Assembly: GCA_963977015.1 (NCBI GenBank)
Contig: CAXBMO010000009.1
Coordinates: 181,270 to 245,269 of the forward strand
Length of the DNA: 64,000 nt
Direction of reading: 5' to 3'
DNA from: an uncultured bacterium
Lineage (GTDB): Bacteria > Verrucomicrobiota > Verrucomicrobiia > Verrucomicrobiales > DEV007
In this document: positions 1 through 64,000 of the stretch, one piece after another
Position numbering within the stretch: the first letter of the stretch is position 1
Layout of the letters: each line of letters starts with the position of its first letter
Notes under the pieces: generated by a model
Seen by the model: the letters and a program-made list of their open reading frames with translations, nothing else
Told to the model about the DNA's origin: nothing
Databases searched by the model: none
Made by a program: the position numbers and the translations under genes

Positions 1-112
1 AGCTTCAGAATAACGAAGGCAGATGGTTGGAATTTAATCATCAGCAGATTTGGTGAACCAATCGCTAAAAACAGGTTTTCACCGCAAGGTGTTCGCGCTT
101 TGGTCCGGGATT

Positions 113-1474
113 ATGTGGAAAGGCCGTTTTGAAACTGAAACTTCTGATCTTGTTCAACAGCTGGGAGAATCGATCTCGTTCGATTGGCGACTCTATCGTC
201 ATGATGTCCGCGGATCGATCGCTCACTCCAAGGCATTGCTGAATGCTGGCATTCTAACCAGCGAGGAGCAAGCGGCCATTGAAAAGGGACTGCTGGAAAT
301 CTGCGACGAAATCGCGAAAGGCGATTTTGAGTTCAAGATCGAGCTTGAGGACGTTCACATGAATATTGAATCCGCATTGACCGCTCGAATCGGCGATGCC
401 GGGGCCAAGCTTCACACCGCGCGAAGCCGAAACGATCAAGTCGCGCTGGATTCACGCATGTATTGCCGGGATGAGGTCGCCGAAATCGGGAACCTGATCT
501 CCGGTCTCCAAACCGCCTTGCTCGATTGCGCCGAACGCTTCCCCAAAGCCGTCGTTCCGGGATACACCCACCTGCAACGCGGCCAACCCGTCCTCTTCGC
601 CCACCATTTGCTCGCCTACGTGGAGATGTTCAGCCGGGACGCCGATCGCCTTGCCGATGCACAAACCCGGATTGACGTCATGCCGCTCGGTTCCGGCGCG
701 TTGGCGGGTTCCACCATCGTCCTTGATCGAGAACTGGTCGCCAAAGAGCTCGGCTTCTCCAAGATCAGTCAAAACAGCATGGACGCCGTCAGCGACCGCG
801 ATTTCATCGCCGAAATTCTCTTCGACCTCAGCCTGCTCGGCCTTCACCTGTCCCGATTGAGCGAGGACATCGTGCTTTGGGCCAGCGCTGAGTTCGGATT
901 CGTCACCTTGAGCGACGCCCACACCACCGGTTCCAGTCTCATGCCGCAGAAGAAGAACCCGGACGTCGCGGAATTGACGCGCGGCAAGTCGGGACGGCTT
1001 GTCGGCAATCTCGTCAGCCTCATCACTACGCTGAAAGGTCTTCCCATGACCTACAATCGCGACCTTCAGGAGGACAAGGAACCGCTCTTCGACTCCATCG
1101 ACACCGCCAAACTCGTCCTCAAGGTTTTCACTGAAATGATCGCCGAAATGCGCATCAATGAGGAAACGACCCGCGAGGCGGCCAGCGACCCAATGCTCCT
1201 GGCAACGGACATTGCCGATTACCTGGTTCTCAAAGGCATTCCGTTTCGCCAGGCTCACGAAATCGTCGGGAAAGCCACCGCCCACTGCGTCAAGGAGAAG
1301 TGCGGTTTCCCGGATCTCACGCTCGACCAATTCCGGCAATTCAGCGACGCGTTCGATGATTCCGTGTTCGATCTCTTCAACGTCGAAAAGGCCCTGGCAG
1401 CCCGAAAAGGAATCGGTGCGCCATCCCCCGAAAACGTCGCCTTCCAGATCGAACGTTGGCGAAAAATTCTCTAA
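113..1474 (+). CDS. argH: Argininosuccinate lyase
   Basis: MWKGRF start (ATG 113; ORF track extends to 50), HTARSRNDQ, PGYTHLQ, GSSLMPQKKNPD signature, YNRDLQEDK. Confidence 0.97.
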   Translation: MWKGRFETETSDLVQQLGESISFDWRLYRHDVRGSIAHSKALLNAGILTSEEQAAIEKGLLEICDEIAKGDFEFKIELEDVHMNIESALTARIGDAGAKLHTARSRNDQVALDSRMYCRDEVAEIGNLISGLQTALLDCAERFPKAVVPGYTHLQRGQPVLFAHHLLAYVEMFSRDADRLADAQTRIDVMPLGSGALAGSTIVLDRELVAKELGFSKISQNSMDAVSDRDFIAEILFDLSLLGLHLSRLSEDIVLWASAEFGFVTLSDAHTTGSSLMPQKKNPDVAELTRGKSGRLVGNLVSLITTLKGLPMTYNRDLQEDKEPLFDSIDTAKLVLKVFTEMIAEMRINEETTREAASDPMLLATDIADYLVLKGIPFRQAHEIVGKATAHCVKEKCGFPDLTLDQFRQFSDAFDDSVFDLFNVEKALAARKGIGAPSPENVAFQIERWRKIL

Positions 1475-1501
1475 CGGCGGCAGCTCTCTCGAAACCGCAC
1501 C

Positions 1502-2173
1502 TCAACGGGTGATGACCGTCGCCCGAATCGGGGTTTTTGAGCGAGCTTTGCCATAGAGCCTTTCCATCGGAATATCCAACACCGGATACTGCTCCCACCC
1601 CACCGCATCAAAGTGCCACCATTCCGTCTTCATGATTTTGAACCCATGGCGAACCATGACGGATTGAAGCGTCTTTCGATTCTCGAGAACGCGGCCTTTG
1701 AGTTTGAGATACTGGGCGTGGGCTTGCGGCGTAAAGACGTCGTAGCCAGTCGGCATTTCGAGCTCCCTGCCCATGGCATCGACGAGTGTCAGATCAACCG
1801 CCGCGCCTCGATTGTGTCGTGAGCCTCTGGCCGGGTTCGCCACGAATTTGGGGTTCGGCATGACCTTCCACAACTCCCGCTGGACGGCGAGAGGCCGATA
1901 TCCGTCCCAGAGTTTCAACCCAAGTCCCTGGTCTTCCAGTTCAGCCTGAACATTGGCCAACCGTTCCGCGACCGGGCGAAGCAGGTAGGCCCGATGCTCC
2001 GGGTAAAATTGTCTGCCACAAAAGTTGTTGGCCGTCGCATACGGCAGTTCCACAATGATTCCGGGGATGAAGTCATTGATGCAAACCAAGTCTGCGGCCC
2101 GAGTTGCCGACGAAGACAGACTTACAATGCCAACGGTGAGCATCAGAATTCTCATGAGCGGAACCAACATCAT
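1502..2173 (-). CDS. ddpX: D-alanyl-D-alanine dipeptidase (M15D, VanX/DdpX family), exported
   Basis: YATANNF, WDGYRP, SRHNRGAAVD (SxHxxGxAxD), EWWHF motifs; N-terminal signal peptide; ATGA overlap with upstream kinase stop. Confidence 0.9.
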   Translation of the reverse strand: MMLVPLMRILMLTVGIVSLSSSATRAADLVCINDFIPGIIVELPYATANNFCGRQFYPEHRAYLLRPVAERLANVQAELEDQGLGLKLWDGYRPLAVQRELWKVMPNPKFVANPARGSRHNRGAAVDLTLVDAMGRELEMPTGYDVFTPQAHAQYLKLKGRVLENRKTLQSVMVRHGFKIMKTEWWHFDAVGWEQYPVLDIPMERLYGKARSKTPIRATVITR

Positions 2174-4590
2174 TTGGGACGCATCAAGATTTTACCACTG
2201 CTTTGAAGCCGCGTCGCCATCCATCCGACCAATTCGGCGTAAACCCAATGCTTCCCATCGACATACCGTTCACTCAGTTGCTTGACGTAGACGTAGTTGT
2301 TCACCTCAGCAATTTTGTCACTTCCCGTGTCCGTGCCTGCGCGCATGGAAAGCACCCCATCGCTTGACTGGACACTCCAGGTTCCGTTGCCGGTCGACTT
2401 CATGTAGGTGGTTTGGGTCCCCTCGGCCACCATCCACCCTCTCACTCGAACTTCGACCCACCGATTGTTTGCGGTTCGCCCGGTTGCGACCAGAGGAACC
2501 GAAAACTGTCGAAACGCGGCGCCCAGACTGGCCGCATCGCTGTCAGCGGCCGCCCTGACCGTGACACCTTCTTTTCCCGCATAGACCACCTCATAATTGG
2601 ACACGGCTGGACTTTGCTGAACCGGCGTTGGATTCTCCGGGAAGGAAATTTCCGCGTCTTCAATGCGGGCGGAAAGGATAAACCCGGCATCATCAGTTCG
2701 GCTCGACTTGATCTCAAAGTAATTGGTTCCGGTAATGATTTTGCGAGTTGCCCCATCAGAAACGTAGTAGCGGGCCTTCAAGGAAACGGAATATCGCTCG
2801 CTCCGAATCTCGCTCACATGGGGCTCACTCAGAATTTCATGCGTCCTTTGAGTCCACCTCGAATTGTACGCGTTCAGCTTCTCGGCAATTTCATCTCGAC
2901 CGAGATAACCGTAGTCAAAATAGCGCGCCCGGTTCGCAAAAAAGCGAAGCTGGTCCTGACCCGAATCACTGTCGCCGGCGCTCAAATAGGCGAGCGCATA
3001 GTTTTTGACCGCTTCGCTGTGATCTTCTTTGACGGGTTCGGTTTTCGGCTCATCCGGAGGCGGAGTTACGGGTTTGGCGACCGACGCCAATTCGTTGGCT
3101 ACGTCCATTCGAATTTTTCGAACCCGGTCGCTCAGTTTGGTCACGGACTTGGAGTGCTTCCTCATTTCGTCCGCCAATTGATTTGCTTCGGCATGAACTT
3201 CAGCCGAGGCGCCCTGGCGTTTGGAGATCGACAACAATTCGTCCATTCGGTCCATGTTGGCTGACGCTTGATTCGTCATTCTTTCCACTTCATCAACATT
3301 GCTTCTGGCCTGGCTACGAAGTGCCGTCAGCCTGCCCCCCGAAGCGGTGCTGGTTTCCTTGTTAATGGCAATCCAATAGCCGTCTGCCCGATCCCTTTCG
3401 CTGCGAATCGTGGCAAAGGTGGTCGAAACCGATTGTCGTAGATCCCTCATCGCCGTTGGCGAAGTGCTTCCCGGAACGAAGCCGGCGACGGGATCAACCT
3501 TTGGCGGGGGATCGGCAGCATAGGTGATGCGAGCGGTTGTGCTCTGCACGTCTCCGGGAGGATGGAAACGTTCCCAGGCCAACCATCCTCCTACTCCCAG
3601 AATGGCAATGGAGGCAAAAACGACCGCAAACAGAAGACCACTTCTCCGATTCGGTTGACGTCCGGTGGCCAATCGTTCTGTTCGCTTTTTGAGTGCGGTT
3701 CGTCGTTTCCGGGCATTCTCGAAACATTCCCGCCATTCCCCCACAGTTTGAGGGCGATGGGTTTCTTCGAAAGATAGGGCGACATCGACGCCGTCAACGA
3801 AACCGCTCGAAAAATCCCCCAGGTCCAAGTTCTGAAAGTTCAACGGATCGACCGCTTTTGTCCGGCCGGCAGCTTCCGGAGGAGCCTTGCCAACCATCGC
3901 CCGATACATGACCGCACCCAGCGAATAAATGTCCGTCCAGGGTCCCTGATTCCCGCTCTCATGATACTGCTCGAACGGGGCATAAGCAGGTGTCAGGACA
4001 GCGGTCATCGCCCGGGTCTTTCCGCCCACCGCCAGTCTCGCACTCCCAAAATCGATCAACACCGGACTGCCATCGCGCGTGATGATGATGTTCTCCGGCT
4101 TGATGTCGCGATGCAGATAGCCATTCTCATGCACAACTTCCAATCCTTCCATGAGCTTGCTGAGAATGGTCCAGAGTTCATCCTCCGAAGGAGTCCGGTC
4201 CAATTTTTCCAACCAGTCTCCCAAACTCTCACCGTCGAGGAAGTCCGTTACCATGTAGCCGGTGCCATTCGCCTGGAAAATTTCATGAACGCAGACAATG
4301 GACTCGTGGTCGCAGGCGGCAAGGATGCGCCCCTCCTCCATAAATCGCTGTAGCGCCCATTGAAAGGTATCAACATCAGCCTGGGTTTTCGGCGCCACCC
4401 TCACTCCATCGCGGGTGGCAAAATCAGACGGGAGCAACTCTTTGATTGCCACCTTTCTTTTGAGCTCCAGATCCTTAGCCTCGTAGGTGATGCCAAACCC
4501 TCCAAAGCCCAGAATTCGGCCCAACTTGTAATGACTCAATTGCGTTCCCTCAGCGAGGGCCAACCGATGCGATCTAGCGGTTTGACTCAT
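2170..4590 (-). CDS. Membrane Ser/Thr protein kinase with extracytoplasmic helical region and two C-terminal SH3b-like repeats
   Basis: LGFGGFGITY, VAIKE, HRDIKPEN, DFG, APFEQ; TM LLFAVVFASIAILGVGGWLAW; two repeats of V/LxxRA...W...GWM at the C-terminus. Confidence 0.9.
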   Translation of the reverse strand: MSQTARSHRLALAEGTQLSHYKLGRILGFGGFGITYEAKDLELKRKVAIKELLPSDFATRDGVRVAPKTQADVDTFQWALQRFMEEGRILAACDHESIVCVHEIFQANGTGYMVTDFLDGESLGDWLEKLDRTPSEDELWTILSKLMEGLEVVHENGYLHRDIKPENIIITRDGSPVLIDFGSARLAVGGKTRAMTAVLTPAYAPFEQYHESGNQGPWTDIYSLGAVMYRAMVGKAPPEAAGRTKAVDPLNFQNLDLGDFSSGFVDGVDVALSFEETHRPQTVGEWRECFENARKRRTALKKRTERLATGRQPNRRSGLLFAVVFASIAILGVGGWLAWERFHPPGDVQSTTARITYAADPPPKVDPVAGFVPGSTSPTAMRDLRQSVSTTFATIRSERDRADGYWIAINKETSTASGGRLTALRSQARSNVDEVERMTNQASANMDRMDELLSISKRQGASAEVHAEANQLADEMRKHSKSVTKLSDRVRKIRMDVANELASVAKPVTPPPDEPKTEPVKEDHSEAVKNYALAYLSAGDSDSGQDQLRFFANRARYFDYGYLGRDEIAEKLNAYNSRWTQRTHEILSEPHVSEIRSERYSVSLKARYYVSDGATRKIITGTNYFEIKSSRTDDAGFILSARIEDAEISFPENPTPVQQSPAVSNYEVVYAGKEGVTVRAAADSDAASLGAAFRQFSVPLVATGRTANNRWVEVRVRGWMVAEGTQTTYMKSTGNGTWSVQSSDGVLSMRAGTDTGSDKIAEVNNYVYVKQLSERYVDGKHWVYAELVGWMATRLQSSGKILMRPK

Positions 4591-4682
4591 GTTCTCCTGT
4601 ACCTTTCTCCCCTTGACGCTCTCAATTTTTGGCCCTGAAAGTCAAGCACGAAGTCAGCCTCGCAACAGGGTCGCATTCTACG

Positions 4683-4710
4683 GGTCAAAAACCCAGAATT
4701 TGGTTTGACC
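4683..4710. promoter_or_regulatory. Inverted repeat in divergent promoter region (candidate operator)
   Basis: GGTCAAA-N14-TTTGACC between the divergent genes starting at 4590(-) and 4770(+). Confidence 0.3.
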
Positions 4711-4769
4711 AGGAGAACCCAACTAGGCTAGCAATAGGCCAATGATGATAAAAGGAGGGGCGAACATTC

Positions 4770-6230
4770 TTGGTTAATTCACCGCTAGCGACCAGACGCA
4801 CGAACGTTGCGTTCAGAAGGTTGGGATTTCTTCTGCTTTTTATCGGGATGGTTGCTCTGGGGTGGGCACGGTTCGATTTCCGACAAATAAAGGATGGAGT
4901 GGTCCGAATTGTCGTGTTGAGTGAGGAAGCGGAAACGACGGGCAAGGGAATGATTTCGCTAGGTTCCGGATTCGTCATTTCCTCCCAAGGTCATATCGTT
5001 ACAAATCAGCATATGATCGATAAACCGGGTAGGATTCTTGCGGTTCAACTTCGGGACAACAAAGTCAAAGTCTGGAGAGTCGGCGCCGTGGTGTATGAAA
5101 GCCGGGAAAAGGACTTGGCAGTCCTGCTGGTCCCCGAGCTCGGGGGCCTTCCAATCCGCCTTGCCAAGAACGATCCTTACCCTGGCGACGAAGTGATTAC
5201 GATCGGATTCCCTGGCATGGCCGATGCCCAACAGGAAAAGGATTTTTTCGTCAATGCGTTGCTGGAATCCGGGTTCCGCGACTTGCCACTGAAAGACGGT
5301 TACGTGAATTTCGTCCGGCCCTCCGTGATCCGCGGAAATGTGGAGGATGTCAGGATTCAATCAAATTGGGGACGCGACAACAATGCCCGGTGCACGATCA
5401 TTCGGCATAACGCACCCACAGCCAGTGGAAATAGCGGAGGCGCTCTGGTCAACGATTCCAACGAAATTGTCGGAGTGCATACCGCCAGCGATGCCGAGGC
5501 ACGTGATGACAAAACCAAGGCCTCACAGGGCAAAAAAGTCGGCCTGGGCCTCGCCGTCAGCGAACTGATCGAAGTCCTGGAATCCGTAGGCATTCCCTAC
5601 AACGAAATTCCTGCCAAGACGACCGGTGAAGTCGAACCAGGAAATTCCCGCTCGGAAACCTCCACAGCTGAAGAGGCGGCTCCCACTTGGGCCAAAGCAT
5701 TGCCCTTTGTAATGATCGGTTTGGCCGTGGTATTGGTTATTCCCGCGCTCAAGTTGCTGTTGGGAGATCGGACCTCAACAAAGACCGCACGCAGAAAGCC
5801 TCATCAACGAATCGCGGGCGAGTTCCCTTCTGCCCCGGCTTCAGAGAAGGGAGCCACGGTCGGAAACCAGAGGTCCAACCACCAATCCAACGGAAGATTA
5901 CTCGGCTCGTTATCGGGCACGGACGAGCAAGGAAAACGCTACTTTTTTCAACTTTCTGCTTCCGATTTTCAGGGAAGGGGCGATAGCTTGAAAGTCGGCA
6001 GGACAGGCAATCACGTCGAGATAGCTATCCCACATCCCAGCATTTCTCGAGTGCATGCATCCCTCCGTTATTCCCCTGACAATAATGAAATTGCACTACG
6101 TGATGAAAACTCTGCAAATGGTTGCAGAATCAACGGCAAAAAGTTGACGGCTAAGGACGGTTTTCAGCCAATCGGAGGCGGTGATTGTCTCCAGTTGGGA
6201 ACTGTGAAACTGGTTTACCAGCCCGAATAA
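4770..6230 (+). CDS. Trypsin-like serine protease - TM - FHA domain protein
   Basis: N-terminal hydrophobic segment; GSGF, VTNQH (His), KDLAVL (Asp), GNSGG (Ser); TM ALPFVMIGLAVVLVIPAL; FHA motifs VGR, SISRVH, SANG. TTG start preceded by AGGAGG. Confidence 0.88.
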   Translation: MVNSPLATRRTNVAFRRLGFLLLFIGMVALGWARFDFRQIKDGVVRIVVLSEEAETTGKGMISLGSGFVISSQGHIVTNQHMIDKPGRILAVQLRDNKVKVWRVGAVVYESREKDLAVLLVPELGGLPIRLAKNDPYPGDEVITIGFPGMADAQQEKDFFVNALLESGFRDLPLKDGYVNFVRPSVIRGNVEDVRIQSNWGRDNNARCTIIRHNAPTASGNSGGALVNDSNEIVGVHTASDAEARDDKTKASQGKKVGLGLAVSELIEVLESVGIPYNEIPAKTTGEVEPGNSRSETSTAEEAAPTWAKALPFVMIGLAVVLVIPALKLLLGDRTSTKTARRKPHQRIAGEFPSAPASEKGATVGNQRSNHQSNGRLLGSLSGTDEQGKRYFFQLSASDFQGRGDSLKVGRTGNHVEIAIPHPSISRVHASLRYSPDNNEIALRDENSANGCRINGKKLTAKDGFQPIGGGDCLQLGTVKLVYQPE

Positions 6231-6249
6231 CGACTCAAGTTTTCAATAA

Positions 6250-8046
6250 ATGGCATTAGAAAACCGACAGGCACTTATTCCAGGCACCATCTTGGGCGAA
6301 AAATACGAAATTCTTTCGTTACTCGGAAGCGGGGGATTCGGAATCACCTATCTCGCCATCGACAATACGCTCAATCGCAAAGTCGCGATCAAGGAGTTGA
6401 TGCCAGGCGAGTTTGCGATGCGGGATTGGGACTCCGAGGAGATCGTCGCAAAAACGCTGTCAGAGGAAACCTCACTCCAGTGGGCCAAGGATCGCTTCAT
6501 TGAGGAAGCACGGGTACTCGCCCAATTTGATCATCCTAACATCATTCATATCCACGACTATTTCATCTCGAGAAACACCGCCTACATGGTGACTTCTTAT
6601 GAAGAGGGAGCTGATCTCAATACGTTTTTAAAGGAGAAAGGGCTCTTTCATCAGGAAGACATCAACACTTACATTCTCCCGATCCTCAATGGACTGCAGC
6701 TGGTCCACGAAAGCGGATTTCTGCACCGCGACATCAAGCCCGACAATATCTACATCAATCACAAGGGCATCCCCATTCTTCTCGACTTTGGAGCGGCCCG
6801 CCAAGCCATTGGCAACAAAACCCGGGACATGACGGCGATCGTCACGCCCCGATTCGCGCCGTTGGAGCAATACTCCAGCGATGGGAATATGGGGCCGTGG
6901 TCAGATATCTATTCCCTCGCCGCCGTCATCCACAAAGTCATCACTGGCGATGCCCCACCTGACGCGACGACCCGGATTCGGTCCGATACCTACGAACCGT
7001 TGGCGGAAAAGCGCATCAAGGGCTTTGATCACGCGTTCTTGACCTGTGTTGACTGGGCCTTGGAACAGTCCGAGGAACGGCGACCGCAAACCATTGCTCA
7101 ATGGGTCGACCACTTCACGGTTTCGGGAGGCGCTCCACCAATCCCCACCGATCACTTTTCAGAAACCGTGGTGGCCGGAGGCAGTCGCGCCCCGTCGAGG
7201 CCTGTGAGAAGATCCACAGAAGAAACGGTCTTGACTCAACCTCGCCCCTCTTCAGCGGTTTCCGAACCCAGGAAATCACGCACAGGTCTCATCGCCGCCT
7301 TGTTTCTGGGATCAGCACTGTTTCTCGGCTTGGGAGGATTTGTGGCGCTGCGCCAATATTCCCCCGATCTCATCGCGTTCTTCGATAGCAGCGAATCCGA
7401 CAATGATTCATCCGGTCCCATTGACGACGGTACAGGCGGAAATGACACTGGGGCTCCACCACCCAACCCAATTCCCGAGGACGACAGCAAGCCCGACGTT
7501 TCCGAGGAAGAACCGGACAAGCAAACCGAATCCCCGATCATCCTCCCACCGACTCCTCCAAAACCGCCGGACGAGACCAAGCCTCCGGTAGAATCAGTTT
7601 CACTCGATGAGTTGGTCGACTACGTGACCGCTGTGGACCGCCGACTGTGGGATGCCTGGTATGCGGACCGAATCATTCGAGCGTCGATCCAACCGCAGAT
7701 GAACCTTCGTGATCCGGATATGAGCGAAGCGGAATTTCGGGCCAACCAGACCAAACTCCAGGAAGCCTTCACCGCCCGAAACAATCAGGTCATCCAGTAC
7801 TGCGAGGACGTTCGCCTCGACGTCGCGAAGCTGATGAAATACGAAGAGTCGCAAGTGGATCAGGCCTTTGCCGCCAGACTCAGCCAAATCCAGCAAACCG
7901 GAGTTGAGCGCAAGGTTAATACGGAAGTTCAACAGAAACTTCTTGGAATCGCAAAGTCCATTTATAAGGATGAAAAGGCGGGTTTGATCGTGAACGCAAA
8001 CGCCATCAGGGAACGAATCAAAGGCCTTTCTGCATTGCAGAAATAA
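6250..8046 (+). CDS. Membrane Ser/Thr protein kinase with C-terminal extracytoplasmic helical domain
   Basis: LGSGGFGITY, VAIKE, HRDIKPDN, DFG, APLEQ; TM LIAALFLGSALFLGLGGFVAL; Pro/acidic linker. Confidence 0.92.
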   Translation: MALENRQALIPGTILGEKYEILSLLGSGGFGITYLAIDNTLNRKVAIKELMPGEFAMRDWDSEEIVAKTLSEETSLQWAKDRFIEEARVLAQFDHPNIIHIHDYFISRNTAYMVTSYEEGADLNTFLKEKGLFHQEDINTYILPILNGLQLVHESGFLHRDIKPDNIYINHKGIPILLDFGAARQAIGNKTRDMTAIVTPRFAPLEQYSSDGNMGPWSDIYSLAAVIHKVITGDAPPDATTRIRSDTYEPLAEKRIKGFDHAFLTCVDWALEQSEERRPQTIAQWVDHFTVSGGAPPIPTDHFSETVVAGGSRAPSRPVRRSTEETVLTQPRPSSAVSEPRKSRTGLIAALFLGSALFLGLGGFVALRQYSPDLIAFFDSSESDNDSSGPIDDGTGGNDTGAPPPNPIPEDDSKPDVSEEEPDKQTESPIILPPTPPKPPDETKPPVESVSLDELVDYVTAVDRRLWDAWYADRIIRASIQPQMNLRDPDMSEAEFRANQTKLQEAFTARNNQVIQYCEDVRLDVAKLMKYEESQVDQAFAARLSQIQQTGVERKVNTEVQQKLLGIAKSIYKDEKAGLIVNANAIRERIKGLSALQK

Positions 8047-8101
8047 TGGACGACTTTTCTCAACAACTCTCCAACCAACAAAACACACACACAAAAACAC
8101 A

Positions 8102-8737
8102 ATGAAAATACGAATTGTAGCCCTGGCTCTGATTCCCGCACTGTTCCTATCCAGTTGCCAAACGACGAACATCGCAGAGACCCCGGATGAACTGAAAACG
8201 ATGCGCCAAGCCAAAATCACATGGGCTGGAGCCGGAGCGATTTCAGGAGCAGCCGTGGGTGCAGGCATCGCGGCATTGAGTGGCGGAAGCTCGACGGCGA
8301 TTCGTAATGCCGCAATTGGGGGCGGTATTGCAGGACTGGTGGCAGGACATCAAGTTGGAACACAGAAAGGCACGCAAACGGTAGAGAAAAAGCGGAGCTA
8401 CACGGCAACCGAAGATTACCTGGCTGGCCAAATCAGCAATGCGCAGAAGTTCAACTCCGCCTTGGTTTCCTATAACAGCAAGTTGAGGGGCCAAATCGCC
8501 TCTGCTAAGTCAAGTCCCGACGGTGCTGCGATTCGCGGTCAGATCAAAACCGCAAACGCCGTGCTGAAAGAGGTTGACTCGGAAATGACCACACGGACCA
8601 AGCTTTTGGAAAATGCGGAAAGTGGTCCATCCAAAAACACGCTTACCCAGAAGAAGAACAGCCTGGCTCAACAAAAGAAGCAGCTGGAAAACAGCATTGC
8701 TGAGCTCGAGGAATTGGAGAAAATCTCCAAGGTATAA
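8102..8737 (+). CDS. Glycine-zipper lipoprotein with C-terminal coiled coil
   Basis: Lipobox LSSC; GAGAISGAAVGAGIAAL and AAIGGGIAGLVAG glycine zippers; helical tail; C/A-rich unstructured leader 8060-8101. Confidence 0.8.
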   Translation: MKIRIVALALIPALFLSSCQTTNIAETPDELKTMRQAKITWAGAGAISGAAVGAGIAALSGGSSTAIRNAAIGGGIAGLVAGHQVGTQKGTQTVEKKRSYTATEDYLAGQISNAQKFNSALVSYNSKLRGQIASAKSSPDGAAIRGQIKTANAVLKEVDSEMTTRTKLLENAESGPSKNTLTQKKNSLAQQKKQLENSIAELEELEKISKV

Positions 8738-8770
8738 CCTTCGAGGAGTAGGACGACAACGAACCACCCT

Positions 8771-9157
8771 ATGAATTGGATTTATCATACTCTAAGAGTT
8801 ACAGGCATCGCTGGTGTGTTGATCTTCGGCACCGCATGTGAGACAACCGGCGATCCAAGAGCAGGCGGCTACTGGAACTGGAGCGAGACCAAGGCAATTC
8901 AACGCCAGGACGATCTCCGCGGCACCCTTGGTTCGCTCAACAGGGAGAACAGCCGTTTGCAAAGTGAACAGGCCAGCCTCAAAGCCCAATTGCGGAGCAA
9001 ACAGTCGCAATTGAGTTCCTTGCAGCAGCAGAAAAAACGCGCTCAGCAGGAGTCAAAACCGGATCTCGTGGCCGCAACCACCAAAGAAATCAACCAACTC
9101 CAAGGTGATATCTCCTCGTTGGAAGCGGATCTTCGCCGGATTGAAAGCCGCATGTAG
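8771..9157 (+). CDS. Small coiled-coil lipoprotein
   Basis: Signal peptide ending GTAC, then ETTGDPRAGG and a Gln/Leu heptad coiled coil. Confidence 0.75.
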   Translation: MNWIYHTLRVTGIAGVLIFGTACETTGDPRAGGYWNWSETKAIQRQDDLRGTLGSLNRENSRLQSEQASLKAQLRSKQSQLSSLQQQKKRAQQESKPDLVAATTKEINQLQGDISSLEADLRRIESRM

Positions 9158-9184
9158 TCATGGAGTAGCGATCACGAATATCTT

Positions 9185-9224
9185 CCCCGCCTTCTCTCGC
9201 CACGCCAGAGAAGGCGGGGTTCTT
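9185..9224 (+). terminator. Strong hairpin (intrinsic terminator or mRNA-stabilising stem)
   Basis: Perfect 13-bp stem CCCCGCCTTCTCT / AGAGAAGGCGGGG, 9-nt loop, followed by TTCTT, just after the lipoprotein stop. Confidence 0.65.
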
Positions 9225-9297
9225 GGTGGCAGGCTTGGGAAATAACATGATAACTTTTCACAAAACACCGTGGAGGCGAACGCTACTACCGGGCTGA

Positions 9298-10581
9298 TTG
9301 ATGAGTTGGTTAGGCACAGATTATAGTCACATTGGCACAAGGGACGAACAACAGGACGCCCTCGTTGTTCTCAGCAATGAAACCAAGGACCAAGTCTTTG
9401 CCGTGCTGGCCGATGGCGCAGGCGGTCACAGTGGGGGGAGATTGGCATCGGAAGCGATCGTCGCCGTCGCGACCAAACGGTGGGAAACCGCCGCTGGAGA
9501 AATACCCGACCCCGAAACGTTTTTACTCGACTTTTTTGCCCACGCCCAAGCCCGAATTACGGCGACCGGAAAAAAGGCAGGCATCGAACCGCGGGCAACC
9601 GTCGTGGCAGTCTATGCCAACGGGAAAAGAGCAGTTTGGGGGCACTCGGGAGATTCTCGACTCTACCTGTTTCGGAAAGGTCAATTGGTCAAGCGAACCA
9701 AAGATCATTCCGTGGTGCAGATCCTCGTCGATCAGGGAAAGGTTCGTGAAGAGGAAATGGGAACTCACCCCGACCAAGGTCGACTGCTTCAGTCGCTGGG
9801 AGGTTCCGACTATCAAGTACCAGATATTGGGAGCGCAAATATTCAGGGTGATGAAGTGATTGTTCTCTGTTCTGACGGCTTCTGGGAACACCTGCCAAAA
9901 GAAGCCATTGCCCAACTCTCCGTTCCCGGAAAATTAAAGCCTCCCAAACTGATTAAGAAGCTCGCTCACGCGGCCGTCAGTCGAGCCGGCCAGAAAGCCG
10001 ACAATACAAGTGCGCTGGCGATCTACAACATTGCCGCCAATCGGCCGGCCTTTTTCATGGGAGGAATCCATTGGGCTGCAGTTGCCTTGTTCTGCCTGTT
10101 GGCGGGAATGGTGACCTATCTTGTAATGTATCTGATCAAGCCTGACAGCTCTCCAGGCAACCAACCTCCCGATGCTCCAGTCCAAAACGTTGCATCCCAA
10201 GTGGTTTCCGGCGGCCCCAAAACTTCTCCAGCTGATCAAGCCCCCATTCCGAACGAAAGCGAAGATATCCGCGAGGCTGGTGAAAATCCCCTTCCAAAGG
10301 CACTGGATCCAACAACAGGAAAGCCAAAAGTAAGGATTATCCCCAATATTATCCAGCCGGCTCCAGATGCCCCCACAGCTATCGTGGAGCCTGCCTCCCC
10401 AGTTGAAGAGGTGCCTGTCGAACCCACGCCCCCGCCCACCTCTCCTACAGATCAGCCAACGACGCCAGAGAACACCGGCGAGGTTCCTCCCATGTCGCCG
10501 GACTCACCACCGGCAGACGAGGAAAAGGGCATTATTCGCAAAGGATTCGAAAAGTTAAATCCGATTAAGAGAGACAAATGA
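9298..10581 (+). CDS. PP2C/PPM-family Ser/Thr phosphatase with TM and Pro-rich tail
   Basis: [31 protein letters not shown] motifs; [24 protein letters not shown]. Confidence 0.9.
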
Positions 10582-12002
10582 AGCGCCTTCACCTACTCAT
10601 CGCCCTGCTACTGGCCGCTCTTCAATCCAGTTCACTGGGATGGGATGCGAAAACTGCCGAAGACGTCGTGGTGCGAGTCGCGATTTTCACGAGTAGCGGA
10701 AAATATTCCGGTCACGGATCAGGCTTCGTCGTCAGTCGGGACGGACATGTCGTCACCAACAATCATGTGGTTCGAGGTGCCGGAACTCTATTGGTCATTC
10801 GCAAGGAATCGCCCCAGGAAATGGGGGTCTACAAAGCTGAGGTGCTGTTCAACGACTCAGGTCTCGACATGGCCATCATCAAGGCGAAGGGAATGAAAGG
10901 AGGACCCATTTCAACCCTGGCAACGGAAGTCCCGCCCAAGGGGGATCGAGTTTATGCCGCAGGGTTTCCCGGACAGAATGATGATATTAAGGATTTGATC
11001 GCGCTGCTCAACAAGATCATGAGCGCCGATGAGTTTCCCATACACCGTAAAATCGATAGCACGACGGAAGATGCGCTCGACGTGTCCATTAAGCCGGGAT
11101 TCATCGAACAAGTATCAACCAGTTCCTGGCTCAGGGCATCGACCGGAAGTGGCGGCGGAGTCGAATTGGAAATCATCAAGCACAGTGCCTCGATCGTTCA
11201 CGGGAATAGCGGTGGCCCCCTTTTTGATGAGAAAACCCGGGTCATTGGCATCAACACCGCGGGAAACGCCGACGAAAAAACCTACAACAATCTCCGGCTC
11301 TCTGGAAGAATCACGGAACTCATTGATGCCCGTGCATTCAAGGATCACGACATTCACCCAATCATCAGCGGCAACACCGTCACCGCATTGAGTTTGGCTG
11401 ACCCCAAAATTCTACTCCTCATTGTGCTGGTTATGGCCCTGTGTGGCATGGGCACGCTGCTTGTCGTCCATAAACAGCGTGCGGCAGCCGGCGCCAGAGG
11501 GCCCGTCCTGGTTCGAGGTGATGGCCGAACTCCCCATGCGCCCAGCCAGAACGATCAAGCCCTCACCTTGGGAACTGGGGGAGAAGTGTTGGGCCGGAGG
11601 TCTCCTGACACCAAAATCGCCGGATCAGGCGGCAATCGCCGGGGCATGCCGCCCGCGCAAAGCAATGGGCGCAACCGCTGGGTCCTGGAAGGAAATGGCC
11701 CCGACGGGAGGCACCACCGCCTTGAATTGGATAATCGGAGATTGTCCCAATCCACCAGCGGATTAAAAATTGGTCGCAAACGCGAATCCGCAGACATTGA
11801 GCTCGACGACAGTAGCGTCTCGAGACCTCACGCTCGAGTTTTCCTGCGCAAAACCAGCCTTTATCTGGAAGATTTGGGATCGTCAAACGGTAGCTTTGTC
11901 AATGGTGAGCGCCTTGGTGGTAAAATCCAGGCAATCAAGCTGAAAGAGAATTCTGAAGTCAAACTTGGAGAAGTCAGGTTGAGGTTTCTGCCTTTACGAT
12001 AA
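10578..12002 (+). CDS. Trypsin-like serine protease - TM - FHA domain protein (paralog of 4770-6230)
   Basis: Signal peptide; [63 protein letters not shown] overlap with phosphatase. Confidence 0.9.
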
Positions 12003-12010
12003 TTTGTCTG

Positions 12011-13273
12011 ATGGGAGCCGACCTTTCATTGCCCCTCAAATCCCAAATTGGAGCCTACAGTGTTCAACGTGTTTTGGGGCAGGGAGGTTACGCCATTACC
12101 TACGCCGCAAGGGCGAAAAATGGAGAACTTGTTGCGATCAAGGAATTGTTTCCTGAGCAGTTCTCACGACGTAGCCCGGACAACTGGGTTTCGCCTAAAC
12201 CCGGCGATCAGGAAGATTTTGAATATATTAAAGAACGCTTTGTTCGAGAGGCGAGAATGGTTTGCGGGTTCAATCACCCCAATCTGCTCAAAGGGCTGGA
12301 TTGGTTCGAACAGAATGGGACTGCCTACATCGTTATGCGATATGAATCAGGCCTCCCTCTCCATCAGCATCTTCGCAATAAATCGAGCAACTTTAAGGTT
12401 ACTCCCGGAAGCATCGCCAGGCTCTTTCAGGGTCTGCTCGTCGCGTTAAAAGTCGCCCACGACCAGCATTGCGTCCACTGCGACATCAAACCAGGAAACA
12501 TCTATCTTGGCGAAAATTTTCTCCCGGTGTTGTTGGATTTTGGTGCAGCCCGCCACGCCGTCAACGAACGGCTTTATCAAGCCCACGAATCACTGGTCCC
12601 ATTCACGGAATACTACGCCCCAATTGAACAGTATCCGGAGCATTCCGGGGAGATTGGCCCCTGGACCGATATCTATCAGCTTGCGGCCGTGATCTATCGC
12701 TGTCTGACTGGCGGCAAAATCCCGTCAGCCATCGATCGGGTCGTGAAAGGAGCACCGGATCCCTATTACCCGCTGAGCCAACTCGTCATCAAAGGAAAGG
12801 GCTATCCAGTAGAGTTTCTCGAAGCGGTTGATTGGGCGCTCGCGATCCAACCTCGAGACCGCCCTCAATCGATTTCGGAATGGCGCCGACGTTTGGATCG
12901 CCCGATGAAGCGAATGGCGCGGGAAGCCAAGAAGACTGTGCGAATTGATGCGCGCGATCGCCCCATTGTCGAAACGGTTGAAAATACTGAACTGCCACCA
13001 GAAACGCTCGAAACCCTGACCGTTGTCTCCAAAGGCGCCAAGTCAGGGTATGAACGCCGGAAAACCCAAAACGTTCCCGACGACTATGATATAGACCAAA
13101 GTCTTGGCAAAAGATCCTCCGACGGGCGAACGCCAGTCGCCTTTCGAGTCATTATATGGTGCTTGGTACTCGCCATCGTGGTCCTCATTTTCCTGATGGT
13201 GGCAGAAAATTTCGGCTGGAACCTGCGTTTTCTGGCTGACTATTGGGATGAAATCCGCGACTCGGCCAACTGA
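12011..13273 (+). CDS. Ser/Thr protein kinase with C-terminal TM anchor (non-RD type)
   Basis: LGQGGYAITY, VAIKE, HCDIKPGN, DFG, APIEQ; TM VIIWCLVLAIVVLIFLMVA near the C-terminus. Confidence 0.9.
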   Translation: MGADLSLPLKSQIGAYSVQRVLGQGGYAITYAARAKNGELVAIKELFPEQFSRRSPDNWVSPKPGDQEDFEYIKERFVREARMVCGFNHPNLLKGLDWFEQNGTAYIVMRYESGLPLHQHLRNKSSNFKVTPGSIARLFQGLLVALKVAHDQHCVHCDIKPGNIYLGENFLPVLLDFGAARHAVNERLYQAHESLVPFTEYYAPIEQYPEHSGEIGPWTDIYQLAAVIYRCLTGGKIPSAIDRVVKGAPDPYYPLSQLVIKGKGYPVEFLEAVDWALAIQPRDRPQSISEWRRRLDRPMKRMAREAKKTVRIDARDRPIVETVENTELPPETLETLTVVSKGAKSGYERRKTQNVPDDYDIDQSLGKRSSDGRTPVAFRVIIWCLVLAIVVLIFLMVAENFGWNLRFLADYWDEIRDSAN

Positions 13274-13294
13274 TAAACCTCTCAATACCGTAGA

Positions 13295-15709
13295 CTAACT
13301 GGGTCGCAAATTTGGGATACGGATCCCATTGCGAAGAAAACCCAACTCCGTCAACTTCATCTTGCGTAGACGAAAGTAGGTCGCAAACAGCGCTCCGCCA
13401 AAATAGGGAAAAAAGAGAAAAAGGCTGAGAGCAATTCGGCTTTTTCGATAGTTATCAACACTTCCATCAACGTCGTCGATTTTCTCTTCAGAAAAATTGC
13501 CGAGCGGAGCCTTTGCATCCGGATCCCGGCTTGTTGGCGGGCCAATATATCCCTCGTAATTGAGCGCCTCCAAGTGAGAAATCGCTTCAAAAGCCCAACG
13601 TGACGGCATCACTTCCATAATCGATTTCGTCATCACACCGGCTCGATCGTATTGCGCCAACAACCCTCCAAAAAAGATAAACGGAATCAGAATAATCGGA
13701 ATAAGGACAATGGCCGTTACTTCCGTCTTCGACCACGCACTTACCAACAGTCCCAACCCGACTCCGATCATTGAGGCAAGCCAACACACTGCAAGTCCTG
13801 CAACAGGATTGATCGTCAGATCCAGAAAATGAACGGTGAGAAACACCAAAATTGCACACTGCACCAACCCAATCACGCCCAGGACGGAAATTTTCGACAT
13901 CAAATACGCCAACGGTGATTGCCCAAAGCGAGCCTCCCGATTGAAGATATTTACCTCGCCGACCAACTCTCGCGCTGAATTGTTGGTACCAAACCAGATT
14001 GCGACAAAGGTCAGAAGAAAAAGTGGAGGATTGACTGCTTTGTCACGAAAGGCCAATGCCAGAAAAATCGCCACCAAGGGAGCCTGAATCAGAAGTATGA
14101 GGAGAGATGACCGGTCGCGCAGTTTGCATTGAACGTAGCGTTTGGTCAGTTGGAAATATTGCGTAACTGCGGAGGCTCGTTCCGACGGAGCCCGGTTCTT
14201 GGGCTTATCTTGCGGAGTTCGGCTGAGAAGAGCAAACCGTTGTCCCACGTTTTTCTCATAGTGAGATGAACCACGGTAACGGTGAGCCATGTCCTCCTCA
14301 GGAAGATCATCAATATTTTCCATGATCCCATCAGGACCGGCTGCATCATGGTGTTGATTCGGCACAAAATATTGGATCGAATCTGGGTAGGCGGTTCCGA
14401 AATAGCAAAGGTGCCCAGCTTTGAGATAGATCGTCTTATCCAGAAGCTTGTAAACTCGAGTCGAAGGCTGATGAATGGTGATAATGATGGCGATACCTTT
14501 GGAATCGGCAAGCTTCCGAAGAATTTCCATCACCACCCTGGTGTCTTTCGAGGAAAGGCCGGAGGTTGGCTCATCAAGAAACAAAACCCGCGGGTCGGTC
14601 AGCAACTCGATCGCGAGATTTACCCGCTTCTTTTGGCCACCGGAGAGCGTTTTCTTTTCGGGCGAGCCGACCAATTCATCCCTTAGGTCCAGTTTACCAT
14701 TCGGATCCCACAATCCCAGATCCTCGCACAATTGATCTATCTTCTCGTGAATTGCCTCACTCGAAGTCGAAGCTGGCAACCGAAGCTTGGCATTGTAAAA
14801 AAGCACCTCCCGGACGGTCAGCTCCGCATGCATAATATCGTCCTGAGGTACATACCCAATTTGGGACTCAAACCTTCGACGGTTGCTCAGCATGTCGATA
14901 CCATTGTAGAGCACATCACCCGTGAATCCCGGCACGCTTCCACTCAGCGCATTCAAGAGTGTCGTCTTTCCACAACCCGATGGCCCAAGAAGGCCAACAA
15001 ACTCACCAGGAAAAACACAAAGGTCGATACCTTGAAGAATCTTTTTCGGCTGACCAGTCCTTCGATCAGTAACTTCAAAAGTCAGCTGATCAACCTGGAC
15101 GTAGATCCCCTCCCTCTCGGTCCCCACGACAATATTTTCGGGGTTCGCCGGATCAAAATTCAACGAAATGGATACCCCACCCAACTCCAACAGGTCACTG
15201 GGGTTGATCTGGATCTTGCCGTCCGCGTAGGCCACCCCATTAATATATACAGGTGCACCTTTGGGACGAATATAGCGGACGCCTCCGCGAGTAATATTGA
15301 GCTCCGCATGATTTGGGTGGACGCTCAAATACGGAAGTATCACCTCGTTGTTCCTCCCTGAACCAAACCGGATTTTTGCGGCATTGAACTTCTGGACGGA
15401 TCCTCCCGCCCCGGATGTCAACGCCTGTCCTCCCGAATGCTCCCATTCCTCAAATCGCTTTAACAGCAAATTGCCAGGCAGACGGTAATTCTCGGAAAAA
15501 TAGAAGATGTCGTCCGGGCGAACCTCCACCAATCCATCTCGCACCTCAGAATTGAGCGAATTGAGGAACGTCCCATTGGAGCTGCCCGCATCTTCAAGAT
15601 AAACCATGCCATCCCGACGGCGCATCCGTGCATGAGTCGAGGAAACGTAGGCGTTGTTCAGCACCATATCGTTATTCGAACTTCGCCCCAGTTGAAACAT
15701 CTCTGCCAT
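13295..15709 (-). CDS. FHA-FHA-ABC exporter (ATPase plus ABC-2-type membrane domain; Rv1747-like architecture)
   Basis: FHA1 LGR/VSSTH/SSNG; degenerate FHA2; Walker A GPSGCGKT, LSGGQ, FLDEPTSGL, TIHQ; about six TMs. Confidence 0.92.
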   Translation of the reverse strand: MAEMFQLGRSSNNDMVLNNAYVSSTHARMRRRDGMVYLEDAGSSNGTFLNSLNSEVRDGLVEVRPDDIFYFSENYRLPGNLLLKRFEEWEHSGGQALTSGAGGSVQKFNAAKIRFGSGRNNEVILPYLSVHPNHAELNITRGGVRYIRPKGAPVYINGVAYADGKIQINPSDLLELGGVSISLNFDPANPENIVVGTEREGIYVQVDQLTFEVTDRRTGQPKKILQGIDLCVFPGEFVGLLGPSGCGKTTLLNALSGSVPGFTGDVLYNGIDMLSNRRRFESQIGYVPQDDIMHAELTVREVLFYNAKLRLPASTSSEAIHEKIDQLCEDLGLWDPNGKLDLRDELVGSPEKKTLSGGQKKRVNLAIELLTDPRVLFLDEPTSGLSSKDTRVVMEILRKLADSKGIAIIITIHQPSTRVYKLLDKTIYLKAGHLCYFGTAYPDSIQYFVPNQHHDAAGPDGIMENIDDLPEEDMAHRYRGSSHYEKNVGQRFALLSRTPQDKPKNRAPSERASAVTQYFQLTKRYVQCKLRDRSSLLILLIQAPLVAIFLALAFRDKAVNPPLFLLTFVAIWFGTNNSARELVGEVNIFNREARFGQSPLAYLMSKISVLGVIGLVQCAILVFLTVHFLDLTINPVAGLAVCWLASMIGVGLGLLVSAWSKTEVTAIVLIPIILIPFIFFGGLLAQYDRAGVMTKSIMEVMPSRWAFEAISHLEALNYEGYIGPPTSRDPDAKAPLGNFSEEKIDDVDGSVDNYRKSRIALSLFLFFPYFGGALFATYFRLRKMKLTELGFLRNGIRIPNLRPS

Positions 15710-15784
15710 TTTTCTAGTGTCTCAAAATTGAACTCAGCTTAGGTTGCGGGGCACCTTTGGCCCTGCTTTTTGGGTTGCCGAAAA

Positions 15785-16564
15785 TCATACAACCCGAAAG
15801 ACAACGACGGTTATATTGTCCTGCCGGTCTTTCCGGCGCGATTCCACTGTCTGGATCAGTTGCTTACAGACAACGGATGCATCCGATGCTTCATGAATCT
15901 CAATCGTTGCCCGCAGTTTCTCCAAAGGAAGCGTATCCAAGCCATCGGTAGCCACAATGATCATGTCACCTTTCTCCACTTCTACCGGAGGTTTGCCCTG
16001 ATCAAGAGCGCCTTCCGTCAACGGCTCACCAATGATCGCTGATCGGAGGACATTTCGATCCGGGTGATTCTCAGCATCCTCAGCCGTCATTTCACCCCGC
16101 TCAACCTGGGCTGCCAAAATTGGCGCCATCGAATGGTCATCGTTGAGCCTTTTGAATTGCTTGGAAGCTCTGCTGAAATGATAGAGGGTGGAATCTCCGA
16201 TGCTCGTCCAACGCAGCATGTTGTCCCTCAAGAATGCCGCAACCAGCGTGGTGCCCATGCCCGAGTAGGTTTGGGGCTCTTCTTCGCACAACTTGCGAAT
16301 CGCCTCGTTGGCACCTCGCAAGCCCTTTGATAGTCTCACCGTATCGACGTCGAGCGACTCAGAAAATTCGCGAAGGAAATTTTCCGTTGCCACTCGACTT
16401 GCAATATCTCCGGCCGCATGTCCGCCCATCCCATCCGCGACGACGACGAGTAGGTCTCCGCCCCGAACTCCGAGCGCATCTTCAATTGCAACCTGATAGT
16501 AGTCTTCCTGATAGGGACGATCACCTTGAGATTGCCTTCCAGCAATATCCCGTTCAGGCTCCAT
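15785..16564 (-). CDS. Soluble PP2C/PPM-family Ser/Thr phosphatase
   Basis: GDRPYQED, VADGMGG, GMGTT, GDS, DHS, ATDG, QDNIT. Confidence 0.93.
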   Translation of the reverse strand: MEPERDIAGRQSQGDRPYQEDYYQVAIEDALGVRGGDLLVVVADGMGGHAAGDIASRVATENFLREFSESLDVDTVRLSKGLRGANEAIRKLCEEEPQTYSGMGTTLVAAFLRDNMLRWTSIGDSTLYHFSRASKQFKRLNDDHSMAPILAAQVERGEMTAEDAENHPDRNVLRSAIIGEPLTEGALDQGKPPVEVEKGDMIIVATDGLDTLPLEKLRATIEIHEASDASVVCKQLIQTVESRRKDRQDNITVVVFRVV

Positions 16565-17250
16565 TAGACGAGGGTATTGTCACTCCAGTCAAATTGTTCG
16601 CCACACAGAGGAACAAACTTGAGGGTGGTCCCTCCAATTCGAATCAATTCTCCGCCAGCAAGCTCAACAGGAGTCAAAACCGGGCTTTGCTCGGCGCCCA
16701 GGTAGGTGAGGTTGCTGCCTTGGGTGTTCGGTTGAACGAAATATTTTCGACTGCGCGGATCATAGGTAATAATCGCGTGGGCACTTCGCGAAACTTCCTG
16801 ATCACCAAACGGCAACGGAACGCGGTTGTCAGGATTACGACCGATTTGATTCATGCCATAACCCAAAGTCAAGGCGCTGCCACGGCCTGGTCCCGCAACA
16901 ATGACAACCCAGCCAACAACCGGGTCTTCGATTTCACCGGGAGCTTGGGGATTGCCCTGTGCAACGCCGCCTGCAGGAGCAATTCCTGGTGCGGGCTCGA
17001 TACCACCTGCCGCCACAGGCCTAACCAAACGCGTCTTGTCGCTGTCAGCTCCAGAATTCGATCCCGGCCCACCCTGCGAAGCAGGCTGATTGATCACTGA
17101 GGTGTTGTCATCCTGGATGCCTGAGCGCTCAACAATTCGGGTTGCTTCCGGATCATCGCTACTGGTTCTCCTGATCTCCTGGCTCTGTTCTTGATAGTCC
17201 GCATCGCTTGGGCGTCTACGAATAATTCGAGTCGTGTCATCGTTGCTCAT
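16564..17250 (-). CDS. FHA domain protein with disordered Thr-motif N-terminus
   Basis: VVGWVVIVAGPGRG, IGR, VSRSAHA, SNLTY; N-terminal repeats DTTRII, EATRIV, DNTSVI, DKTRLV. Confidence 0.87.
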   Translation of the reverse strand: MSNDDTTRIIRRRPSDADYQEQSQEIRRTSSDDPEATRIVERSGIQDDNTSVINQPASQGGPGSNSGADSDKTRLVRPVAAGGIEPAPGIAPAGGVAQGNPQAPGEIEDPVVGWVVIVAGPGRGSALTLGYGMNQIGRNPDNRVPLPFGDQEVSRSAHAIITYDPRSRKYFVQPNTQGSNLTYLGAEQSPVLTPVELAGGELIRIGGTTLKFVPLCGEQFDWSDNTLV

Positions 17251-17275
17251 TACTTAGTATAGGTTGAGTTCCGCC

Positions 17276-18106
17276 CTAGCGGGCTTTTTTTTCAAGAAGT
17301 CGGTTAATCAAATTATCAAACGTGTATTGGCCGGCACGGTTGAGCGAACGCTCCTCTCCGCCTTGCACGAAGTTCATCACCAACATCAGGACTCCGCTCA
17401 TGACCAGGGCAACCAAGGTGGTATAAAAAGCAACGCCCAATCGCGCCGTGGTCGGTCCCAGAAGATTATCCGGATCGATCCCGTCTCTGCCCGCAAAAGC
17501 CAACGCATCTGCAATCCCAATCACAGTTCCAATAAATCCCATGGTGGGGATTACCCAAACCACGTAACGAATGAGGTTATAGCGCAAATCCAGTTCGTGA
17601 AGGCAGAGTTCCAGGTTGGAATTCAGCAAGTTGTTGGCTTGATCAACGGAATCCGATTTCCGGAATTGGATGATGGTTCTCCGAATCAATTTGGGGAGAA
17701 AATAGCTTTGATTCGCTTTGTTGACCCGTTTGTAGATTGGAGTGAGGTCCTCGTGAGTGAGAATCGTTTGTTCGTCTTCCGGCAAAAATTCCAGACTCAG
17801 TTGATGCTTTTCTTTCGAAGCGGCCCGATGCCGCAACCACAATTCACCAAGCCCCAAACAAAGGGCAATCCACATGAAGGCCTGAACTGAAAAATATCCG
17901 TATTCCTCTTTTCCATCCTCAACGCGGCGGTTGATGAGGATCTGGGAAAAATCCACCTTCGTGTATTCACCGCTCGCATCCTCGCCTTTTATCTGAATCG
18001 GAGGAATCATATTCAAGGTTACGATGATCGCCACCCCGACCAAGAAGGCAATGAGCCCCACAACCAAGCGCTGCGCATCAAAAACGCTGTCTGACTGATC
18101 ATTCAT
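17276..18106 (-). CDS. MotA/TolQ/ExbB proton-channel family protein
   Basis: Four hydrophobic segments; IPTMGFIGTVIGIADAL and LGVAFYTTLVAL match the family TM motifs. Confidence 0.87.
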   Translation of the reverse strand: MNDQSDSVFDAQRLVVGLIAFLVGVAIIVTLNMIPPIQIKGEDASGEYTKVDFSQILINRRVEDGKEEYGYFSVQAFMWIALCLGLGELWLRHRAASKEKHQLSLEFLPEDEQTILTHEDLTPIYKRVNKANQSYFLPKLIRRTIIQFRKSDSVDQANNLLNSNLELCLHELDLRYNLIRYVVWVIPTMGFIGTVIGIADALAFAGRDGIDPDNLLGPTTARLGVAFYTTLVALVMSGVLMLVMNFVQGGEERSLNRAGQYTFDNLINRLLEKKAR

Positions 18107-18522
18107 CGCCGAATAATTTCTCCCGTTTCTGGATCCAGGTATGCACCACCACCCTGCCGTGGAGCAGGTGAAGGCTGGGCCGGAGGTTCCGGTTCAGGCG
18201 GTGCGGCAGGCGGATCTTCCGGTGAGTGCAACGGAGGAGCAATCAGGTCAAGCAGATCCCCCACAGACGTCTGGTACTGCTGCCCGAGGCGCAACGGAGT
18301 ATCTCGCCTGACATTCCCCTGATTGATTGGCACCCAATCCCCATTCTCCCAAATTTCCGTTCCGTTCTGGCCACTGATGTCCACGACCAGAAAATCTCTT
18401 CCCCCTGTATCCGTAATCTCCAAATGCTGTCGACTCACAGCATCCTGATCCTCCGGCACGCTAATGTCGCAGGGTTTCGTATGGTTCTTTCGACCAACAA
18501 TGTAGACCTTACGGTTTGCCAT
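18103..18522 (-). CDS. Small soluble FHA domain protein
   Basis: VGR, VSRQH, GQNGT; Pro-rich linker; C-terminal YLDPETGEIIRR; ATGA overlap with the MotA-like gene. Confidence 0.8.
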   Translation of the reverse strand: MANRKVYIVGRKNHTKPCDISVPEDQDAVSRQHLEITDTGGRDFLVVDISGQNGTEIWENGDWVPINQGNVRRDTPLRLGQQYQTSVGDLLDLIAPPLHSPEDPPAAPPEPEPPAQPSPAPRQGGGAYLDPETGEIIRR

Positions 18523-18539
18523 ACTTCCTCATTCTTTTA

Positions 18540-20000
18540 CTAATTCACGCGAAAGCGCATTTTCACTTCTCCCAGCTCCAACGTGTCACCGTCGCGCAAT
18601 GCCGACTGCTCCACTCGCTTTCCGTTCACGTAAATTCCGTTTCCTGAGTCCAGATCCGTTACGGACCAACTGCCATCTCGACTCTGATTGATCACGCAGT
18701 GGCTATTGGAAACACTGTCGTTGCGCAACACCAAATCATTGTCATTCCCCCTCCCGATTCGCATGTTGGTGATCGTGATCTGTTCCTGGCTCCCATCAGC
18801 ATCCAACATCTCCAACCATCCATACACGTGATTCGAGAACTGGGGAGCGACCGGAATATCATCATAAATTTCTGTGGCTTCCCCGGAAATGACCGGATCA
18901 ACGTCATTGCCTCCCGAAAGTTTGCGCAGCAGCAATGCCAAAATCACAATGGCAACGGCGACTGCGGCAATGATGATGTAGAGAACGGTATTATCGGTGG
19001 CCTCGCCTCCATTAGGATCGTCCCCCCCGGTGGCACCAACGGCCCCGGATGAGGATTTCACCTCAATTTCCCGCTTAATCTTGTCTCCTTTTTCGGTTTC
19101 GATCTCAATCGTCACTTTCGAATTCCCGCTCAGTGCCGACGCATCGAGAACCAGTCTGCCTCCACTTTCAGCAAAGGGATAAAATACCTCTTTGTCGAAA
19201 TCCTCCGGCAACTTGTAAGTGCCGTATTCAGCCCGCTTATAAAGCCCTTTTGTTGGCTCAACCATTCGCCGTAACGACTGCAAAAACTGGGACTTGTCCT
19301 TCTCGTTCTGAGCATACCCAAGAGCACTGATCACGACGCCCGCCTTTTTTGCCTGTTTCTCAACCTCGGCGACAAGGTCAACCAACTCTCCCTGGTCCTC
19401 GTATTCGCCGTCGGAAAAGATGATGAGATGCTTTCGATCCGCGTCGCTCTTGGCCAGTTTCGCAATCAATTCACGGGTAAGCTGGAAAATCTGGGTGGTC
19501 TTTCCCTTTGCCTTGTGTTTCTCGAGCTCGCGAATCGCGAACCCGGAATTTTGGCCGAGCTCCGCCACGGTGGTGAGCGTGTCGGCTTCAATGGTAAAGA
19601 CTCCAAATTTATGAACCGGCGATGCTGGCGTCATCATGCGCTTGGCGTGAGTGATCTCCCAATCATTGCGCTTCTTAAAAATCGCCGCCTCCGGTGCACT
19701 CAGGTCAATCAACAAGGCGATATCGCTCGAGACTCCCTCCACCTCGACAAAGGGCAGATAGGACTTCACAGCCACTTCTGCGTCTCCACTCAAGGCCTTG
19801 ATCGAATCCTTCTTGACGGTAACAGCCTTGGAATCCATGAGGGTCGGGTTAATGGCCTCCGGATCCCACAACCGAAAGTCGATCGAAATGGTATTGGCCT
19901 CATCATCATGAGTTGGTCCCGATAGGACCATGATTTCTCCGCCCAAAGAAAGCGCGGCAAATGTTAACAGCGAAAATAATCCTGTCGCGATCGATTTCAT
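18540..20000 (-). CDS. vWA-like - TM - FHA domain protein
   Basis: Signal peptide; LLIDLS (partial MIDAS), IIFSDG, ISALGY; TM VLYIIIAAVAVAIVILALLL; FHA IGR, VSNSH, SGNG. Confidence 0.83.
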   Translation of the reverse strand: MKSIATGLFSLLTFAALSLGGEIMVLSGPTHDDEANTISIDFRLWDPEAINPTLMDSKAVTVKKDSIKALSGDAEVAVKSYLPFVEVEGVSSDIALLIDLSAPEAAIFKKRNDWEITHAKRMMTPASPVHKFGVFTIEADTLTTVAELGQNSGFAIRELEKHKAKGKTTQIFQLTRELIAKLAKSDADRKHLIIFSDGEYEDQGELVDLVAEVEKQAKKAGVVISALGYAQNEKDKSQFLQSLRRMVEPTKGLYKRAEYGTYKLPEDFDKEVFYPFAESGGRLVLDASALSGNSKVTIEIETEKGDKIKREIEVKSSSGAVGATGGDDPNGGEATDNTVLYIIIAAVAVAIVILALLLRKLSGGNDVDPVISGEATEIYDDIPVAPQFSNHVYGWLEMLDADGSQEQITITNMRIGRGNDNDLVLRNDSVSNSHCVINQSRDGSWSVTDLDSGNGIYVNGKRVEQSALRDGDTLELGEVKMRFRVN

Positions 20001-20207
20001 AGCATGATTAAACTGGGCAGCCCTTCTGGTTGGGATTTCGAACGATCATAACCTTTTGTCAGGAAGGACCCCAACGTTAACACAGCTAAAATCGGCTTGT
20101 TGAAATCCAAACTCCGGTGAGCCGAACCTTGGTAAATGTTGGTAACGAATGGCTGTATTCCGGTCAAGTCCAATTCGATTTGTTTTTCCCGCATCTGAAC
20201 CCGGCAT

Positions 20208-21194
20208 TTAGTTTCCTAAAGAACTAAGCCCAACAAATTGTCCTCCATTGCGATCAGCAAGCTTGAAAAGGAAGGATACGAACTCCGCATCCTCGGTATA
20301 ATCCCCAACCGCCACCGTGTGGATTTCCTTCCTCCCAGCATTTTGACTGGTGATTTGGCTCAAAATTTCGTCGTGGGTCGCATCATTGGGATTTCCATCA
20401 GTGAACAGAATGACCGCCTCCGCCGAGCTGTTAAGCGCCTTTTTGAGCGCGGTCAGGGTTGGGGTTTGCCCCCGGAACTCCGAGGTCCACTTGCGGACCG
20501 TCGCCTTGGCTTCCGAAATCCCGCTGCTGTTCATCGTCCGCAAGGTTGGAAACGGTTCCGGCCAAACGTGAAAAATGGGTGTGGTCGCCTCGGTACTGTC
20601 CGTATGAAACCCCAGCATCGACATCTGATAACCGGAATCCATGGGATCGACCATTTGCGCCACGGCCTGTTCGGTAATCGTTTTGTATTCTTTCATACTT
20701 CCCGACATATCCACCACAAAAATGAGCTTTTTGGCTTGGGTCACAATTCCGAGAAAAGCCAACCGGTGGGCCTCTTCCAACTCTCGTTCCAAGGATCTGG
20801 CGCGTTCTTCGGCATTGCGACGAGCGACTTCCAGGTCTTTTACCTGCCGATTCGCCTTTTTCTTGGCTTCTTCCAAACTCGCGACGGCACTGCGGGCCTC
20901 CGCCTGGGCTTGATTGGCCTTCTGCCGCATCGCCTCTGCCTCATCGGCGTTCACCCGAGCCATTTTTTCGGCTTCGATTCGTGCTTCAACGGCCTTTCTG
21001 GAAGCGCTTTCCGCTTGCGCCCGCAGTTGCTCCAAAAGAAAGACGTTTCGTTGAGCCTCCTCAAAATCCCGCGAGGTCTTCTGGTAATACTGCGTCAGAA
21101 TGATCATCAGCAGCATGAACGCCCCCATCGCACACGCAAAAAGGTCAACCATGGACAGACTGAACGTCTCAATCGTGCGGCTGCGTTTTCTCAT
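20208..21194 (-). CDS. Membrane-anchored vWA protein with MotB/ExbD-like N-terminal TM and coiled coil
   Basis: Basic N-terminus, FSLSMVDLFACAMGAFMLLMIIL (Asp at TM start), ~100 aa coiled coil, full MIDAS VVDMSGS...T...LFTDG. Confidence 0.82.
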   Translation of the reverse strand: MRKRSRTIETFSLSMVDLFACAMGAFMLLMIILTQYYQKTSRDFEEAQRNVFLLEQLRAQAESASRKAVEARIEAEKMARVNADEAEAMRQKANQAQAEARSAVASLEEAKKKANRQVKDLEVARRNAEERARSLERELEEAHRLAFLGIVTQAKKLIFVVDMSGSMKEYKTITEQAVAQMVDPMDSGYQMSMLGFHTDSTEATTPIFHVWPEPFPTLRTMNSSGISEAKATVRKWTSEFRGQTPTLTALKKALNSSAEAVILFTDGNPNDATHDEILSQITSQNAGRKEIHTVAVGDYTEDAEFVSFLFKLADRNGGQFVGLSSLGN

Positions 21195-21552
21195 GTCCTG
21201 CCATTTTGCATAAGTTCGATCTGGGAAAAACTGTTCTAATCGATCAGATCGTCAACCTCAAGTATCAATCTGACAAGGCCCCGCCAAAAGCCTTCGCCCA
21301 ATACCGGAATCACACTTTTTTCGCATTCGGAGCAAACAGTTCCGACCGGAATTCGAAATGCATCCAGTCGAAGTGATCCCAAGGAAGGTAAAAGCGTAAC
21401 TTCGCATTTCCCGACATCGAAAGTTCAACGGAAGCGGGCGGTAGGAGGCTCCAATTCGATTGCCTCGTAAGATTAGGCTTGCCGACGAAAGCGCTCACGG
21501 TTTAAAAACGATCGTAGGCTATATTGATAATCAAACGGCAGGATTCCAAGTG

Positions 21553-23292
21553 ATGGACGCGATACAGGAGCGACGACCATTGAAACCGCGGTCTCGATTG
21601 GGTGACTACCGAATCGACCAAGTCCTTCAACAGGGAGGTCTCGTCGTGTCCTATCTCGCTCACGATCTGCAGTTGAAGAAACCGGTGGTGGTCGAGGAAT
21701 TGGTTCCGCAGGGCCTGGCTGGTCGCTCCTCGGGCGAGGCGGTGTTGCCATCGAATGGTGAATGCCCGGTTACGTTCGCCCAGGCGAAAGAGGCGTTTAT
21801 CGCGGAAACGAAATTGGTCGCCGGAATCACTCATCCCAATGTGATTCACGTCCTGCGCTTGTTTGAGGCAAACAACACGGCCTATCGCGTTGTCGAGCAC
21901 GTGCGGGGGCCGAATTTGGAGACGTTTCTGAGCCTTGCCGAAAAGCCCATTCCGGCTCACACGCTACGCAGACTCCTGAGCCAGATTCTGGCCGGACTCG
22001 AACGCATCCATCAACGCGGGTTTGCTCACCTCGGCATCTCACCGGTCACGATCATGGTGGCGGAGGATACGAAGCGGCCCGTCTTGGCGGAATTCGGGAT
22101 CGCCCGCGCCAAGTTGCGAAACTCCGGTTGGACGAACTCCGAAATCGCGGGCGACTGCCTTGCTCCCGAGCTTTCACCTTCCGTGCCCGATGAAGCGGGC
22201 CCGCACTCCGACATCTATGCTTTCGCCAAAACGATCCATCGGGCCTTGATCGAAAGTTCTCCGGAACGCGATCAAATATCCGGAGCGGAGGGACTGAGTG
22301 GTGACTCGATCCTGATCAACCGCTATGGCCTTGCGTTTTTGAGGGAACTCGAGCGGGGATCCAGTCAAAATCCCGCAACTCGGCCACAGAGTGCTTCCGA
22401 ATGGTCAGAGTTGCCTGAACTGCTTTCTCCTCATGAAGCAGATCCCAAACCGGCGCAAATCCTGACACGGAGAAAAAAGGGGGGAAGTTGGCGAATTGGA
22501 AACGGGTTTTGGAAGCTTCTTCACCAGGACGGTGAGTCCGCCCCCGTTGAATCCAAGGCGATTCAAAGCACTCCAGCAATTATCGAACCGCCTCCCGCCA
22601 TTGATCCTGACCCCGTTGTCGCCCCCCCTGAAGTTTTGCCAGCCGAGCCGCCACCAGTTTCCAAGCCCCTGGTGGCGGATGTCCCAATTATTGAGCCCCC
22701 TTCCGCAGTAGACGAAGTTCTGGAAATACCGGTCCCCCTACCGGTTTCGGTCCCGGACCACCAAGTACCGGCCATACCAGAGGATCCCGTGGAAGCCATT
22801 CACGAAAACGAAATCCCTTCCCCTGCCGCGAATTCCTCCCCCACTCCAGAATCTCCTCCAGAATCTCCTCCAGAATCTCCTCCAGAATCTCCTCCAGATT
22901 CCGTGCCATTGCCGCTCGTTGCCCCGCTACCTCCTCCGGCTCCCGTTGAGGAGATCCCGCAAAAACCTGCCCAACCAACCGTCACCTCGCTGGAGATCAT
23001 CGCCGGTCCCGGGCAGGGCAATTCTCTTCCTCTCGGCACAGGCCTCAATCGGATCGGTTCCAGCGGCGAAAACGAGATTCCGCTTCAGTTCGGCGATGCA
23101 CAGGTTGCCCAGATTGCCCACGCCTTCATCCTGCGCGACCCGAAGCGACAAGCCTTCTTCCTGCAACCCAACGTGTCCGGCGCAGCACTCCTTTATCTGG
23201 GGGAAGACGAGTCGCTCGTTTTGGCTCCTGTCGAATTGCGCGGCGGCGAGCTGATTCGCATTGGGAACACCAAGCTGAGGTTCATGGCCTAG
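21553..23292 (+). CDS. Pseudokinase - Pro-rich linker - degenerate FHA protein
   Basis: Kinase fold with VVVEE, HLGISPVT, AEFG replacing VAIKE, HRDIKPxN, DFG; C-terminal FHA paralogous to 16564-17250. ATG 21553 preferred to TTG 21460. Confidence 0.8.
   Translation: MDAIQERRPLKPRSRLGDYRIDQVLQQGGLVVSYLAHDLQLKKPVVVEELVPQGLAGRSSGEAVLPSNGECPVTFAQAKEAFIAETKLVAGITHPNVIHVLRLFEANNTAYRVVEHVRGPNLETFLSLAEKPIPAHTLRRLLSQILAGLERIHQRGFAHLGISPVTIMVAEDTKRPVLAEFGIARAKLRNSGWTNSEIAGDCLAPELSPSVPDEAGPHSDIYAFAKTIHRALIESSPERDQISGAEGLSGDSILINRYGLAFLRELERGSSQNPATRPQSASEWSELPELLSPHEADPKPAQILTRRKKGGSWRIGNGFWKLLHQDGESAPVESKAIQSTPAIIEPPPAIDPDPVVAPPEVLPAEPPPVSKPLVADVPIIEPPSAVDEVLEIPVPLPVSVPDHQVPAIPEDPVEAIHENEIPSPAANSSPTPESPPESPPESPPESPPDSVPLPLVAPLPPPAPVEEIPQKPAQPTVTSLEIIAGPGQGNSLPLGTGLNRIGSSGENEIPLQFGDAQVAQIAHAFILRDPKRQAFFLQPNVSGAALLYLGEDESLVLAPVELRGGELIRIGNTKLRFMA
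22846..22899 (+). repeat. 12-bp in-frame tandem repeat (PESP x4)
   Basis: Four perfect CCAGAATCTCCT copies plus a partial copy. Confidence 0.95.
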
Positions 23293-23322
23293 CCCTGCTC
23301 TCAACCCCTCATCCATGCTTCG

Positions 23323-26300
23323 ATGATCAAGTTAAAAGTTTTTGTCAGTTCTCCCGGCGATGTGGCCCGCGAACGGGAAATCGCCCGGCGCGTCATGGCG
23401 AGGGTCGAGAATCGATTCGCCGGACAAGTTGAGATTGAACCCTATCTTTGGGAACACGAACCGCTCCAGTCTTCGGCGGATTTTCAGGGCAACATTCCCC
23501 CAACCTCCTCATTCGATCTCGTCATTTGCATCCTTTGGACGAGGCTGGGAACTCGTCTCGGACCGCAATATCAAACGACGGAAGGGAGGCGCTTCAACTC
23601 CGGAACCGAGTTTGAGGTGTTGACCACCATTGAAGCTCAAGATCAACCGCCACAGGGGCTTCCCATTCTCAGCATCTTTTTGAACAAGACGGATTGGAAG
23701 GTGCCGACCCAAGATCTTAGTGCCGCGCAAAGTCAATTGGCTCAACTCCAAAAGCTCCGCGACTTTTTGGCTCAATTGTTTTTTGAGCAGGATGAAGAAG
23801 ATGAGTCGGTGACCCTGAACAAACGCGCGTTCAATCAATACCATTCCCTCGATCAATTTGAGGATCTCTTGAACAAACAGATCGTTCAGCTGATCGAGAA
23901 GAAGCTCCGTGACCGACCCGAAGGCGGACTGGCCCCGCCCGAAAAGCGGAAGGCCAGTTGGAAGGGAAATCCCTATCGCGGCCTGGAGGTCTTCGAATTC
24001 AAACACGCCGCCATTCTTTATGGGAGAACCCGGGCAACCGAGTCCGTTCTCAATGCCCTGAAGTCCAGATGGGACGCTGGTTGCGGCTTCACCCTGATTT
24101 TGGGAGCCAGCGGAACCGGAAAAAGCAGCCTCGTTCGCGCCGGGGTGTTGCCTCTCCTCATTCAACCCGGCGTCGTCGAAAAGGTCGGGCTTTGGCGGCG
24201 TGCCTCGATCATGCCCGGCCGGTCTTCCGGCGATGCGATGGATGCCTTGTCAGCCGCCCTCCTCTCCCCCGAAGCCCTGCCCAACCTCGCCCCCATCGAA
24301 GATTCCGAGCGCGTTCACCAATTGGCCGCCGAACTGCGAACCATGCCGGAGTTTGTCGCCGATAGAATCCGAGACGAACTTCGTCAGGCCGGGCACACCT
24401 GGTTGGTGGAAGAAAAAGTGAAGCTGAACGAGAAAGCCAGCCAACTGAGCCGGGAAGGGCGGAGTCAGGACGCGGCGACACTGGAAGCGCAAATCCAGGG
24501 GATGGCCGCCCCGGAAACCCGGTTGGTCATTTTGGTCGATCAGTTTGAGGAACTCTTTACCTCGACCATTTCCGAAGAAGCCAGAATCGAGTTTGTGCGG
24601 GTCATCGACTGTTTCGCGAGAATGGGAGAGACGGCGGTGATTGCAACGATGCGTTCGGATTTCTATGCGTCCTACCAGCGCTATCCCTTGCTGATCAACC
24701 TTGCCGGTGAAACGGGGAGAGTCGATCTCACCCCGCCTCAACCCATTGAAATCGGGGAAATGATCCGAGGTCCCGCGGAAGCCGCCGGTTTACAGTTTGA
24801 GATCGATGCGGAAACCAATCAATCGCTCGACGAAGCCTTGCGTGACGCCGCCATGGAAAGCCCCGAAGGTCTTCCCTTGTTGGAGCACGTTCTCAAGTTG
24901 CTGTTCCAGCTTCAAGCAGAACGTCAGGACGGCTGGCTTCGGTGGGAAGACTATCGAAAGCTGGGTGAGTTTTCGGGCGCTCTATCCCAACATGCTGATC
25001 AGGTTCTGGGCCAGTTGAAGAGCAGTTCCCTGGAAGTCCTGGACGATGTGCTCGAAAGCCTGATCACGGTTGGAGTCAGCGAAGAGAGCAAGCCGGTGCG
25101 ACGAATTGCCAGATACGACCTGGTCGCAACCCATCCGGCCGTTTCCAATTTGATCGAAGCGTTCGTGGATGCCCGACTTTTTACAACCGGCAAGGATGAA
25201 CAGGGCCGGGCGACGGTTTCCGTGGCTCACGAAGCCCTGCTTCGCGTCTGGCCACGAATCACCGAGTGGATTGAGGAGAACCGCGATTTCCTGCAAATGC
25301 GAGCCCGGCTCGAAACCGCTCGAAAAGCGTGGGAAGCCGCCAAAGAACACCCGGACTTTCTCCTGGATCACGGCCGCCCTCTCGCTGAGGCGGAAGAGCT
25401 TCAAAGCCGATATGGAAGCGCCTTGGCCGAGCGAGACCGCACCTTTATCCGCCTCTCCAGCGCCGCGGTCCACCGCGTGGAAAACCGGAATCGCCGCATT
25501 CGCCGAACCGTCCTCTCCGGAATTTCCACGCTCGCCCTGATCGCAATCGGCTTTGCCATCTTTGCCAATCGCATGCAGGCGAAGGCGGTCGAAGAACGGC
25601 AGGCCACCGAAGCGGCAAACCTGGCAATCTTGAAAGGCAACGCGAGATCTGCAAAACAATCGCACAAATTGGCGGAGGCCGCGCTTTGGGACGTCGCCTT
25701 GATTGAGGCGAAACAACGCCTGGGGCAACCCAACCGGCTGGATCAGCTTCGCCTGCTCGCCTTGGAACCGGAATTAGATTTCTTTCGCTGGCGCTTGCCG
25801 AGCAATGGCAGAGTCCGGCAAATCGTTCCACGTTCTTCGGGCGAATCCGTCTTTCTCAATCTCGGTTCCCGGGATCTGCTTCACGCGACACGAAACGAAG
25901 ATGGAGATTGGAACCTTGAAGCATTGAACGCGATCCGCGAGCCGGTCTTCACCATCGCCCCATCGCCCGGAGACGAAGGCATTCTGTTCGTCATCACCAG
26001 ACAAAAACTCATCGCCATGAACGTGAATTCCATGACGCAGCTTTGGGAGTTTGCGGCGGACGAAGGTGAGTTTTCGCCTGCCCTGTCGGTGACCGAAAAC
26101 GTTTGGGTTTGGCTGGGCAATCAGCTTCTCGGGATTGATCCCTCCAAAGGAACCGTCAAGGTCTCCATGCAGACCGGCCTTTCCTCCGCGTCGACCATTG
26201 ACGCCGCCGTGATCGACGCCGCGCAAGGGAAAGTCTTCGCGATTGTGGACAAAAACCATCAAATGGCCTGGTCCCTCGCATCCGGAGATCTCCTGTTCGA

Positions 26301-28659
26301 AGACGACTACTCGGGTTGGTATGCAGGCAGCCTCGCCAGCCACGACAATGGCATCGCGCTCCTTTCCCACCAACGAGGTAACGATGAGTTGATCTTGCGC
26401 AATTTCACCGGCCTCAGCGATCCGATTCGAATTGCCATGCACTGGGACGCCATGTCGGTCTTCCAAGCTCGTGAAAAAGGCGTCCAGATCGTTTGCCGGG
26501 ACGGCGCCATCAGGGCTTGGGATTGGAACGGCAACTTCCTCAACACCCAACGAATTGCCGATGCGAATGGAACCAGCGCGACCGCAAAAGTCGGAGACAC
26601 AACCTGGGTAGCCGGGGACAACCTGTCGATCTACCAATCGCTCGACACGCCACCGGTGTTCACGCAATCCTGGTGGAGGGACGTCCGGCACATCCAGGCA
26701 CTCAACCAAGACCGGTTCCTGTTGCAGACCCGTCGCGGCCTCGAGATTCGGTCGATGGAAGACGGGAACTTGCTCTCCTCCCGTCTGATTTCGGCAGATG
26801 ACGTCTTGGTCGAAGAGGAAGCCGGGCTGGTCTTTCTGCGTCGCCCGGGAGTTCTGGAGGTTTACGAATGGAGTGAGCTTTTTGATTCCGAAATTTCAAA
26901 TCCGGCCCCATCAGCTCGCGTCTACGGAGTCGACCAAGGCCCCATGGCTTTTGATGGTTCGCGGCAACAAATCGCGGTTCCCTATAACGACGGGTTTCAC
27001 ATGTTTGATGCCCCAACTCTGAAGCGCAGCCAGCGGATTTTAAACTCGAGTCCTGCCGCCGCCGCATTCGAGCCGAACACTCAAGATCTTTGGCTGGCTA
27101 ACCTCGATACAGCAAGAGGTCGTATGGAAATCTTCGTCCATCGTGATTCCGGGAATCAGGGCATGCTCTATCATCCGGTTCATCCCGAATCAATCAACAC
27201 GTCGAGCTTTCAGTTCTCCGACAGGAGGTGGCTTCTGCTGGGCCACAAAGATGGCTCGGCGGAAGGGCTCGATCTGACACTTCGATCCAGCCACGAACGA
27301 TCCCTCGTCATTCCCGAACCGGCTGTGAAACCCATTTCACCTTCCGGATACAAACCCGTCGCCTCCATTCACGTGCTTCCAAACCAGGAATTTCTCCTTT
27401 CCAGAAGCACCAACGCGTTGGCCATTTTCCGTCCCGACAAGGAAGGGAAATACGCCGAGAAACGAACATTCTCACCCTTTACAAAACCTCCCAACCAAGT
27501 GGTCCCCCTTCCCAACCAAACGGTACTGATCGAGTCGGGAGGGGAATTGGCACTCTTTCAACTCGGCAACTCCATGCGGCTGTCGCGTTTTGATGACGAT
27601 GTGGGGAAACAATCGACAGGCTCCCACGCATTCTGCACGCCTAACGGAGTTGTTCACCCCAAAGACCGCACCGTGGTGATCGTCGGGGAATCCGGGACAT
27701 CACAGACTCTCGTTCCCGAGAAAACGTCTTCCGAAAGTTTCGAGGAAGTGTTTGTCGGCCCGGGAGAGGATCTGGTTCTCGCGCTCGATTGGGAGGCCGT
27801 CGTCGCTTGGACACTGGACAAGGAGAATGCTGGCAAAACGTTCTTTGACGCGGGCATTGAACCTTCAGCATCCCGAATCCTGGCGTTGCCCGCCGCCCAA
27901 CCGGGCACCCTGACGTTTACGGGCCGGAGAAGTTTTGCCGTCGCGGTTCGATCCGAAATTTGGGAAATCGAAGTGCCTGAAGATGGAACTTCCAAACTCA
28001 AAACCTCGCGAACCTGGAGGCCGCAACTTGGCTCCGACACTCGAATTACTTCGATGGCGAAATCCGGCGAGACCTTCGCGGTCGTGGATCGAACCCAGGA
28101 TCGCCCTTTTCTCTACGGAATCACCGGCCATCCTCATCAACCGGACATTGCTCAGATCGCGTTGCCTGGAATCCCACGGTCTCTTCGATCTCTGAATCAA
28201 CAGGGAGTGATCGCGGTTGGTTCGGAAGATGAGATTTTCGTCGTCGATGTGGCCGGGAACAGGCTGTTGCGCCGCATTGAGCTTCCGAAATCCGGGCAAT
28301 CGGAAATCCGCCCGATCGAAGACATGTCTCCCGTTCCCGGATCGAACGTCGTCCTGATTGGGCGCGAACAACGGATCAGCGCAGTGGATTGGGAAAGCGG
28401 CGAATTTATCACCGACTTCCCGGTGCATGAGTTTGTCTCCTCCATCCACGTCGATCCGGATCGACAACAGGCCCGGTGGTTGGGAAGCAAATGTCACGGA
28501 ATCATTTATTTGCCGAACTTCACGGCCAAGGCCCCCACCGCCGAAGAATTGGAACAAAAACTGGGGCTGCAGCTGAGGAACGGACAGATCCATCAAACCA
28601 AACCACCGCTGCGATTGCGCAGGGTGACGCCTCCACTCTTAAACGCTTCTCATCCATGA
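23323..28659 (+). CDS. DUF4062/TIR-like N-terminal domain - STAND (nSTAND1-type) NTPase - TM - beta-propeller-like repeats
   Basis: VFVSSPGDV...DLVICILW..LGT...SGTEFE; NPYRGL; Walker A GASGTGKSS; Walker B LVDQFEELF; MRSDF; LPLL; VAHEALLRVWP; TM VLSGISTLALIAIGFAIFA; ~900 aa beta-rich tail. Confidence 0.85.
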   Translation: MIKLKVFVSSPGDVAREREIARRVMARVENRFAGQVEIEPYLWEHEPLQSSADFQGNIPPTSSFDLVICILWTRLGTRLGPQYQTTEGRRFNSGTEFEVLTTIEAQDQPPQGLPILSIFLNKTDWKVPTQDLSAAQSQLAQLQKLRDFLAQLFFEQDEEDESVTLNKRAFNQYHSLDQFEDLLNKQIVQLIEKKLRDRPEGGLAPPEKRKASWKGNPYRGLEVFEFKHAAILYGRTRATESVLNALKSRWDAGCGFTLILGASGTGKSSLVRAGVLPLLIQPGVVEKVGLWRRASIMPGRSSGDAMDALSAALLSPEALPNLAPIEDSERVHQLAAELRTMPEFVADRIRDELRQAGHTWLVEEKVKLNEKASQLSREGRSQDAATLEAQIQGMAAPETRLVILVDQFEELFTSTISEEARIEFVRVIDCFARMGETAVIATMRSDFYASYQRYPLLINLAGETGRVDLTPPQPIEIGEMIRGPAEAAGLQFEIDAETNQSLDEALRDAAMESPEGLPLLEHVLKLLFQLQAERQDGWLRWEDYRKLGEFSGALSQHADQVLGQLKSSSLEVLDDVLESLITVGVSEESKPVRRIARYDLVATHPAVSNLIEAFVDARLFTTGKDEQGRATVSVAHEALLRVWPRITEWIEENRDFLQMRARLETARKAWEAAKEHPDFLLDHGRPLAEAEELQSRYGSALAERDRTFIRLSSAAVHRVENRNRRIRRTVLSGISTLALIAIGFAIFANRMQAKAVEERQATEAANLAILKGNARSAKQSHKLAEAALWDVALIEAKQRLGQPNRLDQLRLLALEPELDFFRWRLPSNGRVRQIVPRSSGESVFLNLGSRDLLHATRNEDGDWNLEALNAIREPVFTIAPSPGDEGILFVITRQKLIAMNVNSMTQLWEFAADEGEFSPALSVTENVWVWLGNQLLGIDPSKGTVKVSMQTGLSSASTIDAAVIDAAQGKVFAIVDKNHQMAWSLASGDLLFEDDYSGWYAGSLASHDNGIALLSHQRGNDELILRNFTGLSDPIRIAMHWDAMSVFQAREKGVQIVCRDGAIRAWDWNGNFLNTQRIADANGTSATAKVGDTTWVAGDNLSIYQSLDTPPVFTQSWWRDVRHIQALNQDRFLLQTRRGLEIRSMEDGNLLSSRLISADDVLVEEEAGLVFLRRPGVLEVYEWSELFDSEISNPAPSARVYGVDQGPMAFDGSRQQIAVPYNDGFHMFDAPTLKRSQRILNSSPAAAAFEPNTQDLWLANLDTARGRMEIFVHRDSGNQGMLYHPVHPESINTSSFQFSDRRWLLLGHKDGSAEGLDLTLRSSHERSLVIPEPAVKPISPSGYKPVASIHVLPNQEFLLSRSTNALAIFRPDKEGKYAEKRTFSPFTKPPNQVVPLPNQTVLIESGGELALFQLGNSMRLSRFDDDVGKQSTGSHAFCTPNGVVHPKDRTVVIVGESGTSQTLVPEKTSSESFEEVFVGPGEDLVLALDWEAVVAWTLDKENAGKTFFDAGIEPSASRILALPAAQPGTLTFTGRRSFAVAVRSEIWEIEVPEDGTSKLKTSRTWRPQLGSDTRITSMAKSGETFAVVDRTQDRPFLYGITGHPHQPDIAQIALPGIPRSLRSLNQQGVIAVGSEDEIFVVDVAGNRLLRRIELPKSGQSEIRPIEDMSPVPGSNVVLIGREQRISAVDWESGEFITDFPVHEFVSSIHVDPDRQQARWLGSKCHGIIYLPNFTAKAPTAEELEQKLGLQLRNGQIHQTKPPLRLRRVTPPLLNASHP

Positions 28660-31600
28660 AGAAGATACTCCTGACCTGGTTCACATTGCTCTGGTTGGTT
28701 GCCCTGCCAACTGCGTTGGGGAAACCCAACGTCCTCGTCGATTTTCCATCCTACGAAGAACCGGTTTCTCGCCCGGAAATCCTCCTTGGCCATCAAATCC
28801 GTGAAGCGCTCGTTCTCGCCTTGAAACAAAGCGGTCATCCCGTTGCCGTTGATGCACTGCTGGCGCCACCAACCACTGATTTCGACTTCCGACTTCCCAA
28901 CGCGCTTCCTTTTGAACTTCCGGCCGAGTTGCATCCCGAGGTTCGCTTTCGCATCGAGCATCTCAGTTCCAGCAACATCCGCATTGCGATCCGGTCCAAG
29001 GACTCGGAGCAATTCACTTCTTTTCTTGAATTCGCCGCTGGGGAAAAAGCTGTCTGGCCCAAAATCCAGAAGCAGGTCTACACATGGGCAGGAACCGATC
29101 CCCCCGATCAATCACCCGCCCTGCCGCCCGAACCCAACGCAGAAGCCCCTCGCTCTCCGTATCCCAATGATTCCGCCTGGCTCGATTCCGGGTTCACCGA
29201 CAGGCTCGCGACCTACAATGCCCTGGCTTCTCAACTCCACAGCCCCACATCGAATGCCAGGGAATATCCGCTCGCAGGTCTGGCCCGTCTGTCAGCCCTG
29301 CATGCGGCTTACTATAGCAGGATTGACGAGGTATCTGCATTTCGTTACGCAGCCCGGTCGCTGGTCTTTCTCGAAATGCTTGAGCAACAGGCATCGGCCC
29401 CTCCGGAAGTTCGCCATTTGATAGAGAACATCCGCTTTCTTGCCGAGCGCTTCACTCTGAGATCCTGGTTGCCGACACCAAAGACCGTCGTTCTGCCGGA
29501 ATTACAGCTCCTGATCAATCACGAGCGCAATCAAAATCTCACGATCCATCCCGGAGCAGAATCTCTCTTTGCATTGTTGGTTTCTTGCGAAGCTTATTCA
29601 CCGATCCGTGGCTATGATTCGGCCATCAGCAAAGCCCTCGATTTTGAAGGCTTTTTCGCCGCGCTTGATCAACGCGTGGAATCGGAAAAAACCCCAGCCT
29701 ATTCGGGGTTGATCGAAAACGGAGAACGATACTTGGAGCACGCCCTCGTCTTGGCCCGGCACACCGACTACACCTTCGATTCGGTCATGATGGTGGATCG
29801 CTATGTTTACGCTCTCTTTCAATTGAACCAGGAAGCCACTCCCACCGGTCAAGAGTTGGGAGTGCTGGCAAAACTTGATGGTTTCGAAGCGGTTGAAGGC
29901 CTCACAACAGAAGTCATCTCGTGGATCAATACGGCGGAGCAGCACTTTGACTGGCTTGATACGGAGGGCGCAGCCATTCCCAAAGACGACCTCACCGCCC
30001 ACACTCTCCCATACCTCAAAATCCTGGGGATATTGTACTGGCTGGACAACGAGATCCCCGACAAACCAGAGTTGTGTTATTCAAGCTCATGGAAACTCAA
30101 CTGGTATGACATCCGCCAAGAGTTCGTGAACCGTCACGCTTCTCTTGCCGTGTCCGCCTACGAGCGTTTCCAAGACCTTGGCGTCTCCCAAGCGAGTGCC
30201 ATGAAGCGGCAACTGAACCGCTTTGGAAACGAAAAGTTGAATCGCCCGAGCCGATTTCTCGCGCCGATTCAGATTACCCCGACCACGGTCGTATCCTGGC
30301 AATGGCTGTGCGAAGACTTGCAGACGCTTTGCGCTCAAGTGCGGTGTACTCCAGCGACCGGGATCCTGACAAAGTGTCCCACAATTCGCGACAGCATCGC
30401 CTCCGGCTCCCTATCAGAAGACCAACGTGTCATGTTCATCGACGCATTGCAGGAGTCGATTCAAGACCCTGAATTGGTTCAGCAAAGCAACTTTCTCGGC
30501 TGGATTGATGAATCTCTGATTCGAGAGATCCGCGAATTGATTCGCGAAGGGGATCCCGAAGCCGTGCCTCACATCAACGCATTCGTGCTCGGCATCATTT
30601 TTGACGGAGTCTTCGCGTTTCCTGATTCGTACGACAATTCTCCACTTCTATCCATCGCCGGTCGTCAAGCGAGTCGATGGGTCCGGCAGGCCAAGTACCT
30701 GGACAATCGCGGTCAGACCGACAAAGCGGCGACGATGGCGGAGAAAGCCTTCACATTGACTGACCAAAACAGCCTTTTCGGGAGCGACTATGTCATGATT
30801 CTTGGCAGAACCGGCCGACTTCACGAAGCCCTGGCCCAAATGGCAATCCTGGCGGCAGACGACTTCGCCCACGATTATCACCGACGCCGAGTTCTCAAAT
30901 GGCTCCCCCATTGCGGCGCCCTCAATTGCCCACAAGGTCTGGAAGTCAACCTGGCGGAGTATCTCGGAGAAAACACCACCGCGTCTTCCATGGATTATCT
31001 TGCTCGCGCAGAATATGCGTTTCGACTGGGCGAATGGGAAGTGATGAAACAAGTGGTCGACGACTTTCACTACGCAGGCTCTGCGCGCAGGGAGGTTTTG
31101 GATGCCATCGCCACAACGATGTTGAGCCGCCGGGACAACCCGGATTGGTCCCACATCGAATCCGCTCTTCGATCGGAGCTGGCAGCTTACGGCGGCAGCA
31201 TCCTGGAGTCCTATGATTTCTGGTTGGCCATCCTCGACCGCGAATTCGGCGACGCACCTGAGTGGGACGGCATCAAGCAACGAACCCGGTTTGAGGACAT
31301 TGCTCAACTGCATCACCACTCGAAACAGCTCTGGCTTCCGCTCAAAGAGGACGAAGCTGCCAAGATTCTGAACTGGTATCAGAAGACGACCGAAGCCTTT
31401 CTTGAGGAAGACGGCCCCTGGCAAACCGGTGTCGATGACTGGAAACTCAAAGCGGTGCTCGACGAACATCGTGCCCTTGGAAAATGGATCGCCCTGCAAA
31501 CGGACCGATTTCGGACTTCGCCCGCCCCGTCAGTCATCGAAACGGCAGCCACCGTTGTCCGGAAAACCAATGAAACCCGGGAGTTGCGGGCAAAACTCCA

Positions 31601-32132
31601 ACCTCGCGAACCGGTCGCCATGAATTTCATGGTGTGGTTGCTTCGCGAAGGTTGCCCACCGGAAAAGGTGGCGGAGTTTGCTGAGAACCTTGTCTCCAGT
31701 GGCGCGAATCCCTGTCACGGCGAGTCCATTCTTTGTGAGGCGGTTCGAGATTCCGAAGCGTTGTCCCTCATTTTGTCCTGGCCCAAGGAAGCCCTGCCGC
31801 GGAGGGCTGACGATCCCCAGAAATTCGCGATCGACCTCGAAGGGCTCTTTCAATGGGCTTTCGTCAACGGACGCGACACGATCGCCGAAGACGCAGCTCG
31901 GAAGTTGGCCGTGGAATCGTCCGATTTCAGGGCCCTCCAGCTCTTCTTTTCAGATCAGGACCAGGCGGCAGTCTGGATTCACAGCAACGCTCCGAGCCGC
32001 AAGTTGCTTGCCGTCTGGAAGCAGCAATTGAATTCCGAAAACCCGCACGAACGCCTCCGCAAGGAGCGAACGGCAGCCAGTCATCCAGCGCCCAAAATTC
32101 CGCGACCGCTCTGCGCTACCACGGTTGAATAG
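28656..32132 (+). CDS. Large exported hypothetical protein, helical (possibly TPR-like)
   Basis: Signal peptide MKKILLTWFTLLWLVALPTALG from ATG 28656, which overlaps the STAND gene stop (ATGA); long ORF with no recognised catalytic motif. Confidence 0.7.
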   Translation: MKKILLTWFTLLWLVALPTALGKPNVLVDFPSYEEPVSRPEILLGHQIREALVLALKQSGHPVAVDALLAPPTTDFDFRLPNALPFELPAELHPEVRFRIEHLSSSNIRIAIRSKDSEQFTSFLEFAAGEKAVWPKIQKQVYTWAGTDPPDQSPALPPEPNAEAPRSPYPNDSAWLDSGFTDRLATYNALASQLHSPTSNAREYPLAGLARLSALHAAYYSRIDEVSAFRYAARSLVFLEMLEQQASAPPEVRHLIENIRFLAERFTLRSWLPTPKTVVLPELQLLINHERNQNLTIHPGAESLFALLVSCEAYSPIRGYDSAISKALDFEGFFAALDQRVESEKTPAYSGLIENGERYLEHALVLARHTDYTFDSVMMVDRYVYALFQLNQEATPTGQELGVLAKLDGFEAVEGLTTEVISWINTAEQHFDWLDTEGAAIPKDDLTAHTLPYLKILGILYWLDNEIPDKPELCYSSSWKLNWYDIRQEFVNRHASLAVSAYERFQDLGVSQASAMKRQLNRFGNEKLNRPSRFLAPIQITPTTVVSWQWLCEDLQTLCAQVRCTPATGILTKCPTIRDSIASGSLSEDQRVMFIDALQESIQDPELVQQSNFLGWIDESLIREIRELIREGDPEAVPHINAFVLGIIFDGVFAFPDSYDNSPLLSIAGRQASRWVRQAKYLDNRGQTDKAATMAEKAFTLTDQNSLFGSDYVMILGRTGRLHEALAQMAILAADDFAHDYHRRRVLKWLPHCGALNCPQGLEVNLAEYLGENTTASSMDYLARAEYAFRLGEWEVMKQVVDDFHYAGSARREVLDAIATTMLSRRDNPDWSHIESALRSELAAYGGSILESYDFWLAILDREFGDAPEWDGIKQRTRFEDIAQLHHHSKQLWLPLKEDEAAKILNWYQKTTEAFLEEDGPWQTGVDDWKLKAVLDEHRALGKWIALQTDRFRTSPAPSVIETAATVVRKTNETRELRAKLQPREPVAMNFMVWLLREGCPPEKVAEFAENLVSSGANPCHGESILCEAVRDSEALSLILSWPKEALPRRADDPQKFAIDLEGLFQWAFVNGRDTIAEDAARKLAVESSDFRALQLFFSDQDQAAVWIHSNAPSRKLLAVWKQQLNSENPHERLRKERTAASHPAPKIPRPLCATTVE

Positions 32133-32145
32133 CGACTCTCCCGTT

Positions 32146-34833
32146 CTATCCCAACCAACCTGAGCGAAATGCCAGGACCGCAAGAGTGGCGAGGAGGGTA
32201 ATCACCAGGAGGGTGATGAGGATGGAGACGATCTTGAGTCCCGAACGCGGTGGCGTTGCTTGCGGCGGGAGGCTGCAGGCCGCTGGAGGAAGCCTGAATT
32301 CCTGCGTCTGGTCCAGATCGGCGGAGGGACGCGAAGTGGCAGCCGGCGCGGGCATGGGAGGGGCAGGTGGTGGGGAAACACTCCGGCGAACTGGGGGCTC
32401 CTCTTCCATCGAATTATCGCCCGGTTCAAATTGTAGGTTTCCGCCAAGGTCATGAATATCAAAGTCCTTTCCGGAAATGATCTCCTTTACCGTTCCATCC
32501 TCGGCCTCGGTAGTTTCCGAAGGTTCGAAGCTCGGTTCCGGCCCTTCTAACTTCTCCTCATTGGTCGATGCTTTGGGTTCCGGACGCCCAATGAGCCGCG
32601 TCGCCTCCTCTTCATCGCCTCCCCCACCGTAGACGGGAGCCGGTTCATCGTCTTCCTCGCTGCGCTCAATGATTCGCGTCTGCGATGGGATCTCACGGTT
32701 GACGGACGCGGAGTAGTCGGCCAGCGGATTGCTTGCGAGCTTGAGCGCTTGAAAGTGAATTGAAGACAACTCTCGCGGGGCCACCGGCATCGGCATTTCC
32801 CAGTAGGTTGGCCGGATGAAATTCTGCCGCCGTAGCGAAAGTGCGTGCCGATATTCCTGCATCACCACGTCTGATTGGCGGGAATTCGATGACCAAAAGA
32901 GCTGAAACACGTCTGCTTCCTCAATCAGGTTCATCAATTGCGGGTGCCAGGCCTCGCCCGCGCGCAGTTCCAGCAAATCCCGGAGGTAGCGATCGCCCAA
33001 CGTTTTGCCGTAGTTCTCGATCTGCTCGACAATGGCCAAATCCTGCCGGGAATAGGATGGAAAAATCCGCCGATAGAGCGCCGCCGAATCGGAAACCTGC
33101 TCGACTTCCGAAGGCAGGGAAACTCCGGCCGGGGTAATCTGAAAACGGAGGGGAACTTCCGCGACCATCAGACTGCCCAAATAAATGGAGAGACTGCCCG
33201 CCGCTTCCGTTGCGCCGCTGCCGATGGGGCGAAGCTGAAACTCTTCTTTGTGGACGTTGACGCCCCGGACCCAGAAAAAGGAGCGCGAGGGCGGATTGAA
33301 ACGGACTCCCGGCACGTGGGGCACCAGCCGAATCTCCGCTTCACGCGGAATCGCCAGGCTACTGTCCTTGGTGGTGTCGAGGTATTGGCTGATCTTTTCT
33401 CCCAAAACATCCCCCGCCTGCGCCCTCACCTCCTCAACCGGGTGCGCGGCGTTGGCCGGAGCGTCGATCGGCTTATCATCCAGGTGCGTGAACACCAGCA
33501 TCTGGCTCCACACATCCGCCGGGAGACTCTTGGGCCGATAGGTGGTGAACTGCACGTTCTCCGGCGGATATAACCCTTCCTCGCCGGCCACCTCCTCCAG
33601 AATTTCGCCGTCTTCACCGTCGTCAAACAGGCCGTCCGTCACTTCAATAGCCGGCTTGGCTGCGACCGGCTCCTTCGCCCACTCCTCAGGTTCGACGGGT
33701 TGCGCAACCGGAGGCACCACGGCCTCCTTTTTCTTCTCCAACTCCGGTTCAGGCTCCGGGACAGGTGCAGGCACGGGAAACGATGGCAATGGCGCCGGGG
33801 GTGCGACCGGCATCGGCACTGGCGCACCAGCGTCCTGCGAAGCCACCTCATGTGGAGGCTGGGAAGTCCCATCAAGCTCGTCTGTATCCTCCGTTTCTAC
33901 CGCCGGAGCCTCGACCACCGGTGGTGCGGGACGCTTTCCCAACAGTTTCCTCAACTCGTCAACGGACGCGGGCCGATCTTCCGCATCGACGGCAAAAGCC
34001 CGATCGATGGCCCCGAGCATCTCCGCCCCAAAGCGATCCACCAGCTCCTCATTCCCGGCCAACGCGGGCGATTTCTCCGGACTGGTCAACCGGGTTGGCG
34101 CGGGAGTTGGACGCTGCCGCGACACGACGTGATAAAACAACGCCCCCAGGGAATAAAGGTCGCTGGAAGGCCCCTCCACCACATCGGTCATGAACCGATC
34201 GATCGGCAAGTAAGGCGAAATGAGCCGTTCGCCATCATCATTCTTTTCGTAAGCGGCCTTGGCGGCGCCAAACTCAATGATCTTGGGCTCCTTCTTGGGT
34301 CCAGAAAGAACGACGTTATCCGGGGCAAGGTTCAGATGCAGCGCGCCTTTCTCGTGCAGGTATTCCACCCCATTCAGGACGCCGCTGATCAGGTCATACA
34401 ACTCCGCCGCACTCAACCAGTCCTCCTCACTCTCGCGCCTGCGGATCTCTTCACTCAGGGACCGGCCCACCACATACTGCAACACACAATACGCCGTCCC
34501 ATTCGCCTCAAAAACATCGAAGACTCGCACCAGTCGCGGATGGTCAAACTCCAGCCACTGCTTTGCCTCGCCCACAAAATCCTTCAACGTCGTTGCAAAA
34601 AGGTCGGCATACAGCGGGTTGCCCTCAAACGTCAGCACCTGCTGACTGGATGCCTCGCGATACGCCAAATCTTCAGGAAGCAGCTCCTTCACCACCACCT
34701 CACGCATCCGCACCGTATCCCAGGCCAGGTAGGTGTAGCCAAGGATTCCCGTCCCGAGGCGTTCACGAATCTTGTATTGTCCCAGACTCGTTGCCGGTGC
34801 CAACGGAGTCGCTTTTTGAGGCGGTGCTTCCAT
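32146..34833 (-). CDS. Pseudokinase - unknown beta domain - TIR domain - C-terminal TM protein
   Basis: Kinase fold with HLNLAPDN and IEFG; TIR-like IFPSYSRQD...LRAGEAW...IEEADVFQLFWSSNSRQSDVVMQE (~32750-33075); terminal TM IVSILITLLVITLLATLAVLAF. Confidence 0.83.
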   Translation of the reverse strand: MEAPPQKATPLAPATSLGQYKIRERLGTGILGYTYLAWDTVRMREVVVKELLPEDLAYREASSQQVLTFEGNPLYADLFATTLKDFVGEAKQWLEFDHPRLVRVFDVFEANGTAYCVLQYVVGRSLSEEIRRRESEEDWLSAAELYDLISGVLNGVEYLHEKGALHLNLAPDNVVLSGPKKEPKIIEFGAAKAAYEKNDDGERLISPYLPIDRFMTDVVEGPSSDLYSLGALFYHVVSRQRPTPAPTRLTSPEKSPALAGNEELVDRFGAEMLGAIDRAFAVDAEDRPASVDELRKLLGKRPAPPVVEAPAVETEDTDELDGTSQPPHEVASQDAGAPVPMPVAPPAPLPSFPVPAPVPEPEPELEKKKEAVVPPVAQPVEPEEWAKEPVAAKPAIEVTDGLFDDGEDGEILEEVAGEEGLYPPENVQFTTYRPKSLPADVWSQMLVFTHLDDKPIDAPANAAHPVEEVRAQAGDVLGEKISQYLDTTKDSSLAIPREAEIRLVPHVPGVRFNPPSRSFFWVRGVNVHKEEFQLRPIGSGATEAAGSLSIYLGSLMVAEVPLRFQITPAGVSLPSEVEQVSDSAALYRRIFPSYSRQDLAIVEQIENYGKTLGDRYLRDLLELRAGEAWHPQLMNLIEEADVFQLFWSSNSRQSDVVMQEYRHALSLRRQNFIRPTYWEMPMPVAPRELSSIHFQALKLASNPLADYSASVNREIPSQTRIIERSEEDDEPAPVYGGGGDEEEATRLIGRPEPKASTNEEKLEGPEPSFEPSETTEAEDGTVKEIISGKDFDIHDLGGNLQFEPGDNSMEEEPPVRRSVSPPPAPPMPAPAATSRPSADLDQTQEFRLPPAACSLPPQATPPRSGLKIVSILITLLVITLLATLAVLAFRSGWLG

Positions 34834-35039
34834 ATCTCTTGGGGAACAAATAAGGATTCAGGAAAACCCCGTCAAAATAATTGTCTAACATTTGCTCCAC
34901 TCAACTTCCTGCGTTGGCCTGGATCACCCGGGAGACGCAGCGATGTTGGGATGATTGAACGTTGCCAGTGCCCGTCGAGCTAACAATGTCGCAAAAATGC
35001 AGCGATCAATTTCGCCTCATTGACGAGCGGACCATCAGC

Positions 35040-35456
35040 TTAAAAGGCAAAGGTCAGCGCAATAGCTACGCCGGCGGAGAGGAACAGGAGGAGATTGAGG
35101 GACAGGTTGTAGATCCAGAACCGGCGCTGGTTGCGTTGCCCGGCCTCCAGATCCGGAAAGTGTCCGGTTTGGCTGAAGCGGGAGACCCACACGGCAAAGC
35201 GATGAAGGCTGATGGCGGGGTAGACGCCGAGCAGGGCCACGACGATGAGGACGATGCCGGTAGTCGTGGCGGCCGACGCCGGCACCAGATTGAGTTCCAT
35301 AACAAAGGGAACCCCTGCGATAAGGGCGCCCCCGAGGATGGCGCCAAAAAAGGCGTAAACCCCAATGATGGTGGAGGTCAGGCGAACCCAATCGCGTGTT
35401 TGATGAGCGGTATTTTGAATCCGCTCCATTTGATCGACCTTTTTGCGACGTCTCAT
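35040..35456 (-). CDS. Small 3-TM membrane protein (DUF5362-like)
   Basis: Three hydrophobic helices; pattern W.RL...YPAISLHRFA...QRRFW; lies directly downstream of the kinase. Confidence 0.65.
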   Translation of the reverse strand: MRRRKKVDQMERIQNTAHQTRDWVRLTSTIIGVYAFFGAILGGALIAGVPFVMELNLVPASAATTTGIVLIVVALLGVYPAISLHRFAVWVSRFSQTGHFPDLEAGQRNQRRFWIYNLSLNLLLFLSAGVAIALTFAF

Positions 35457-35468
35457 TCGGGTTGCGCG

Positions 35469-37436
35469 TTAATTCAGGGATTGAAAGACGATGACGATGA
35501 CCCCGATGGTGAGGGAGATGGCGGTGAGAAGGGAAAGGGTGCCAATGCCGGCCCAAACGAGACGCTGCTTCTTGAGGACCTTGTTGAGGGAAGAGACTTT
35601 GGGCGCTTGTTTGGCGCGACCGATGGAGATGGCCATCTGAAACTGGGAGAGCACAATGGAGAAGAGGATGATGGCGAGGACGCCAAGAAAGCTGCCGAAG
35701 CCAATAATGGGGGCTTCTTCTTCCTGAACTCCGCCCAAAATCATCACGGTAGCCCCCAAGGCAAAGAAGCCCGAAACGAGGAGGCCGACGATACCGAGGA
35801 TGACGACAAAGGGCTGAAATTTGCTAAACTCGCGAACGAGGCCCATGAACTCGGGTTCTTGCTCGAGCCGTAGCTCTTCTTCGCGAAGAATGGCGGCTTC
35901 TTCTTCCTGCTGTTTGGCGAGGGCCCCCTCCTCTGCTTTCTTTTTCGCAAGGCGAGCTTCCTCCTCTGCCTTCTTCTTGGCGAGTTTTTCTTCCTCGGCG
36001 GCTTTTTTCCGGGCCTGACGCTCTTCTTCTTCGGCTTTCTTTTTGGCGAGACGCTCTTCTTCCCTGGCTTTTCGCTCCTCTTCTTCCGCTTTTTTCCTGG
36101 CGAGGCGTTCTTCCTCCTCTTGTTGCTTCTTCGCTAAAGCTTCGGCCGCTGTTTCATCGTCGTCATCATCATCGGGCAGCGGTTGGCGGACGGGTTCACG
36201 CTCCTCGGGCAGGGACGGCGGCGTAATGGCTTTGGCCCCGCTTTGACGCTTGGGATCGATGAGGATGGTGCCGCCGGGTTCGGCATCCTGGGCAATCTTG
36301 GCAGACTCGCTTCCTTCCTTGCGGAGGATGACACCGTCTTCATCCATTTCCGTGGCGACTTTGTCAGCTTTGGCCTCGGCTATTTTGGCGGAGGCGGCTT
36401 CCAGTTGGCGGGCGACGTTCTGTTTGGTGGCAGTCCAGGCGGAGGCGCCAAATTTGAGTCCCTTGCCAATGGCTTCACCAATTCCGGCGCCAACCGCCGC
36501 AGGGTCTTTGGACTCCGGGGAGTCAGCCACGACGTGCTCAAAAAGTCCCCGCCACTCGGCAACGGTCCGCGGGCGTTTGTCTTCGTCGACTTCAAGCGCG
36601 CGGTCGATCGCACGAAGGAAGGCCAGCTCGGCGCGATCCGGGTTCTTGATGATTTTGGCGAGTTTCTCGACCGGGTCGGGTTTCTTCTTCAACCGCGCGT
36701 TGGCGCGTTGGCTGGAATCGGTTGGTTTTTCGCCGAGTAGGCAGCGATAGCAAACCGCGCCGAGGGCATAGAGGTCCGTCCAGGGCCCCTGAAGCTGAGG
36801 ATCACCCGAGTATTGCTCAAACGGAGCGTATCCAGGGGTGACGATGCTGGTCACGGAGCGGCTTTTTTCGGCAATGCCCTGCCGGGCAGCGCCAAAGTCG
36901 AGCAAAATGGGCACGCCCTTCTCCGTAATGATGATGTTGTCGGGCTTGATGTCGCGGTGCAGGACGTCATTGCGATGCACTTCCTCAAGACCATTGGCCA
37001 ACTGGAGGATGATCTCGCGCACGTCCTCCAACGGAAGGCGATCTCGCTCAGACTTGCTGAGACGCTTGCCCAAATCGTCGCCTTCCACGTATTCCATGAC
37101 GCAGTAGACGGTCTCATTGGCCTGAATGACGCGATGAACGCCGACAATGTTGGGGTGTTTGAACTTGGCCAAGGTCCGCGCCTCTTCGATAAAGGCGTCT
37201 CGCGCCCACTCGAACTCGTCTTTGTGACCGATGGTGATGGGAATGACGGTGCAACCGGTCCCCCGCATCGCGATCCCGTCAGGCAGCAACTCCTTGATGG
37301 CAACCTTCAGCCCAAGGTCGATATCCTGAGCGAGATAGGTGATGCCAAAGCCGCCTTTGCCCAGAACTTTGAGAATTTGATACCCCTCAATCCGAAATTC
37401 GGCGGGCAAGGAGATCTGGTCCTGAGGGTTATCCAT
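35469..37436 (-). CDS. Ser/Thr protein kinase with charged helical stalk and C-terminal 3-TM module
   Basis: LGKGGFGITY, VAIKE, HRDIKPDN, DFG, APFEQ; E/K/R repeat region; three TMs. Confidence 0.92.
   Translation of the reverse strand: MDNPQDQISLPAEFRIEGYQILKVLGKGGFGITYLAQDIDLGLKVAIKELLPDGIAMRGTGCTVIPITIGHKDEFEWARDAFIEEARTLAKFKHPNIVGVHRVIQANETVYCVMEYVEGDDLGKRLSKSERDRLPLEDVREIILQLANGLEEVHRNDVLHRDIKPDNIIITEKGVPILLDFGAARQGIAEKSRSVTSIVTPGYAPFEQYSGDPQLQGPWTDLYALGAVCYRCLLGEKPTDSSQRANARLKKKPDPVEKLAKIIKNPDRAELAFLRAIDRALEVDEDKRPRTVAEWRGLFEHVVADSPESKDPAAVGAGIGEAIGKGLKFGASAWTATKQNVARQLEAASAKIAEAKADKVATEMDEDGVILRKEGSESAKIAQDAEPGGTILIDPKRQSGAKAITPPSLPEEREPVRQPLPDDDDDDETAAEALAKKQQEEEERLARKKAEEEERKAREEERLAKKKAEEEERQARKKAAEEEKLAKKKAEEEARLAKKKAEEGALAKQQEEEAAILREEELRLEQEPEFMGLVREFSKFQPFVVILGIVGLLVSGFFALGATVMILGGVQEEEAPIIGFGSFLGVLAIILFSIVLSQFQMAISIGRAKQAPKVSSLNKVLKKQRLVWAGIGTLSLLTAISLTIGVIVIVFQSLN
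35870..36150 (-). repeat. Coding E/K/R/A repeats (ER/K single-alpha-helix-like)
   Basis: Imperfect ~11-aa units such as EEEERLARKKA, EEERLAKKKA, EEEKLAKKKA; boundaries approximate. Confidence 0.75.
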
Positions 37437-37664
37437 CGCAAAATCTAAAAATCATCACGGGCTGAAGGAAATTTCGCAGGTTGGGCAAGAATTCTAGAGT
37501 CGAGTCCCATCCTTTCAAGGAAACCTCCGTCCCCTCCGTTCTAATAAAGCCCGGAAAGAATGCAAAGGTGATTTTTATAAATTTATTGGAACGAGAGGCG
37601 GGATTTCCCGATCCTGCAGGGATGATGCGAGAGATCTTGCTGGAAAAGGCCAAAATCTACTTCC

Positions 37665-38669
37665 ATGCTGCTCTTCATGAGAAAAGCCTCCTTTCCCGCT
37701 CTTGCCTTTTGCATCGCCGCCTTCGCGGTGTTTGCCGCTTTTGCCCTAAATTCCTGCTCGAATTCTCAAGCAGAATCGACCGCAAAGAAGACCAGGATTG
37801 TCCTGATTGCAGGGAAGCCCAGTCATCCTTCGGGACAGCATGAGTTCAATGCCGGTGCCGTGATTCTGGCGCGTGCGCTGAACGAGCAAAGTGGATTGCC
37901 CGTAGAGGTGGATGTGGTCCACAATGGGTGGCCCGAGGATGAGTCCGTTTTTGATGGAGCGAGCGCGGTGGTGATCTATTCGGATGGCAATTCCAGGCAC
38001 CCCGTCAATGGACATGAGGAGAAGATGGACGCGATGATCGATGCCGGGATCGGCCTCATGTGCATGCACTACGGGGTGGAAGTTCCGGCCGGCAAACAAG
38101 GCGAATACTTTAAGAAATGGATCGGGGGTCACTATGAAGCCGGCTTTTCCTGCAATCCGCACTGGACCGCACCGTTGGCAGCCGATTCCAAACATCCGAT
38201 TTCTCAGGGGGTGCCAGCCTTTTCGGCCAACGATGAGTTTTACTACAACATGCGATTTGCCGAGCCCAAAACGGCCAAGGATGTCATCACTTCCACCCCC
38301 ACGCGAGAAAAGATCAATCGCTACATCCATTGGACCCCGGCTGGCGAGAAAGCCCTTGGAACGAAGCAAACCCTCATGTGGGCGATCGAGCGCTCCGACG
38401 GTGGGCGCGGTGTCGGCTTTACCGGCGGACACTGGCACCGAAACTGGGCGATCGACGATTTTCGGCGCGCGGTGTTAAACGCGATCGTGTGGACCGCGAA
38501 GCTTGATGTGCCTGAGGGCGGTGTTCAATCCGAGGCGGTCACCGCGGCCCAGCTCAATGAGAATCTGGACCCGAAGAAGCCGATGGAAGTCATCGCACTT
38601 CCCAGTGCAGCCGATCTCAATCAGCCAGCGGCAAGCCCGATCGATTTCCGGTGGCCGGGCAAAAAATAG
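37665..38669 (+). CDS. ThuA-like (trehalose utilisation / GATase-like) domain protein, exported
   Basis: IVLIAGKPSH...GQHEF, YSDG, MHYGVEV, GGRGVGFTGGHWH, NAIVW; signal peptide (start may be 37677). Confidence 0.8.
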   Translation: MLLFMRKASFPALAFCIAAFAVFAAFALNSCSNSQAESTAKKTRIVLIAGKPSHPSGQHEFNAGAVILARALNEQSGLPVEVDVVHNGWPEDESVFDGASAVVIYSDGNSRHPVNGHEEKMDAMIDAGIGLMCMHYGVEVPAGKQGEYFKKWIGGHYEAGFSCNPHWTAPLAADSKHPISQGVPAFSANDEFYYNMRFAEPKTAKDVITSTPTREKINRYIHWTPAGEKALGTKQTLMWAIERSDGGRGVGFTGGHWHRNWAIDDFRRAVLNAIVWTAKLDVPEGGVQSEAVTAAQLNENLDPKKPMEVIALPSAADLNQPAASPIDFRWPGKK

Positions 38670-38711
38670 CGTTCGTCCGCCTTTCGCCCTCTCGTATTGT
38701 CGCCCCCCCTG

Positions 38712-39068
38712 TTACGGCTTTCCAACGCCTGAGAGGAACTCGTAGTAGTCTGGATTCAAATCCTTGAGTGGCTCTTTCAGCTTCTCAAGTTCAGCCGTAG
38801 GTCCGTGCACTTCGACTCGCACCAAATCGGAAACCTGAAGCGCTTGACCAATGACTGCCTCGACGTTGCCAAGGTGTGTCAGTAACCCTTCAGCTCCGTC
38901 GTAGGCTTCCCGGCAATGAACCACGTCGCCACAAACGGTGAAGTCATACCAATGGCATTTCTCCTCAGTGCTCGTTGCTGCGATGAACTTGGGAATGAGT
39001 TGCTTGAATGCTTCAAGCTTCCCTTCGTGGGTTTTGAAATAGGGGTGAATGCTGACAACGTTGCTCAT
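38712..39068 (-). CDS. Dimeric alpha-beta barrel protein (ABM/monooxygenase-like)
   Basis: SIHPYFK...EEKCHWYDF...CREAY...HL...VEVHGP; ATG 39068 preferred. Confidence 0.7.
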   Translation of the reverse strand: MSNVVSIHPYFKTHEGKLEAFKQLIPKFIAATSTEEKCHWYDFTVCGDVVHCREAYDGAEGLLTHLGNVEAVIGQALQVSDLVRVEVHGPTAELEKLKEPLKDLNPDYYEFLSGVGKP

Positions 39069-39145
39069 GCAACTTCCTTTGAACGTGAACCAAGCCGAGG
39101 TCAAGAATGGTTCCCAAGATCAGCGACCTTTTGCTGGTTCCCGCG

Positions 39146-40171
39146 TTACTCCTTTACCACCCGGAATCCGGTGTAAACCGATGCGTCCTTTGCCTCGGCA
39201 AAGGTCCGAATGGAGCTCCTGACGGCGGCAGGCGCGCAAGTCCACGCCCCACCCCGAACGGAACGCCAATCCCCGTATTCATGTTGCGCCGTCTTCTCTT
39301 CAAAGAGTGGATCCGTAACAACGACGTCTTTGCGCTCGGTGCGTTTGACGCCCTCGAAATAGGTATCGTAGAGATCGCCTTTCCAGCGGTCCTCGCACCA
39401 TTCCCAAACATTGCCGTGCATATCGTGCAACTTCCAGGGGTTCGGCAGATAGCTGGCGACTTTAGCCGTCAGGGCAACGCCGTCACCTTCATCCGCGCCA
39501 AGCCGGAGCGCCCGTTGGAACTGGGTGGTCTTCGGAAACCGGGATTCCAAGGCACCATCGGCAACATTGCCATGTTTGTAGGCATCATCGGGTTGCTCGC
39601 CCCAGGAATACCAGGTTTCGGTGCCTGCGCGACAAGCGTATTCCCACTCAGCCTCGGTTGGAAGACGATAGTTTTTCCCCTCCTTTTTGCTCAACCAAGC
39701 GCAGAACGCCTTGGCGTCCTCCCAACTCACACAAACCACGGGATGATCGCCCGTTTGCTCAAAACCCGGTGACTTCCAAGTGACACCCGGCTCCAAATGA
39801 AAGCGGTCCACATAGTCTTTTTCATCCGGAAACCAGCCCAATGCCCCTTTCCCGGATTTTTCCGCAGTGGTGACATAACCAGAATCCTCGACAAAGGCCT
39901 TGAACTGGCTCACCGTCACCTCCGTCTTCGCAATCGAAAACGGATTGGAAATCTTCACCCGATGTTGAGGCGTTTCTCGCCCCGTGTTCTGGGACAGGCT
40001 GTAGAGATGAACGAGCGCAAAGTGATGGGCCTCATTGCCGTCAACAAATCCCCGCACATATTCCCCGGGTTCGATTGGCACAAATTCCATGCCGATGGAA
40101 TTGGGCTCAGCAAGAACGGTAGCCTGGATTCCAAGCAGACTGGCGAAAACAAAATGGAGAACTGCGCGCAT
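39146..40171 (-). CDS. Formylglycine-generating enzyme (SUMF1/EgtB/PvdO) fold protein
   Basis: TEVT, HPVVCVSWEDA, RLPTEAEWEYACRAG, DMHGNVWEW, RGGAW, GFRV; signal peptide. Confidence 0.9.
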   Translation of the reverse strand: MRAVLHFVFASLLGIQATVLAEPNSIGMEFVPIEPGEYVRGFVDGNEAHHFALVHLYSLSQNTGRETPQHRVKISNPFSIAKTEVTVSQFKAFVEDSGYVTTAEKSGKGALGWFPDEKDYVDRFHLEPGVTWKSPGFEQTGDHPVVCVSWEDAKAFCAWLSKKEGKNYRLPTEAEWEYACRAGTETWYSWGEQPDDAYKHGNVADGALESRFPKTTQFQRALRLGADEGDGVALTAKVASYLPNPWKLHDMHGNVWEWCEDRWKGDLYDTYFEGVKRTERKDVVVTDPLFEEKTAQHEYGDWRSVRGGAWTCAPAAVRSSIRTFAEAKDASVYTGFRVVKE

Positions 40172-40177
40172 CTGCTC

Positions 40178-41497
40178 TTATCCCACCAGTTCACGAATCA
40201 CGCCGCGGCTATCCTGAAATGAATCGCCGGTCTCAACCCCCATCTTCTCCACCATCGTTTGCCAGAGGGAAGAGAGCGGGGTGTTTTCTCTGAGTTGGAC
40301 GTGGGTTTGGTGCTTGATGCCCAAACCGCTTCCTCCGGAGAGCACGGTGGGCAGGTTGGTCTTGCTGTGACCAATTCCCATGCCGCTGGAGAACCCGAGC
40401 ATGGTATGATCCAGCAGCGTTCCGTCGCCATCCTTGACCGAAGCAAGGCGATTGAGGAAGTGATTCCAATGCTTCATATAGATGGTGTCGACTTTGGCCA
40501 ACTCCTCCAGGTTCTTCGGATCGTTTCCGTGGTGGGTCAGCGAATGATAGCCTTTGGAAACCCCAAATTCCGGATACACACCGCCGGCTAATTCCGTGCG
40601 AACGACGTAGCTGATAACGCGGGTCGAATCCGACTGGAAGGCAAGCGCGATCAGATCATACATCAGCTTCGCGTAGTCATCGTAAATGAACTTCCCATTC
40701 CCTTCAGGAGAAATTGCGGAATCATAATCGCCGTAGCCGTTCAGGTTGGGTTCGGGCTTCGGCTTATCAGACCAAGCGATTTCACGTTCCAAGCCCTTCT
40801 CCACTTCGCGAACGGAATTGAAGTACTGATCCAGCTGTTCGCGGTCTGCTTTTCCCAATCTCCCTTCCAACTGCCTGGCGTCCCCCATCACCGCGTCCAA
40901 CACGCTTCCACGCTGACGAAATTCATGTTTCTGCGCGGCCTGCTGTTCCTCGCTGTTTGGCCGAAAGAGTCGATTGAAGATCGTCTTGGGATCGTTTTCC
41001 GCCGCCAGCGGGACTCCCTGTCCGTTCCAGGAAATGGTCGCCAAGGCCTGGCTTCCAAATCCGGTTCCGCGTTTCACCGAAAACTGGAGGGACGGAAAAC
41101 GCGTTTCTACCCCGTGAAGCTCAGCCGCCAATTGATCGGGAGACATGATCTGCTTGGCACCGCGCTCGATTGACGTGGAGAAGGGATACGCGCCTTCGTG
41201 TCCCCCACCCTTTTCCAGGCAGGTTCCCGAAAGCACCGTGAAATTCCCACGCTGTTGTTCCAACGGCTTCAGGATTCGCGACATCTTCGCATCAATCCCA
41301 ACACCCTCCGGATAAAACTGGCGCATGTTCATGCCGGTTCCGAAGTAAAACATCCCCATCCGCGGCGTGACGTTGGGTGACGAAGCAGCCCGCAGGCCTG
41401 TCGGCATCATGGCTTCCAGAAACGGCAAGGCCAGAGTTGCCCCCGCGCCACGAAGGAAGGTTCGGCGGGGAAGCGGTGAACGAGTTTGGATGTTCAT
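40178..41497 (-). CDS. DUF1552 (HXXSHH) family protein
   Basis: Twin-Arg RRTFLRGAGATLALPFLEAM, SVLD, REVE, DSTRV, YHSLTHH, GTLLD. Confidence 0.88.
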   Translation of the reverse strand: MNIQTRSPLPRRTFLRGAGATLALPFLEAMMPTGLRAASSPNVTPRMGMFYFGTGMNMRQFYPEGVGIDAKMSRILKPLEQQRGNFTVLSGTCLEKGGGHEGAYPFSTSIERGAKQIMSPDQLAAELHGVETRFPSLQFSVKRGTGFGSQALATISWNGQGVPLAAENDPKTIFNRLFRPNSEEQQAAQKHEFRQRGSVLDAVMGDARQLEGRLGKADREQLDQYFNSVREVEKGLEREIAWSDKPKPEPNLNGYGDYDSAISPEGNGKFIYDDYAKLMYDLIALAFQSDSTRVISYVVRTELAGGVYPEFGVSKGYHSLTHHGNDPKNLEELAKVDTIYMKHWNHFLNRLASVKDGDGTLLDHTMLGFSSGMGIGHSKTNLPTVLSGGSGLGIKHQTHVQLRENTPLSSLWQTMVEKMGVETGDSFQDSRGVIRELVG

Positions 41498-41520
41498 GGG
41501 ATTGAGATTGAACGATGTGG

Positions 41521-44022
41521 TTATTTCTCGAGAAATTGCGGACTCGCGACGAGGCTCTTGATCAAGGCTTGAAAGGTGTCGCCATCCTGTTTCATGGAAT
41601 TGACGGCCGTGCTGAGCGTGGAATCGTCAGTTGGCTCCGTGGGGCGTCCCAACGCGAAAACAAGGACCTTTTCCGCCAAGCCCCGGCGAAACCGATCACT
41701 CTGGTCGTAGAGCAAGGCCTTGAACTCCTCAAAGGAAGTGAACGTTTCCCCGTTGGGAAGTTTGCCGCTTGGATCAATGGGCGGCGTATTTGAGCCGCGG
41801 AAATTTTCCCCGTCCTGCTGTTCGCGCCAGGAACCTATCACATTGAAGTTCTCCAACGCGAGGCCATAAGGGTCGAGCGAACGGTGACAGGCCGCGCAGG
41901 TTTCGATCTCCTGATGCTGGATCAATCGCTCCCGCACGGTAAGTTTTTTGCCCTGTATGTTGGGCTCCACCTCGCCCGCGTTTGGTGGCGGCGGATCTGG
42001 CGGATCATTGAAAAGGACTTCGCGCACGTAAACGGCACGGGAAACCGGTTTGGTGCGAATTCCGTCCGCGCCAGCCAGATGCACGCCCATCATTCCCAGC
42101 AATCCGCCACGCGGAGAGTCCGCCGGGAGCGCAACCGGTCTGAAGTGGTCGCCGTCCACGCCCTCGATTTGGTAGTGCCTCGCCAAACGCTTGTTCACGA
42201 CGGCAAATTCCGAATCGATAAAGTTCAGCACGCTCTTCTTTTCCTTCAGCAAAACGCGGAAAAACTCGAGCGGTTCCTGAACCGCAGCCTTCCCAAGCGT
42301 GTAGTCGTAATCTCGGTAAACACGTTCGTTGGGCTCGAAGGCTGAAAACGTATCGGTCCGTAGCCATTGAGCGCCGAATCCTTCCACAAAGCGATCGAAC
42401 TTCGGATCTTCAAGCATGCGATCGATCTGATCCTGCAGCGCCCCGGGATTGCGAAGTTTGCCTGCCTCGGCCAAATCGAACAAGTCGTCATCAGGCATCG
42501 AATTCCAGAGGAAATACGACAACCGCGATGCCAGCTCAAAATCATTCAAAGGCCGCTTCTCCGTCTTTGCCGACGGCTCAACGATGTAGAGAAACTTCGG
42601 CGACGTGAGAGCAACGGTGAGACCAACACGAATGGCGTCGTTGAAATCCTGACCGTTTTCCAATTCGGTTTTGACCACGGACACGATGGGATCGACCTCG
42701 GTGGAGGAGATGGGGCGACGCCAGGCTTTCGGCAGAAACCGCGTGAAGATTTCGCGGGCGTAATCGATGCTCTGCTCTGCATCATCGCCCTTGAACAAAA
42801 GCGTGGTGTGGCTCTTGGGCGGCCATTGATCGTAGAGCGGGCCTTCAACCTCGATGTAGTCGAGAAAAACGCGATGGTATTTGGTGATGTCCAGCTTCTC
42901 GGGATCCGGAGTCGAGCGCTCTCCATCCCAACCTTCCGCCGTTTTCCGACCGGAGAGTCGAATGGTCTCCGTGAAGTCGCCCTTCGAACCCACCTCGCTA
43001 TTTCGGCGCATGAACGCCTCGCCCGGCCGTTGGCTCATGTTGAGGCTGGTTCCGTTGAGAATCGACACATTGACCTCGCCGCCCAATTTGTCTCGCGGAA
43101 CCACAATGGAGTATTCCCTGGGTTGATCCCAGGGCACCTCGACGTCAAATTCCATGATGGTTCGCTGCGTTTCATCCGGATGCGCCTGGGAAACTCGCAA
43201 CCGGGGGAGCGTTCCATCCTCGCCCCTGTGTGCTCCGACGCGAACCGTGAACCGGTAGAATCCGCTCGTCGGCGTGGTTTTGTTGGTATCGGGATACTTG
43301 AGGCGCGCAAAGGAGCGCGTTGACCCATCGATCAGCCGCAAACCGCCCTCAACGGGTTGCATGCCCAAACTCCTGACTTGATAGCGGATCGCCGTGTTCT
43401 GGGCAATTTCCTCAAACTCCATCCGCATCGTCTCAGTGGGAAACTCCGGCGGACCATCGACGATCGCGCGATCGGCAATTTGCCGGGCCACCTCGTAGTA
43501 GTTGTGCATGAGCGAGGGATCGAGAAGGAGCGCGGCGCTGACTTTGTCGAATCCCTCAGCGGTTCCATCCGGCGGCAGAACCTCGAGCGGGCTTTTTCCG
43601 GTTGGAAACTTCATCGAAAGCAGATCGGAAACCGTGTGCGTGTATTCGTGTCGATTCATCCGTCGCATCAGCACGCTGCCTCCCGTGCTGATGGCCAGCC
43701 GCTCAGCTTCGCGCAGATTTCCAGCAATCCAGCGCGAAACCGTTTCCGAATGCTCAATTTCCGGCAGCGGCTCATCATCCGGCGGCATCTCGCCGAGATT
43801 GATCTTGTCCCGAATTTCGATCCAAGCCGCTGCGGTGCTTCGGTCAGTGAAGTCCTCGCCCAGCTTGTCGACCCGGAAGTCTCCCTTCTGTTTCTTCGGC
43901 CCGTGACACTGCACACAATGTTCCTGCAGATAGGGCTGAATCTCCTTTTGAAACGCCGAGGAATCCGCGATTACCACCGAAGCAGCACTCGCGAACCAAC
44001 AACCAATGAGGGTTTTAATCAT
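41521..44022 (-). CDS. Planctomycete-type cytochrome c protein with DUF1587/1595/1592/1588/1585 domains
   Basis: CVQCH and CAACH heme motifs, RRMNRHEY, ELASRLSYFLWNSMPD, RGGLLG, ALGR; ATG 44022 gives a signal peptide; upstream of DUF1552 as is typical. Confidence 0.88.
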   Translation of the reverse strand: MIKTLIGCWFASAASVVIADSSAFQKEIQPYLQEHCVQCHGPKKQKGDFRVDKLGEDFTDRSTAAAWIEIRDKINLGEMPPDDEPLPEIEHSETVSRWIAGNLREAERLAISTGGSVLMRRMNRHEYTHTVSDLLSMKFPTGKSPLEVLPPDGTAEGFDKVSAALLLDPSLMHNYYEVARQIADRAIVDGPPEFPTETMRMEFEEIAQNTAIRYQVRSLGMQPVEGGLRLIDGSTRSFARLKYPDTNKTTPTSGFYRFTVRVGAHRGEDGTLPRLRVSQAHPDETQRTIMEFDVEVPWDQPREYSIVVPRDKLGGEVNVSILNGTSLNMSQRPGEAFMRRNSEVGSKGDFTETIRLSGRKTAEGWDGERSTPDPEKLDITKYHRVFLDYIEVEGPLYDQWPPKSHTTLLFKGDDAEQSIDYAREIFTRFLPKAWRRPISSTEVDPIVSVVKTELENGQDFNDAIRVGLTVALTSPKFLYIVEPSAKTEKRPLNDFELASRLSYFLWNSMPDDDLFDLAEAGKLRNPGALQDQIDRMLEDPKFDRFVEGFGAQWLRTDTFSAFEPNERVYRDYDYTLGKAAVQEPLEFFRVLLKEKKSVLNFIDSEFAVVNKRLARHYQIEGVDGDHFRPVALPADSPRGGLLGMMGVHLAGADGIRTKPVSRAVYVREVLFNDPPDPPPPNAGEVEPNIQGKKLTVRERLIQHQEIETCAACHRSLDPYGLALENFNVIGSWREQQDGENFRGSNTPPIDPSGKLPNGETFTSFEEFKALLYDQSDRFRRGLAEKVLVFALGRPTEPTDDSTLSTAVNSMKQDGDTFQALIKSLVASPQFLEK

Positions 44023-44185
44023 TTTGGCCACCGGCAACTTAGATCCAAAAGTTTCCAGAGCGTTCGATCTCCGAGACAGATATTCCCCCTCGGGTTCGCC
44101 TCCCGGTTTCACGGGAACCGTGTGATTGATCCTCGTCTCCGGACCGGCACGGCGAAGCGCTCCAGTCCTGACCAAGGCGCCGAAA

Positions 44186-44833
44186 TTACAGCGTCTTCAA
44201 CATCACATTGCGGAACCAAACCGGATGTCCATGATACTGGAATCCGATATGGCCTGAGCGCGGAAGATCTTTGAGGGCCGTCTTGAATTTGTTCTTCGTT
44301 CCATCGGGATTCAGATTCGCCGTGTCCCATTCGTCGATATTCGCCTCGATTACGGTTTTCCCGTTCAGCACCACCGTGATCATTGGCCCCTTGCAGGTCA
44401 GCGTCATTTTGTTCCACTCTCCATCAGGCTTGCCAGCAGCCTCGGCTGGTTCCATGGCATCATAAAGGGACCCAACCACGTGCTTGCCGGAGTAAATTCC
44501 CGCCGATGCGACCTGGATCTCAAAGCCTCCCTGCACCGCGTTCTTCGGATTGGTGCGAAAAAAGACTCCGCTGTTGCACTTCTCGGAAGTCTTGTACTCC
44601 ACGGAAAGTTCAAAATTCTCGTAAGGCTCTTTGGACCAAATGTAGCCGCCCGGCTTGTCCGAAACGGCCAATTCGCCATCCTGAACCACCCACGCTCCCT
44701 CCTTGTCGAGCGTCCAGTGACTCAACCCCTCCGCCAAAAGATCAACCGAGCCGTCTTCCGCCATCACGACCGGAGTCGCCAATGGGCAAAGTAGCAAAGA
44801 ACAGGTGAGGAGGGACAAGAAGGAGTTTTTCAT
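44186..44833 (-). CDS. DUF1080 (3-keto-disaccharide hydrolase-like) protein
   Basis: YENFEL, NSGVFFR, FEIQV, GSLYD, GEWN, GHIGFQYHG, WFRN; signal peptide. Confidence 0.88.
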   Translation of the reverse strand: MKNSFLSLLTCSLLLCPLATPVVMAEDGSVDLLAEGLSHWTLDKEGAWVVQDGELAVSDKPGGYIWSKEPYENFELSVEYKTSEKCNSGVFFRTNPKNAVQGGFEIQVASAGIYSGKHVVGSLYDAMEPAEAAGKPDGEWNKMTLTCKGPMITVVLNGKTVIEANIDEWDTANLNPDGTKNKFKTALKDLPRSGHIGFQYHGHPVWFRNVMLKTL

Positions 44834-45017
44834 TGTAGATGTAGAAGTCATTGGTAAGAATTTTTGCCATACGGCGGGAGGACATAGGCACGCGATTGGC
44901 TATGAGCAAGCACTTCGCGATGCAGCACTTTCGTTCACACTTTTTTGCCATGCCCAATCAAAGCGTGAAGAATGTCGCCACGATTGAGGTTTCTGACCGC
45001 TACTGTTGCCTCCGACG

Positions 45018-46118
45018 CTAGATTGCCGTCGAGCCATCCGCCAACCACATCGCGGCATCCGGCCATAATCGGTGATGCGCTTTGCGGCTTACTGCCAGCC
45101 CGATGTGTCCGGCGTTGATCGACATCTCCCGCCAATGCTGCGTGCCAATATGATCCCTTAACGCCAGGGTGGCTTCGGGCGAAACCAAGTGATCGGAGTC
45201 GGCAGTCAATGCCAGCACCGGATTGGTAATCTGCCCGAGATCGACATTTTCACCAGCCAACCGGAATTCTCCCTTCACCAGTTGGTTTTTCTGATACAAG
45301 CACTTCACGAACTCCCGAAACGTTTCTCCGGCAACCGGGATGTTGTCATTTCCCCAGCGCTCCATCGCAAGGAAGTTTTCAATAAAGCGTTCATCGTGCA
45401 AGCGATCGTAAAACGTCGAGTATTTCTGCAGGTAGTTGTTCACAGGTTTCATCATCTGGAACGTCGTTTGCAGAAAGGAGCCCGGGCAATTGCCGTAGGT
45501 ATCGATCAAGGTATCGACGTCGAAATTCGCTTCCTCCGTCCATACATTGAGAAGGCTCTTGCGATCACTGAAATCGATTGGAGCAGCCATCAGGATCAAG
45601 TTCCGGATCAACTCCGGATACCGTGCGTTGAACATGGTCGAGAAGGTCCCTCCCATGCAGTAGCCCAGCAGATTCAACTGATCGCTCTGGGTTTCGTCGC
45701 ACACAAAATCCGCCACGTTCTTCATCAATCCACACACATAATCCTTGATCCGCATGGTACGATCCGCGGCGGTGGGGATTCCCCAGTCAATCAGATACAC
45801 ATCGAACCCGCGTTTGAGGTATTGTCGAACGACGCTTCGATCGGTCTGCAGGTCCAGGATGTAGGGCCGATTGACCAGCGCAAAGCATACCAGGAGTGGT
45901 TCGGCGAAATCCACTCCGTGTTCATTGCGATAGTGCAACAACTTCAGGGAGTCTTCCTCATAGACCACGTCATGCGGGGCGGCTGTCGCGTCCAGATCAC
46001 GATAGACATTGGGAATCGTGGGCACATTTATCATCCGCCCCCATGCGTTAAAGTATTCCTGCTGCATTTGCTTCTGGACATCCAGAAACATGTTCAACAT
46101 CGGATTTTGCGGGATCAT
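45018..46118 (-). CDS. phaC: Class III polyhydroxyalkanoate synthase subunit PhaC
   Basis: ALVNRPYILDLQ, YLIDWG, lipase box GYCMGG, catalytic Asp (DSDHLV) and His (AGHIG); ~360 aa. Confidence 0.92.
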   Translation of the reverse strand: MIPQNPMLNMFLDVQKQMQQEYFNAWGRMINVPTIPNVYRDLDATAAPHDVVYEEDSLKLLHYRNEHGVDFAEPLLVCFALVNRPYILDLQTDRSVVRQYLKRGFDVYLIDWGIPTAADRTMRIKDYVCGLMKNVADFVCDETQSDQLNLLGYCMGGTFSTMFNARYPELIRNLILMAAPIDFSDRKSLLNVWTEEANFDVDTLIDTYGNCPGSFLQTTFQMMKPVNNYLQKYSTFYDRLHDERFIENFLAMERWGNDNIPVAGETFREFVKCLYQKNQLVKGEFRLAGENVDLGQITNPVLALTADSDHLVSPEATLALRDHIGTQHWREMSINAGHIGLAVSRKAHHRLWPDAAMWLADGSTAI

Positions 46119-46159
46119 AAGAGTATTGGGTTAGGGGTAAGATGTTGCGAAGCCGGAAA

Positions 46160-46939
46160 TCAGCCCATGTTCATTCCTCCATTCACGGCCAAGGTATGTC
46201 CGGTTATATAGGCCGCCGCCGGCGAGCAGAGAAATGCCACTGCCGCCGCAATTTCGCGGGGTTCCGCCAAACGGCCGACCGGTGTCATATCAATCACGGA
46301 CTTCATCGCTTTTTCGGGAACCTCTTTCGTCATCCTGGTGTTCACAAACCCCGGCGCAATGGCATTCACGGTAACCCCTTTGGACGCAAATTCCCGGGCC
46401 AGCGTTTTGGTGAAACCAATCACTCCGGCCTTGGCCGCGGCATAGTTGGCCTGGCCAAAATTCCCGACCTCACCCACGATGCTGCTGATACTTACAATTC
46501 GTCCCCAGCCGTTTTCCGCCATGCCGTCTGCAAATTGTTTCGTCACCATGAAAACTCCGGTCAGGTTGACGGCGATCACCGCGTCCCACATCTCCTTGTT
46601 CATCTTTCTGAAGGAGCGGTCTCTGGTGATACCGGCGTTGTTGACCAAGATATCGACGTTGGGGAACACTTCGCGAATCTCCTCGCCCATTGCCTCAACC
46701 TCGTCCTCCTTGGCGACGTCATGCGAACAATAAGTGGATTTGCGCCCCATGTCCTCGATGCGGCGTGTCACATCTTCGGCAAACTTGCATCCAGTATAAC
46801 AGGTGATTCCCACATCCGCGCCCAACGCCGCCAACGTGAGCGCGATGGAACGGCCAATACCGCGTGAACCGCCGGTCACGACTGCGGTTTTGCCTGCCAG
46901 TCCCCAACCGTTTTCAAAATCAAAGTGCTCTTTGTCCAT
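46160..46939 (-). CDS. phaB: Acetoacetyl-CoA reductase (SDR)
   Basis: TGGSRGIG, NNAGITRD, GNFGQANYAAAK, AVNGGM; PHA context. Confidence 0.87.
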   Translation of the reverse strand: MDKEHFDFENGWGLAGKTAVVTGGSRGIGRSIALTLAALGADVGITCYTGCKFAEDVTRRIEDMGRKSTYCSHDVAKEDEVEAMGEEIREVFPNVDILVNNAGITRDRSFRKMNKEMWDAVIAVNLTGVFMVTKQFADGMAENGWGRIVSISSIVGEVGNFGQANYAAAKAGVIGFTKTLAREFASKGVTVNAIAPGFVNTRMTKEVPEKAMKSVIDMTPVGRLAEPREIAAAVAFLCSPAAAYITGHTLAVNGGMNMG

Positions 46940-46974
46940 GGATTAGCTTTGGTTGAATCTTCCAAAATGAGTTT

Positions 46975-47547
46975 CTACGACTTCCTGGCTCGCGCCCGCT
47001 TGGTGGAAGCGGACTTTGTGGCCGCCTTCTTCTTCGGTTTGGCGCGTGAGCGACTCGGGCCTGCCCCACTCCCCGAGCCTGACTCCGCCTTCCCCGGAAC
47101 GAGGCCATCCAGCGTCGCCTCCATCCTGTCCAACCGGGAATGCAATTGGTTCAGGCGTAAGAGGATGGTCTCCTCCGCGCTGTGCAATCGCTCGAACAGT
47201 CCACTGATGTCATCGACGGTCGGGATACTGCAATTGCGAGCCACTTCCTGACTGAAATTGTTGACCTGCTCCTTGGACTTCGTCACCGCGTCAGAGTTGT
47301 GACGCATCCATTGAAGGAAGATCGGGCTGCGCATGAAGGCGTCGATACTCTGCCCCATACTGTCCATCCACTGCCCTCGAAATTTCTCGTAGGCGTCTGC
47401 GGGATTCATGCCGTCCGAAAACCCGTGCATCATTCGCTCCGTATTCTGGGAAGTCTGCTCGGAGTAAGATGTCCACATGTCCATGAAGGGTTTGAACATG
47501 GGGTTGTCAAAGCCGTAGGGTGAGCCGTTTCTGTTAGTTTCAGGCAT
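46975..47547 (-). CDS. phaE: Short PhaE-like PHA synthase subunit with basic C-terminal tail
   Basis: Helical; W...MRSPIF...IPTVDDI..LFERL pattern; in operon with class III phaC; K/A/R-rich tail. Confidence 0.65.
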   Translation of the reverse strand: MPETNRNGSPYGFDNPMFKPFMDMWTSYSEQTSQNTERMMHGFSDGMNPADAYEKFRGQWMDSMGQSIDAFMRSPIFLQWMRHNSDAVTKSKEQVNNFSQEVARNCSIPTVDDISGLFERLHSAEETILLRLNQLHSRLDRMEATLDGLVPGKAESGSGSGAGPSRSRAKPKKKAATKSASTKRARARKS

Positions 47548-47580
47548 GATGCGATGAAGTTGATTTTGAAGTAAGCGTTT

Positions 47581-48771
47581 CTAGTTTTCCGTCATTTCAA
47601 TGGCCATGGCGACCGCTTCGCCACCGCCGATACAAAGGCTCGCAATACCACGCCTTCCCCCCGTTCGTTTCAATGCGTTGAGCAGCGTCACCAGAATGCG
47701 GGCGCCACTGCAACCGATGGGGTGCCCCAACGCGACGGCTCCGCCATGGATGTTGACCTTTTCCCCGGGAATGCCGAGCTCCTTCATCGCCGCCATCGTC
47801 ACCGCCGCAAAGGCTTCGTTGATCTCAAACAGATCAGTGCCTTCAACCGTCCAGTCCAGCCGATCCATCAACCGCTGAATAGCTCCCACCGGCGCCAACG
47901 TAAACCACTCCGGCTCGCGACTAAAGGTTGCATGACCGACGATCCTGGCAATCGGCCGCAAACGCAGGCTGGCACATTTGGCATCCGAAACCACCACCAA
48001 AGCCGCCGCGCCATCGTTGATGCTGGACGCATTTCCCGCAGTAATGGTGCCGTTCTCACGATCGAATGCCGGGCGCAGTTCGCGAAGGCGATTGGCATCG
48101 AATCGCGCCGGCTCCTCGTCCTCAATCACATCCACCTTCTTCCGGCGAACCATCGTGGTTACGGGGATGATTTCATCGTCGAAAATCCCTTCTTTGACCG
48201 CAACTCGCGCCCGGTTGTAGCTACGCTCGGCAAAGTCGTCCTGCTCGGCGCGGGTGAAGCCCAATTCCTTGGCGCAGAGATCGCCAAACGTGCCCATGTG
48301 CTGATCGCCGTAGATGTCCCACAGACCGTCGTGAATCATGGAATCGACCAACCTACCATGCCCCATCCGATAGCCTTCCCGGGCTTTGGGCAACAGGTAG
48401 GGTGCCTTGGTCATGCTTTCCATGCCACCGGCAACGACCAGGTTCGAATCTCCCAGGCGAATGGATTGATGAGCCAGCATCACAGCCTTGAGCCCGGAAC
48501 CGCAAACCTTATTGACCGTGGTAGCTCCCACCGACGAAGGAATCCCTGCGTAAATCGCCGCCTGGCGCGCCGGGTTCTGCCCCACACCAGCCGAAAGCAC
48601 GTTGCCCATAATGACCTCATCAAGATCTTCCGGATCGACCCCGGTTTGAGCCAGCACCCCCTTGATGCAGGTGGCGCCGAGATGAGGGGCCGTAACCGAG
48701 GCCAGCGTTCCTCCAAGGGAACCAAGCGGAGTCCGGAGGCCTGCCGCGATGAACACTTCTCGATCTTCCAT
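47581..48771 (-). CDS. phaA: Acetyl-CoA acetyltransferase (biosynthetic thiolase)
   Basis: NKVCGSG, AGGMESM, TAGNASSINDGAAA, NEAF, GHPIG, SLCIGGG. Confidence 0.93.
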   Translation of the reverse strand: MEDREVFIAAGLRTPLGSLGGTLASVTAPHLGATCIKGVLAQTGVDPEDLDEVIMGNVLSAGVGQNPARQAAIYAGIPSSVGATTVNKVCGSGLKAVMLAHQSIRLGDSNLVVAGGMESMTKAPYLLPKAREGYRMGHGRLVDSMIHDGLWDIYGDQHMGTFGDLCAKELGFTRAEQDDFAERSYNRARVAVKEGIFDDEIIPVTTMVRRKKVDVIEDEEPARFDANRLRELRPAFDRENGTITAGNASSINDGAAALVVVSDAKCASLRLRPIARIVGHATFSREPEWFTLAPVGAIQRLMDRLDWTVEGTDLFEINEAFAAVTMAAMKELGIPGEKVNIHGGAVALGHPIGCSGARILVTLLNALKRTGGRRGIASLCIGGGEAVAMAIEMTEN

Positions 48772-48836
48772 GCTGCTAATTGTTGTCGATTGTTGAACTC
48801 AAAACTTCATCCTCTCCTTCCACTGGAAGTGTTGGG

Positions 48837-49310
48837 TTAGGCTGAAGCGGACGGCCCCCACTTTGAGGCCATCTCCACCCACGTTTTGACGGCGGTTTGA
48901 TATTCCTCCAACTGTGCTTCGGAACTTTGCTGAACGGCGTCCAGCGTGGTTCGGCATAACTCTTGGGCCTTGGTGCCAAATTCCTCGGGACTGGTTGATT
49001 GCGCCAACCCCATTGCACCCTCCATCGCTTCGACGGCGCTCTGCACCTGGACATCGATCACTTCACGACGCTTTGCCAGCATGTCCTCCATCGTTTCCTG
49101 CCATTCATTCTGCGCGCTCGTCACTTTCTTGGACCAAGCGTTTTCAGAGCCGTTCTGGCTTACCGTGGACCACTTCTCGCTCCACATGCGAAAAAATTCC
49201 TGCTGCATCTCCACATTCGCTTCCGTGGCTTTGCGGATGGATTCGAAGGCATCGTCGAAGACCTTCTTGGTTTGCGCTCTTTCTTTCGAGCCTGTTGTTT
49301 TGGTAGTCAT
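48837..49310 (-). CDS. Putative phasin / granule-associated protein
   Basis: Amphipathic helical 157-aa protein heading the pha operon and divergent from phaR; call rests on context. Confidence 0.6.
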   Translation of the reverse strand: MTTKTTGSKERAQTKKVFDDAFESIRKATEANVEMQQEFFRMWSEKWSTVSQNGSENAWSKKVTSAQNEWQETMEDMLAKRREVIDVQVQSAVEAMEGAMGLAQSTSPEEFGTKAQELCRTTLDAVQQSSEAQLEEYQTAVKTWVEMASKWGPSASA

Positions 49311-49440
49311 GGCTTTTGTGCTGAGTTTCCTGGTTAATGGTCCGGTTGTTGGTTGATCAATCATCAAAGGCTGAACCGGCGCAGCACTTTCAACAATTGA
49401 TACAGATTGTTACTCGCCCCTGGTTCCGTCAAGATTAAAA

Positions 49441-49539
49441 TGCTGCAATTGCGAAACTTTGTAACGTAACAAATGGTGATTCATGGCGTGTTTTTCAGTC
49501 AACATCTTCAATTCACCCCTCAAAATTGCTGCAATTGCG
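49441..49539. promoter_or_regulatory. Two identical 13-bp motifs, candidate PhaR operators
   Basis: TGCTGCAATTGCG at 49441-49453 and 49527-49539 in the divergent phasin/phaR region; resembles TGC-rich PhaR boxes. Confidence 0.65.
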
Positions 49540-49582
49540 TTATCTGTTTGCAATTCCGGAATTTCGGAAGCTTCGTAGGCAA

Positions 49583-50110
49583 ATGGCCTCCACCGAAACC
49601 GTTCAGATCAAACGATATCCAAATCGGCGCTTTTACGCTCGCGACTCCAAAAACGCCCGTGGCACCAAGTCTTATGTATCGCTGGGCCAGATCGAGGAGT
49701 TGATCTGTGGCGGCAAAACCGTGGAAATCACCGACAGCCAAAGCGGGAAGGACATTACACGCTCGGTCCTGACCCAGATCATCCTGGAGCGACAACCCGA
49801 CAAGATGGCGCTCTTCCCGACAGCGATGCTGCACTCGATCCTGCAGGCCAACGACGCAGCGAGCAGCTTCTTTCGCGAGTATTTTCAGAACTGTCTGCAC
49901 TATCTTGATCATCTGAATGTCACTCCCAAGCACATGCCCAACCAAACTCAGCCCATGCAATGGATGGAATCATGGTTCAAGGGCATGATGCCGGACGGGA
50001 AGGCAGCCGAGCCGCCCAAGTCCTCTCCGCATCCAACCGAGGACCTGGCCAGGCGGCTGGAGGAAATGGAAATCCGCCTGCGGGAATTGGAAAAAACGGA
50101 TGAGGAGTGA
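49583..50110 (+). CDS. phaR: PHA synthesis regulator PhaR
   Basis: IKRYPNRRFY, SYVSL, GKDITRSVLTQIILE; ATG 49583. Confidence 0.9.
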   Translation: MASTETVQIKRYPNRRFYARDSKNARGTKSYVSLGQIEELICGGKTVEITDSQSGKDITRSVLTQIILERQPDKMALFPTAMLHSILQANDAASSFFREYFQNCLHYLDHLNVTPKHMPNQTQPMQWMESWFKGMMPDGKAAEPPKSSPHPTEDLARRLEEMEIRLRELEKTDEE

Positions 50111-50126
50111 GGATTCCATTTCGCCA

Positions 50127-50429
50127 TTAACCATCGGCCTCTCCGTGCTGATACCAACCCAGCCAAGCGGCGAGCCAGTCGTTGTTATGAAGCTGTCCGC
50201 TTGAAGGGGCGAATGTCGCCAGCGGATGAGGCGGCCCAGGATTGAGCTCGAAGTCGACCCCGCCAACTTCATCCGCGAAATCCCAATCCGCCCAACTGGA
50301 TAACCAGCCGGTATAGCTCTCCACCACAGGAGGCGACTCCTTTGAAAAGGTCAAATTCGGCCCCCGAACCTGACGCGGCGCATTGGCCGCAGTAGAGGCC
50401 CCAGCAAGTATGCTTGTCTTGTTATTCAT
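50127..50429 (-). CDS. Hypothetical small Trp-rich protein
   Basis: ATG-started 100-aa ORF filling the gap, co-oriented 25 bp downstream of the OB-fold gene. Confidence 0.45.
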   Translation of the reverse strand: MNNKTSILAGASTAANAPRQVRGPNLTFSKESPPVVESYTGWLSSWADWDFADEVGGVDFELNPGPPHPLATFAPSSGQLHNNDWLAAWLGWYQHGEADG

Positions 50430-50454
50430 GATCGTTGTCTTTGAAATTCAAGAG

Positions 50455-50808
50455 TCAGTCGGCGGACAACACGGCAGAACCAGTTTCACGGCGAACCGGA
50501 ACCCCATTTTCAGGACTGTTTTCCGCCACGGCTTTTCCGACCAATTCGAACCGGATTTCCTCGTTGAAGATGTCCTCGTCGTCAGGGCAGAGCATTCGGA
50601 CTCCGGAGCCGATTTCCACGTCCTGGCGCCGCACGCCATCCAATGTCCCCATCACCAAAGGCCCACCCTCCAACTTCACCAATACCAGCATGGACGGCAG
50701 GGCAGAATCGCCGAATTCAGCGGGCGGAAAGGTGAATGAAAATACCTGACCTGTCGGAATTCCGGCAAGAGCGAGTAGGTTCTGAAAGGGGAGTGTGTGC
50801 ATATTCAT
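50455..50808 (-). CDS. DUF35-like OB-fold protein lacking the zinc ribbon
   Basis: GQVFSFT...F...P..LVLVKLEGGPLVMGTL...VEIGSGV; follows a thiolase; no CxxC pairs; start uncertain. Confidence 0.6.
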   Translation of the reverse strand: MNMHTLPFQNLLALAGIPTGQVFSFTFPPAEFGDSALPSMLVLVKLEGGPLVMGTLDGVRRQDVEIGSGVRMLCPDDEDIFNEEIRFELVGKAVAENSPENGVPVRRETGSAVLSAD

Positions 50809-50896
50809 ATCTTGTTGTTCTAGTTGAGAGATTGGTTGATTAAGATTCGAGCTTGAGACGGCAGGGCGACCAGCTTCCATCATCTTGGAGACATCC

Positions 50897-52039
50897 TCAG
50901 CCGCGTTCCAGAACGTGCGTCACCACAGTCGCCGCAGTTCCTCCGAAACTCTGCGTCAAGGCGACAGATGGTGAATCCAGTTGGTTCGGACCAGCCTCGC
51001 CACGCAGCTGCTGCACAGCCTCCACCACCTGGTAAGCGCCGGTTGCACCAACCGGATGCCCCCGCGCCTTCAACCCGCCCGCCGTGCAAAGCGGCAAGCC
51101 ACCTTTCAGGTGAATGCCCACCTCACGCGCAAACTCCGTGCCGCGCCCTCGCTCAGCAAACCCACACGCCTCCAAGCTCAGCACCGTCATGATCGTAAAG
51201 GCATCGTGGGGCTCGAAAAAATCGATCTCATTCAATTCACGATTGGCCTGACGCAGGGCGTCCCGACAGGACTCCTCTGCCGCCCTGAGCCAAAGAGGGT
51301 CCCCGCGCTCCTGCAGACTCAAGGTATCACTAACACTGACACTGCCGCGAATGTGCACCGCGTTTTTGCGTCGGCTTCGTTTGCTAACAACCACCGCAGC
51401 GGCACCGTCACCGGTGGGGCAACAATCGAAAAGCGCAATGGGGTCGGAAACCATGCGGCAGTTTAAGTATATCTGCGGAGTCACCCGTTCCCGCAAACGA
51501 GCGTTGGGATTGGCCAACGCGTTTTCATGTGCGACTTCGGCAAACTTCGCAAAATCATGCCTCTCAAGATGGTATTGATGGAGGTAACGCTGCATGAGCA
51601 GAGCGTTAAGCCCAACAAACGATGCATGATTCTTCACCTCGCGCTCGTAATCGGCCGCACTCGCCAACAAACGGGTAATCTGAGAACGGCCCGTGCCGGT
51701 CATCTTTTCCACCCCCACCGCGATCACGGTATCATGCTCTCCAGAAGCCACTGCCAAGTACGCCTGGCGGATCGCCGCGGCACCACTGGCGCAGGCTGCA
51801 TTCACCATCACACTCTCGCAACCACCGTCTCCCAGCTCCGCAGCAACCAACGGCCCGAGATGCGATTGCCCGGTGATTTCGCTCGCCATCATATTCCCAA
51901 CAAAGACCGCGTCCACCGCATCGACCCGGGCGTCCACCATGGCCCGGCGACAAGCTTCAACCGCCATGGCACCTACAGAAGCCGTTTCACGTTTAGCGAC
52001 AGGGATCTGCCCGATTCCCAATATAGATACGTTACGCAT
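50897..52039 (-). CDS. SCP2/archaeal-type thiolase family protein
   Basis: AACASG, GVEKM, DCCPTGDGAAA, EPHDAF, GGLKARGHPVGATG. Confidence 0.88.
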   Translation of the reverse strand: MRNVSILGIGQIPVAKRETASVGAMAVEACRRAMVDARVDAVDAVFVGNMMASEITGQSHLGPLVAAELGDGGCESVMVNAACASGAAAIRQAYLAVASGEHDTVIAVGVEKMTGTGRSQITRLLASAADYEREVKNHASFVGLNALLMQRYLHQYHLERHDFAKFAEVAHENALANPNARLRERVTPQIYLNCRMVSDPIALFDCCPTGDGAAAVVVSKRSRRKNAVHIRGSVSVSDTLSLQERGDPLWLRAAEESCRDALRQANRELNEIDFFEPHDAFTIMTVLSLEACGFAERGRGTEFAREVGIHLKGGLPLCTAGGLKARGHPVGATGAYQVVEAVQQLRGEAGPNQLDSPSVALTQSFGGTAATVVTHVLERG

Positions 52040-52419
52040 TCAGGTATCTTTGTTAGTGTTTCCTAGTTCCTGGTTACAGTGCCAATCGTAACCTCCTTCC
52101 ATCTCCCCTCAATGCGGTGTTCAGCATACTACCGCGTTAATGAACCCTCCATGTCCCGCGTACGTACTTTGCGTACTTGAACTTACACTTTCCGACCATG
52201 ACTGCCCCGAGGCCGGCATCCGCGCCTACAGCAACTTTCGCCGCCGACGCTCAAGTTCCCGGAAACAGCAAGGGACTCGCATTCGCCCTCAACGATCCGT
52301 AATCCAGCACCGCTCCAACCATCAAACCAATCCCTCTCCCCGACGAAGGAACTTGGCCAACTGCGTACCGCGCGAATCAGCCCCACAACAGGCCTTCAAC
52401 TCCCCTTCCGGAAAAGACT

Positions 52420-53091
52420 CTAGCCCAAACCGTACCAGCGCGTAAAACTATCCACCTCTTCCCGCTCCGTCCGGTAGCGGTTTACCGGGTCATCCCGATC
52501 AGGATACCCCATTGCAATTCCGCAAACCACTTTCAGCGAATCTGGCAGATCCAAGATCTCCCTGACAATATCCGGATATTCCGCCATCGCCGCTTGAGGG
52601 CAAGTTTCAAGCCCGAAGGCACGGGCTGCCAGCATGACGTTCTGAATGAACATCCCCATATCCACCCAGGAACCTTGTTCCAAATCTTCATCAATCAGGA
52701 TGAACAATTCAACCGGCGCCCCAAATCCTTGATAATTCTTGACCCATTGCTCCCTCCTGCGTTCCCGGTCAGAGCGCTCAATGCCCAAAGCACCATAGAG
52801 GGCCATCCCACAGGCAACGCGACGTGAGCGGTAGGGCTCAGCAACCTTGTCGGGATAATACTTGTAATCCGCCCTTGAATCTTCCCCTTCGCTGAAGGCG
52901 CTGACAATGCGGTCGCAAATTTGATTTTTCACCTCTCCTGCCGCCACGGCCACCCGCCAGGGTTGCGTGTTGGTTCCTGAAGGGGCCCAACGGGCTGCTT
53001 CCAACACCGAGCAAATCGCCTCCTTTGATACCGGCTTGTCCAGGAACGCACGCGTTGACGCACGCCCCCTGATTCCGTCCAATAAATCCAT
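52420..53091 (-). CDS. Nitroreductase family protein
   Basis: RASTRAF, WAPSGTNTQPW, FGAPV, QNVMLAARAFGLETCPQ, MGYPD. Confidence 0.9.
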   Translation of the reverse strand: MDLLDGIRGRASTRAFLDKPVSKEAICSVLEAARWAPSGTNTQPWRVAVAAGEVKNQICDRIVSAFSEGEDSRADYKYYPDKVAEPYRSRRVACGMALYGALGIERSDRERRREQWVKNYQGFGAPVELFILIDEDLEQGSWVDMGMFIQNVMLAARAFGLETCPQAAMAEYPDIVREILDLPDSLKVVCGIAMGYPDRDDPVNRYRTEREEVDSFTRWYGLG

Positions 53092-53220
53092 GACGAAAGG
53101 CTAATTCAGCAGGCCTTAATGAAAAGCCGATTTTACTTTCGGAACGCCGCCGCTCAACCCTCCTCATCTCCCGCCCCCTTCAATTGAAACCACCATAAAA
53201 CCCACACCCAGAAACACGCC

Positions 53221-53300
53221 CTAAATTAAATTTTTCACAAAAATGACTTTTTGAATTGAGAATTTTCTGATTCAGTATAATTGACCATAAATTTCAAATA
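53221..53300 (+). promoter_or_regulatory. AT-rich candidate promoter
   Basis: Perfect TATAAT at 53276-53281 in a very AT-rich tract upstream of 53327; no clean -35 element. Confidence 0.35.
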
Positions 53301-53326
53301 GTTCTTAACCTGAACCTAGGGACATT

Positions 53327-53977
53327 ATGGCAATTAAGAAATCAGGCTCCGTGAGTACGGGGAAGCAGGAGCAAACACCTTTTTGGGGGCTACAATCCAC
53401 ATTTTCAAGAATTGGGATTGCTAAACTTATGAAACTTTCAATGGCAGCGATGATTCTTCTCGCCATTGGGCTCGCAGCTCTTTTCAACAGCGGACCCAAC
53501 GAAGAGCCCCCCACCCCGCTTTCCAGCGAAGTTGTCAGCACACCTGCAACAACGGATACCCGCCCCGTTTCAGTCAATCCCGCCGCGAGAACTTTGGAGG
53601 AGGTTCAACCAACCACTTCAAAGCAACAGAACCTCGACCCAGAGCATCCATCACTCATTGCAAAGCAAATTATCGTCACACTCGTTCGGAACACTGAGCG
53701 AGACGAAGAATGGGGAACCAGAATCGCGAAAGTTGAAATCGCCCCGCTAATCAACCAGCTCTACCTGGCTCGTAAGAAGGGCTTCAAACCAAACCTCGCC
53801 ACTTACAAAACCGACGCCTATCCGCCGGATGACATGGAATTGCTAAACGAACTGCAACAAAGCATCCAAAAGAGGCCGGATCTCAACCTCCTCGTCGAAG
53901 GCATGCTCCGGCAATACGGATTGATGCACTGCGAAACCTTGGATGCAGCTCTCCGAAGCTGGCTGATCCCCAGCTAA
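53327..53977 (+). CDS. Hypothetical membrane-anchored protein
   Basis: Single hydrophobic segment, Pro/Thr linker, helical domain; ends 23 bp before the next gene; start uncertain. Confidence 0.6.
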   Translation: MAIKKSGSVSTGKQEQTPFWGLQSTFSRIGIAKLMKLSMAAMILLAIGLAALFNSGPNEEPPTPLSSEVVSTPATTDTRPVSVNPAARTLEEVQPTTSKQQNLDPEHPSLIAKQIIVTLVRNTERDEEWGTRIAKVEIAPLINQLYLARKKGFKPNLATYKTDAYPPDDMELLNELQQSIQKRPDLNLLVEGMLRQYGLMHCETLDAALRSWLIPS

Positions 53978-54000
53978 CAATCAACTTTCCGACTAGAACC

Positions 54001-57000
54001 ATGAAGCATTTCTTCCACCTTGCCTGCGCAATAGGCCTATTGCTTTCTGTGCATGCACAAACCTACACCCATCATCCTGCGACCGCAGAAGGGATGGGTA
54101 CAGCTGGAGCAATCGGTGCATATCTCAATGGGACTCTGCCTTACAACCCTCCATCCAATTCGGGCTCTTCGAGCGGGCCGTCATGGGTTTTGGAGGATGC
54201 ATTTCCGGCACTCAATGGCTTCTGGAAACCACTTGACGCTCACCTTGTCCCGAACAGCAGTCCACCACAGATCGCAGTTCGGGAACGGCTCGGGAAAGTC
54301 TACATCATCGAAGATGATCCAACCTCGACCTCGAAGGTCCAACTCTTGGACATCAAGAATTTGATCGACAACAACCACAACGGGGGACTTCGCGGCTTTG
54401 CCTTCCACCCGGAGTACAACGATCCAAACTCGCCAAACAAGGATTACTTTTACACATGGTATTCGACCAATATTAACGGAACTCTTTACCTCCAGCTTTC
54501 CCGATTTACGCGCGACCCAAATACAGGATCGGCCCCCCTGAGTTCTGAATTGGTCATGATTCGGATGAAGGAACTCGCCCCTCTCGACCATATTGGCGGC
54601 GGGATGATCTTTGATAATGACGGGTTTCTTTTGCTGGGCATCGGAGATCTGGAGTACACTGATGAGGAGTTCCTGGACACGCTTCGTATCGACAGGATGT
54701 TCCAAAGCTGCATCCTGAGGATTGATGTTGACCAAGACAGCTCGAAGAGCTTTCCACCCACCCGAACCCTTCAGGGAGGCATCGTCAATGGGATTCAAAC
54801 CACCCAAAGCCATACAACAGGACGATACGCAGACGCGCTCAATCTATCTGGAGTTGGTTACTTCATTCCGAATGACAACCCCTTTGTCTCAGAGCCAGAC
54901 GCCTTGGCTGAGCACGTAGCAGTAGGAGTCCGAAATCCGTGGCGGTTCTCAAAAGATTCGGTTGATGGAGACATTGTCTTTTTCGATGTCGGCTCCAACA
55001 GCAGCCCTGTGTATGAGGAAATCAACCTCTATGCCAAAGGAGCTGACTTCGGCTGGCCCTATTGGGAGGGGGAAGTTTCAAAAACTTACGAAACAGGGAT
55101 TGCTGCTCCAACAAACCCCTTGGGCCCCTTCACGACAGACATCTGGAGCTATGCACATGTTGACGGAAACGGGAACTGCATCGGAGATGGTGTCATCTAC
55201 CGAGGCAACTCCCTTCCCGGCCTCAACTCCAAGGTTGTCTATAACGACTACAACTCTGGCCGAATCTGGGCTCTCGACTACAAAGGTGGTGGGGCACCAC
55301 AAAACGAGCTACTCCTCGATTTGGATGGAGGTGTTACGGGAATGCTCATTAGTTCGGATGGCGAATCCATCTATCTGATCAGCCATACAAACCACCGGAT
55401 CTCCAAACTTACATTAGCGAACACCAACGTCCCTGAGCCCCCAACCCTGCTCTCTGAAACAGGGGCGTTTTCAGATCTGGCAACCTTAACTCCAACTACT
55501 GGATTTCTTCCTTATCAACCAGCAGCCCCACTTTGGAGTGATGCGGTTTCCAAATATCGGTGGGTCGCAATCCCCAATGATGGAACGCACGATTCAGCCA
55601 GCGAGAAAATTGTATTTTCCGAAGAAGATGTGTGGGATTTTCCAATTGGCACCGTCTTTCTCAAGCATTTCGAACTTGCGGATGATAAGCAGAACCCTTC
55701 GTCGCGAATCCGATTAGAAACTCGCTTCCTCGTCCGGGGAGCAGATGATTGGTATGCCGTGACCTACAAGTGGAACGAAGAAGGCACGGACGCCGTTCTC
55801 CAGACCGATGGCTCCACTGTAACAGTTCCAGTCACCCAGCTAGACGGAACAACGGCAGATCAGACCTGGGAATTCCCCAGCCGCGCAAGCTGCATGGATT
55901 GCCACCAACCTGCAGCAGGCTTTGCCCTGGGCATGAATACGCGTCAGTTAAACTGGGATTTGGCCTACCTCGCAGCAGGCGTCCAGAATCAAGTCGGCTA
56001 CCTTAACTCACTGGACATCTTCCATACTGATTTGGACCCGAACGACTTTCCAACCTATCTAACGTCAAACAATCTTTCAGATTCCAGCGCCAGTGTCGAA
56101 CAACGTGTCCGGTCCTTTATAGACTCGAACTGCTCCAACTGCCACCGTCCGGGCGGCGTCGCCGGAAGGGCCGCATTTGACGCTCGACTAACCACCCCCA
56201 TCGGGCTTGCCGGGATCATCAACGCTAACGCGAACGCCGGAACGTTCGGTTTGACCGATCCAAAACTCATTAAGCCTGGAGATATCCAGAACTCCATTTT
56301 TCACTACAGGGACGGAAACAGAACTGATCCTTCCGCGCAAATGCCACCAATTGGTACCACCATCGCACACGAGGGCTACATCACACTCCTCGAACAGTGG
56401 ATTACCGAAATCCCCACGACTTTGGATAGTGATGGCGACGGTGTTCAGGACACGCTCGACGACTTCCCCTTCGACCCCACCGAAACTACAGATACGGATA
56501 GTGATGGCGTGGGTGATAATGCAGACGCTTTCCCGAACGACCCAACCGAAACGGTTGATACCGACGGTGATGGTATCGGCGACAACTCCGACTCCTATCC
56601 AAACGACCCAACGAATAACGGGACTACGGGCGGATACCTCTTTTTGAGAGCCATCAACTCCGGTGGCGACAACGAAGATAATTTCGATGCTGACACTGAC
56701 TTTGTGGGTGGCGGCACCTACAAGAAGGGGAAGGCGGACATCACAGGGAATGGCGACATCCCTGCAGACGTCTACCGGCATGAGCGAGACGGCGACTTCA
56801 TCTACACACTTGCAGGTCTAGCCCCTAATGAACCCCACTTGGTACAGTTGCACTTTGCGGAGATCTACTTCAGCGAGTCCGGAAAACGCGTGTTCGATGT
56901 GCTCATCAATGGCACTCTAGTCCTCGACGGCTACGACGTCTTTTCAGTGACGGGAGCAAAGAATGCAGTCGTTGTAGAATCCTTCAACACCGTCGCCGAT

Positions 57001-59730
57001 TCGACTGGAACTATTACAGTCGAGTTTGTCAGTGAAGTGAACAACGCCAAGGTCAGCGGCATCGCCCTCTTTGAAGTCACAGGGCCACCTGAACCCGACG
57101 CGGACGGCGACGGCGTCCCCGATTCGGTTGACGCGTTCCCCAATGACCCCGCCGAAAGCGCGGATACGGACGGCGATGGCGTTGGTGATAACGCCGATGC
57201 TTTCCCCAATGATCCGACAGAAACCGTAGACACAGACGGCGACGGCATTGGTGACAACGCTGACGAGTATCCCAATGACCCGACGAACGGAGGAACGACC
57301 ACAGACAGTGACGGCGACGGTGTGATTGACTCCGCCGACGCCTTCCCCAACGATCCGACCGAAACAACCGACACCGATGGCGACGGCATTGGCGACAATG
57401 CCGACGTGTTCCCGAACGATCCTACTGAAACCGTAGACACAGACGGCGACGGCATTGGTGACAACGCCGATCCCTACCCCAATGATCCGACCAACGGGGC
57501 CTCATCTGGCAATGTGTTGCTACGCGCCATCAACTCTGGCGGCAAAGAGGAGGACACGTTCGAAGCTGATACGGACTTCGTGGGTGGCGGAACCTACCGA
57601 AAAGGAAAGGCCGTGATCACAGGAAATGGCGACGTCCCCGCTGATGTCTACCGACACGAGCGTGATGGTGACTTCACCTATACACTGACGGGACTCACTC
57701 CCGGAGCATCTCACCTGTTAGAACTCCACTTTGCCGAGATCTACTTCTCAGAGGCCGGAAAACGCGTCTACGACGTCCAGATCAATGGAACAACGGTCCT
57801 CGACAGCTACGATATCTTCTCGGTGACCGGTGCTAAAAACGCAGCCGTTGTTGAGTCCTTCAACGCAGTAGCGGATTCAAGCGGAACCATCACGGTGAAC
57901 TTTATTAGTGAGGTGAACAATGCCCTACTTAGCGGTTTGGCTCTCTACTTAGTCACTGGAGACCCAAATGATCCGGACACAGACGGAGACGGAGTCACTG
58001 ATTCCTTTGACGCCTTCCCCAACGACCCCAACGAGACCACAGATACGGATGGAGATGGCGTTGGTGACAATTCTGATGCCTTCCCAAGTGATCCCTCCGA
58101 AACCGTTGATACCGACGGCGATGGTATTGGTGACAACTCAGACGCCTACCCGAACGACCCAACCAACGGAGGGTCATCGACCGACAGCGACGGTGACGGA
58201 GTCATTGACTCGGTTGACGCCTTCCCCAATGACCCGACCGAAACAACCGACTCCGATGGTGACGGCACGGGCGATAATGCGGACGTATTCCCGAATGACC
58301 CAACCGAAACGACGGATACCGACGGCGACGGCGTTGGCGACAACGCAGATACCTTCCCGAATGACCCAACGGAAAGCGTGGATTCAGACGGCGACGGAAT
58401 CGGTGACAACTCTGATGCCTATCCGAATGATCCAACCAACGGGACCTCCGTTCTTCTGCGCGCCATCAACTCCGGCGGCAGCGACGAAGGAATCTTCGAA
58501 GCTGATACGGATTTTGTAGGCGGCGGAACTTATAAGAAAGGAAAAGCCGACATCACAGGCAATGGAAACATCCCTGTCGATGTTTATCGATATGAGCGTG
58601 ATGGTGACTTCACCTATACCCTTACTGGACTTACGCCCAATGCCGATCACATGATCCAGCTTCACTTTGCCGAGATCTACTTTAGCGAGCCAGGCAAGCG
58701 GGTATTCGACGTCTTGATCAACGGCAATCTCGTCCTCGACAGCTACGACGTCTTCGCTGTAACCGGCGCCAAAAATGCAGTCGTTGATGAATCCTTCGAC
58801 ATCGTTTCCGACTCGAGCGGAACCATCACGGTGACCTTCATCAGCGAAGTAAACAACGCCAAACTGAGCGGCCTTTCTCTCTACCAAGTTACCGCCACGG
58901 ATCCAGATTCGGACGGCGACGGGGTTGCTGATTCTGCAGATGCTTTCCCGAACGACCCAACCGAAACGACGGATACTGACGGCGACGGCACTGGAGACAA
59001 CGCTGACGCGTTCCCGAACGACCCGACAGAAACAGTTGATTCAGACGGCGATGGAACCGGTGACAACTCCGACCTCTACCCCAACAACGGCTCCATGTCC
59101 GGCCCCGGCATTTACACCCTGCTGGTCCCGGTCCCCACAGGGGTCACCAATAGTGGAGAAGGCTACGGAACTCTCACCCTCGACGGGAACCTTACTGGAC
59201 CTGTTACGATTACCATGGGAGATGGCTCCACGCTGAACCAGCAGGTAACTGTTACCAACCAGGCTATCGCGGTGAATGCCTCGGGAACGTTACCCGGAGA
59301 TACGCTGTCTGGCACTTTGGACTTTGAAGACCAACCGATCAGTGACCTCCAAGGGTTGGGCTTAAGTTGGACAATTGAAGGAGACCCCACTCCGGTATCT
59401 GTCGACCTCATCGGCTCTCTTTACCAGCCAGGCAATCTCGACGCCCTGTTTGGAACCAGCACCTTGCTGGTTACCCTTCAGGATGATAGTGGAATCGTTG
59501 CCGAAGAAACCGTGACCATCACTTCCGGTAATACGGTAACTTGGCCACCTACTGGTGAGACGGGCATCTTCGATCCCGCTACCGGAGTGATCACTTGGCA
59601 GATTACCGTAAACAGTGAGACTTGGTCATTAGAAGGCGTCTACTTCGAAGATCAGAATCTTGTTGGAGGCCAGTTCCACAACGGAATCAATCAAATTGGA
59701 GTACTTCGCATTACCCCTGACGCACCGTAG
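54001..59730 (+). CDS. Giant secreted protein: glucose/sorbosone dehydrogenase-like propeller, di-heme cytochrome c, 3 malectin domains, TSP3-like repeats, C-terminal domain
   Basis: Signal peptide; GLRGFAFHP, HIGG, GVRNPWRFS, YEEIN, FGWP; LSETG, PLWSD, CMDCH (55891) and CSNCH (56131); three RAINSGG...LHFAEIY...RVFDV units; DxDGDGxxD repeats. Confidence 0.85.
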   Translation: MKHFFHLACAIGLLLSVHAQTYTHHPATAEGMGTAGAIGAYLNGTLPYNPPSNSGSSSGPSWVLEDAFPALNGFWKPLDAHLVPNSSPPQIAVRERLGKVYIIEDDPTSTSKVQLLDIKNLIDNNHNGGLRGFAFHPEYNDPNSPNKDYFYTWYSTNINGTLYLQLSRFTRDPNTGSAPLSSELVMIRMKELAPLDHIGGGMIFDNDGFLLLGIGDLEYTDEEFLDTLRIDRMFQSCILRIDVDQDSSKSFPPTRTLQGGIVNGIQTTQSHTTGRYADALNLSGVGYFIPNDNPFVSEPDALAEHVAVGVRNPWRFSKDSVDGDIVFFDVGSNSSPVYEEINLYAKGADFGWPYWEGEVSKTYETGIAAPTNPLGPFTTDIWSYAHVDGNGNCIGDGVIYRGNSLPGLNSKVVYNDYNSGRIWALDYKGGGAPQNELLLDLDGGVTGMLISSDGESIYLISHTNHRISKLTLANTNVPEPPTLLSETGAFSDLATLTPTTGFLPYQPAAPLWSDAVSKYRWVAIPNDGTHDSASEKIVFSEEDVWDFPIGTVFLKHFELADDKQNPSSRIRLETRFLVRGADDWYAVTYKWNEEGTDAVLQTDGSTVTVPVTQLDGTTADQTWEFPSRASCMDCHQPAAGFALGMNTRQLNWDLAYLAAGVQNQVGYLNSLDIFHTDLDPNDFPTYLTSNNLSDSSASVEQRVRSFIDSNCSNCHRPGGVAGRAAFDARLTTPIGLAGIINANANAGTFGLTDPKLIKPGDIQNSIFHYRDGNRTDPSAQMPPIGTTIAHEGYITLLEQWITEIPTTLDSDGDGVQDTLDDFPFDPTETTDTDSDGVGDNADAFPNDPTETVDTDGDGIGDNSDSYPNDPTNNGTTGGYLFLRAINSGGDNEDNFDADTDFVGGGTYKKGKADITGNGDIPADVYRHERDGDFIYTLAGLAPNEPHLVQLHFAEIYFSESGKRVFDVLINGTLVLDGYDVFSVTGAKNAVVVESFNTVADSTGTITVEFVSEVNNAKVSGIALFEVTGPPEPDADGDGVPDSVDAFPNDPAESADTDGDGVGDNADAFPNDPTETVDTDGDGIGDNADEYPNDPTNGGTTTDSDGDGVIDSADAFPNDPTETTDTDGDGIGDNADVFPNDPTETVDTDGDGIGDNADPYPNDPTNGASSGNVLLRAINSGGKEEDTFEADTDFVGGGTYRKGKAVITGNGDVPADVYRHERDGDFTYTLTGLTPGASHLLELHFAEIYFSEAGKRVYDVQINGTTVLDSYDIFSVTGAKNAAVVESFNAVADSSGTITVNFISEVNNALLSGLALYLVTGDPNDPDTDGDGVTDSFDAFPNDPNETTDTDGDGVGDNSDAFPSDPSETVDTDGDGIGDNSDAYPNDPTNGGSSTDSDGDGVIDSVDAFPNDPTETTDSDGDGTGDNADVFPNDPTETTDTDGDGVGDNADTFPNDPTESVDSDGDGIGDNSDAYPNDPTNGTSVLLRAINSGGSDEGIFEADTDFVGGGTYKKGKADITGNGNIPVDVYRYERDGDFTYTLTGLTPNADHMIQLHFAEIYFSEPGKRVFDVLINGNLVLDSYDVFAVTGAKNAVVDESFDIVSDSSGTITVTFISEVNNAKLSGLSLYQVTATDPDSDGDGVADSADAFPNDPTETTDTDGDGTGDNADAFPNDPTETVDSDGDGTGDNSDLYPNNGSMSGPGIYTLLVPVPTGVTNSGEGYGTLTLDGNLTGPVTITMGDGSTLNQQVTVTNQAIAVNASGTLPGDTLSGTLDFEDQPISDLQGLGLSWTIEGDPTPVSVDLIGSLYQPGNLDALFGTSTLLVTLQDDSGIVAEETVTITSGNTVTWPPTGETGIFDPATGVITWQITVNSETWSLEGVYFEDQNLVGGQFHNGINQIGVLRITPDAP
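56425..59090 (+). repeat. Blocks of thrombospondin type-3-like Ca-binding repeats alternating with malectin domains
   Basis: Many ~23-aa units of DTDGDGVGDNADAFPNDPTETV with synonymous nucleotide divergence. Confidence 0.9.
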
Positions 59731-60038
59731 AGCTGATCAACGACGGCAGGGCAACGTTGAACCTCAGGGACAAACAACCTTATCTTTCAAGGATACTTCC
59801 ACCAAAATCTAGTTATCTTCTCTCCGTAAAACGGACTCGAACTCTACCTCGTCGTTCTTTCGGCGAGCTTTAGCGCAGCAGTTATTGGGCATTTTGAATC
59901 AACAGCAATAGGAGAAATCCGGCAAGGCCACGTGGAATCCTCACAATGCCAGACGCTTCGATTCATGGTGAACTTTGACGCTACCTCTTTTACCAGGCTG
60001 ACTTGAATTTCAGCCACCCTATTTGCACCACTCAAATC

Positions 60039-63000
60039 ATGAAGCTCTTACTACAATTGGCAGGCGTATTGTGCCTGAGCATTAGTGTGCACGCTCAATC
60101 CCCGGGAAATGACACGGTACTATTACGTGCCATCAACTCCGGTGGAAGCGACGAAGAAATCTTCGAAGAAGACACCGATTTTTCAGGTGGAGGAACTTAC
60201 AGAAAGCGCAAAGCCGTCATCACAGGGCACGGCAACATCCCAGAGGATGTTTATCGTTTTGAGCGTTACGGAAATTTTTCCTATCACTTAACTGGCCTCA
60301 TCCCAAATGCACCTCACCGACTCGATCTGCATTTCGCCGAAATCTATCACTCGGATCTCGGCAAACGCGTCTTTGACGTCCTAATCAACGGCACGCTCGT
60401 TCTGGAGAACTACGACATCCTTTCTGTAACAGGCGCTAAGAACGCAGCTGTGGTCGAATCCGTCAACACCACGGCAGACTCGAACGGAGAAATTTCGGTA
60501 ACCTTTGTGACATTGGTAAATGATGCGAAAGTTAGCGGGCTTACACTCTATCAGATCACCGAAAGCTCATCCGACCCTGATTCTGACGGAGACGGAGTCA
60601 TCGACACACTTGATGCATTTCCCAACGATCCGACTGAAACAACTGACACCGATGGCGACGGCGTTGGTGACAACTCTGACGCGTTTCCCAATGACCCAAC
60701 GGAAACCGTCGATACTGACGGAGACGGTATCGGTGACAATTCTGATCCCTATCCGACTGACCCGACTAATGGAGGAGACCCCACGGACAGCGATGGCGAT
60801 GGAGTGAACGACTCTGAAGACGCCTTTCCCAACGACCCGACTGAAACTACGGATACGGACAATGACGGCGTTGGCGATAACACTGACGTATTTCCTGACG
60901 ATCCAGCCGAATCAGCCGATAGCGACGGCGATGGCGTAGGAGACAACGCAGACGCTTTCCCTAACGACCCTACCGAAACCGCTGACTCCGATGGCGATGG
61001 CACCGGAGACAACTCTGACGCTTTCCCTACCGATCCAACGGAAACCGCTGACTCTGATGGCGACGGCACCGGGGACAACGCAGACGCCTTTCCCAGTGAT
61101 CCGACGGAAACCACTGACTCCGATGGAGACGGCCTCGGCGACAACTCCGACCCCTTTCCAAACGATCCCAATAACGGAAACGGAACCCCTAGCGGCGAAA
61201 CCGTGTTCCTACGCGCCATCAACTCCGGCGGGAGTGATGAAGAAATTTTCGAAGCAGACACGGACTACTTCAATGGCGGCACCTACAGAAAACGCAATGC
61301 CGTCATTACAGGAAACGGCGATGTTCCCGCTGATGTTTATCGTTTCGAGCGATACGGGAACTTTTCCTACACTCTAACTAACCTCACTCCAAACACAGAA
61401 CATCTGGTAGAACTTCACTTTGCTGAAATCTACCACTCGGATCCAGGCAAACGAGTCTTTGATGTCTTAATCAATGGAACGCTCGTACTTGAGAATTACG
61501 ACATTATCTCAGTCACCGGGGCAAAGAACGCAGCAGTGGTCGAAACATTCAGCACCTTTGCAGACTCATCCGGAGCAATAACTGTGACCTTTGTAACCTT
61601 GGTGAATGACGCCAAAGTAAGCGGTATTGCACTTTATAAAGTTACGGGCCCGCCAGAACCTGACTCAGATGGCGATGGCGTTGGAGATTCACAAGATGCT
61701 TTCCCTAACGATCCTACCGAAACCGCGGATACCGACGGCGACGGCGTTGGAGACAACTCCGACGCATTTCCCAGTGACCCGACCGAGACAATCGATTCGG
61801 ATGGCGACGGCATCGGCGACAATTCGGATCCCTACCCGACTGACCCGACAAACGGTGGAACTCCGGTCGACAGTGATGGCGACGGCGTCAATGATGACGA
61901 AGACGCCTTCCCTAACGATCCTACCGAAACCACGGATACCGACGGTGATGGCATCGGAGACAACTCCGATCCCTATCCCACCGACCCAACGAACGGGGGC
62001 CCCAGCACCGATCCTGATCTTGCCGGAGCAGCAGAAGGAGTTCCTTCTTACACGGGAGATTGGCAACTATTGCCCAGTGCCGATGGCAGCTCTCCCGAAG
62101 GTCGCCATGAGAACGACTACATCGGGATCTCCAACAAACTTTACCTTCTCGGCGGTCGCAGTAGAGATCCTGTCCAGGTTTATGACGCCTCGACAAATAC
62201 ATGGACCGATTACCCCAAGCCACCAATTAAGATCCATCACTTTCAATCCGTCGAGTGGAACAATAAAATCTATATTGTCGGGGCCTTCACCGGCACCTAT
62301 TCCTCAGAACCTCCCGTTCCCAATGTCTACATCTTGGACATCGCGACAAAAGAGTGGACCGTCGGCCCTGAAATTCCCTCAGACCGGCAACGTGGAGCTG
62401 CCGCAGCCGTCGTCTATAACGAAAAAATCTACATTGTTGGCGGGAATACACTAGGTCACCAAGGCGGGTTCGTTCCATGGTTTGATGAATTCGACCCCGC
62501 CACAGGAAACTGGACAGTCCTTGCTGATGCACCGATCGCTCGAGACCACCACAGGGCAGCCATCGTTCAGGACAAACTCTACGTTGTCGCAGGCCGCCAA
62601 ACGAACCGCCCCGTGGACAATGTAAAGGCCAATACCATCGGTCAGGTGGATGTCTTTGATTTCGCAACAAATCAATGGTCGACACTTCCGAATGACATCC
62701 CAACACAACGAGCTGGAGTCGCCATGATTCAACACGGCCGGGAACTTATTGTCGCCGCCGGCGAATCACTGTCCGGAAATCACAATGAGGTCGAGGCCCT
62801 TGACCTCATTGATGGCACCTGGAGAACACTACCTGACCTTGTCTATACAAGGAATGGCCCGGGAGGCGCATCTTTCAAAAACCGCCTCTTCGTATCTGTC
62901 GGCTCCCCAGAAGATACGTTGGCTAATCAGGAATTCCTCGACATGGAACCTCGCCCAATCCCAGATGGCGCAACCCTCATTACCGGCACAACTGCGCCCT

Positions 63001-63824
63001 CTCAAAACAGAAACTCTTTTGTCACCACCACTCTCCTTGATCAGCCATCAGAAACAGAGAGCATCTCCATCAAAGGCCTCGACGCCATTCCTGCGGGACT
63101 CCCAACGCTCACTTCTGAAACAATGGATTCAGACAGTGAATCCACCAGCATTGGAACCAATGCGCAACAACCTCCCGGCACAGGATCGACCGCCGAGCCC
63201 GGAACCTACACCATATTGCTACCGCCCCCAACAGGCGTCACGAATAGCGGAGAAGGTTACGGAACTTTGACTCTCGACAGCAATTTATCAGGGCCATTGG
63301 TGATTACAATGGGGGACGGCTCAACACTCAACCAACAAGTCACGATAACCAATCCGGCTTTCACCCTAGAAGCCTCAGGAACCCTACAGGCGGACACTCT
63401 GACAGGATTGCTCAGTTTTGAAGATCAACTGATCAGTGACCTTCATGGACTAGACCTCAACTGGACAATCGATGGAGACTCTGAACCGATTTTCGTCGAT
63501 CTGATTGGAGCCCTCTACAAACCAAATGACCTGGATGAACTGTTCGGATCCAGCACGGTTACTGTATCACTGCTAACTGAAAATAATGTCATTTTCAGTG
63601 AAACCGTCACGATCTCATCTGGAAATACACTTACTTGGCCTGCCACCGGGGAGAAAGGAACATTCGATCCAGTCACAGGATCACTAGACTGGCAAATATC
63701 TGTCAACACTGAAACGTGGACCTTGAAGGGAGTATACTTCGACGATCAAACCTTGATCGGAGGGCAATGGCACAACGGGGTTAATCAAATCGGAATACTC
63801 CGAATCACCTCAAAGCTCCCATAA
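60039..63824 (+). CDS. Giant secreted protein: 2 malectin domains, TSP3-like repeats, Kelch propeller, C-terminal domain
   Basis: Signal peptide from ATG 60039; malectin units; DxDGDG repeats; Kelch repeats KLYLLGG, KIYIVGA, KIYIVGG, KLYVVAG. Confidence 0.85.
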   Translation: MKLLLQLAGVLCLSISVHAQSPGNDTVLLRAINSGGSDEEIFEEDTDFSGGGTYRKRKAVITGHGNIPEDVYRFERYGNFSYHLTGLIPNAPHRLDLHFAEIYHSDLGKRVFDVLINGTLVLENYDILSVTGAKNAAVVESVNTTADSNGEISVTFVTLVNDAKVSGLTLYQITESSSDPDSDGDGVIDTLDAFPNDPTETTDTDGDGVGDNSDAFPNDPTETVDTDGDGIGDNSDPYPTDPTNGGDPTDSDGDGVNDSEDAFPNDPTETTDTDNDGVGDNTDVFPDDPAESADSDGDGVGDNADAFPNDPTETADSDGDGTGDNSDAFPTDPTETADSDGDGTGDNADAFPSDPTETTDSDGDGLGDNSDPFPNDPNNGNGTPSGETVFLRAINSGGSDEEIFEADTDYFNGGTYRKRNAVITGNGDVPADVYRFERYGNFSYTLTNLTPNTEHLVELHFAEIYHSDPGKRVFDVLINGTLVLENYDIISVTGAKNAAVVETFSTFADSSGAITVTFVTLVNDAKVSGIALYKVTGPPEPDSDGDGVGDSQDAFPNDPTETADTDGDGVGDNSDAFPSDPTETIDSDGDGIGDNSDPYPTDPTNGGTPVDSDGDGVNDDEDAFPNDPTETTDTDGDGIGDNSDPYPTDPTNGGPSTDPDLAGAAEGVPSYTGDWQLLPSADGSSPEGRHENDYIGISNKLYLLGGRSRDPVQVYDASTNTWTDYPKPPIKIHHFQSVEWNNKIYIVGAFTGTYSSEPPVPNVYILDIATKEWTVGPEIPSDRQRGAAAAVVYNEKIYIVGGNTLGHQGGFVPWFDEFDPATGNWTVLADAPIARDHHRAAIVQDKLYVVAGRQTNRPVDNVKANTIGQVDVFDFATNQWSTLPNDIPTQRAGVAMIQHGRELIVAAGESLSGNHNEVEALDLIDGTWRTLPDLVYTRNGPGGASFKNRLFVSVGSPEDTLANQEFLDMEPRPIPDGATLITGTTAPSQNRNSFVTTTLLDQPSETESISIKGLDAIPAGLPTLTSETMDSDSESTSIGTNAQQPPGTGSTAEPGTYTILLPPPTGVTNSGEGYGTLTLDSNLSGPLVITMGDGSTLNQQVTITNPAFTLEASGTLQADTLTGLLSFEDQLISDLHGLDLNWTIDGDSEPIFVDLIGALYKPNDLDELFGSSTVTVSLLTENNVIFSETVTISSGNTLTWPATGEKGTFDPVTGSLDWQISVNTETWTLKGVYFDDQTLIGGQWHNGVNQIGILRITSKLP
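60570..62000 (+). repeat. TSP3-like repeat blocks in the second giant protein
   Basis: Same DxDGDGxGDNxDAFPxDPTE unit in two blocks flanking the second malectin domain. Confidence 0.9.
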
Positions 63825-63887
63825 AGCCGTAGCAGGCTTACCGACCGCTGGGACTTCCAATATCAAGTTATTACTGCCAGCCTGACT

Positions 63888-64000
63888 TGACCTGTTTCCC
63901 GAAAAATGGACACTTGAAAACTGAAGTTCTGCTTTAACCTAACAAAAGCAGAACAAATGAAAAGAAGTCGATTCAGTGAAGAGCAGATCATCGCAGTCCT
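63888..64000 (+). mobile_element. Left end of an IS3-family insertion sequence (truncated by window edge)
   Basis: TG-starting terminal-repeat-like TGACCTGTTTCCCGAAAAATGGACAC; ORF from 63957 MKRSRFSEEQIIAV typical of IS3/IS407-group OrfA. Confidence 0.8.
63957..64000 (+). CDS. IS3-family transposase OrfA, N-terminal fragment
   Basis: Manual translation MKRSRFSEEQIIAV(L); too short for the ORF track. Confidence 0.8.
   Translation, partial: MKRSRFSEEQIIAV

Follow-up and report, generated by a model that had tools for sequence, protein, structure and literature searches.

A 35-kb locus of an uncultured bacterium as a putative large copy of a rare envelope cassette combining a TolQ-like motor with phospho-threonine parts

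As judged from sequence, a 35-kb part of the window (the whole 64,000-nucleotide stretch of DNA analysed) represents a rare and widely scattered envelope cassette in an unusually large version, of which the invariant core is predicted to comprise a TolQ/MotA-like channel, a vWA partner, membrane-bound Ser/Thr kinases whose outer domains vary, and small FHA proteins. We consider the chance slightly better than even (roughly 0.55) that the locus represents an expanded copy of a horizontally scattered motor cassette switched by threonine phosphorylation, most likely serving in conflict or surveillance. The analysis computed the gene content, sequence conservation, motifs and catalytic residues; all interactions, the way in which signals run and the function in the cell are inferred from them. 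The features are listed in Table 1.

Table 1. Predicted genes of the locus, with positions in the window
Position (strand)	Length (aa)	Product	Matches and motifs
1502-2173		M15 D-Ala-D-Ala dipeptidase	start overlapped by stop of kinase gene 2170-4590
2170-4590 (-)	806	receptor Ser/Thr kinase	Pkinase E 1.8e-36; VAIK, HRD, DFG present
4770-6230 (+)	486	periplasmic trypsin-like protease-TM-cytoplasmic FHA	Trypsin_2 E 7e-20; FHA E 4e-11
6250-8046 (+)	598	receptor Ser/Thr kinase, TM 347-365	Pkinase E 1e-39; catalytic motifs present
8102-8737 (+)	211	lipoprotein, glycine-rich segment and coiled coil	lipobox LSSC
8771-9157 (+)	128	lipoprotein, coiled coil	lipobox GTAC
9298-10581 (+)	427	PP2C (inside)-TM-proline-rich outer tail	PP2C_2 E 2.4e-11
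10578-12002 (+)	474	second periplasmic trypsin-like protease-TM-cytoplasmic FHA	Trypsin_2 E 3e-24; FHA E 4e-18
12011-13273 (+)	420	Ser/Thr kinase, C-terminal TM anchor	Pkinase E 4e-25; HCD, DFG, Lys present
13295-15709 (-)	804	FHA-FHA-ABCG-type half-transporter	two FHA stretches, ABC_tran, ABC2_membrane (Pfam)
15785-16564 (-)	259	soluble PP2C phosphatase, core accessory	PP2C_2 E 2e-14
16564-17250 (-)	228	adaptor, disordered N-tail then FHA	FHA E 1.2e-6
17276-18106 (-)	276	divergent TolQ/ExbB/MotA-like channel, 3 TM	MotA_ExbB E 1.5e-9
18103-18522 (-)	139	small FHA protein, gene translationally coupled to channel gene	FHA E 2.6e-8
18540-20000 (-)	486	vWA-TM-FHA protein	VWA E 3e-6; FHA E 6e-20
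20208-21194 (-)	328	motor partner	VWA_3 E 8.5e-13
21460-23292 (+)	610	cytoplasmic pseudokinase with C-terminal FHA, first gene of STAND operon	Pkinase E 2e-17
23323-28659 (+)	1778	NLR-like protein	nSTAND1 PF20703 E 4e-87, residues 217-677
28656-32132 (+)	~1158	secreted protein, ATGA-coupled to STAND gene	signal peptide
32146-34833 (-)	895	pseudokinase-acidic linker-TIR-C-terminal TM	Pkinase E 1e-23; TIR_2 E 1.2e-9
35469-37436 (-)	655	Ser/Thr kinase, three C-terminal TM helices	Pkinase E 5e-39; catalytic motifs present

Pfam analysis of the 35 kb detected six kinase domains, two PP2C and two vWA domains, one MotA/ExbB protein, two trypsin-TM-FHA proteins, one FHA-FHA-ABC protein, nSTAND1 and TIR, and the domain census of the first-pass annotation was thereby borne out, with the domains at the places that it had assigned. 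Its six kinase domains stood as a number but not as six active enzymes, since a residue check marked two of them as pseudokinases. Likewise, seven of its eight FHA domains exceeded the Pfam threshold, the eighth, at the C-terminus of the 21460-23292 product, giving a weak match (Yop-YscD_cpl, E 0.0075), and the outer domains that it had called SH3b-like matched SH3_3 weakly (E 0.02). Its predicted topologies agreed with a crude hydropathy script, its two lipoproteins both carry a lipobox, and its overlapping stop and start codons were found as 4-nt overlaps at 2170-2173, 10578-10581, 18103-18106 and 28656-28659; a 1-nt overlap lies at 16564. Clustering of these domains exceeds chance: the 35 kb holds 6 of the 15 FHA matches and 6 of the 28 kinase matches of the 6.9-Mb genome, and by coordinate comparison none of the 17 other MotA/ExbB-family matches in the genome has an FHA or kinase match within 10 kb.

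For the channel family, 1483 relatives were detected, and 472 loci among 185,579 species genomes. The 80 best-scoring of these 472 loci were fetched and compared; in 39 of them (hereafter full loci) the sequence extends 6 kb or more to either side. By BLAST, which gives lower bounds, all 39 full loci contained a transpore-helix protein, a kinase and at least one FHA protein, with PP2C in at least 13 and trypsin-TM-FHA in at least 8. Clustering over the 80 loci detected small FHA proteins in 74, transpore-helix proteins in 66 (113 ORFs), kinases in 57, adaptor-type FHA in 45, X-TM-FHA in 43 and PP2C in 27, these locus counts not being independent because many of the best 80 of 472 are related gammaproteobacteria. 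The full loci come from at least six phyla, and the groups represented among the related loci are Verrucomicrobiota, Planctomycetota, Alpha- and Gammaproteobacteria, Binatia, Latescibacterota and Acidobacteriota. In this gene-neighbourhood check, the MotA-like and TM-vWA genes had homologues that occur together across phyla with those of the FHA, kinase, PP2C and trypsin-TM-FHA genes, as the first-pass annotation had anticipated. Small FHA genes flank the channel gene in the cassette core, and the motor is often accompanied by PP2C, protease-TM-FHA and TPR-CHAT genes as well. At 23 gammaproteobacterial loci the TPR-CHAT caspase-like gene stands beside the vWA pair, with identity down to 29%. 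Among 40 relatives, 2 have true orthologs, as does 1 of 400 further genomes from the phylum, and a conjugative megaplasmid of Rhizobium carries one cassette copy. Such an accessory distribution, like the TPR-CHAT neighbours and the varied outer domains of the kinases, is conflict-like. IMG/VR gave no copy borne by a phage. The same-genus genome G001 retains the block from the secreted-protein gene to the first protease gene, and none of the flanking genes of the window was found in the 74 kb fetched from it.

In the channel, the PF01618 match covers residues 147-253, the hydropathy script gave three hydrophobic helices, and residues P187, T194, T229 and T230 do not vary among 16 sequences; a sequence search with the channel profile found no solved relative. 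A general Pfam scan of the locus proteins detected no member of the TolR/ExbD/MotB family. In the motor partner, an N-terminal transpore helix containing Asp17 is followed by a helical stalk, some 110 residues long, that bears a MIDAS-type vWA head (DMSGS). The AF2 model of the protein consists of a helix (9-144) and the vWA head (pLDDT 83), the head resembling the ITIH1, ANTXR2, BatA/B and integrin I domains. Of 106 related ORFs, 101 retain the transpore-helix motif [ST]x[ILVM]D[ILVM][FLIM]. As the best explanation, held with the same confidence as the whole model of which it is a part, this protein would take the place of TolR/ExbD, with its head in the periplasm. Most loci carry a heterologous pair of transpore-helix genes (mean 1.64 per full locus) and G001 carries two; all six frames of the window gave one such gene and no second transpore helix. 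The 139-aa small FHA protein has a conserved C-terminal motif, P-E-T-G-E-I-I, and its pThr-binding residues G10, R11, S30 and H33 are invariant in 12 sequences. The order in the 18540-20000 product is signal peptide, periplasmic vWA with degenerate MIDAS (DLSAP), TM and cytoplasmic FHA, the last matching GltG of NCBIfam; by BLAST, homologues occur in 2 of the 39 full loci.

Motors of a TolQ-like protein and a transpore-helix (TPH) vWA protein were predicted computationally in 2025, mostly with a heterologous TPH-vWA pair, a ring of conserved threonines around the Asp and a 5:2 assembly (PMC12204202). By description, the window shares with these motors a TolQ-like gene without tolR/exbD and a membrane-anchored vWA protein having an N-terminal helix with a proton-binding Asp, and the described motors are present in Proteobacteria and Verrucomicrobia (the seed is from Idiomarina). 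The invariant T194, T229 and T230 of the channel are candidates for such threonines. The window differs in carrying one TPH-vWA gene instead of a heterologous pair. The words kinase, phosphatase and forkhead were not found in the main text of PMC12204202, and therefore the kinase/FHA/PP2C/protease wiring is not described there; neither did the literature yield any paper on kinase/FHA wiring of a TolQ-like/vWA motor. The earlier statement that the locus belongs to no named system is accordingly right only in part, since the motor core has been described.

The catalytic Lys, HRD Asp and DFG Asp are kept in four of the six kinase domains and not as a full set in the 21460-23292 and 32146-34833 products. 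The 2170-4590 kinase has its kinase part inside, a TM at 319-337 and an outer part of about 470 aa with poor fold prediction (pLDDT 46), and no ortholog was found in the 74 kb of G001. Orthologs in G001 were detected for the 6250-8046 kinase (52%) and the 12011-13273 kinase (66%). Outer domains of the kinases vary among loci, and include FGE-sulfatase, beta-helix and PDZ. Catalytic residues are kept in both PP2Cs and both proteases: the 9298-10581 PP2C (TM 262-280) has the metal-site motifs, the 4770-6230 protease the His/Asp/Ser motifs, and the 10578-12002 protease its catalytic triad. The soluble PP2C and the first protease have orthologs in G001 (74 and 54%), and trypsin-bearing homologues of the second protease occur in 8 of the 39 full loci. 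The 8102-8737 lipoprotein matched the YiaD glycine-zipper family weakly (E 2.9e-5) and has a 60% ortholog in G001 and no match in 40 other loci, and the 8771-9157 lipoprotein gave coiled-coil-type matches only and has a 53% ortholog in G001.

The N-tail of the adaptor carries three TR[IL][IV] threonine motifs, at T7, T37 and T73. Three T-x-hydrophobic-hydrophobic motifs are present in all eight adaptor homologues from Verrucomicrobia and Planctomycetes (L003-L010), and also in G001. Among 7549 ORFs of at least 150 aa in the genome, three contain two or more TR[IL][IV] motifs, and two of these three are the adaptor and the pseudokinase-TIR protein (T719 and T745), encoded about 15 kb apart. This shared motif, noticed after the sequences had been viewed and resting on two motif copies in one genome, hints that the adaptor and the pseudokinase-TIR protein are coupled.

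In the proposed working of the cassette, the receptor kinases would sense some envelope cue and phosphorylate Thr in short T-x-hydrophobic-hydrophobic motifs, such as those of the adaptor tail. The eight FHA domains would then read the marks, and so bring together or gate the motor, the vWA-TM-FHA protein and the pair of membrane-tethered periplasmic trypsin-like proteases; the FHA-FHA-ABCG exporter would be a further target, peculiar to this genome. Proton flow through the channel may drive the stalk and its vWA head, by turning or pulling, against a ligand in the periplasm or outer membrane, and the two PP2C phosphatases would reset the switch. Surveillance of the envelope or conflict, gated by phosphorylation and with proteolysis and cell death as types of output, is the most likely role, and the conflict or surveillance role put forward in the first-pass annotation is plausible.

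The region 21460-34833 would represent a lineage-specific NLR-like module, consisting of the pseudokinase-FHA, the membrane-spanning nSTAND1 protein, its coupled secreted protein and the pseudokinase-TIR. In the first pseudokinase, Lys is changed to Glu, HRD to HLG and DFG to EFG; its C-terminal FHA shows 36-47% BLAST identity to the FHA of adaptor homologues, and G001 has a 43% ortholog. In the second, HRD is changed to HLN and DFG to EFG; no ortholog was detected in G001, and its TIR part had no match in other loci. Both align with the kinase clade of the cassette. The STAND protein has a weakly TIR-like N-end (DUF4062, E 0.099), the NTPase, a TM at 730-748 and a beta-rich outer part of about 1030 aa, for which the search assigned no family. 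Its N-half belongs to a multi-copy family, the paralogs being common over residues 1 to about 770 and divergent beyond; the only full-length ortholog was found in G001. An ORF call of 1218 aa was corrected for the secreted protein, the true start at 28656 giving 1158 aa, and its ortholog in G001 begins at the STAND stop. No Pfam or NCBIfam family was detected for this protein, and a weak TPR lead suggests that it is possibly a helical repeat protein.

Mycobacterial Rv1747, an exporter associated with PknF, carries two N-terminal FHA domains on an ABCG-type half-transporter. The 13295-15709 product is alike in domain architecture, with two FHA domains, NBD and ABC-2 membrane domain in one chain near Ser/Thr kinases, and a PDB search gave ABCG/PDR transporters as its nearest solved relatives. 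Its gene differs in appearing to be a window-specific, lineage-specific insertion in the cassette: no match at E<=1e-10 was detected in the 74 kb of G001, and no FHA-fused ABC in other loci. The earlier claim that all 21 genes form one machine was not upheld, the ABC exporter, STAND and TIR genes being lineage-specific additions to the cassette.

The same gene distribution bears on a doubtful alternative, in which the locus is a mosaic island of three independent units without cross-talk: a motor/kinase/FHA cassette (4770-21194), an inserted Rv1747-like FHA-ABC exporter, and an NLR-like STAND/TIR defence module that includes further kinases (2170-4590, 21460-37436). Besides the restriction of the exporter gene to the window, this is favoured by the STAND gene and its coupled partner having no counterpart in 40 larger loci, and by the STAND N-half occurring in five relatives without the motor, with no kinase or FHA gene within 1.5 kb of the paralogs. 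Moreover, in a 2021 eLife paper (PMC8195603), NLR-like conflict systems are described on their own in which the nSTAND1 NTPase goes with TIR, peptidase, kinase and FHA parts. The STAND protein here differs from these in that it appears to cross the membrane, has a large part outside and is coupled to a secreted partner. Against independent units, however, G001 keeps STAND, partner and pseudokinase-FHA beside the motor in the absence of the window's flanking genes (74 kb), the FHA of the pseudokinase is of the cassette adaptor type, both pseudokinases fall with the cassette kinases, and the exporter, with its two FHA domains, has a cassette phosphatase on one side and a cassette kinase on the other. 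Since the kinase-like domains are dead copies of cassette kinases and the TIR protein carries the rare motif of the adaptor, the NLR-like module probably taps the phospho-Thr code of the expanded cassette.

One extension of the expanded-cassette reading, and an improbable one, is that the phospho-Thr code physically joins a proton-driven mechanical envelope probe to NLR-like and TIR cell-death effectors. If so, the vWA-headed motor and the receptor kinases would detect envelope attack, the kinases would mark TR[IL][IV] on the adaptor and the pseudokinase-TIR protein, and FHA domains, among them that of the pseudokinase preceding the STAND protein, would assemble or release the effectors. This would provide a bacterial route from mechanical or adhesive sensing outside to innate-immune-type suicide inside, with TPR-CHAT occupying the same slot in gammaproteobacteria.

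A role outside conflict is, like the mosaic island, doubtful: a phospho-regulated force transducer, comparable to Tol-Pal, TonB or Agl-Glt, for surface adhesion or gliding, for outer-membrane tethering or remodelling, or for uptake, in which the proteases would serve maturation or quality control. The MIDAS vWA head on its long stalk is adhesin-like, force transduction and possibly gliding are proposed in PMC12204202, lipoprotein genes lie beside the locus both here and in G001, and the M15 dipeptidase gene overlaps the first kinase gene. The Agl-Glt trans-envelope machine of Myxococcus (PMC11761067, PMC9946355) is reported to pair a TolQ/TolR-type motor with the FHA-bearing inner-membrane protein GltG and the vWA adhesin CglB; there, in contrast to the window, Agl has TolR-like subunits, and the vWA protein is an outer-membrane lipoprotein and not a motor axle. 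Apart from the GltG match of an FHA domain, no Glt homologue was seen here. The patchy spread noted above, the variable outer sensor domains and the many kinase paralogs argue against such a role, as does the recurrence of the cassette beside CHAT, STAND and TIR genes, none of these points being decisive.

Control of the T6SS involves a threonine-phosphorylation pathway, TagQRST-PpkA-PppA-Fha1, in which an envelope machine is switched by a membrane Hanks-type kinase, a PP2C and an FHA reader, all placed downstream of lipoproteins and an ABC transporter. That the locus is a regulatory annex of this type, to a T6SS or another known secretion system, the alternative named in the first-pass annotation, is contradicted and keeps a negligible chance, despite the similar kinase/PP2C/FHA set with lipoproteins and ABC transporter and a weak TagH-type match on two FHA domains, as neither TssC (PF05943) nor Hcp (PF05638) was found in the genome (95% complete) nor any T6SS gene in the window (Pfam), the related loci are centred on the motor, and the machine controlled here would be a TolQ-like motor with proteases.

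Zorya is an anti-phage system having the ZorAB motor, MotA-like with 5:2 composition, in which ZorA has a long tail and ZorC/D or ZorE serve as effectors. The locus resembles Zorya in using a MotA-like motor for a non-flagellar task, which may be to sense the envelope and act on effectors. The PADLOC check suggested earlier gave domain-level matches only, with no known defence system recognised: the ZorA2 match was partial and weak (E 5.9e-5 over 90 residues), and no other Zor model, those for ZorB, ZorC and ZorD included, matched among the 17 locus proteins scanned. The partner here also differs in its vWA head, in place of a peptidoglycan-binding domain. In archaea, the FHA protein ArnA and the vWA protein ArnB are reported to act jointly (PMC6509490) under kinase/phosphatase control, which is similar to the combination here, and they differ in being cytoplasmic regulators of archaellum expression. 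For the motor and vWA parts of the locus, adhesion, gliding or outer-membrane work is as suitable as conflict.

Judged from its sequence, the locus at 2170-37436 is a variant of a motor type that was predicted recently; its regulatory wiring is new to the literature found, and its immune-type additions are unusual. Twenty real genes were counted, and Pfam agreed almost item by item with the domain census of the first-pass annotation. The claimed topologies were reproduced by hydropathy, which assigns the kinase, PP2C and FHA domains to the inner side and the protease and vWA domains to the outer side, and several gene pairs share 4 nt at stop and start codons, as had been noted. All six reported kinase domains are present, but Lys, H(R/C)D and DFG are intact in only four; those of the pseudokinase-FHA and pseudokinase-TIR proteins have lost catalytic residues. 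Both trypsin domains carry His/Asp/Ser and both PP2Cs the metal motifs. Within the genome (6.9 Mb, 95% complete, PVC group), this 35-kb locus on contig C9 holds 6 of 15 FHA matches and 6 of 28 kinase matches, and no FHA or kinase match lies within 10 kb of any of the 17 further MotA/ExbB-family matches, indicating that the concentration is not due to chance. Scans of the locus for tRNA and Rfam families gave no matches. The 303-aa ORF is probably no real gene.

Coordinates of the genes, gaps and loci discussed (window positions unless a contig or accession is named)
Feature	Position	Strand	Remark
M15 D-Ala-D-Ala dipeptidase (VanX/VanY-like)	1502-2173	-	signal peptide; starts 4 nt inside stop of first kinase gene
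First kinase (receptor kinase)	2170-4590	-	806 aa
Lipoprotein	8102-8737		
ABC exporter (FHA-FHA-ABCG)	13295-15709	-	
Adaptor (FHA)	16564-17250	-	228 aa
TolQ/MotA-like channel	17276-18106	-	276 aa
Small FHA	18103-18522	-	139 aa
vWA-TM-FHA	18540-20000	-	
Gap	20001-20207		207 nt
Transpore-helix vWA	20208-21194	-	328 aa
Pseudokinase-FHA	21460-23292	+	
STAND	23323-28659	+	
Secreted protein	28656-32132	+	1218 aa as first called
Pseudokinase-TIR	32146-34833	-	
Gap	34834-35468		636 nt; 303-aa ORF aside, no gene assigned
ORF	34962-35873	+	303 aa; no family; overlaps 3' end of opposite-strand kinase gene
Kinase	35469-37436	-	
FGE-sulfatase-domain protein	39146-44175	-	
Divergent MotA-like gene (503 aa) followed by two genes, same genome (L002)	C17:89052-92972		503 aa
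Second transpore-helix protein, same-genus relative G001 (L089)	C21:148692-149486		264 aa; non-vWA tail; just upstream of vWA-TM-FHA gene
Rhizobium leguminosarum cassette (L093)	NZ_CP125637.1:154450-173052		

The channel protein belongs to a well-conserved MotA/ExbB-like family with 1483 relatives at E<=1e-5 (45-58% identity across phyla), and no ExbD, TolR or MotB gene lies beside its gene. The transpore-helix vWA protein begins with a short basic stretch, followed by a helix with an invariant Asp, and this motif is kept in 101 of 106 related ORFs from 80 loci. An AlphaFold model from 11 sequences gave a continuous helix (residues 9-144), then a confident vWA head (pLDDT 83) resembling MIDAS-type vWA domains, integrin I domains and Bacteroides BatA/BatB; by arithmetic, about 110 residues of stalk would span roughly 16 nm of periplasm. 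The MIDAS is intact in this protein (DMSGS) and degenerate in the vWA-TM-FHA protein (DLSAP). The channel-family profile had 0 matches at E<=0.01 among PDB sequences, and complex prediction for the channel with the small FHA protein scored 0.01 against a mark of 0.32, which counts neither for nor against the pair.

This channel and the vWA protein match, by description, a family in the available text of a 2025 computational study (PMC12204202), in which TolQ-like genes 'co-occur extremely tightly' with membrane-tethered vWA genes, tolR and exbD are missing, a 'transpore helix' carries a proton-binding Asp, and function is unknown. The words 'kinase', 'phosphatase' and 'forkhead' do not occur in its main text. 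The locus had been put forward as no named system; this held for the kinase/FHA wiring, of which no description in combination with a motor was found in the literature searched (subscription journals and supplements lay outside the search), but not for the motor core, predicted in that study.

To determine the distribution of the cassette, one genome per species was scanned for 185,579 species; 472 loci carried a channel relative, the best 80 of which were fetched. In the 39 of these 80 with 6 kb or more on each side, a transpore-helix protein (mean 1.64 copies), a Ser/Thr kinase and at least one FHA protein were always present (39/39 each), in agreement with the claim that these genes belong together. 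PP2C was detected in 13, trypsin-TM-FHA in 8 and vWA-TM-FHA in 2 of the 39; all these counts are lower bounds, the genes having been detected by BLAST with the window's proteins. Unsupervised ORF clustering of the best 80 of 472 loci gave counts, lowered by many short contigs, of 74 for small FHA, 66 for transpore-helix proteins, 57 for kinases, 45 for adaptor-type FHA, 43 for X-TM-FHA (outer domain, TM, cytoplasmic FHA) and 27 for PP2C. The gene order FHA, channel, FHA, PP2C recurs in Verrucomicrobiota, Latescibacterota, Gammaproteobacteria, Binatia and Acidobacteriota. The first-pass interpretation was supported in part: the motor/kinase/FHA set recurs, but the whole locus does not hold up as one machine, as the FHA-fused ABC gene is in no other locus, and the STAND gene and its secreted partner, shared with the same-genus relative G001, had no match in 40 larger loci.

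Among 40 relatives, true channel orthologs were found in 2, and three more had only a 34-36% paralog type, the same as on contig C17; one of 400 other sampled genomes of the phylum has an ortholog. The nearest channel homologues are from Akkermansiaceae, Luteolibacter, Haloferula, Roseibacillus and one Pirellula assembly. An IMG/VR scan with the channel alignment gave no phage-borne relative. A cultured, and thus genetically tractable, strain of Rhizobium leguminosarum carries the cassette on a conjugative 1.3-Mb plasmid; this copy comprises two PP2Cs, three FHA proteins, a kinase-PDZ and a transpore-helix protein whose head is not a vWA domain. Between its transpore-helix and X-TM-FHA genes lies an unannotated gene for a secreted protein of 1610 aa without Pfam family. 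The MotA-like protein of contig C17 has an N-terminal zinc-ribbon-like CxxC...CxxC, and two products encoded downstream (277 and 508 aa) begin with ExbD/TolR-like helices; it was set aside as a different system with no FHA or kinase genes nearby.

Many FHA domains classically prefer threonine with a hydrophobic residue at +3. The disordered N-tail of the adaptor carries three copies of acidic-x-T-R-[IL]-[IV]-R (T7, T37, T73) ahead of its FHA domain. Three T-x-hydrophobic-hydrophobic motifs are at matching places in 8 of 8 adaptor homologues from Verrucomicrobia and Planctomycetes (L003-L010), three also occur in the G001 ortholog, and looser variants precede the FHA domain in other phyla. In the small FHA protein the Gly-Arg, Ser and His that bind pThr are kept, and its conserved end is P-E-T-G-E-I-I. 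Given the +3 preference, we infer that these threonines are the obvious candidate kinase targets and FHA ligands, both directly testable. The small-FHA end (N-P-E-T-G-E-I-I) also resembles the adaptor start in Gammaproteobacteria and Latescibacterota (R-G-P-D-G-K-I-I-E-E), and the two may be a single short docking motif used at either end.

The orthologous block of G001, with a channel protein about 70% identical to that of the window, runs as secreted protein, STAND, pseudokinase-FHA, transpore-helix vWA, kinase, second transpore-helix protein, vWA-TM-FHA, FHA, channel, adaptor, PP2C, kinase, protease-FHA, PP2C-TM, lipoproteins, kinase and protease-FHA. The 74 kb fetched from G001 contained none of the window's flanking genes, no ABC exporter and no pseudokinase-TIR ortholog. 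The second transpore-helix gene seems to have been lost from the window's genome, as only a 207-nt gap is left there.

The STAND protein has a hydrophobic helix (730-748), preceded by an Arg run and followed by about 1030 beta-rich residues, and probably spans the membrane. Its N-terminal 770 residues form a multi-copy family, with several copies in the window's genome and members in five relatives without the motor; these paralogs differ in their C-terminal parts and have neither a kinase nor an FHA gene within 1.5 kb. The true start of the secreted-protein ORF is at 28656, where its ATGA overlaps the STAND stop, giving a signal peptide at the N-terminus; a protein-atlas look-up of the 1218-aa ORF returned a weak TPR lead only, below the recognition mark. 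The available text of PMC8195603 defines nSTAND1 in counter-invader systems, with parts including TIR, peptidases, kinases and FHA. This conflict context, together with the multi-copy N-terminal half and the absence of the STAND pair from the 40 larger loci, points to an NLR-like module of its own kind in the right-hand third (21460-34833). Three observations tie this module to the cassette: both pseudokinases align with the cassette kinase clade, the FHA of the pseudokinase-FHA protein is of adaptor type, and two TR[IL][IV] motifs (T719, T745) lie in an acidic stretch that follows the TIR domain of the pseudokinase-TIR protein. At least two such motifs occur in only 3 of 7549 genome ORFs (>=150 aa), two of them in the locus; this link between TIR protein and adaptor, noticed after the fact, is suggestive only. 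Against PDB sequences the TIR region had a best E of 0.42 (RUN1), with a Glu at the expected place (MQEY) by eye. That one genome has FHA and TIR fused to dead kinases, and a membrane-spanning STAND protein, beside the cassette suggests a concrete output.

As a mechanism, a proton-powered TolQ-like pentamer would turn or pull a vWA-headed axle, and the motor would be assembled or gated by phospho-threonine, written by receptor kinases, read by FHA domains and erased by PP2Cs; cytoplasmic FHA tails would serve to recruit the membrane-tethered periplasmic proteases and a second vWA protein. For its role we lean towards envelope surveillance or conflict (probability roughly 0.4), because the cassette is rare and patchily distributed, its sensors vary, and caspase-like, STAND and TIR neighbours recur. 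Among these, a TPR-CHAT (caspase-like) gene adjoins the vWA pair in 23 gammaproteobacterial loci (identity down to 29%). Work in adhesion, gliding or outer-membrane tasks is a serious rival. In agreement with the first-pass annotation, a T6SS regulatory annex was rejected, TssC and Hcp both being absent from the 95%-complete genome. PADLOC recognised no system among 17 locus proteins, with domain-level matches only (generic kinase models, RT-Protease/LmuA protease domains, PDC-M21C for PP2C, partial ZorA).

Ion-driven 5:2 motors (MotAB, ExbBD, TolQR, GldLM, ZorAB) form a small group of machines for carrying energy through the bacterial envelope, and to our knowledge every partner newly found has brought a new cell function to light. 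In the channel family of the window, the vWA-headed axle appears to replace the TolR/ExbD subunit, and in all loci examined that were well covered, the motor is inherited alongside eukaryote-like kinases and readers of phospho-threonine. It would be the first 5:2-type motor predicted to be switched by Ser/Thr phosphorylation. In the paired transpore-helix vWA genes of 23 gammaproteobacterial loci (L033-L079), a DxSxS or DxTxS MIDAS is usually present in one partner and none is recognisable in the other, DxSxS being found in 38 of 90 full-length ORFs; the axle may thus carry one binding and one silent head.

The outer domains of the kinases vary by locus, with FGE-sulfatase, beta-helix/NosD and PDZ domains elsewhere; folding the first kinase's 467-aa outer part from its sequence alone gave an unusable model (pLDDT 46). 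The M15 dipeptidase gene, outside the block kept in G001, is probably co-transcribed with the first kinase gene because of their 4-nt overlap, which would tie this kinase to cell-wall peptides. The lipoprotein at 8102-8737 was compared with the glycine-zipper lipoprotein of alphaproteobacterial loci as a possible homologue, and no similarity was seen. Both lipoproteins of the locus are candidate ligands for the vWA head. Downstream of the locus, Pfam identified DUF1552/DUF1592/PSCyt genes, and the FGE-sulfatase-domain protein beside them, in the usual set of the PVC group, looks unrelated to the locus; the same domain serves cassette kinases of other phyla as their outer sensor.

Follow-up and report, generated by a model that had tools for sequence, protein, structure and literature searches.

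The gene described here (Table 1), in a window of 64,000 nucleotides from an uncultured bacterium of the Verrucomicrobiales, encodes a kinase domain and an FHA domain that have both lost the residues on which their chemistry depends. Selection keeps the two dead domains, and the gene is the first of a STAND operon, so that its product most likely serves the STAND switch as a non-enzymatic adaptor or regulator. In the reading that we favor, and to which we give roughly even odds (about 0.5), the protein is soluble and non-catalytic and, as an adaptor or regulator, links the STAND receptor with the membrane kinase/FHA/PP2C network of the surrounding signaling island.

Table 1. Coordinates of the features discussed, as positions in the window.
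Feature	Position	Strand	Remarks
Whole target ORF, 579 aa: pseudokinase, linker and degenerate FHA	21553..23292	+	
Residues 1-300, PpkA-like Hanks kinase fold	21553..22452	+	Pfam, PDB sequence alignment, family alignment
Residues 307-324, KKGGSWRIGNGFWKLLHQ, short basic/aromatic motif	22471..22524	+	Kept in ortholog as KKGGSWKIGRGVWKLF
Residues 327-470, proline-rich linker	22531..22962	+	44 of 144 residues are Pro
Perfect in-frame tandem repeat of 12 bp within the linker (4.6 copies), coding for ESPP repeats	22844..22898	+	
Residues 471-579 and stop, FHA-fold domain with pThr contacts replaced	22963..23292	+	Identity to paralog
Operon gene 2, 1778-aa STAND protein: TIR-like/DUF4062-like head, nSTAND1, one TM, C-terminal part of ~1030 residues	23323..28659	+	
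Operon gene 3, ~1150-1158 aa, N-terminal signal-peptide-like segment, no family match	28656..32132	+	
Second pseudokinase (HLNLAPDN, EFG; Lys kept) with TIR domain and C-terminal TM	32146..34833	-	
VWA gene, divergent from the operon; same arrangement in second genome	20208..21194	-	
Canonical FHA paralog, 228 aa; source of the dead FHA tail	16564..17250	-	

The target reading frame is open from a TTG at 21460 to the stop codon. Translation probably begins at the ATG at 21553: the ortholog starts with the same MDA... residues, and the in-frame stretches upstream of it are unrelated between the two genomes. A first, sequence-only reading of this DNA had described an intact ORF lying 30 bp upstream of the STAND gene; both points hold, as the 579 codons run without a break and 30 bp separate the stop from the STAND ATG, and each motif that it had quoted for the kinase and FHA parts was found in its place. 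Neither a signal peptide nor a TM helix is predicted in the protein. Its ESM Atlas model is of low confidence (pTM 0.52, pLDDT 0.64), and the nearest models are kinases (TM 0.45-0.50). PADLOC and NCBIfam returned only generic kinase matches for the target, all far under their cut-offs. At the DNA level, an Rfam scan of 20000-24000 gave no match, promoter and terminator sites predicted within 21100-23500 did not rise above the level of shuffled sequence, and the target's intergenic regions, compared between the two genomes, had no conserved block in common.

The kinase part passes the Pfam model Pkinase, PF00069 (E 2.1e-17, 63.9 bits, cut-off 31.7), and residues 1-330 matched nothing else in Pfam at E-values up to 10 besides PK_Tyr_Ser-Thr. 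The best solved relative is the kinase domain of PpkA (5hnv, E 1.8e-33, over residues 14-289), and the insert between β3 and helix C found in PpkA-type kinases is shared by the target. In this alignment, GEGGFGIVY of PpkA is replaced by QQGGLVVSY, AIK by VVE, HRDISLDN by HLGISPVT, and DFG by EFG, so that the Gly loop is lost and Lys48 has become Glu, Asp161 Gly, Asn166 Thr, and Asp180 Glu. Near-invariant positions were defined as those conserved in at least 90% of the rows of a 62-sequence family alignment. At these positions (G26, G28, F30, G31, K48, D161, N166, and D180) the target carries Q, G, L, V, E, G, T, and E, respectively, and is thus changed at seven of eight. The motifs that mark an active Hanks-type Ser/Thr kinase are therefore represented by QQGGLV, VVVEE, HLGISPVT, and EFG, while the α-C Glu and the APE-type motifs of the C-lobe are retained. 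The proposed loss of the Gly loop, the ATP-binding Lys, the catalytic Asp, and the DFG motif is borne out by both alignments, and the catalytic-loop Asn can be added to the list.

The ortholog has the corresponding motifs VVIEE, HLGIGPDH, and GFG, so that the Lys-to-Glu and HRD-to-HLG changes are common to both proteins. At the Gly loop, Asn166, and Asp180, however, each ortholog has replacements of its own, so that no alternative active site is conserved. This bears on the idea that the target has residual enzymatic or nucleotide-binding activity by a non-canonical mechanism, like some eukaryotic 'pseudokinases'. The retained α-C Glu and overall fold signature would suit such an activity, and some pseudokinases without the Lys still bind ligands, according to the available text of a bacterial kinase atlas (10.1101/2025.01.12.632604); with seven of the eight ATP and catalytic positions changed, some of them differently in the two species, we regard it as highly improbable.

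The C-terminal tail aligns with the product of the canonical FHA gene of the island over 130 residues, 63 of which are identical (48%; BLASTP E 2e-35), in keeping with the close paralogy that had been proposed. That paralog passes the Pfam FHA model PF00498 (E 1.2e-6, 29.2 bits) and matches solved FHA domains, namely ArnA (5a8i, E 0.004) and those of GarA type (2kkl/2kfu), and these matches fix where the Arg (of GR), the Ser (of SRxxH), and the Asn (of SN) belong. By itself, the tail scores below the PF00498 cut-off of 20.7 (14.2 bits, E 0.06), and the FHA fold is assigned to it through its identity to the paralog. Its match to Yop-YscD_cpl, a phospho-independent model, is stronger (E 3e-4), and a profile of four FHA tails found no PDB sequences at E <= 0.01. 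All three pThr contacts are replaced, as the sequence-only reading had noticed: GR has become GS, SR has become AQ (in AQIAH), and SN has become AA (in GAAL), with only the His retained. The Arg, the Ser, and the β6-β7 loop Asn by which a pThr-binding FHA domain is recognized are accordingly absent. The tail of the ortholog, 60% identical, has GT, AAEAH, and GTAL at these places, and its His is retained too. Taken at the level of sequence, the pairing of a dead kinase with a dead FHA domain is anchored in homology and is not a chance pattern.

Between the two domains lies the least conserved part of the protein, the proline-rich linker, with 33% identity to the ortholog and a pN of 0.51. The conserved basic/aromatic motif KKGGSWRIGNGFWKLLHQ that precedes it sits at the place of the TM helix in the paralogous kinases and may form a membrane-surface helix or a docking motif. 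A TM helix is present in each of the five paralogous kinases and missing from the target, as would suit an adaptor that is mobile in the cytoplasm.

Both domains have been maintained. Only one full-length ortholog of the target was found among 1.84 billion representative proteins, at 48% identity and from the same genus; a word-index search with the whole target returned relatives of the kinase domain and none of full length. Over codons 1-271, a near-identical strain differs from the target by 11 synonymous and 2 non-synonymous changes, giving a pN/pS of 0.061 (binomial P 1.2e-5). Against the ortholog, the kinase part has a pN of only 0.36 and the FHA part one of 0.28, and pS, at ~0.75, is saturated, so that a dN/dS between the two species is not estimable. 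Despite these saturated synonymous sites, the frame is intact in both species over 579 and 623 codons. That the gene is a decaying relic without function, as its rarity (two genomes) and its faster evolution than its neighbors might suggest, is contradicted by these selection data and hardly credible. The earlier claim that the gene is retained and not decaying therefore stands on the low pN/pS in the strain, on a low pN beside saturated pS, and on an intact ortholog that carries the same Lys-to-Glu and HLG changes.

The target nevertheless diverges faster than its live counterparts. Its identity between the two genomes is 43-48%, as compared with 66% for the kinase at 12011-13273 and 72% for the FHA paralog, whose FHA domain is 87% identical. 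Faster divergence is also compatible with diversifying pressure on a bait, or with no more than a weaker constraint.

The second gene of the operon encodes the putative receptor. Its nSTAND1 region (residues 217-677) matches PF20703 (E 4e-87, 293.8 bits), and both the P-loop GASGTGKSS and the Walker B motif DQFEE are intact and invariant in the alignment. A TM helix at residues 730-748 follows, behind which the C-terminal ~1030 residues are predicted to lie outside the cytoplasm. The last 998 residues gave no match in Pfam at E <= 10 or among PDB sequences at E <= 1; a β-propeller would be a guess by analogy with relatives that bear WD40 repeats. DUF4062/NIR TIR-like NADases are recognized by a family match, a TIR-like fold, and a conserved catalytic Glu near positions 97-108. 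The head of the STAND protein (residues 1 to ~205) scores under the Pfam DUF4062 cut-off of 24.7 (13.3 bits, E 0.099), and the Atlas clusters closest to it (score 0.91) are those of DUF4062, with the family on only 14% of their members. An AF2 model of the head (pLDDT 84.6) has TIR domains as its best structural matches (MAL TIR, Z 10.5, rmsd 3.0 over 135 residues), and Foldseek gave only weak flavodoxin and TIR matches (TM 0.3-0.42). Glu98 is invariant in all 30 aligned relatives. The head is probably an NAD-cleaving effector.

A dead copy beside such a receptor recalls plant immunity, and the target may be a guarded bait or integrated decoy: it would mimic the island kinase and FHA adaptor, an invader factor that attacks these targets would modify or bind the mimic, and the STAND protein would sense this and fire its TIR-like head. 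The target is indeed a copy of two real island components minus their chemistry, it evolves faster than the genuine genes, and the co-operonic head resembles the TIR/DUF4062 NADase effectors described in the available portions of two preprints (10.64898/2026.05.01.722283 and 10.64898/2026.09.04.749371). Plants, as the accessible part of that literature describes them, pair pseudokinases or tandem kinases with NLRs, as in ZAR1 with RKS1/ZED1 and the wheat tandem-kinase and NLR pairs, where a dead kinase again accompanies a switch of the STAND/NLR class. These pairs are not homologous to the one described here, and the likeness is one of analogy only. In the bacterial protein, the region at the sensor position is predicted to be extracytoplasmic, beyond the TM helix and next to the gene for a secreted partner, while the target has no signal peptide or TM helix. 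This arrangement speaks for a signal from outside and against a bait in the cytoplasm, and selection on the target at shallow divergence is strongly purifying and not diversifying. A guarded bait is thus unlikely. The fuller version, in which a bacterial guard-and-decoy pair consists of a disarmed kinase/FHA replica and, as its guard, an NLR-like STAND protein in the membrane, the head of which would degrade NAD+ once the replica is touched by an invader effector, is more doubtful still; if true, the pseudokinase-decoy logic of plant immunity would also have evolved in bacteria.

The start codon of gene 3 overlaps the STAND stop as ATGA in both genomes, and in the second genome the stop of the dead kinase-FHA gene and the STAND start overlap in the same way. 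The only other genome with the target gene keeps all three genes in the same order: dead kinase-FHA, STAND, secreted protein. In the four genomes of the genus, the target and the STAND ortholog are both present in two and both absent from the other two, which hold only STAND paralogs of at most 41% identity, as compared with 69% over residues 2-720 for the ortholog in genome G126. Because the gene is present in two genomes only, both synteny and co-occurrence rest on an n of 2, and the two are related.

Kinase domains accompany STAND proteins elsewhere as well. Among 80 related loci with the head and nSTAND1, 22-23 have a fused N-terminal kinase domain, and the HRD Asp is lost in 5 of these; a kinase-fold domain, dead or alive, is therefore found repeatedly as a cytoplasmic appendage in this STAND family. 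This argument holds at the level of the fold only, since the fused kinases belong to another subfamily than the target (24% identity, no PpkA-type insert). The available text of one survey reports nSTAND1 proteins with N-terminal kinase or FHA domains (PMC8195603). From the kinase-nSTAND1 fusions of Kaur et al. (2020, 2021) the target differs in being a separate polypeptide, in its kinase subfamily, in its degenerate FHA domain, and in its occurrence in two genomes only. No FHA protein was encoded by the 33 same-strand upstream neighbors of related nSTAND1 genes, which included one kinase piece that is probably a split fusion, and a custom FHA profile run over the 80 loci found none, so the dead kinase-FHA/STAND pairing is not a general rule of the family. 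Context, namely gene order, co-occurrence, and kinase fusions elsewhere, is what suggests a functional link between the target and the STAND protein.

The closest relatives of the target kinase are the island's own kinases, which include four live paralogs. Its nearest branch in the kinase tree is the kinase-TIR protein at 32146-34833 (FastTree, SH-like support 91, long branches). This second pseudokinase, the commonness of dead domains, and the type of the STAND head had gone without mention in the sequence-only reading. PP2C, FHA, and VWA proteins, with which PpkA-type pathways are equipped, are encoded in the island as well. In the target's kinase family, 21 of 27 multi-kinase proteins have at least one degenerate domain beside other kinase domains, which suggests that the dead domains normally work with a live kinase. 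The target might accordingly be a regulator of the kinase network unrelated to the STAND protein, a dead kinase that activates or blocks a live membrane kinase in a dominant-negative or allosteric manner, its operon position being incidental. Its kinship with the island's kinases and the divergent VWA/FHA/PP2C/kinase cluster, conserved alongside in both genomes, would agree with this. The ATGA overlap with the STAND start in the second genome does not, nor does the three-gene order kept while other parts of the island were rearranged between the two genomes, and we consider a role wholly apart from the STAND protein unlikely.

In the adaptor reading, the gene would have originated from duplicates of a PpkA-like membrane Ser/Thr kinase and of the small FHA adaptor of the island, joined through a long flexible proline-rich linker, and each would then have lost its chemistry and kept its fold. 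The protein would be made together with the membrane-spanning STAND NTPase and the secreted protein. One dead domain would dock on the cytoplasmic head or NTPase part of the STAND protein, the other would pair with a live island kinase or with FHA-binding partners, and neither phosphotransfer nor pThr reading would be needed for the STAND switch to be held or to be linked with the kinase/PP2C network. Beyond sequence, selection, and gene order we infer every step, including physical contact with the STAND protein or the kinases, its direction (brake or activator), and NAD cleavage by the STAND head.

Several known systems resemble parts of this scheme. PpkA and Fha are linked to type VI secretion in the available text of PMC3953482. 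Unlike PpkA-type kinases, the target has lost all catalytic residues, has no TM helix, and comes from a genome (95.26% complete) with no match to VipB/TssC PF05943, the single type VI marker searched. In type VIIb secretion, the YukC/EssB pseudokinase binds FHA domains that are without pThr residues, and the dead kinase fold of EssB/YukC forms a phosphorylation-independent assembly interface with the phosphate-blind FHA domains of EssC/YukB, as described in the accessible parts of PMC9600267 and PMC11217815. In that secretion machine, each domain belongs to a different membrane protein, whereas in the target they are on one soluble chain whose gene lies beside a STAND gene; by sequence, the target does not appear to belong to the EssB/YukC family, its residues 1-330 being recognized in Pfam as kinase only. 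The same layout is found in EsrG1 from the Esr epibiont-sensing system of Actinomycetales, known to us from part of a preprint (PMC13622651), in which a dead enzyme is followed by a long disordered linker and, at the C terminus, an FHA domain. EsrG1 is the output of a threat-sensing pathway of surface propeller, vWA, kinase, and phosphatase proteins. Its dead enzyme is a pseudophosphatase, its linker is phosphorylated, and its FHA domain is treated as a pThr reader, whereas the target has a pseudokinase and a destroyed FHA pocket; the Esr system uses a MoxR ATPase where this one uses a STAND NTPase, and no MoxR-type family was found in the island ORFs scanned. The likeness would be one of function and not of membership. 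In vWA-MoxR conflict systems, going by the available text of PMC7159879, the majority of the kinase domains have a disrupted catalytic site. The Evangelion DUF4062 preprint mentions neither kinase, STAND, FHA, nor transmembrane, and a literature search in a limited library with limited terms found no description of a pseudokinase fused to a degenerate FHA domain beside a STAND gene.

Pseudokinases of bacteria have been described before, as have phosphate-blind FHA domains, but few of either have a defined partner. Here, both dead domains occur in one selectively maintained chain that heads the operon of a transmembrane, NLR-type-looking receptor with a TIR-like and possibly NAD-cleaving head. 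Two themes recur around it: in the PpkA-like family, kinase and pseudokinase domains stand in tandem in one protein, and nSTAND1 carries fused domains of either kind. It offers a concrete case of how non-catalytic copies of signaling domains may be recruited to control an immune-type switch, and its locus is a place in which decoy and guard logic can be tested in bacteria.

The first gene of the STAND operon encodes a pseudokinase, a linker and a degenerate FHA domain in one intact frame that ends 30 bases ahead of the STAND gene, as the sequence-only reading had it (coordinates are collected in the table). The ATG listed there is likely the start, since P0026, the protein's ortholog in G126 (a genome from another species of the same genus), shares its first residues, and the stretches in frame ahead of them are unrelated between the two genomes. 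The kinase part matches Pfam Pkinase (E 2.1e-17, 63.9 bits against a cut-off of 31.7), and its closest solved structure is the PpkA kinase domain (PDB 5hnv, E 1.8e-33, residues 14-289). Alignment with 5hnv confirms the predicted loss of the Gly loop (GEGGFGIVY to QQGGLVVSY), the ATP-binding Lys (AIK to VVE), the catalytic Asp (HRDISLDN to HLGISPVT) and DFG (to EFG), with the alpha-C Glu retained. Eight positions are at least 90% conserved in a 62-row family alignment (G26, G28, F30, G31, K48, D161, N166 and D180), and here they read Q, G, L, V, E, G, T and E, a change at seven of the eight. That the protein nevertheless keeps some residual, non-canonical activity seems to us very improbable.

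Features of the window that bear on the pseudokinase-FHA gene and its operon
Feature	Position	Strand	Remarks
Signalling island	~2170-37436		four live and two dead kinases, two PP2C phosphatases
FHA paralog gene	16564-17250	-	228 aa, canonical FHA
Pseudokinase-FHA gene (operon gene 1)	open from TTG 21460 to stop 23292	+	579-residue product from ATG 21553
Linker of gene 1		+	144 residues, 44 prolines; after the basic/aromatic motif
Tandem repeat	22844-22898	+	perfect, in frame, 12 bp, 4.6 copies; encodes ESPP, within the linker
STAND gene (operon gene 2)	23323-28659	+	1778 aa; starts 30 bases 3' of gene 1; nSTAND1 at residues 217-677, E 4e-87
Operon gene 3	28656-32132	+	~1158 aa; ATG overlaps STAND stop codon; signal-peptide-like N-terminus
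Kinase-TIR gene (second pseudokinase)	32146-34833	-	895 aa; HLNLAPDN, EFG, Lys kept; TIR_2 E 1.2e-9; C-terminal TM

Over its last ~130 residues the protein shares 48% identity with the FHA paralog (63/130, E 2e-35), which itself passes Pfam FHA and aligns with the solved FHA domains of ArnA (5a8i, E 0.004) and GarA type (2kkl/2kfu). These alignments place the phosphothreonine contacts of the paralog at the GR Arg, the SRSAH Ser and the GSN Asn; in the tail these sites read GS, AQIAH and GAA, which bears out the claim of a close paralog with altered pThr-binding residues. By itself the tail scores 14.2 bits on Pfam FHA, under the cut-off, and it fits the phospho-independent Yop-YscD_cpl model better (E 3e-4). 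The protein has no TM, whereas all five other island kinases carry one after the kinase domain; its place is occupied by a conserved basic/aromatic motif, KKGGSWRIGNGFWKLL. Short contigs from two of the sequencing runs X1-X4, namely X1 and X4, start or stop inside the linker repeat. In an alignment of eight island FHA domains, the second FHA of an FHA-FHA-ABC transporter (13295-15709, minus strand) is likewise missing the GR Arg (GS) and the SRxH Ser (VHPNH). The dead kinase of the fusion stands in place of residues 1-80 of the FHA paralog, a disordered N-terminal part with three T-R-[IL]-[IV] motifs (TTRIIRR, ATRIVER and KTRLVRP) that could be phospho-acceptor or FHA-ligand sites.

When all of 1.84 billion representative proteins were searched, 176,235 matched at E <= 0.001, and of these only P0026 (623 aa, 48% identity, E 1.7e-116) spans residues 1-579 in a single stretch. 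Of 134 genomes in the family, five have any match at E <= 1e-20, and the only match of full length is the gene for P0026 (G126:C21:140229-142088). P0026 retains Lys to Glu (VVIEE) and HRD to HLG (HLGIGPDH), differs from the window protein in its non-catalytic Gly loop (AIGKFKISY) and DFG (GFG) residues, and has an FHA tail that is degenerate in a different way (GT, AAEAH and GTA). The dead state is thus older than the split of the two species.

Between the species pS is saturated (~0.75), which precludes a pN/pS ratio. With a pN of 0.356 for the kinase part and 0.283 for the FHA part, against 0.509 for the linker, both domains are clearly under constraint. A near-identical strain in X1, a public run, differs at 13 sites over codons 1-271, 11 of them synonymous and two non-synonymous (H136P and R140K), which gives a pN/pS of 0.061 (binomial P 1.2e-5) from a single contig at a depth of about 7. 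The remaining X1 pieces and every piece from X2-X4 are identical to the window. Over 21400-22364 the X1 contig has 14 differing sites (1.5%) and the X1 pieces at 22466-22621 and 22869-23428 have the window sequence, which suggests that X1 is a mosaic or a strain mixture. The gene is diverging more quickly than its live counterparts do: it shares 43-48% identity with its G126 ortholog, compared with 57% for STAND, 66% for the kinase at 12011-13273, 72% for the FHA paralog and 74% for PP2C. Neutral decay has next to no chance of being correct; the dN/dS check proposed earlier returned constraint, and the gene, with its intact ortholog, is retained as had been supposed.

Within its own genome the kinase part is closest to the island's five other kinases (28-33% identity), four of which have all motifs intact, and the tail to the FHA paralog. 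A FastTree of 131 kinase domains groups the protein with P0026 (support 100); the branch nearest to this clade is the kinase-TIR domain (SH-like support 91), with both branches long and the placement unsure. The best homolog of the kinase-TIR protein, P0296 (35% identity), is degenerate too (HGN and EMA), and the equivalent site in G126 holds no kinase-TIR ortholog. We surveyed 133 kinase domains in 98 proteins, made up of 92 top matches and the six window kinases. At least one degenerate domain was present in 21 of the 27 multi-kinase proteins and in 5 of the 71 single-domain proteins, and the combined loss of Lys, HRD-Asp and DFG-Asp was confined to the protein and P0026. The sample is biased by a dead query drawing dead domains; even so, it shows that dead domains of this family normally accompany other kinase domains. 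PpkA-like bacterial kinases often take the form of tandem kinase-pseudokinase proteins, with two to four kinase domains each (seen among P0027-P0067). A protein that acts on kinases only is a possible reading, if an unlikely one.

The STAND protein has an intact P-loop and Walker B and a single TM at 730-748 after RNRRIRR; the ~1030 residues that follow have no family match in Pfam or PDB sequences. Its head (1-205, AF2 pLDDT 84.6) has TIR domains as its top structural matches (MAL TIR, Z 10.5, rmsd 3.0, 135 residues aligned), followed by RPS4, TIR-STING and TIR-SAVED (Z 9.7-9.8) and nucleoside deoxyribosyltransferases (Z 9.3). The match to Pfam DUF4062 is weak (E 0.099), the nearest Atlas clusters are DUF4062 clusters (score 0.91, family on 14% of members), and Glu98 is invariant in 30/30 relatives. 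Two 2026 preprints (10.64898/2026.05.01.722283, 10.64898/2026.09.04.749371) show that DUF4062 is a TIR-like NADase with its catalytic Glu at 97-108, also where it heads an Avs STAND protein. Taken together, the modelled fold, these hints and the position of the Glu make it plausible that the head, a putative NADase, belongs to DUF4062. The order of the three genes is conserved in G126, where the first stop and the STAND start overlap as ATGA; a VWA gene is transcribed divergently there as in the window, and the region downstream of the operon differs. The dead kinase-FHA gene and the STAND ortholog are absent from the other two genomes of the genus (completeness 92% and 59%), which have STAND paralogs only, at <=41% identity. 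The sequence-only reading saw the protein as possibly a bait guarded by the adjacent STAND protein. This is rather improbable, as both the region in the STAND sensor position and the secreted partner suggest that the signal comes from outside, and selection at shallow divergence is purifying.

Among 7999 scored sequences, 3042 are relatives of the head-nSTAND1 module at E <= 1e-20. We scanned ten with Pfam, and Pkinase lay ahead of the module, at about residues 70-320, in all eight picked for a kinase in a precomputed domain list and in neither of the two picked without one. A scan of genome contigs gave 572 confirmed relatives; of the best 80 loci, which were kept, 22 had a kinase-like domain in the same ORF by script, plus L084 by inspection. 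Kinase-fold heads thus recur in this STAND family. In five of the loci, from actinobacterial MAGs (L057, L061, L090, L092 and L095), the HRD Asp of the N-terminal kinase-like domain is replaced (HGR/HGA); they are putative pseudokinase-STAND fusions, the alignment covering the C-lobe only and not the Lys. The fused kinases are of another subfamily (24% identity to the pseudokinase-FHA protein), and the only separate upstream kinase gene among the loci examined, at L089, is probably a split fusion. Of the 59 ORFs lying nearest upstream, 26 are on the opposite strand; a Pfam scan of the 33 on the same strand, a heterogeneous set, gave no FHA, and a home-made FHA profile gave none in the best 80 loci. 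The separate dead kinase-FHA gene is a lineage-specific invention.

The island also encodes two trypsin-TM-FHA proteins, the FHA-FHA-ABC transporter, VWA and VWA-TM-FHA proteins, a MotA/ExbB-like protein and two small FHA proteins. The two trypsin-TM-FHA proteins, the VWA-TM-FHA protein and a TM-bearing PP2C (4770-6230, 10578-12002, 18540-20000 and 9298-10581) share one design, in which an outer domain is joined to a cytoplasmic phospho-signalling domain. The source bacterium is of PVC type. The window includes a planctomycete-type PSD/PSCyt protein, and the nearest STAND relatives carry a Verrucomicrobia label. By analogy, dead domains may serve as binding modules: the YukC pseudokinase binds phosphate-blind FHA domains independently of phosphorylation (PMC9600267), EsrG1, which joins a pseudophosphatase, a linker and an FHA, is the protein through which an outward-facing propeller/vWA/kinase/phosphatase pathway gives its output (PMC13622651), NTP-dependent conflict systems commonly contain inactive kinase domains (PMC7159879), and nSTAND1 proteins with kinase or FHA heads are on record (PMC8195603). 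Our literature search returned no account of a gene that joins a pseudokinase to a degenerate FHA next to a STAND gene; every ingredient is already known. The role we consider most likely, at a probability of roughly one half, is that of an adaptor or regulator of the STAND operon: the protein would be soluble and non-catalytic and would tie the operon to the membrane kinase/FHA/PP2C network of the island.
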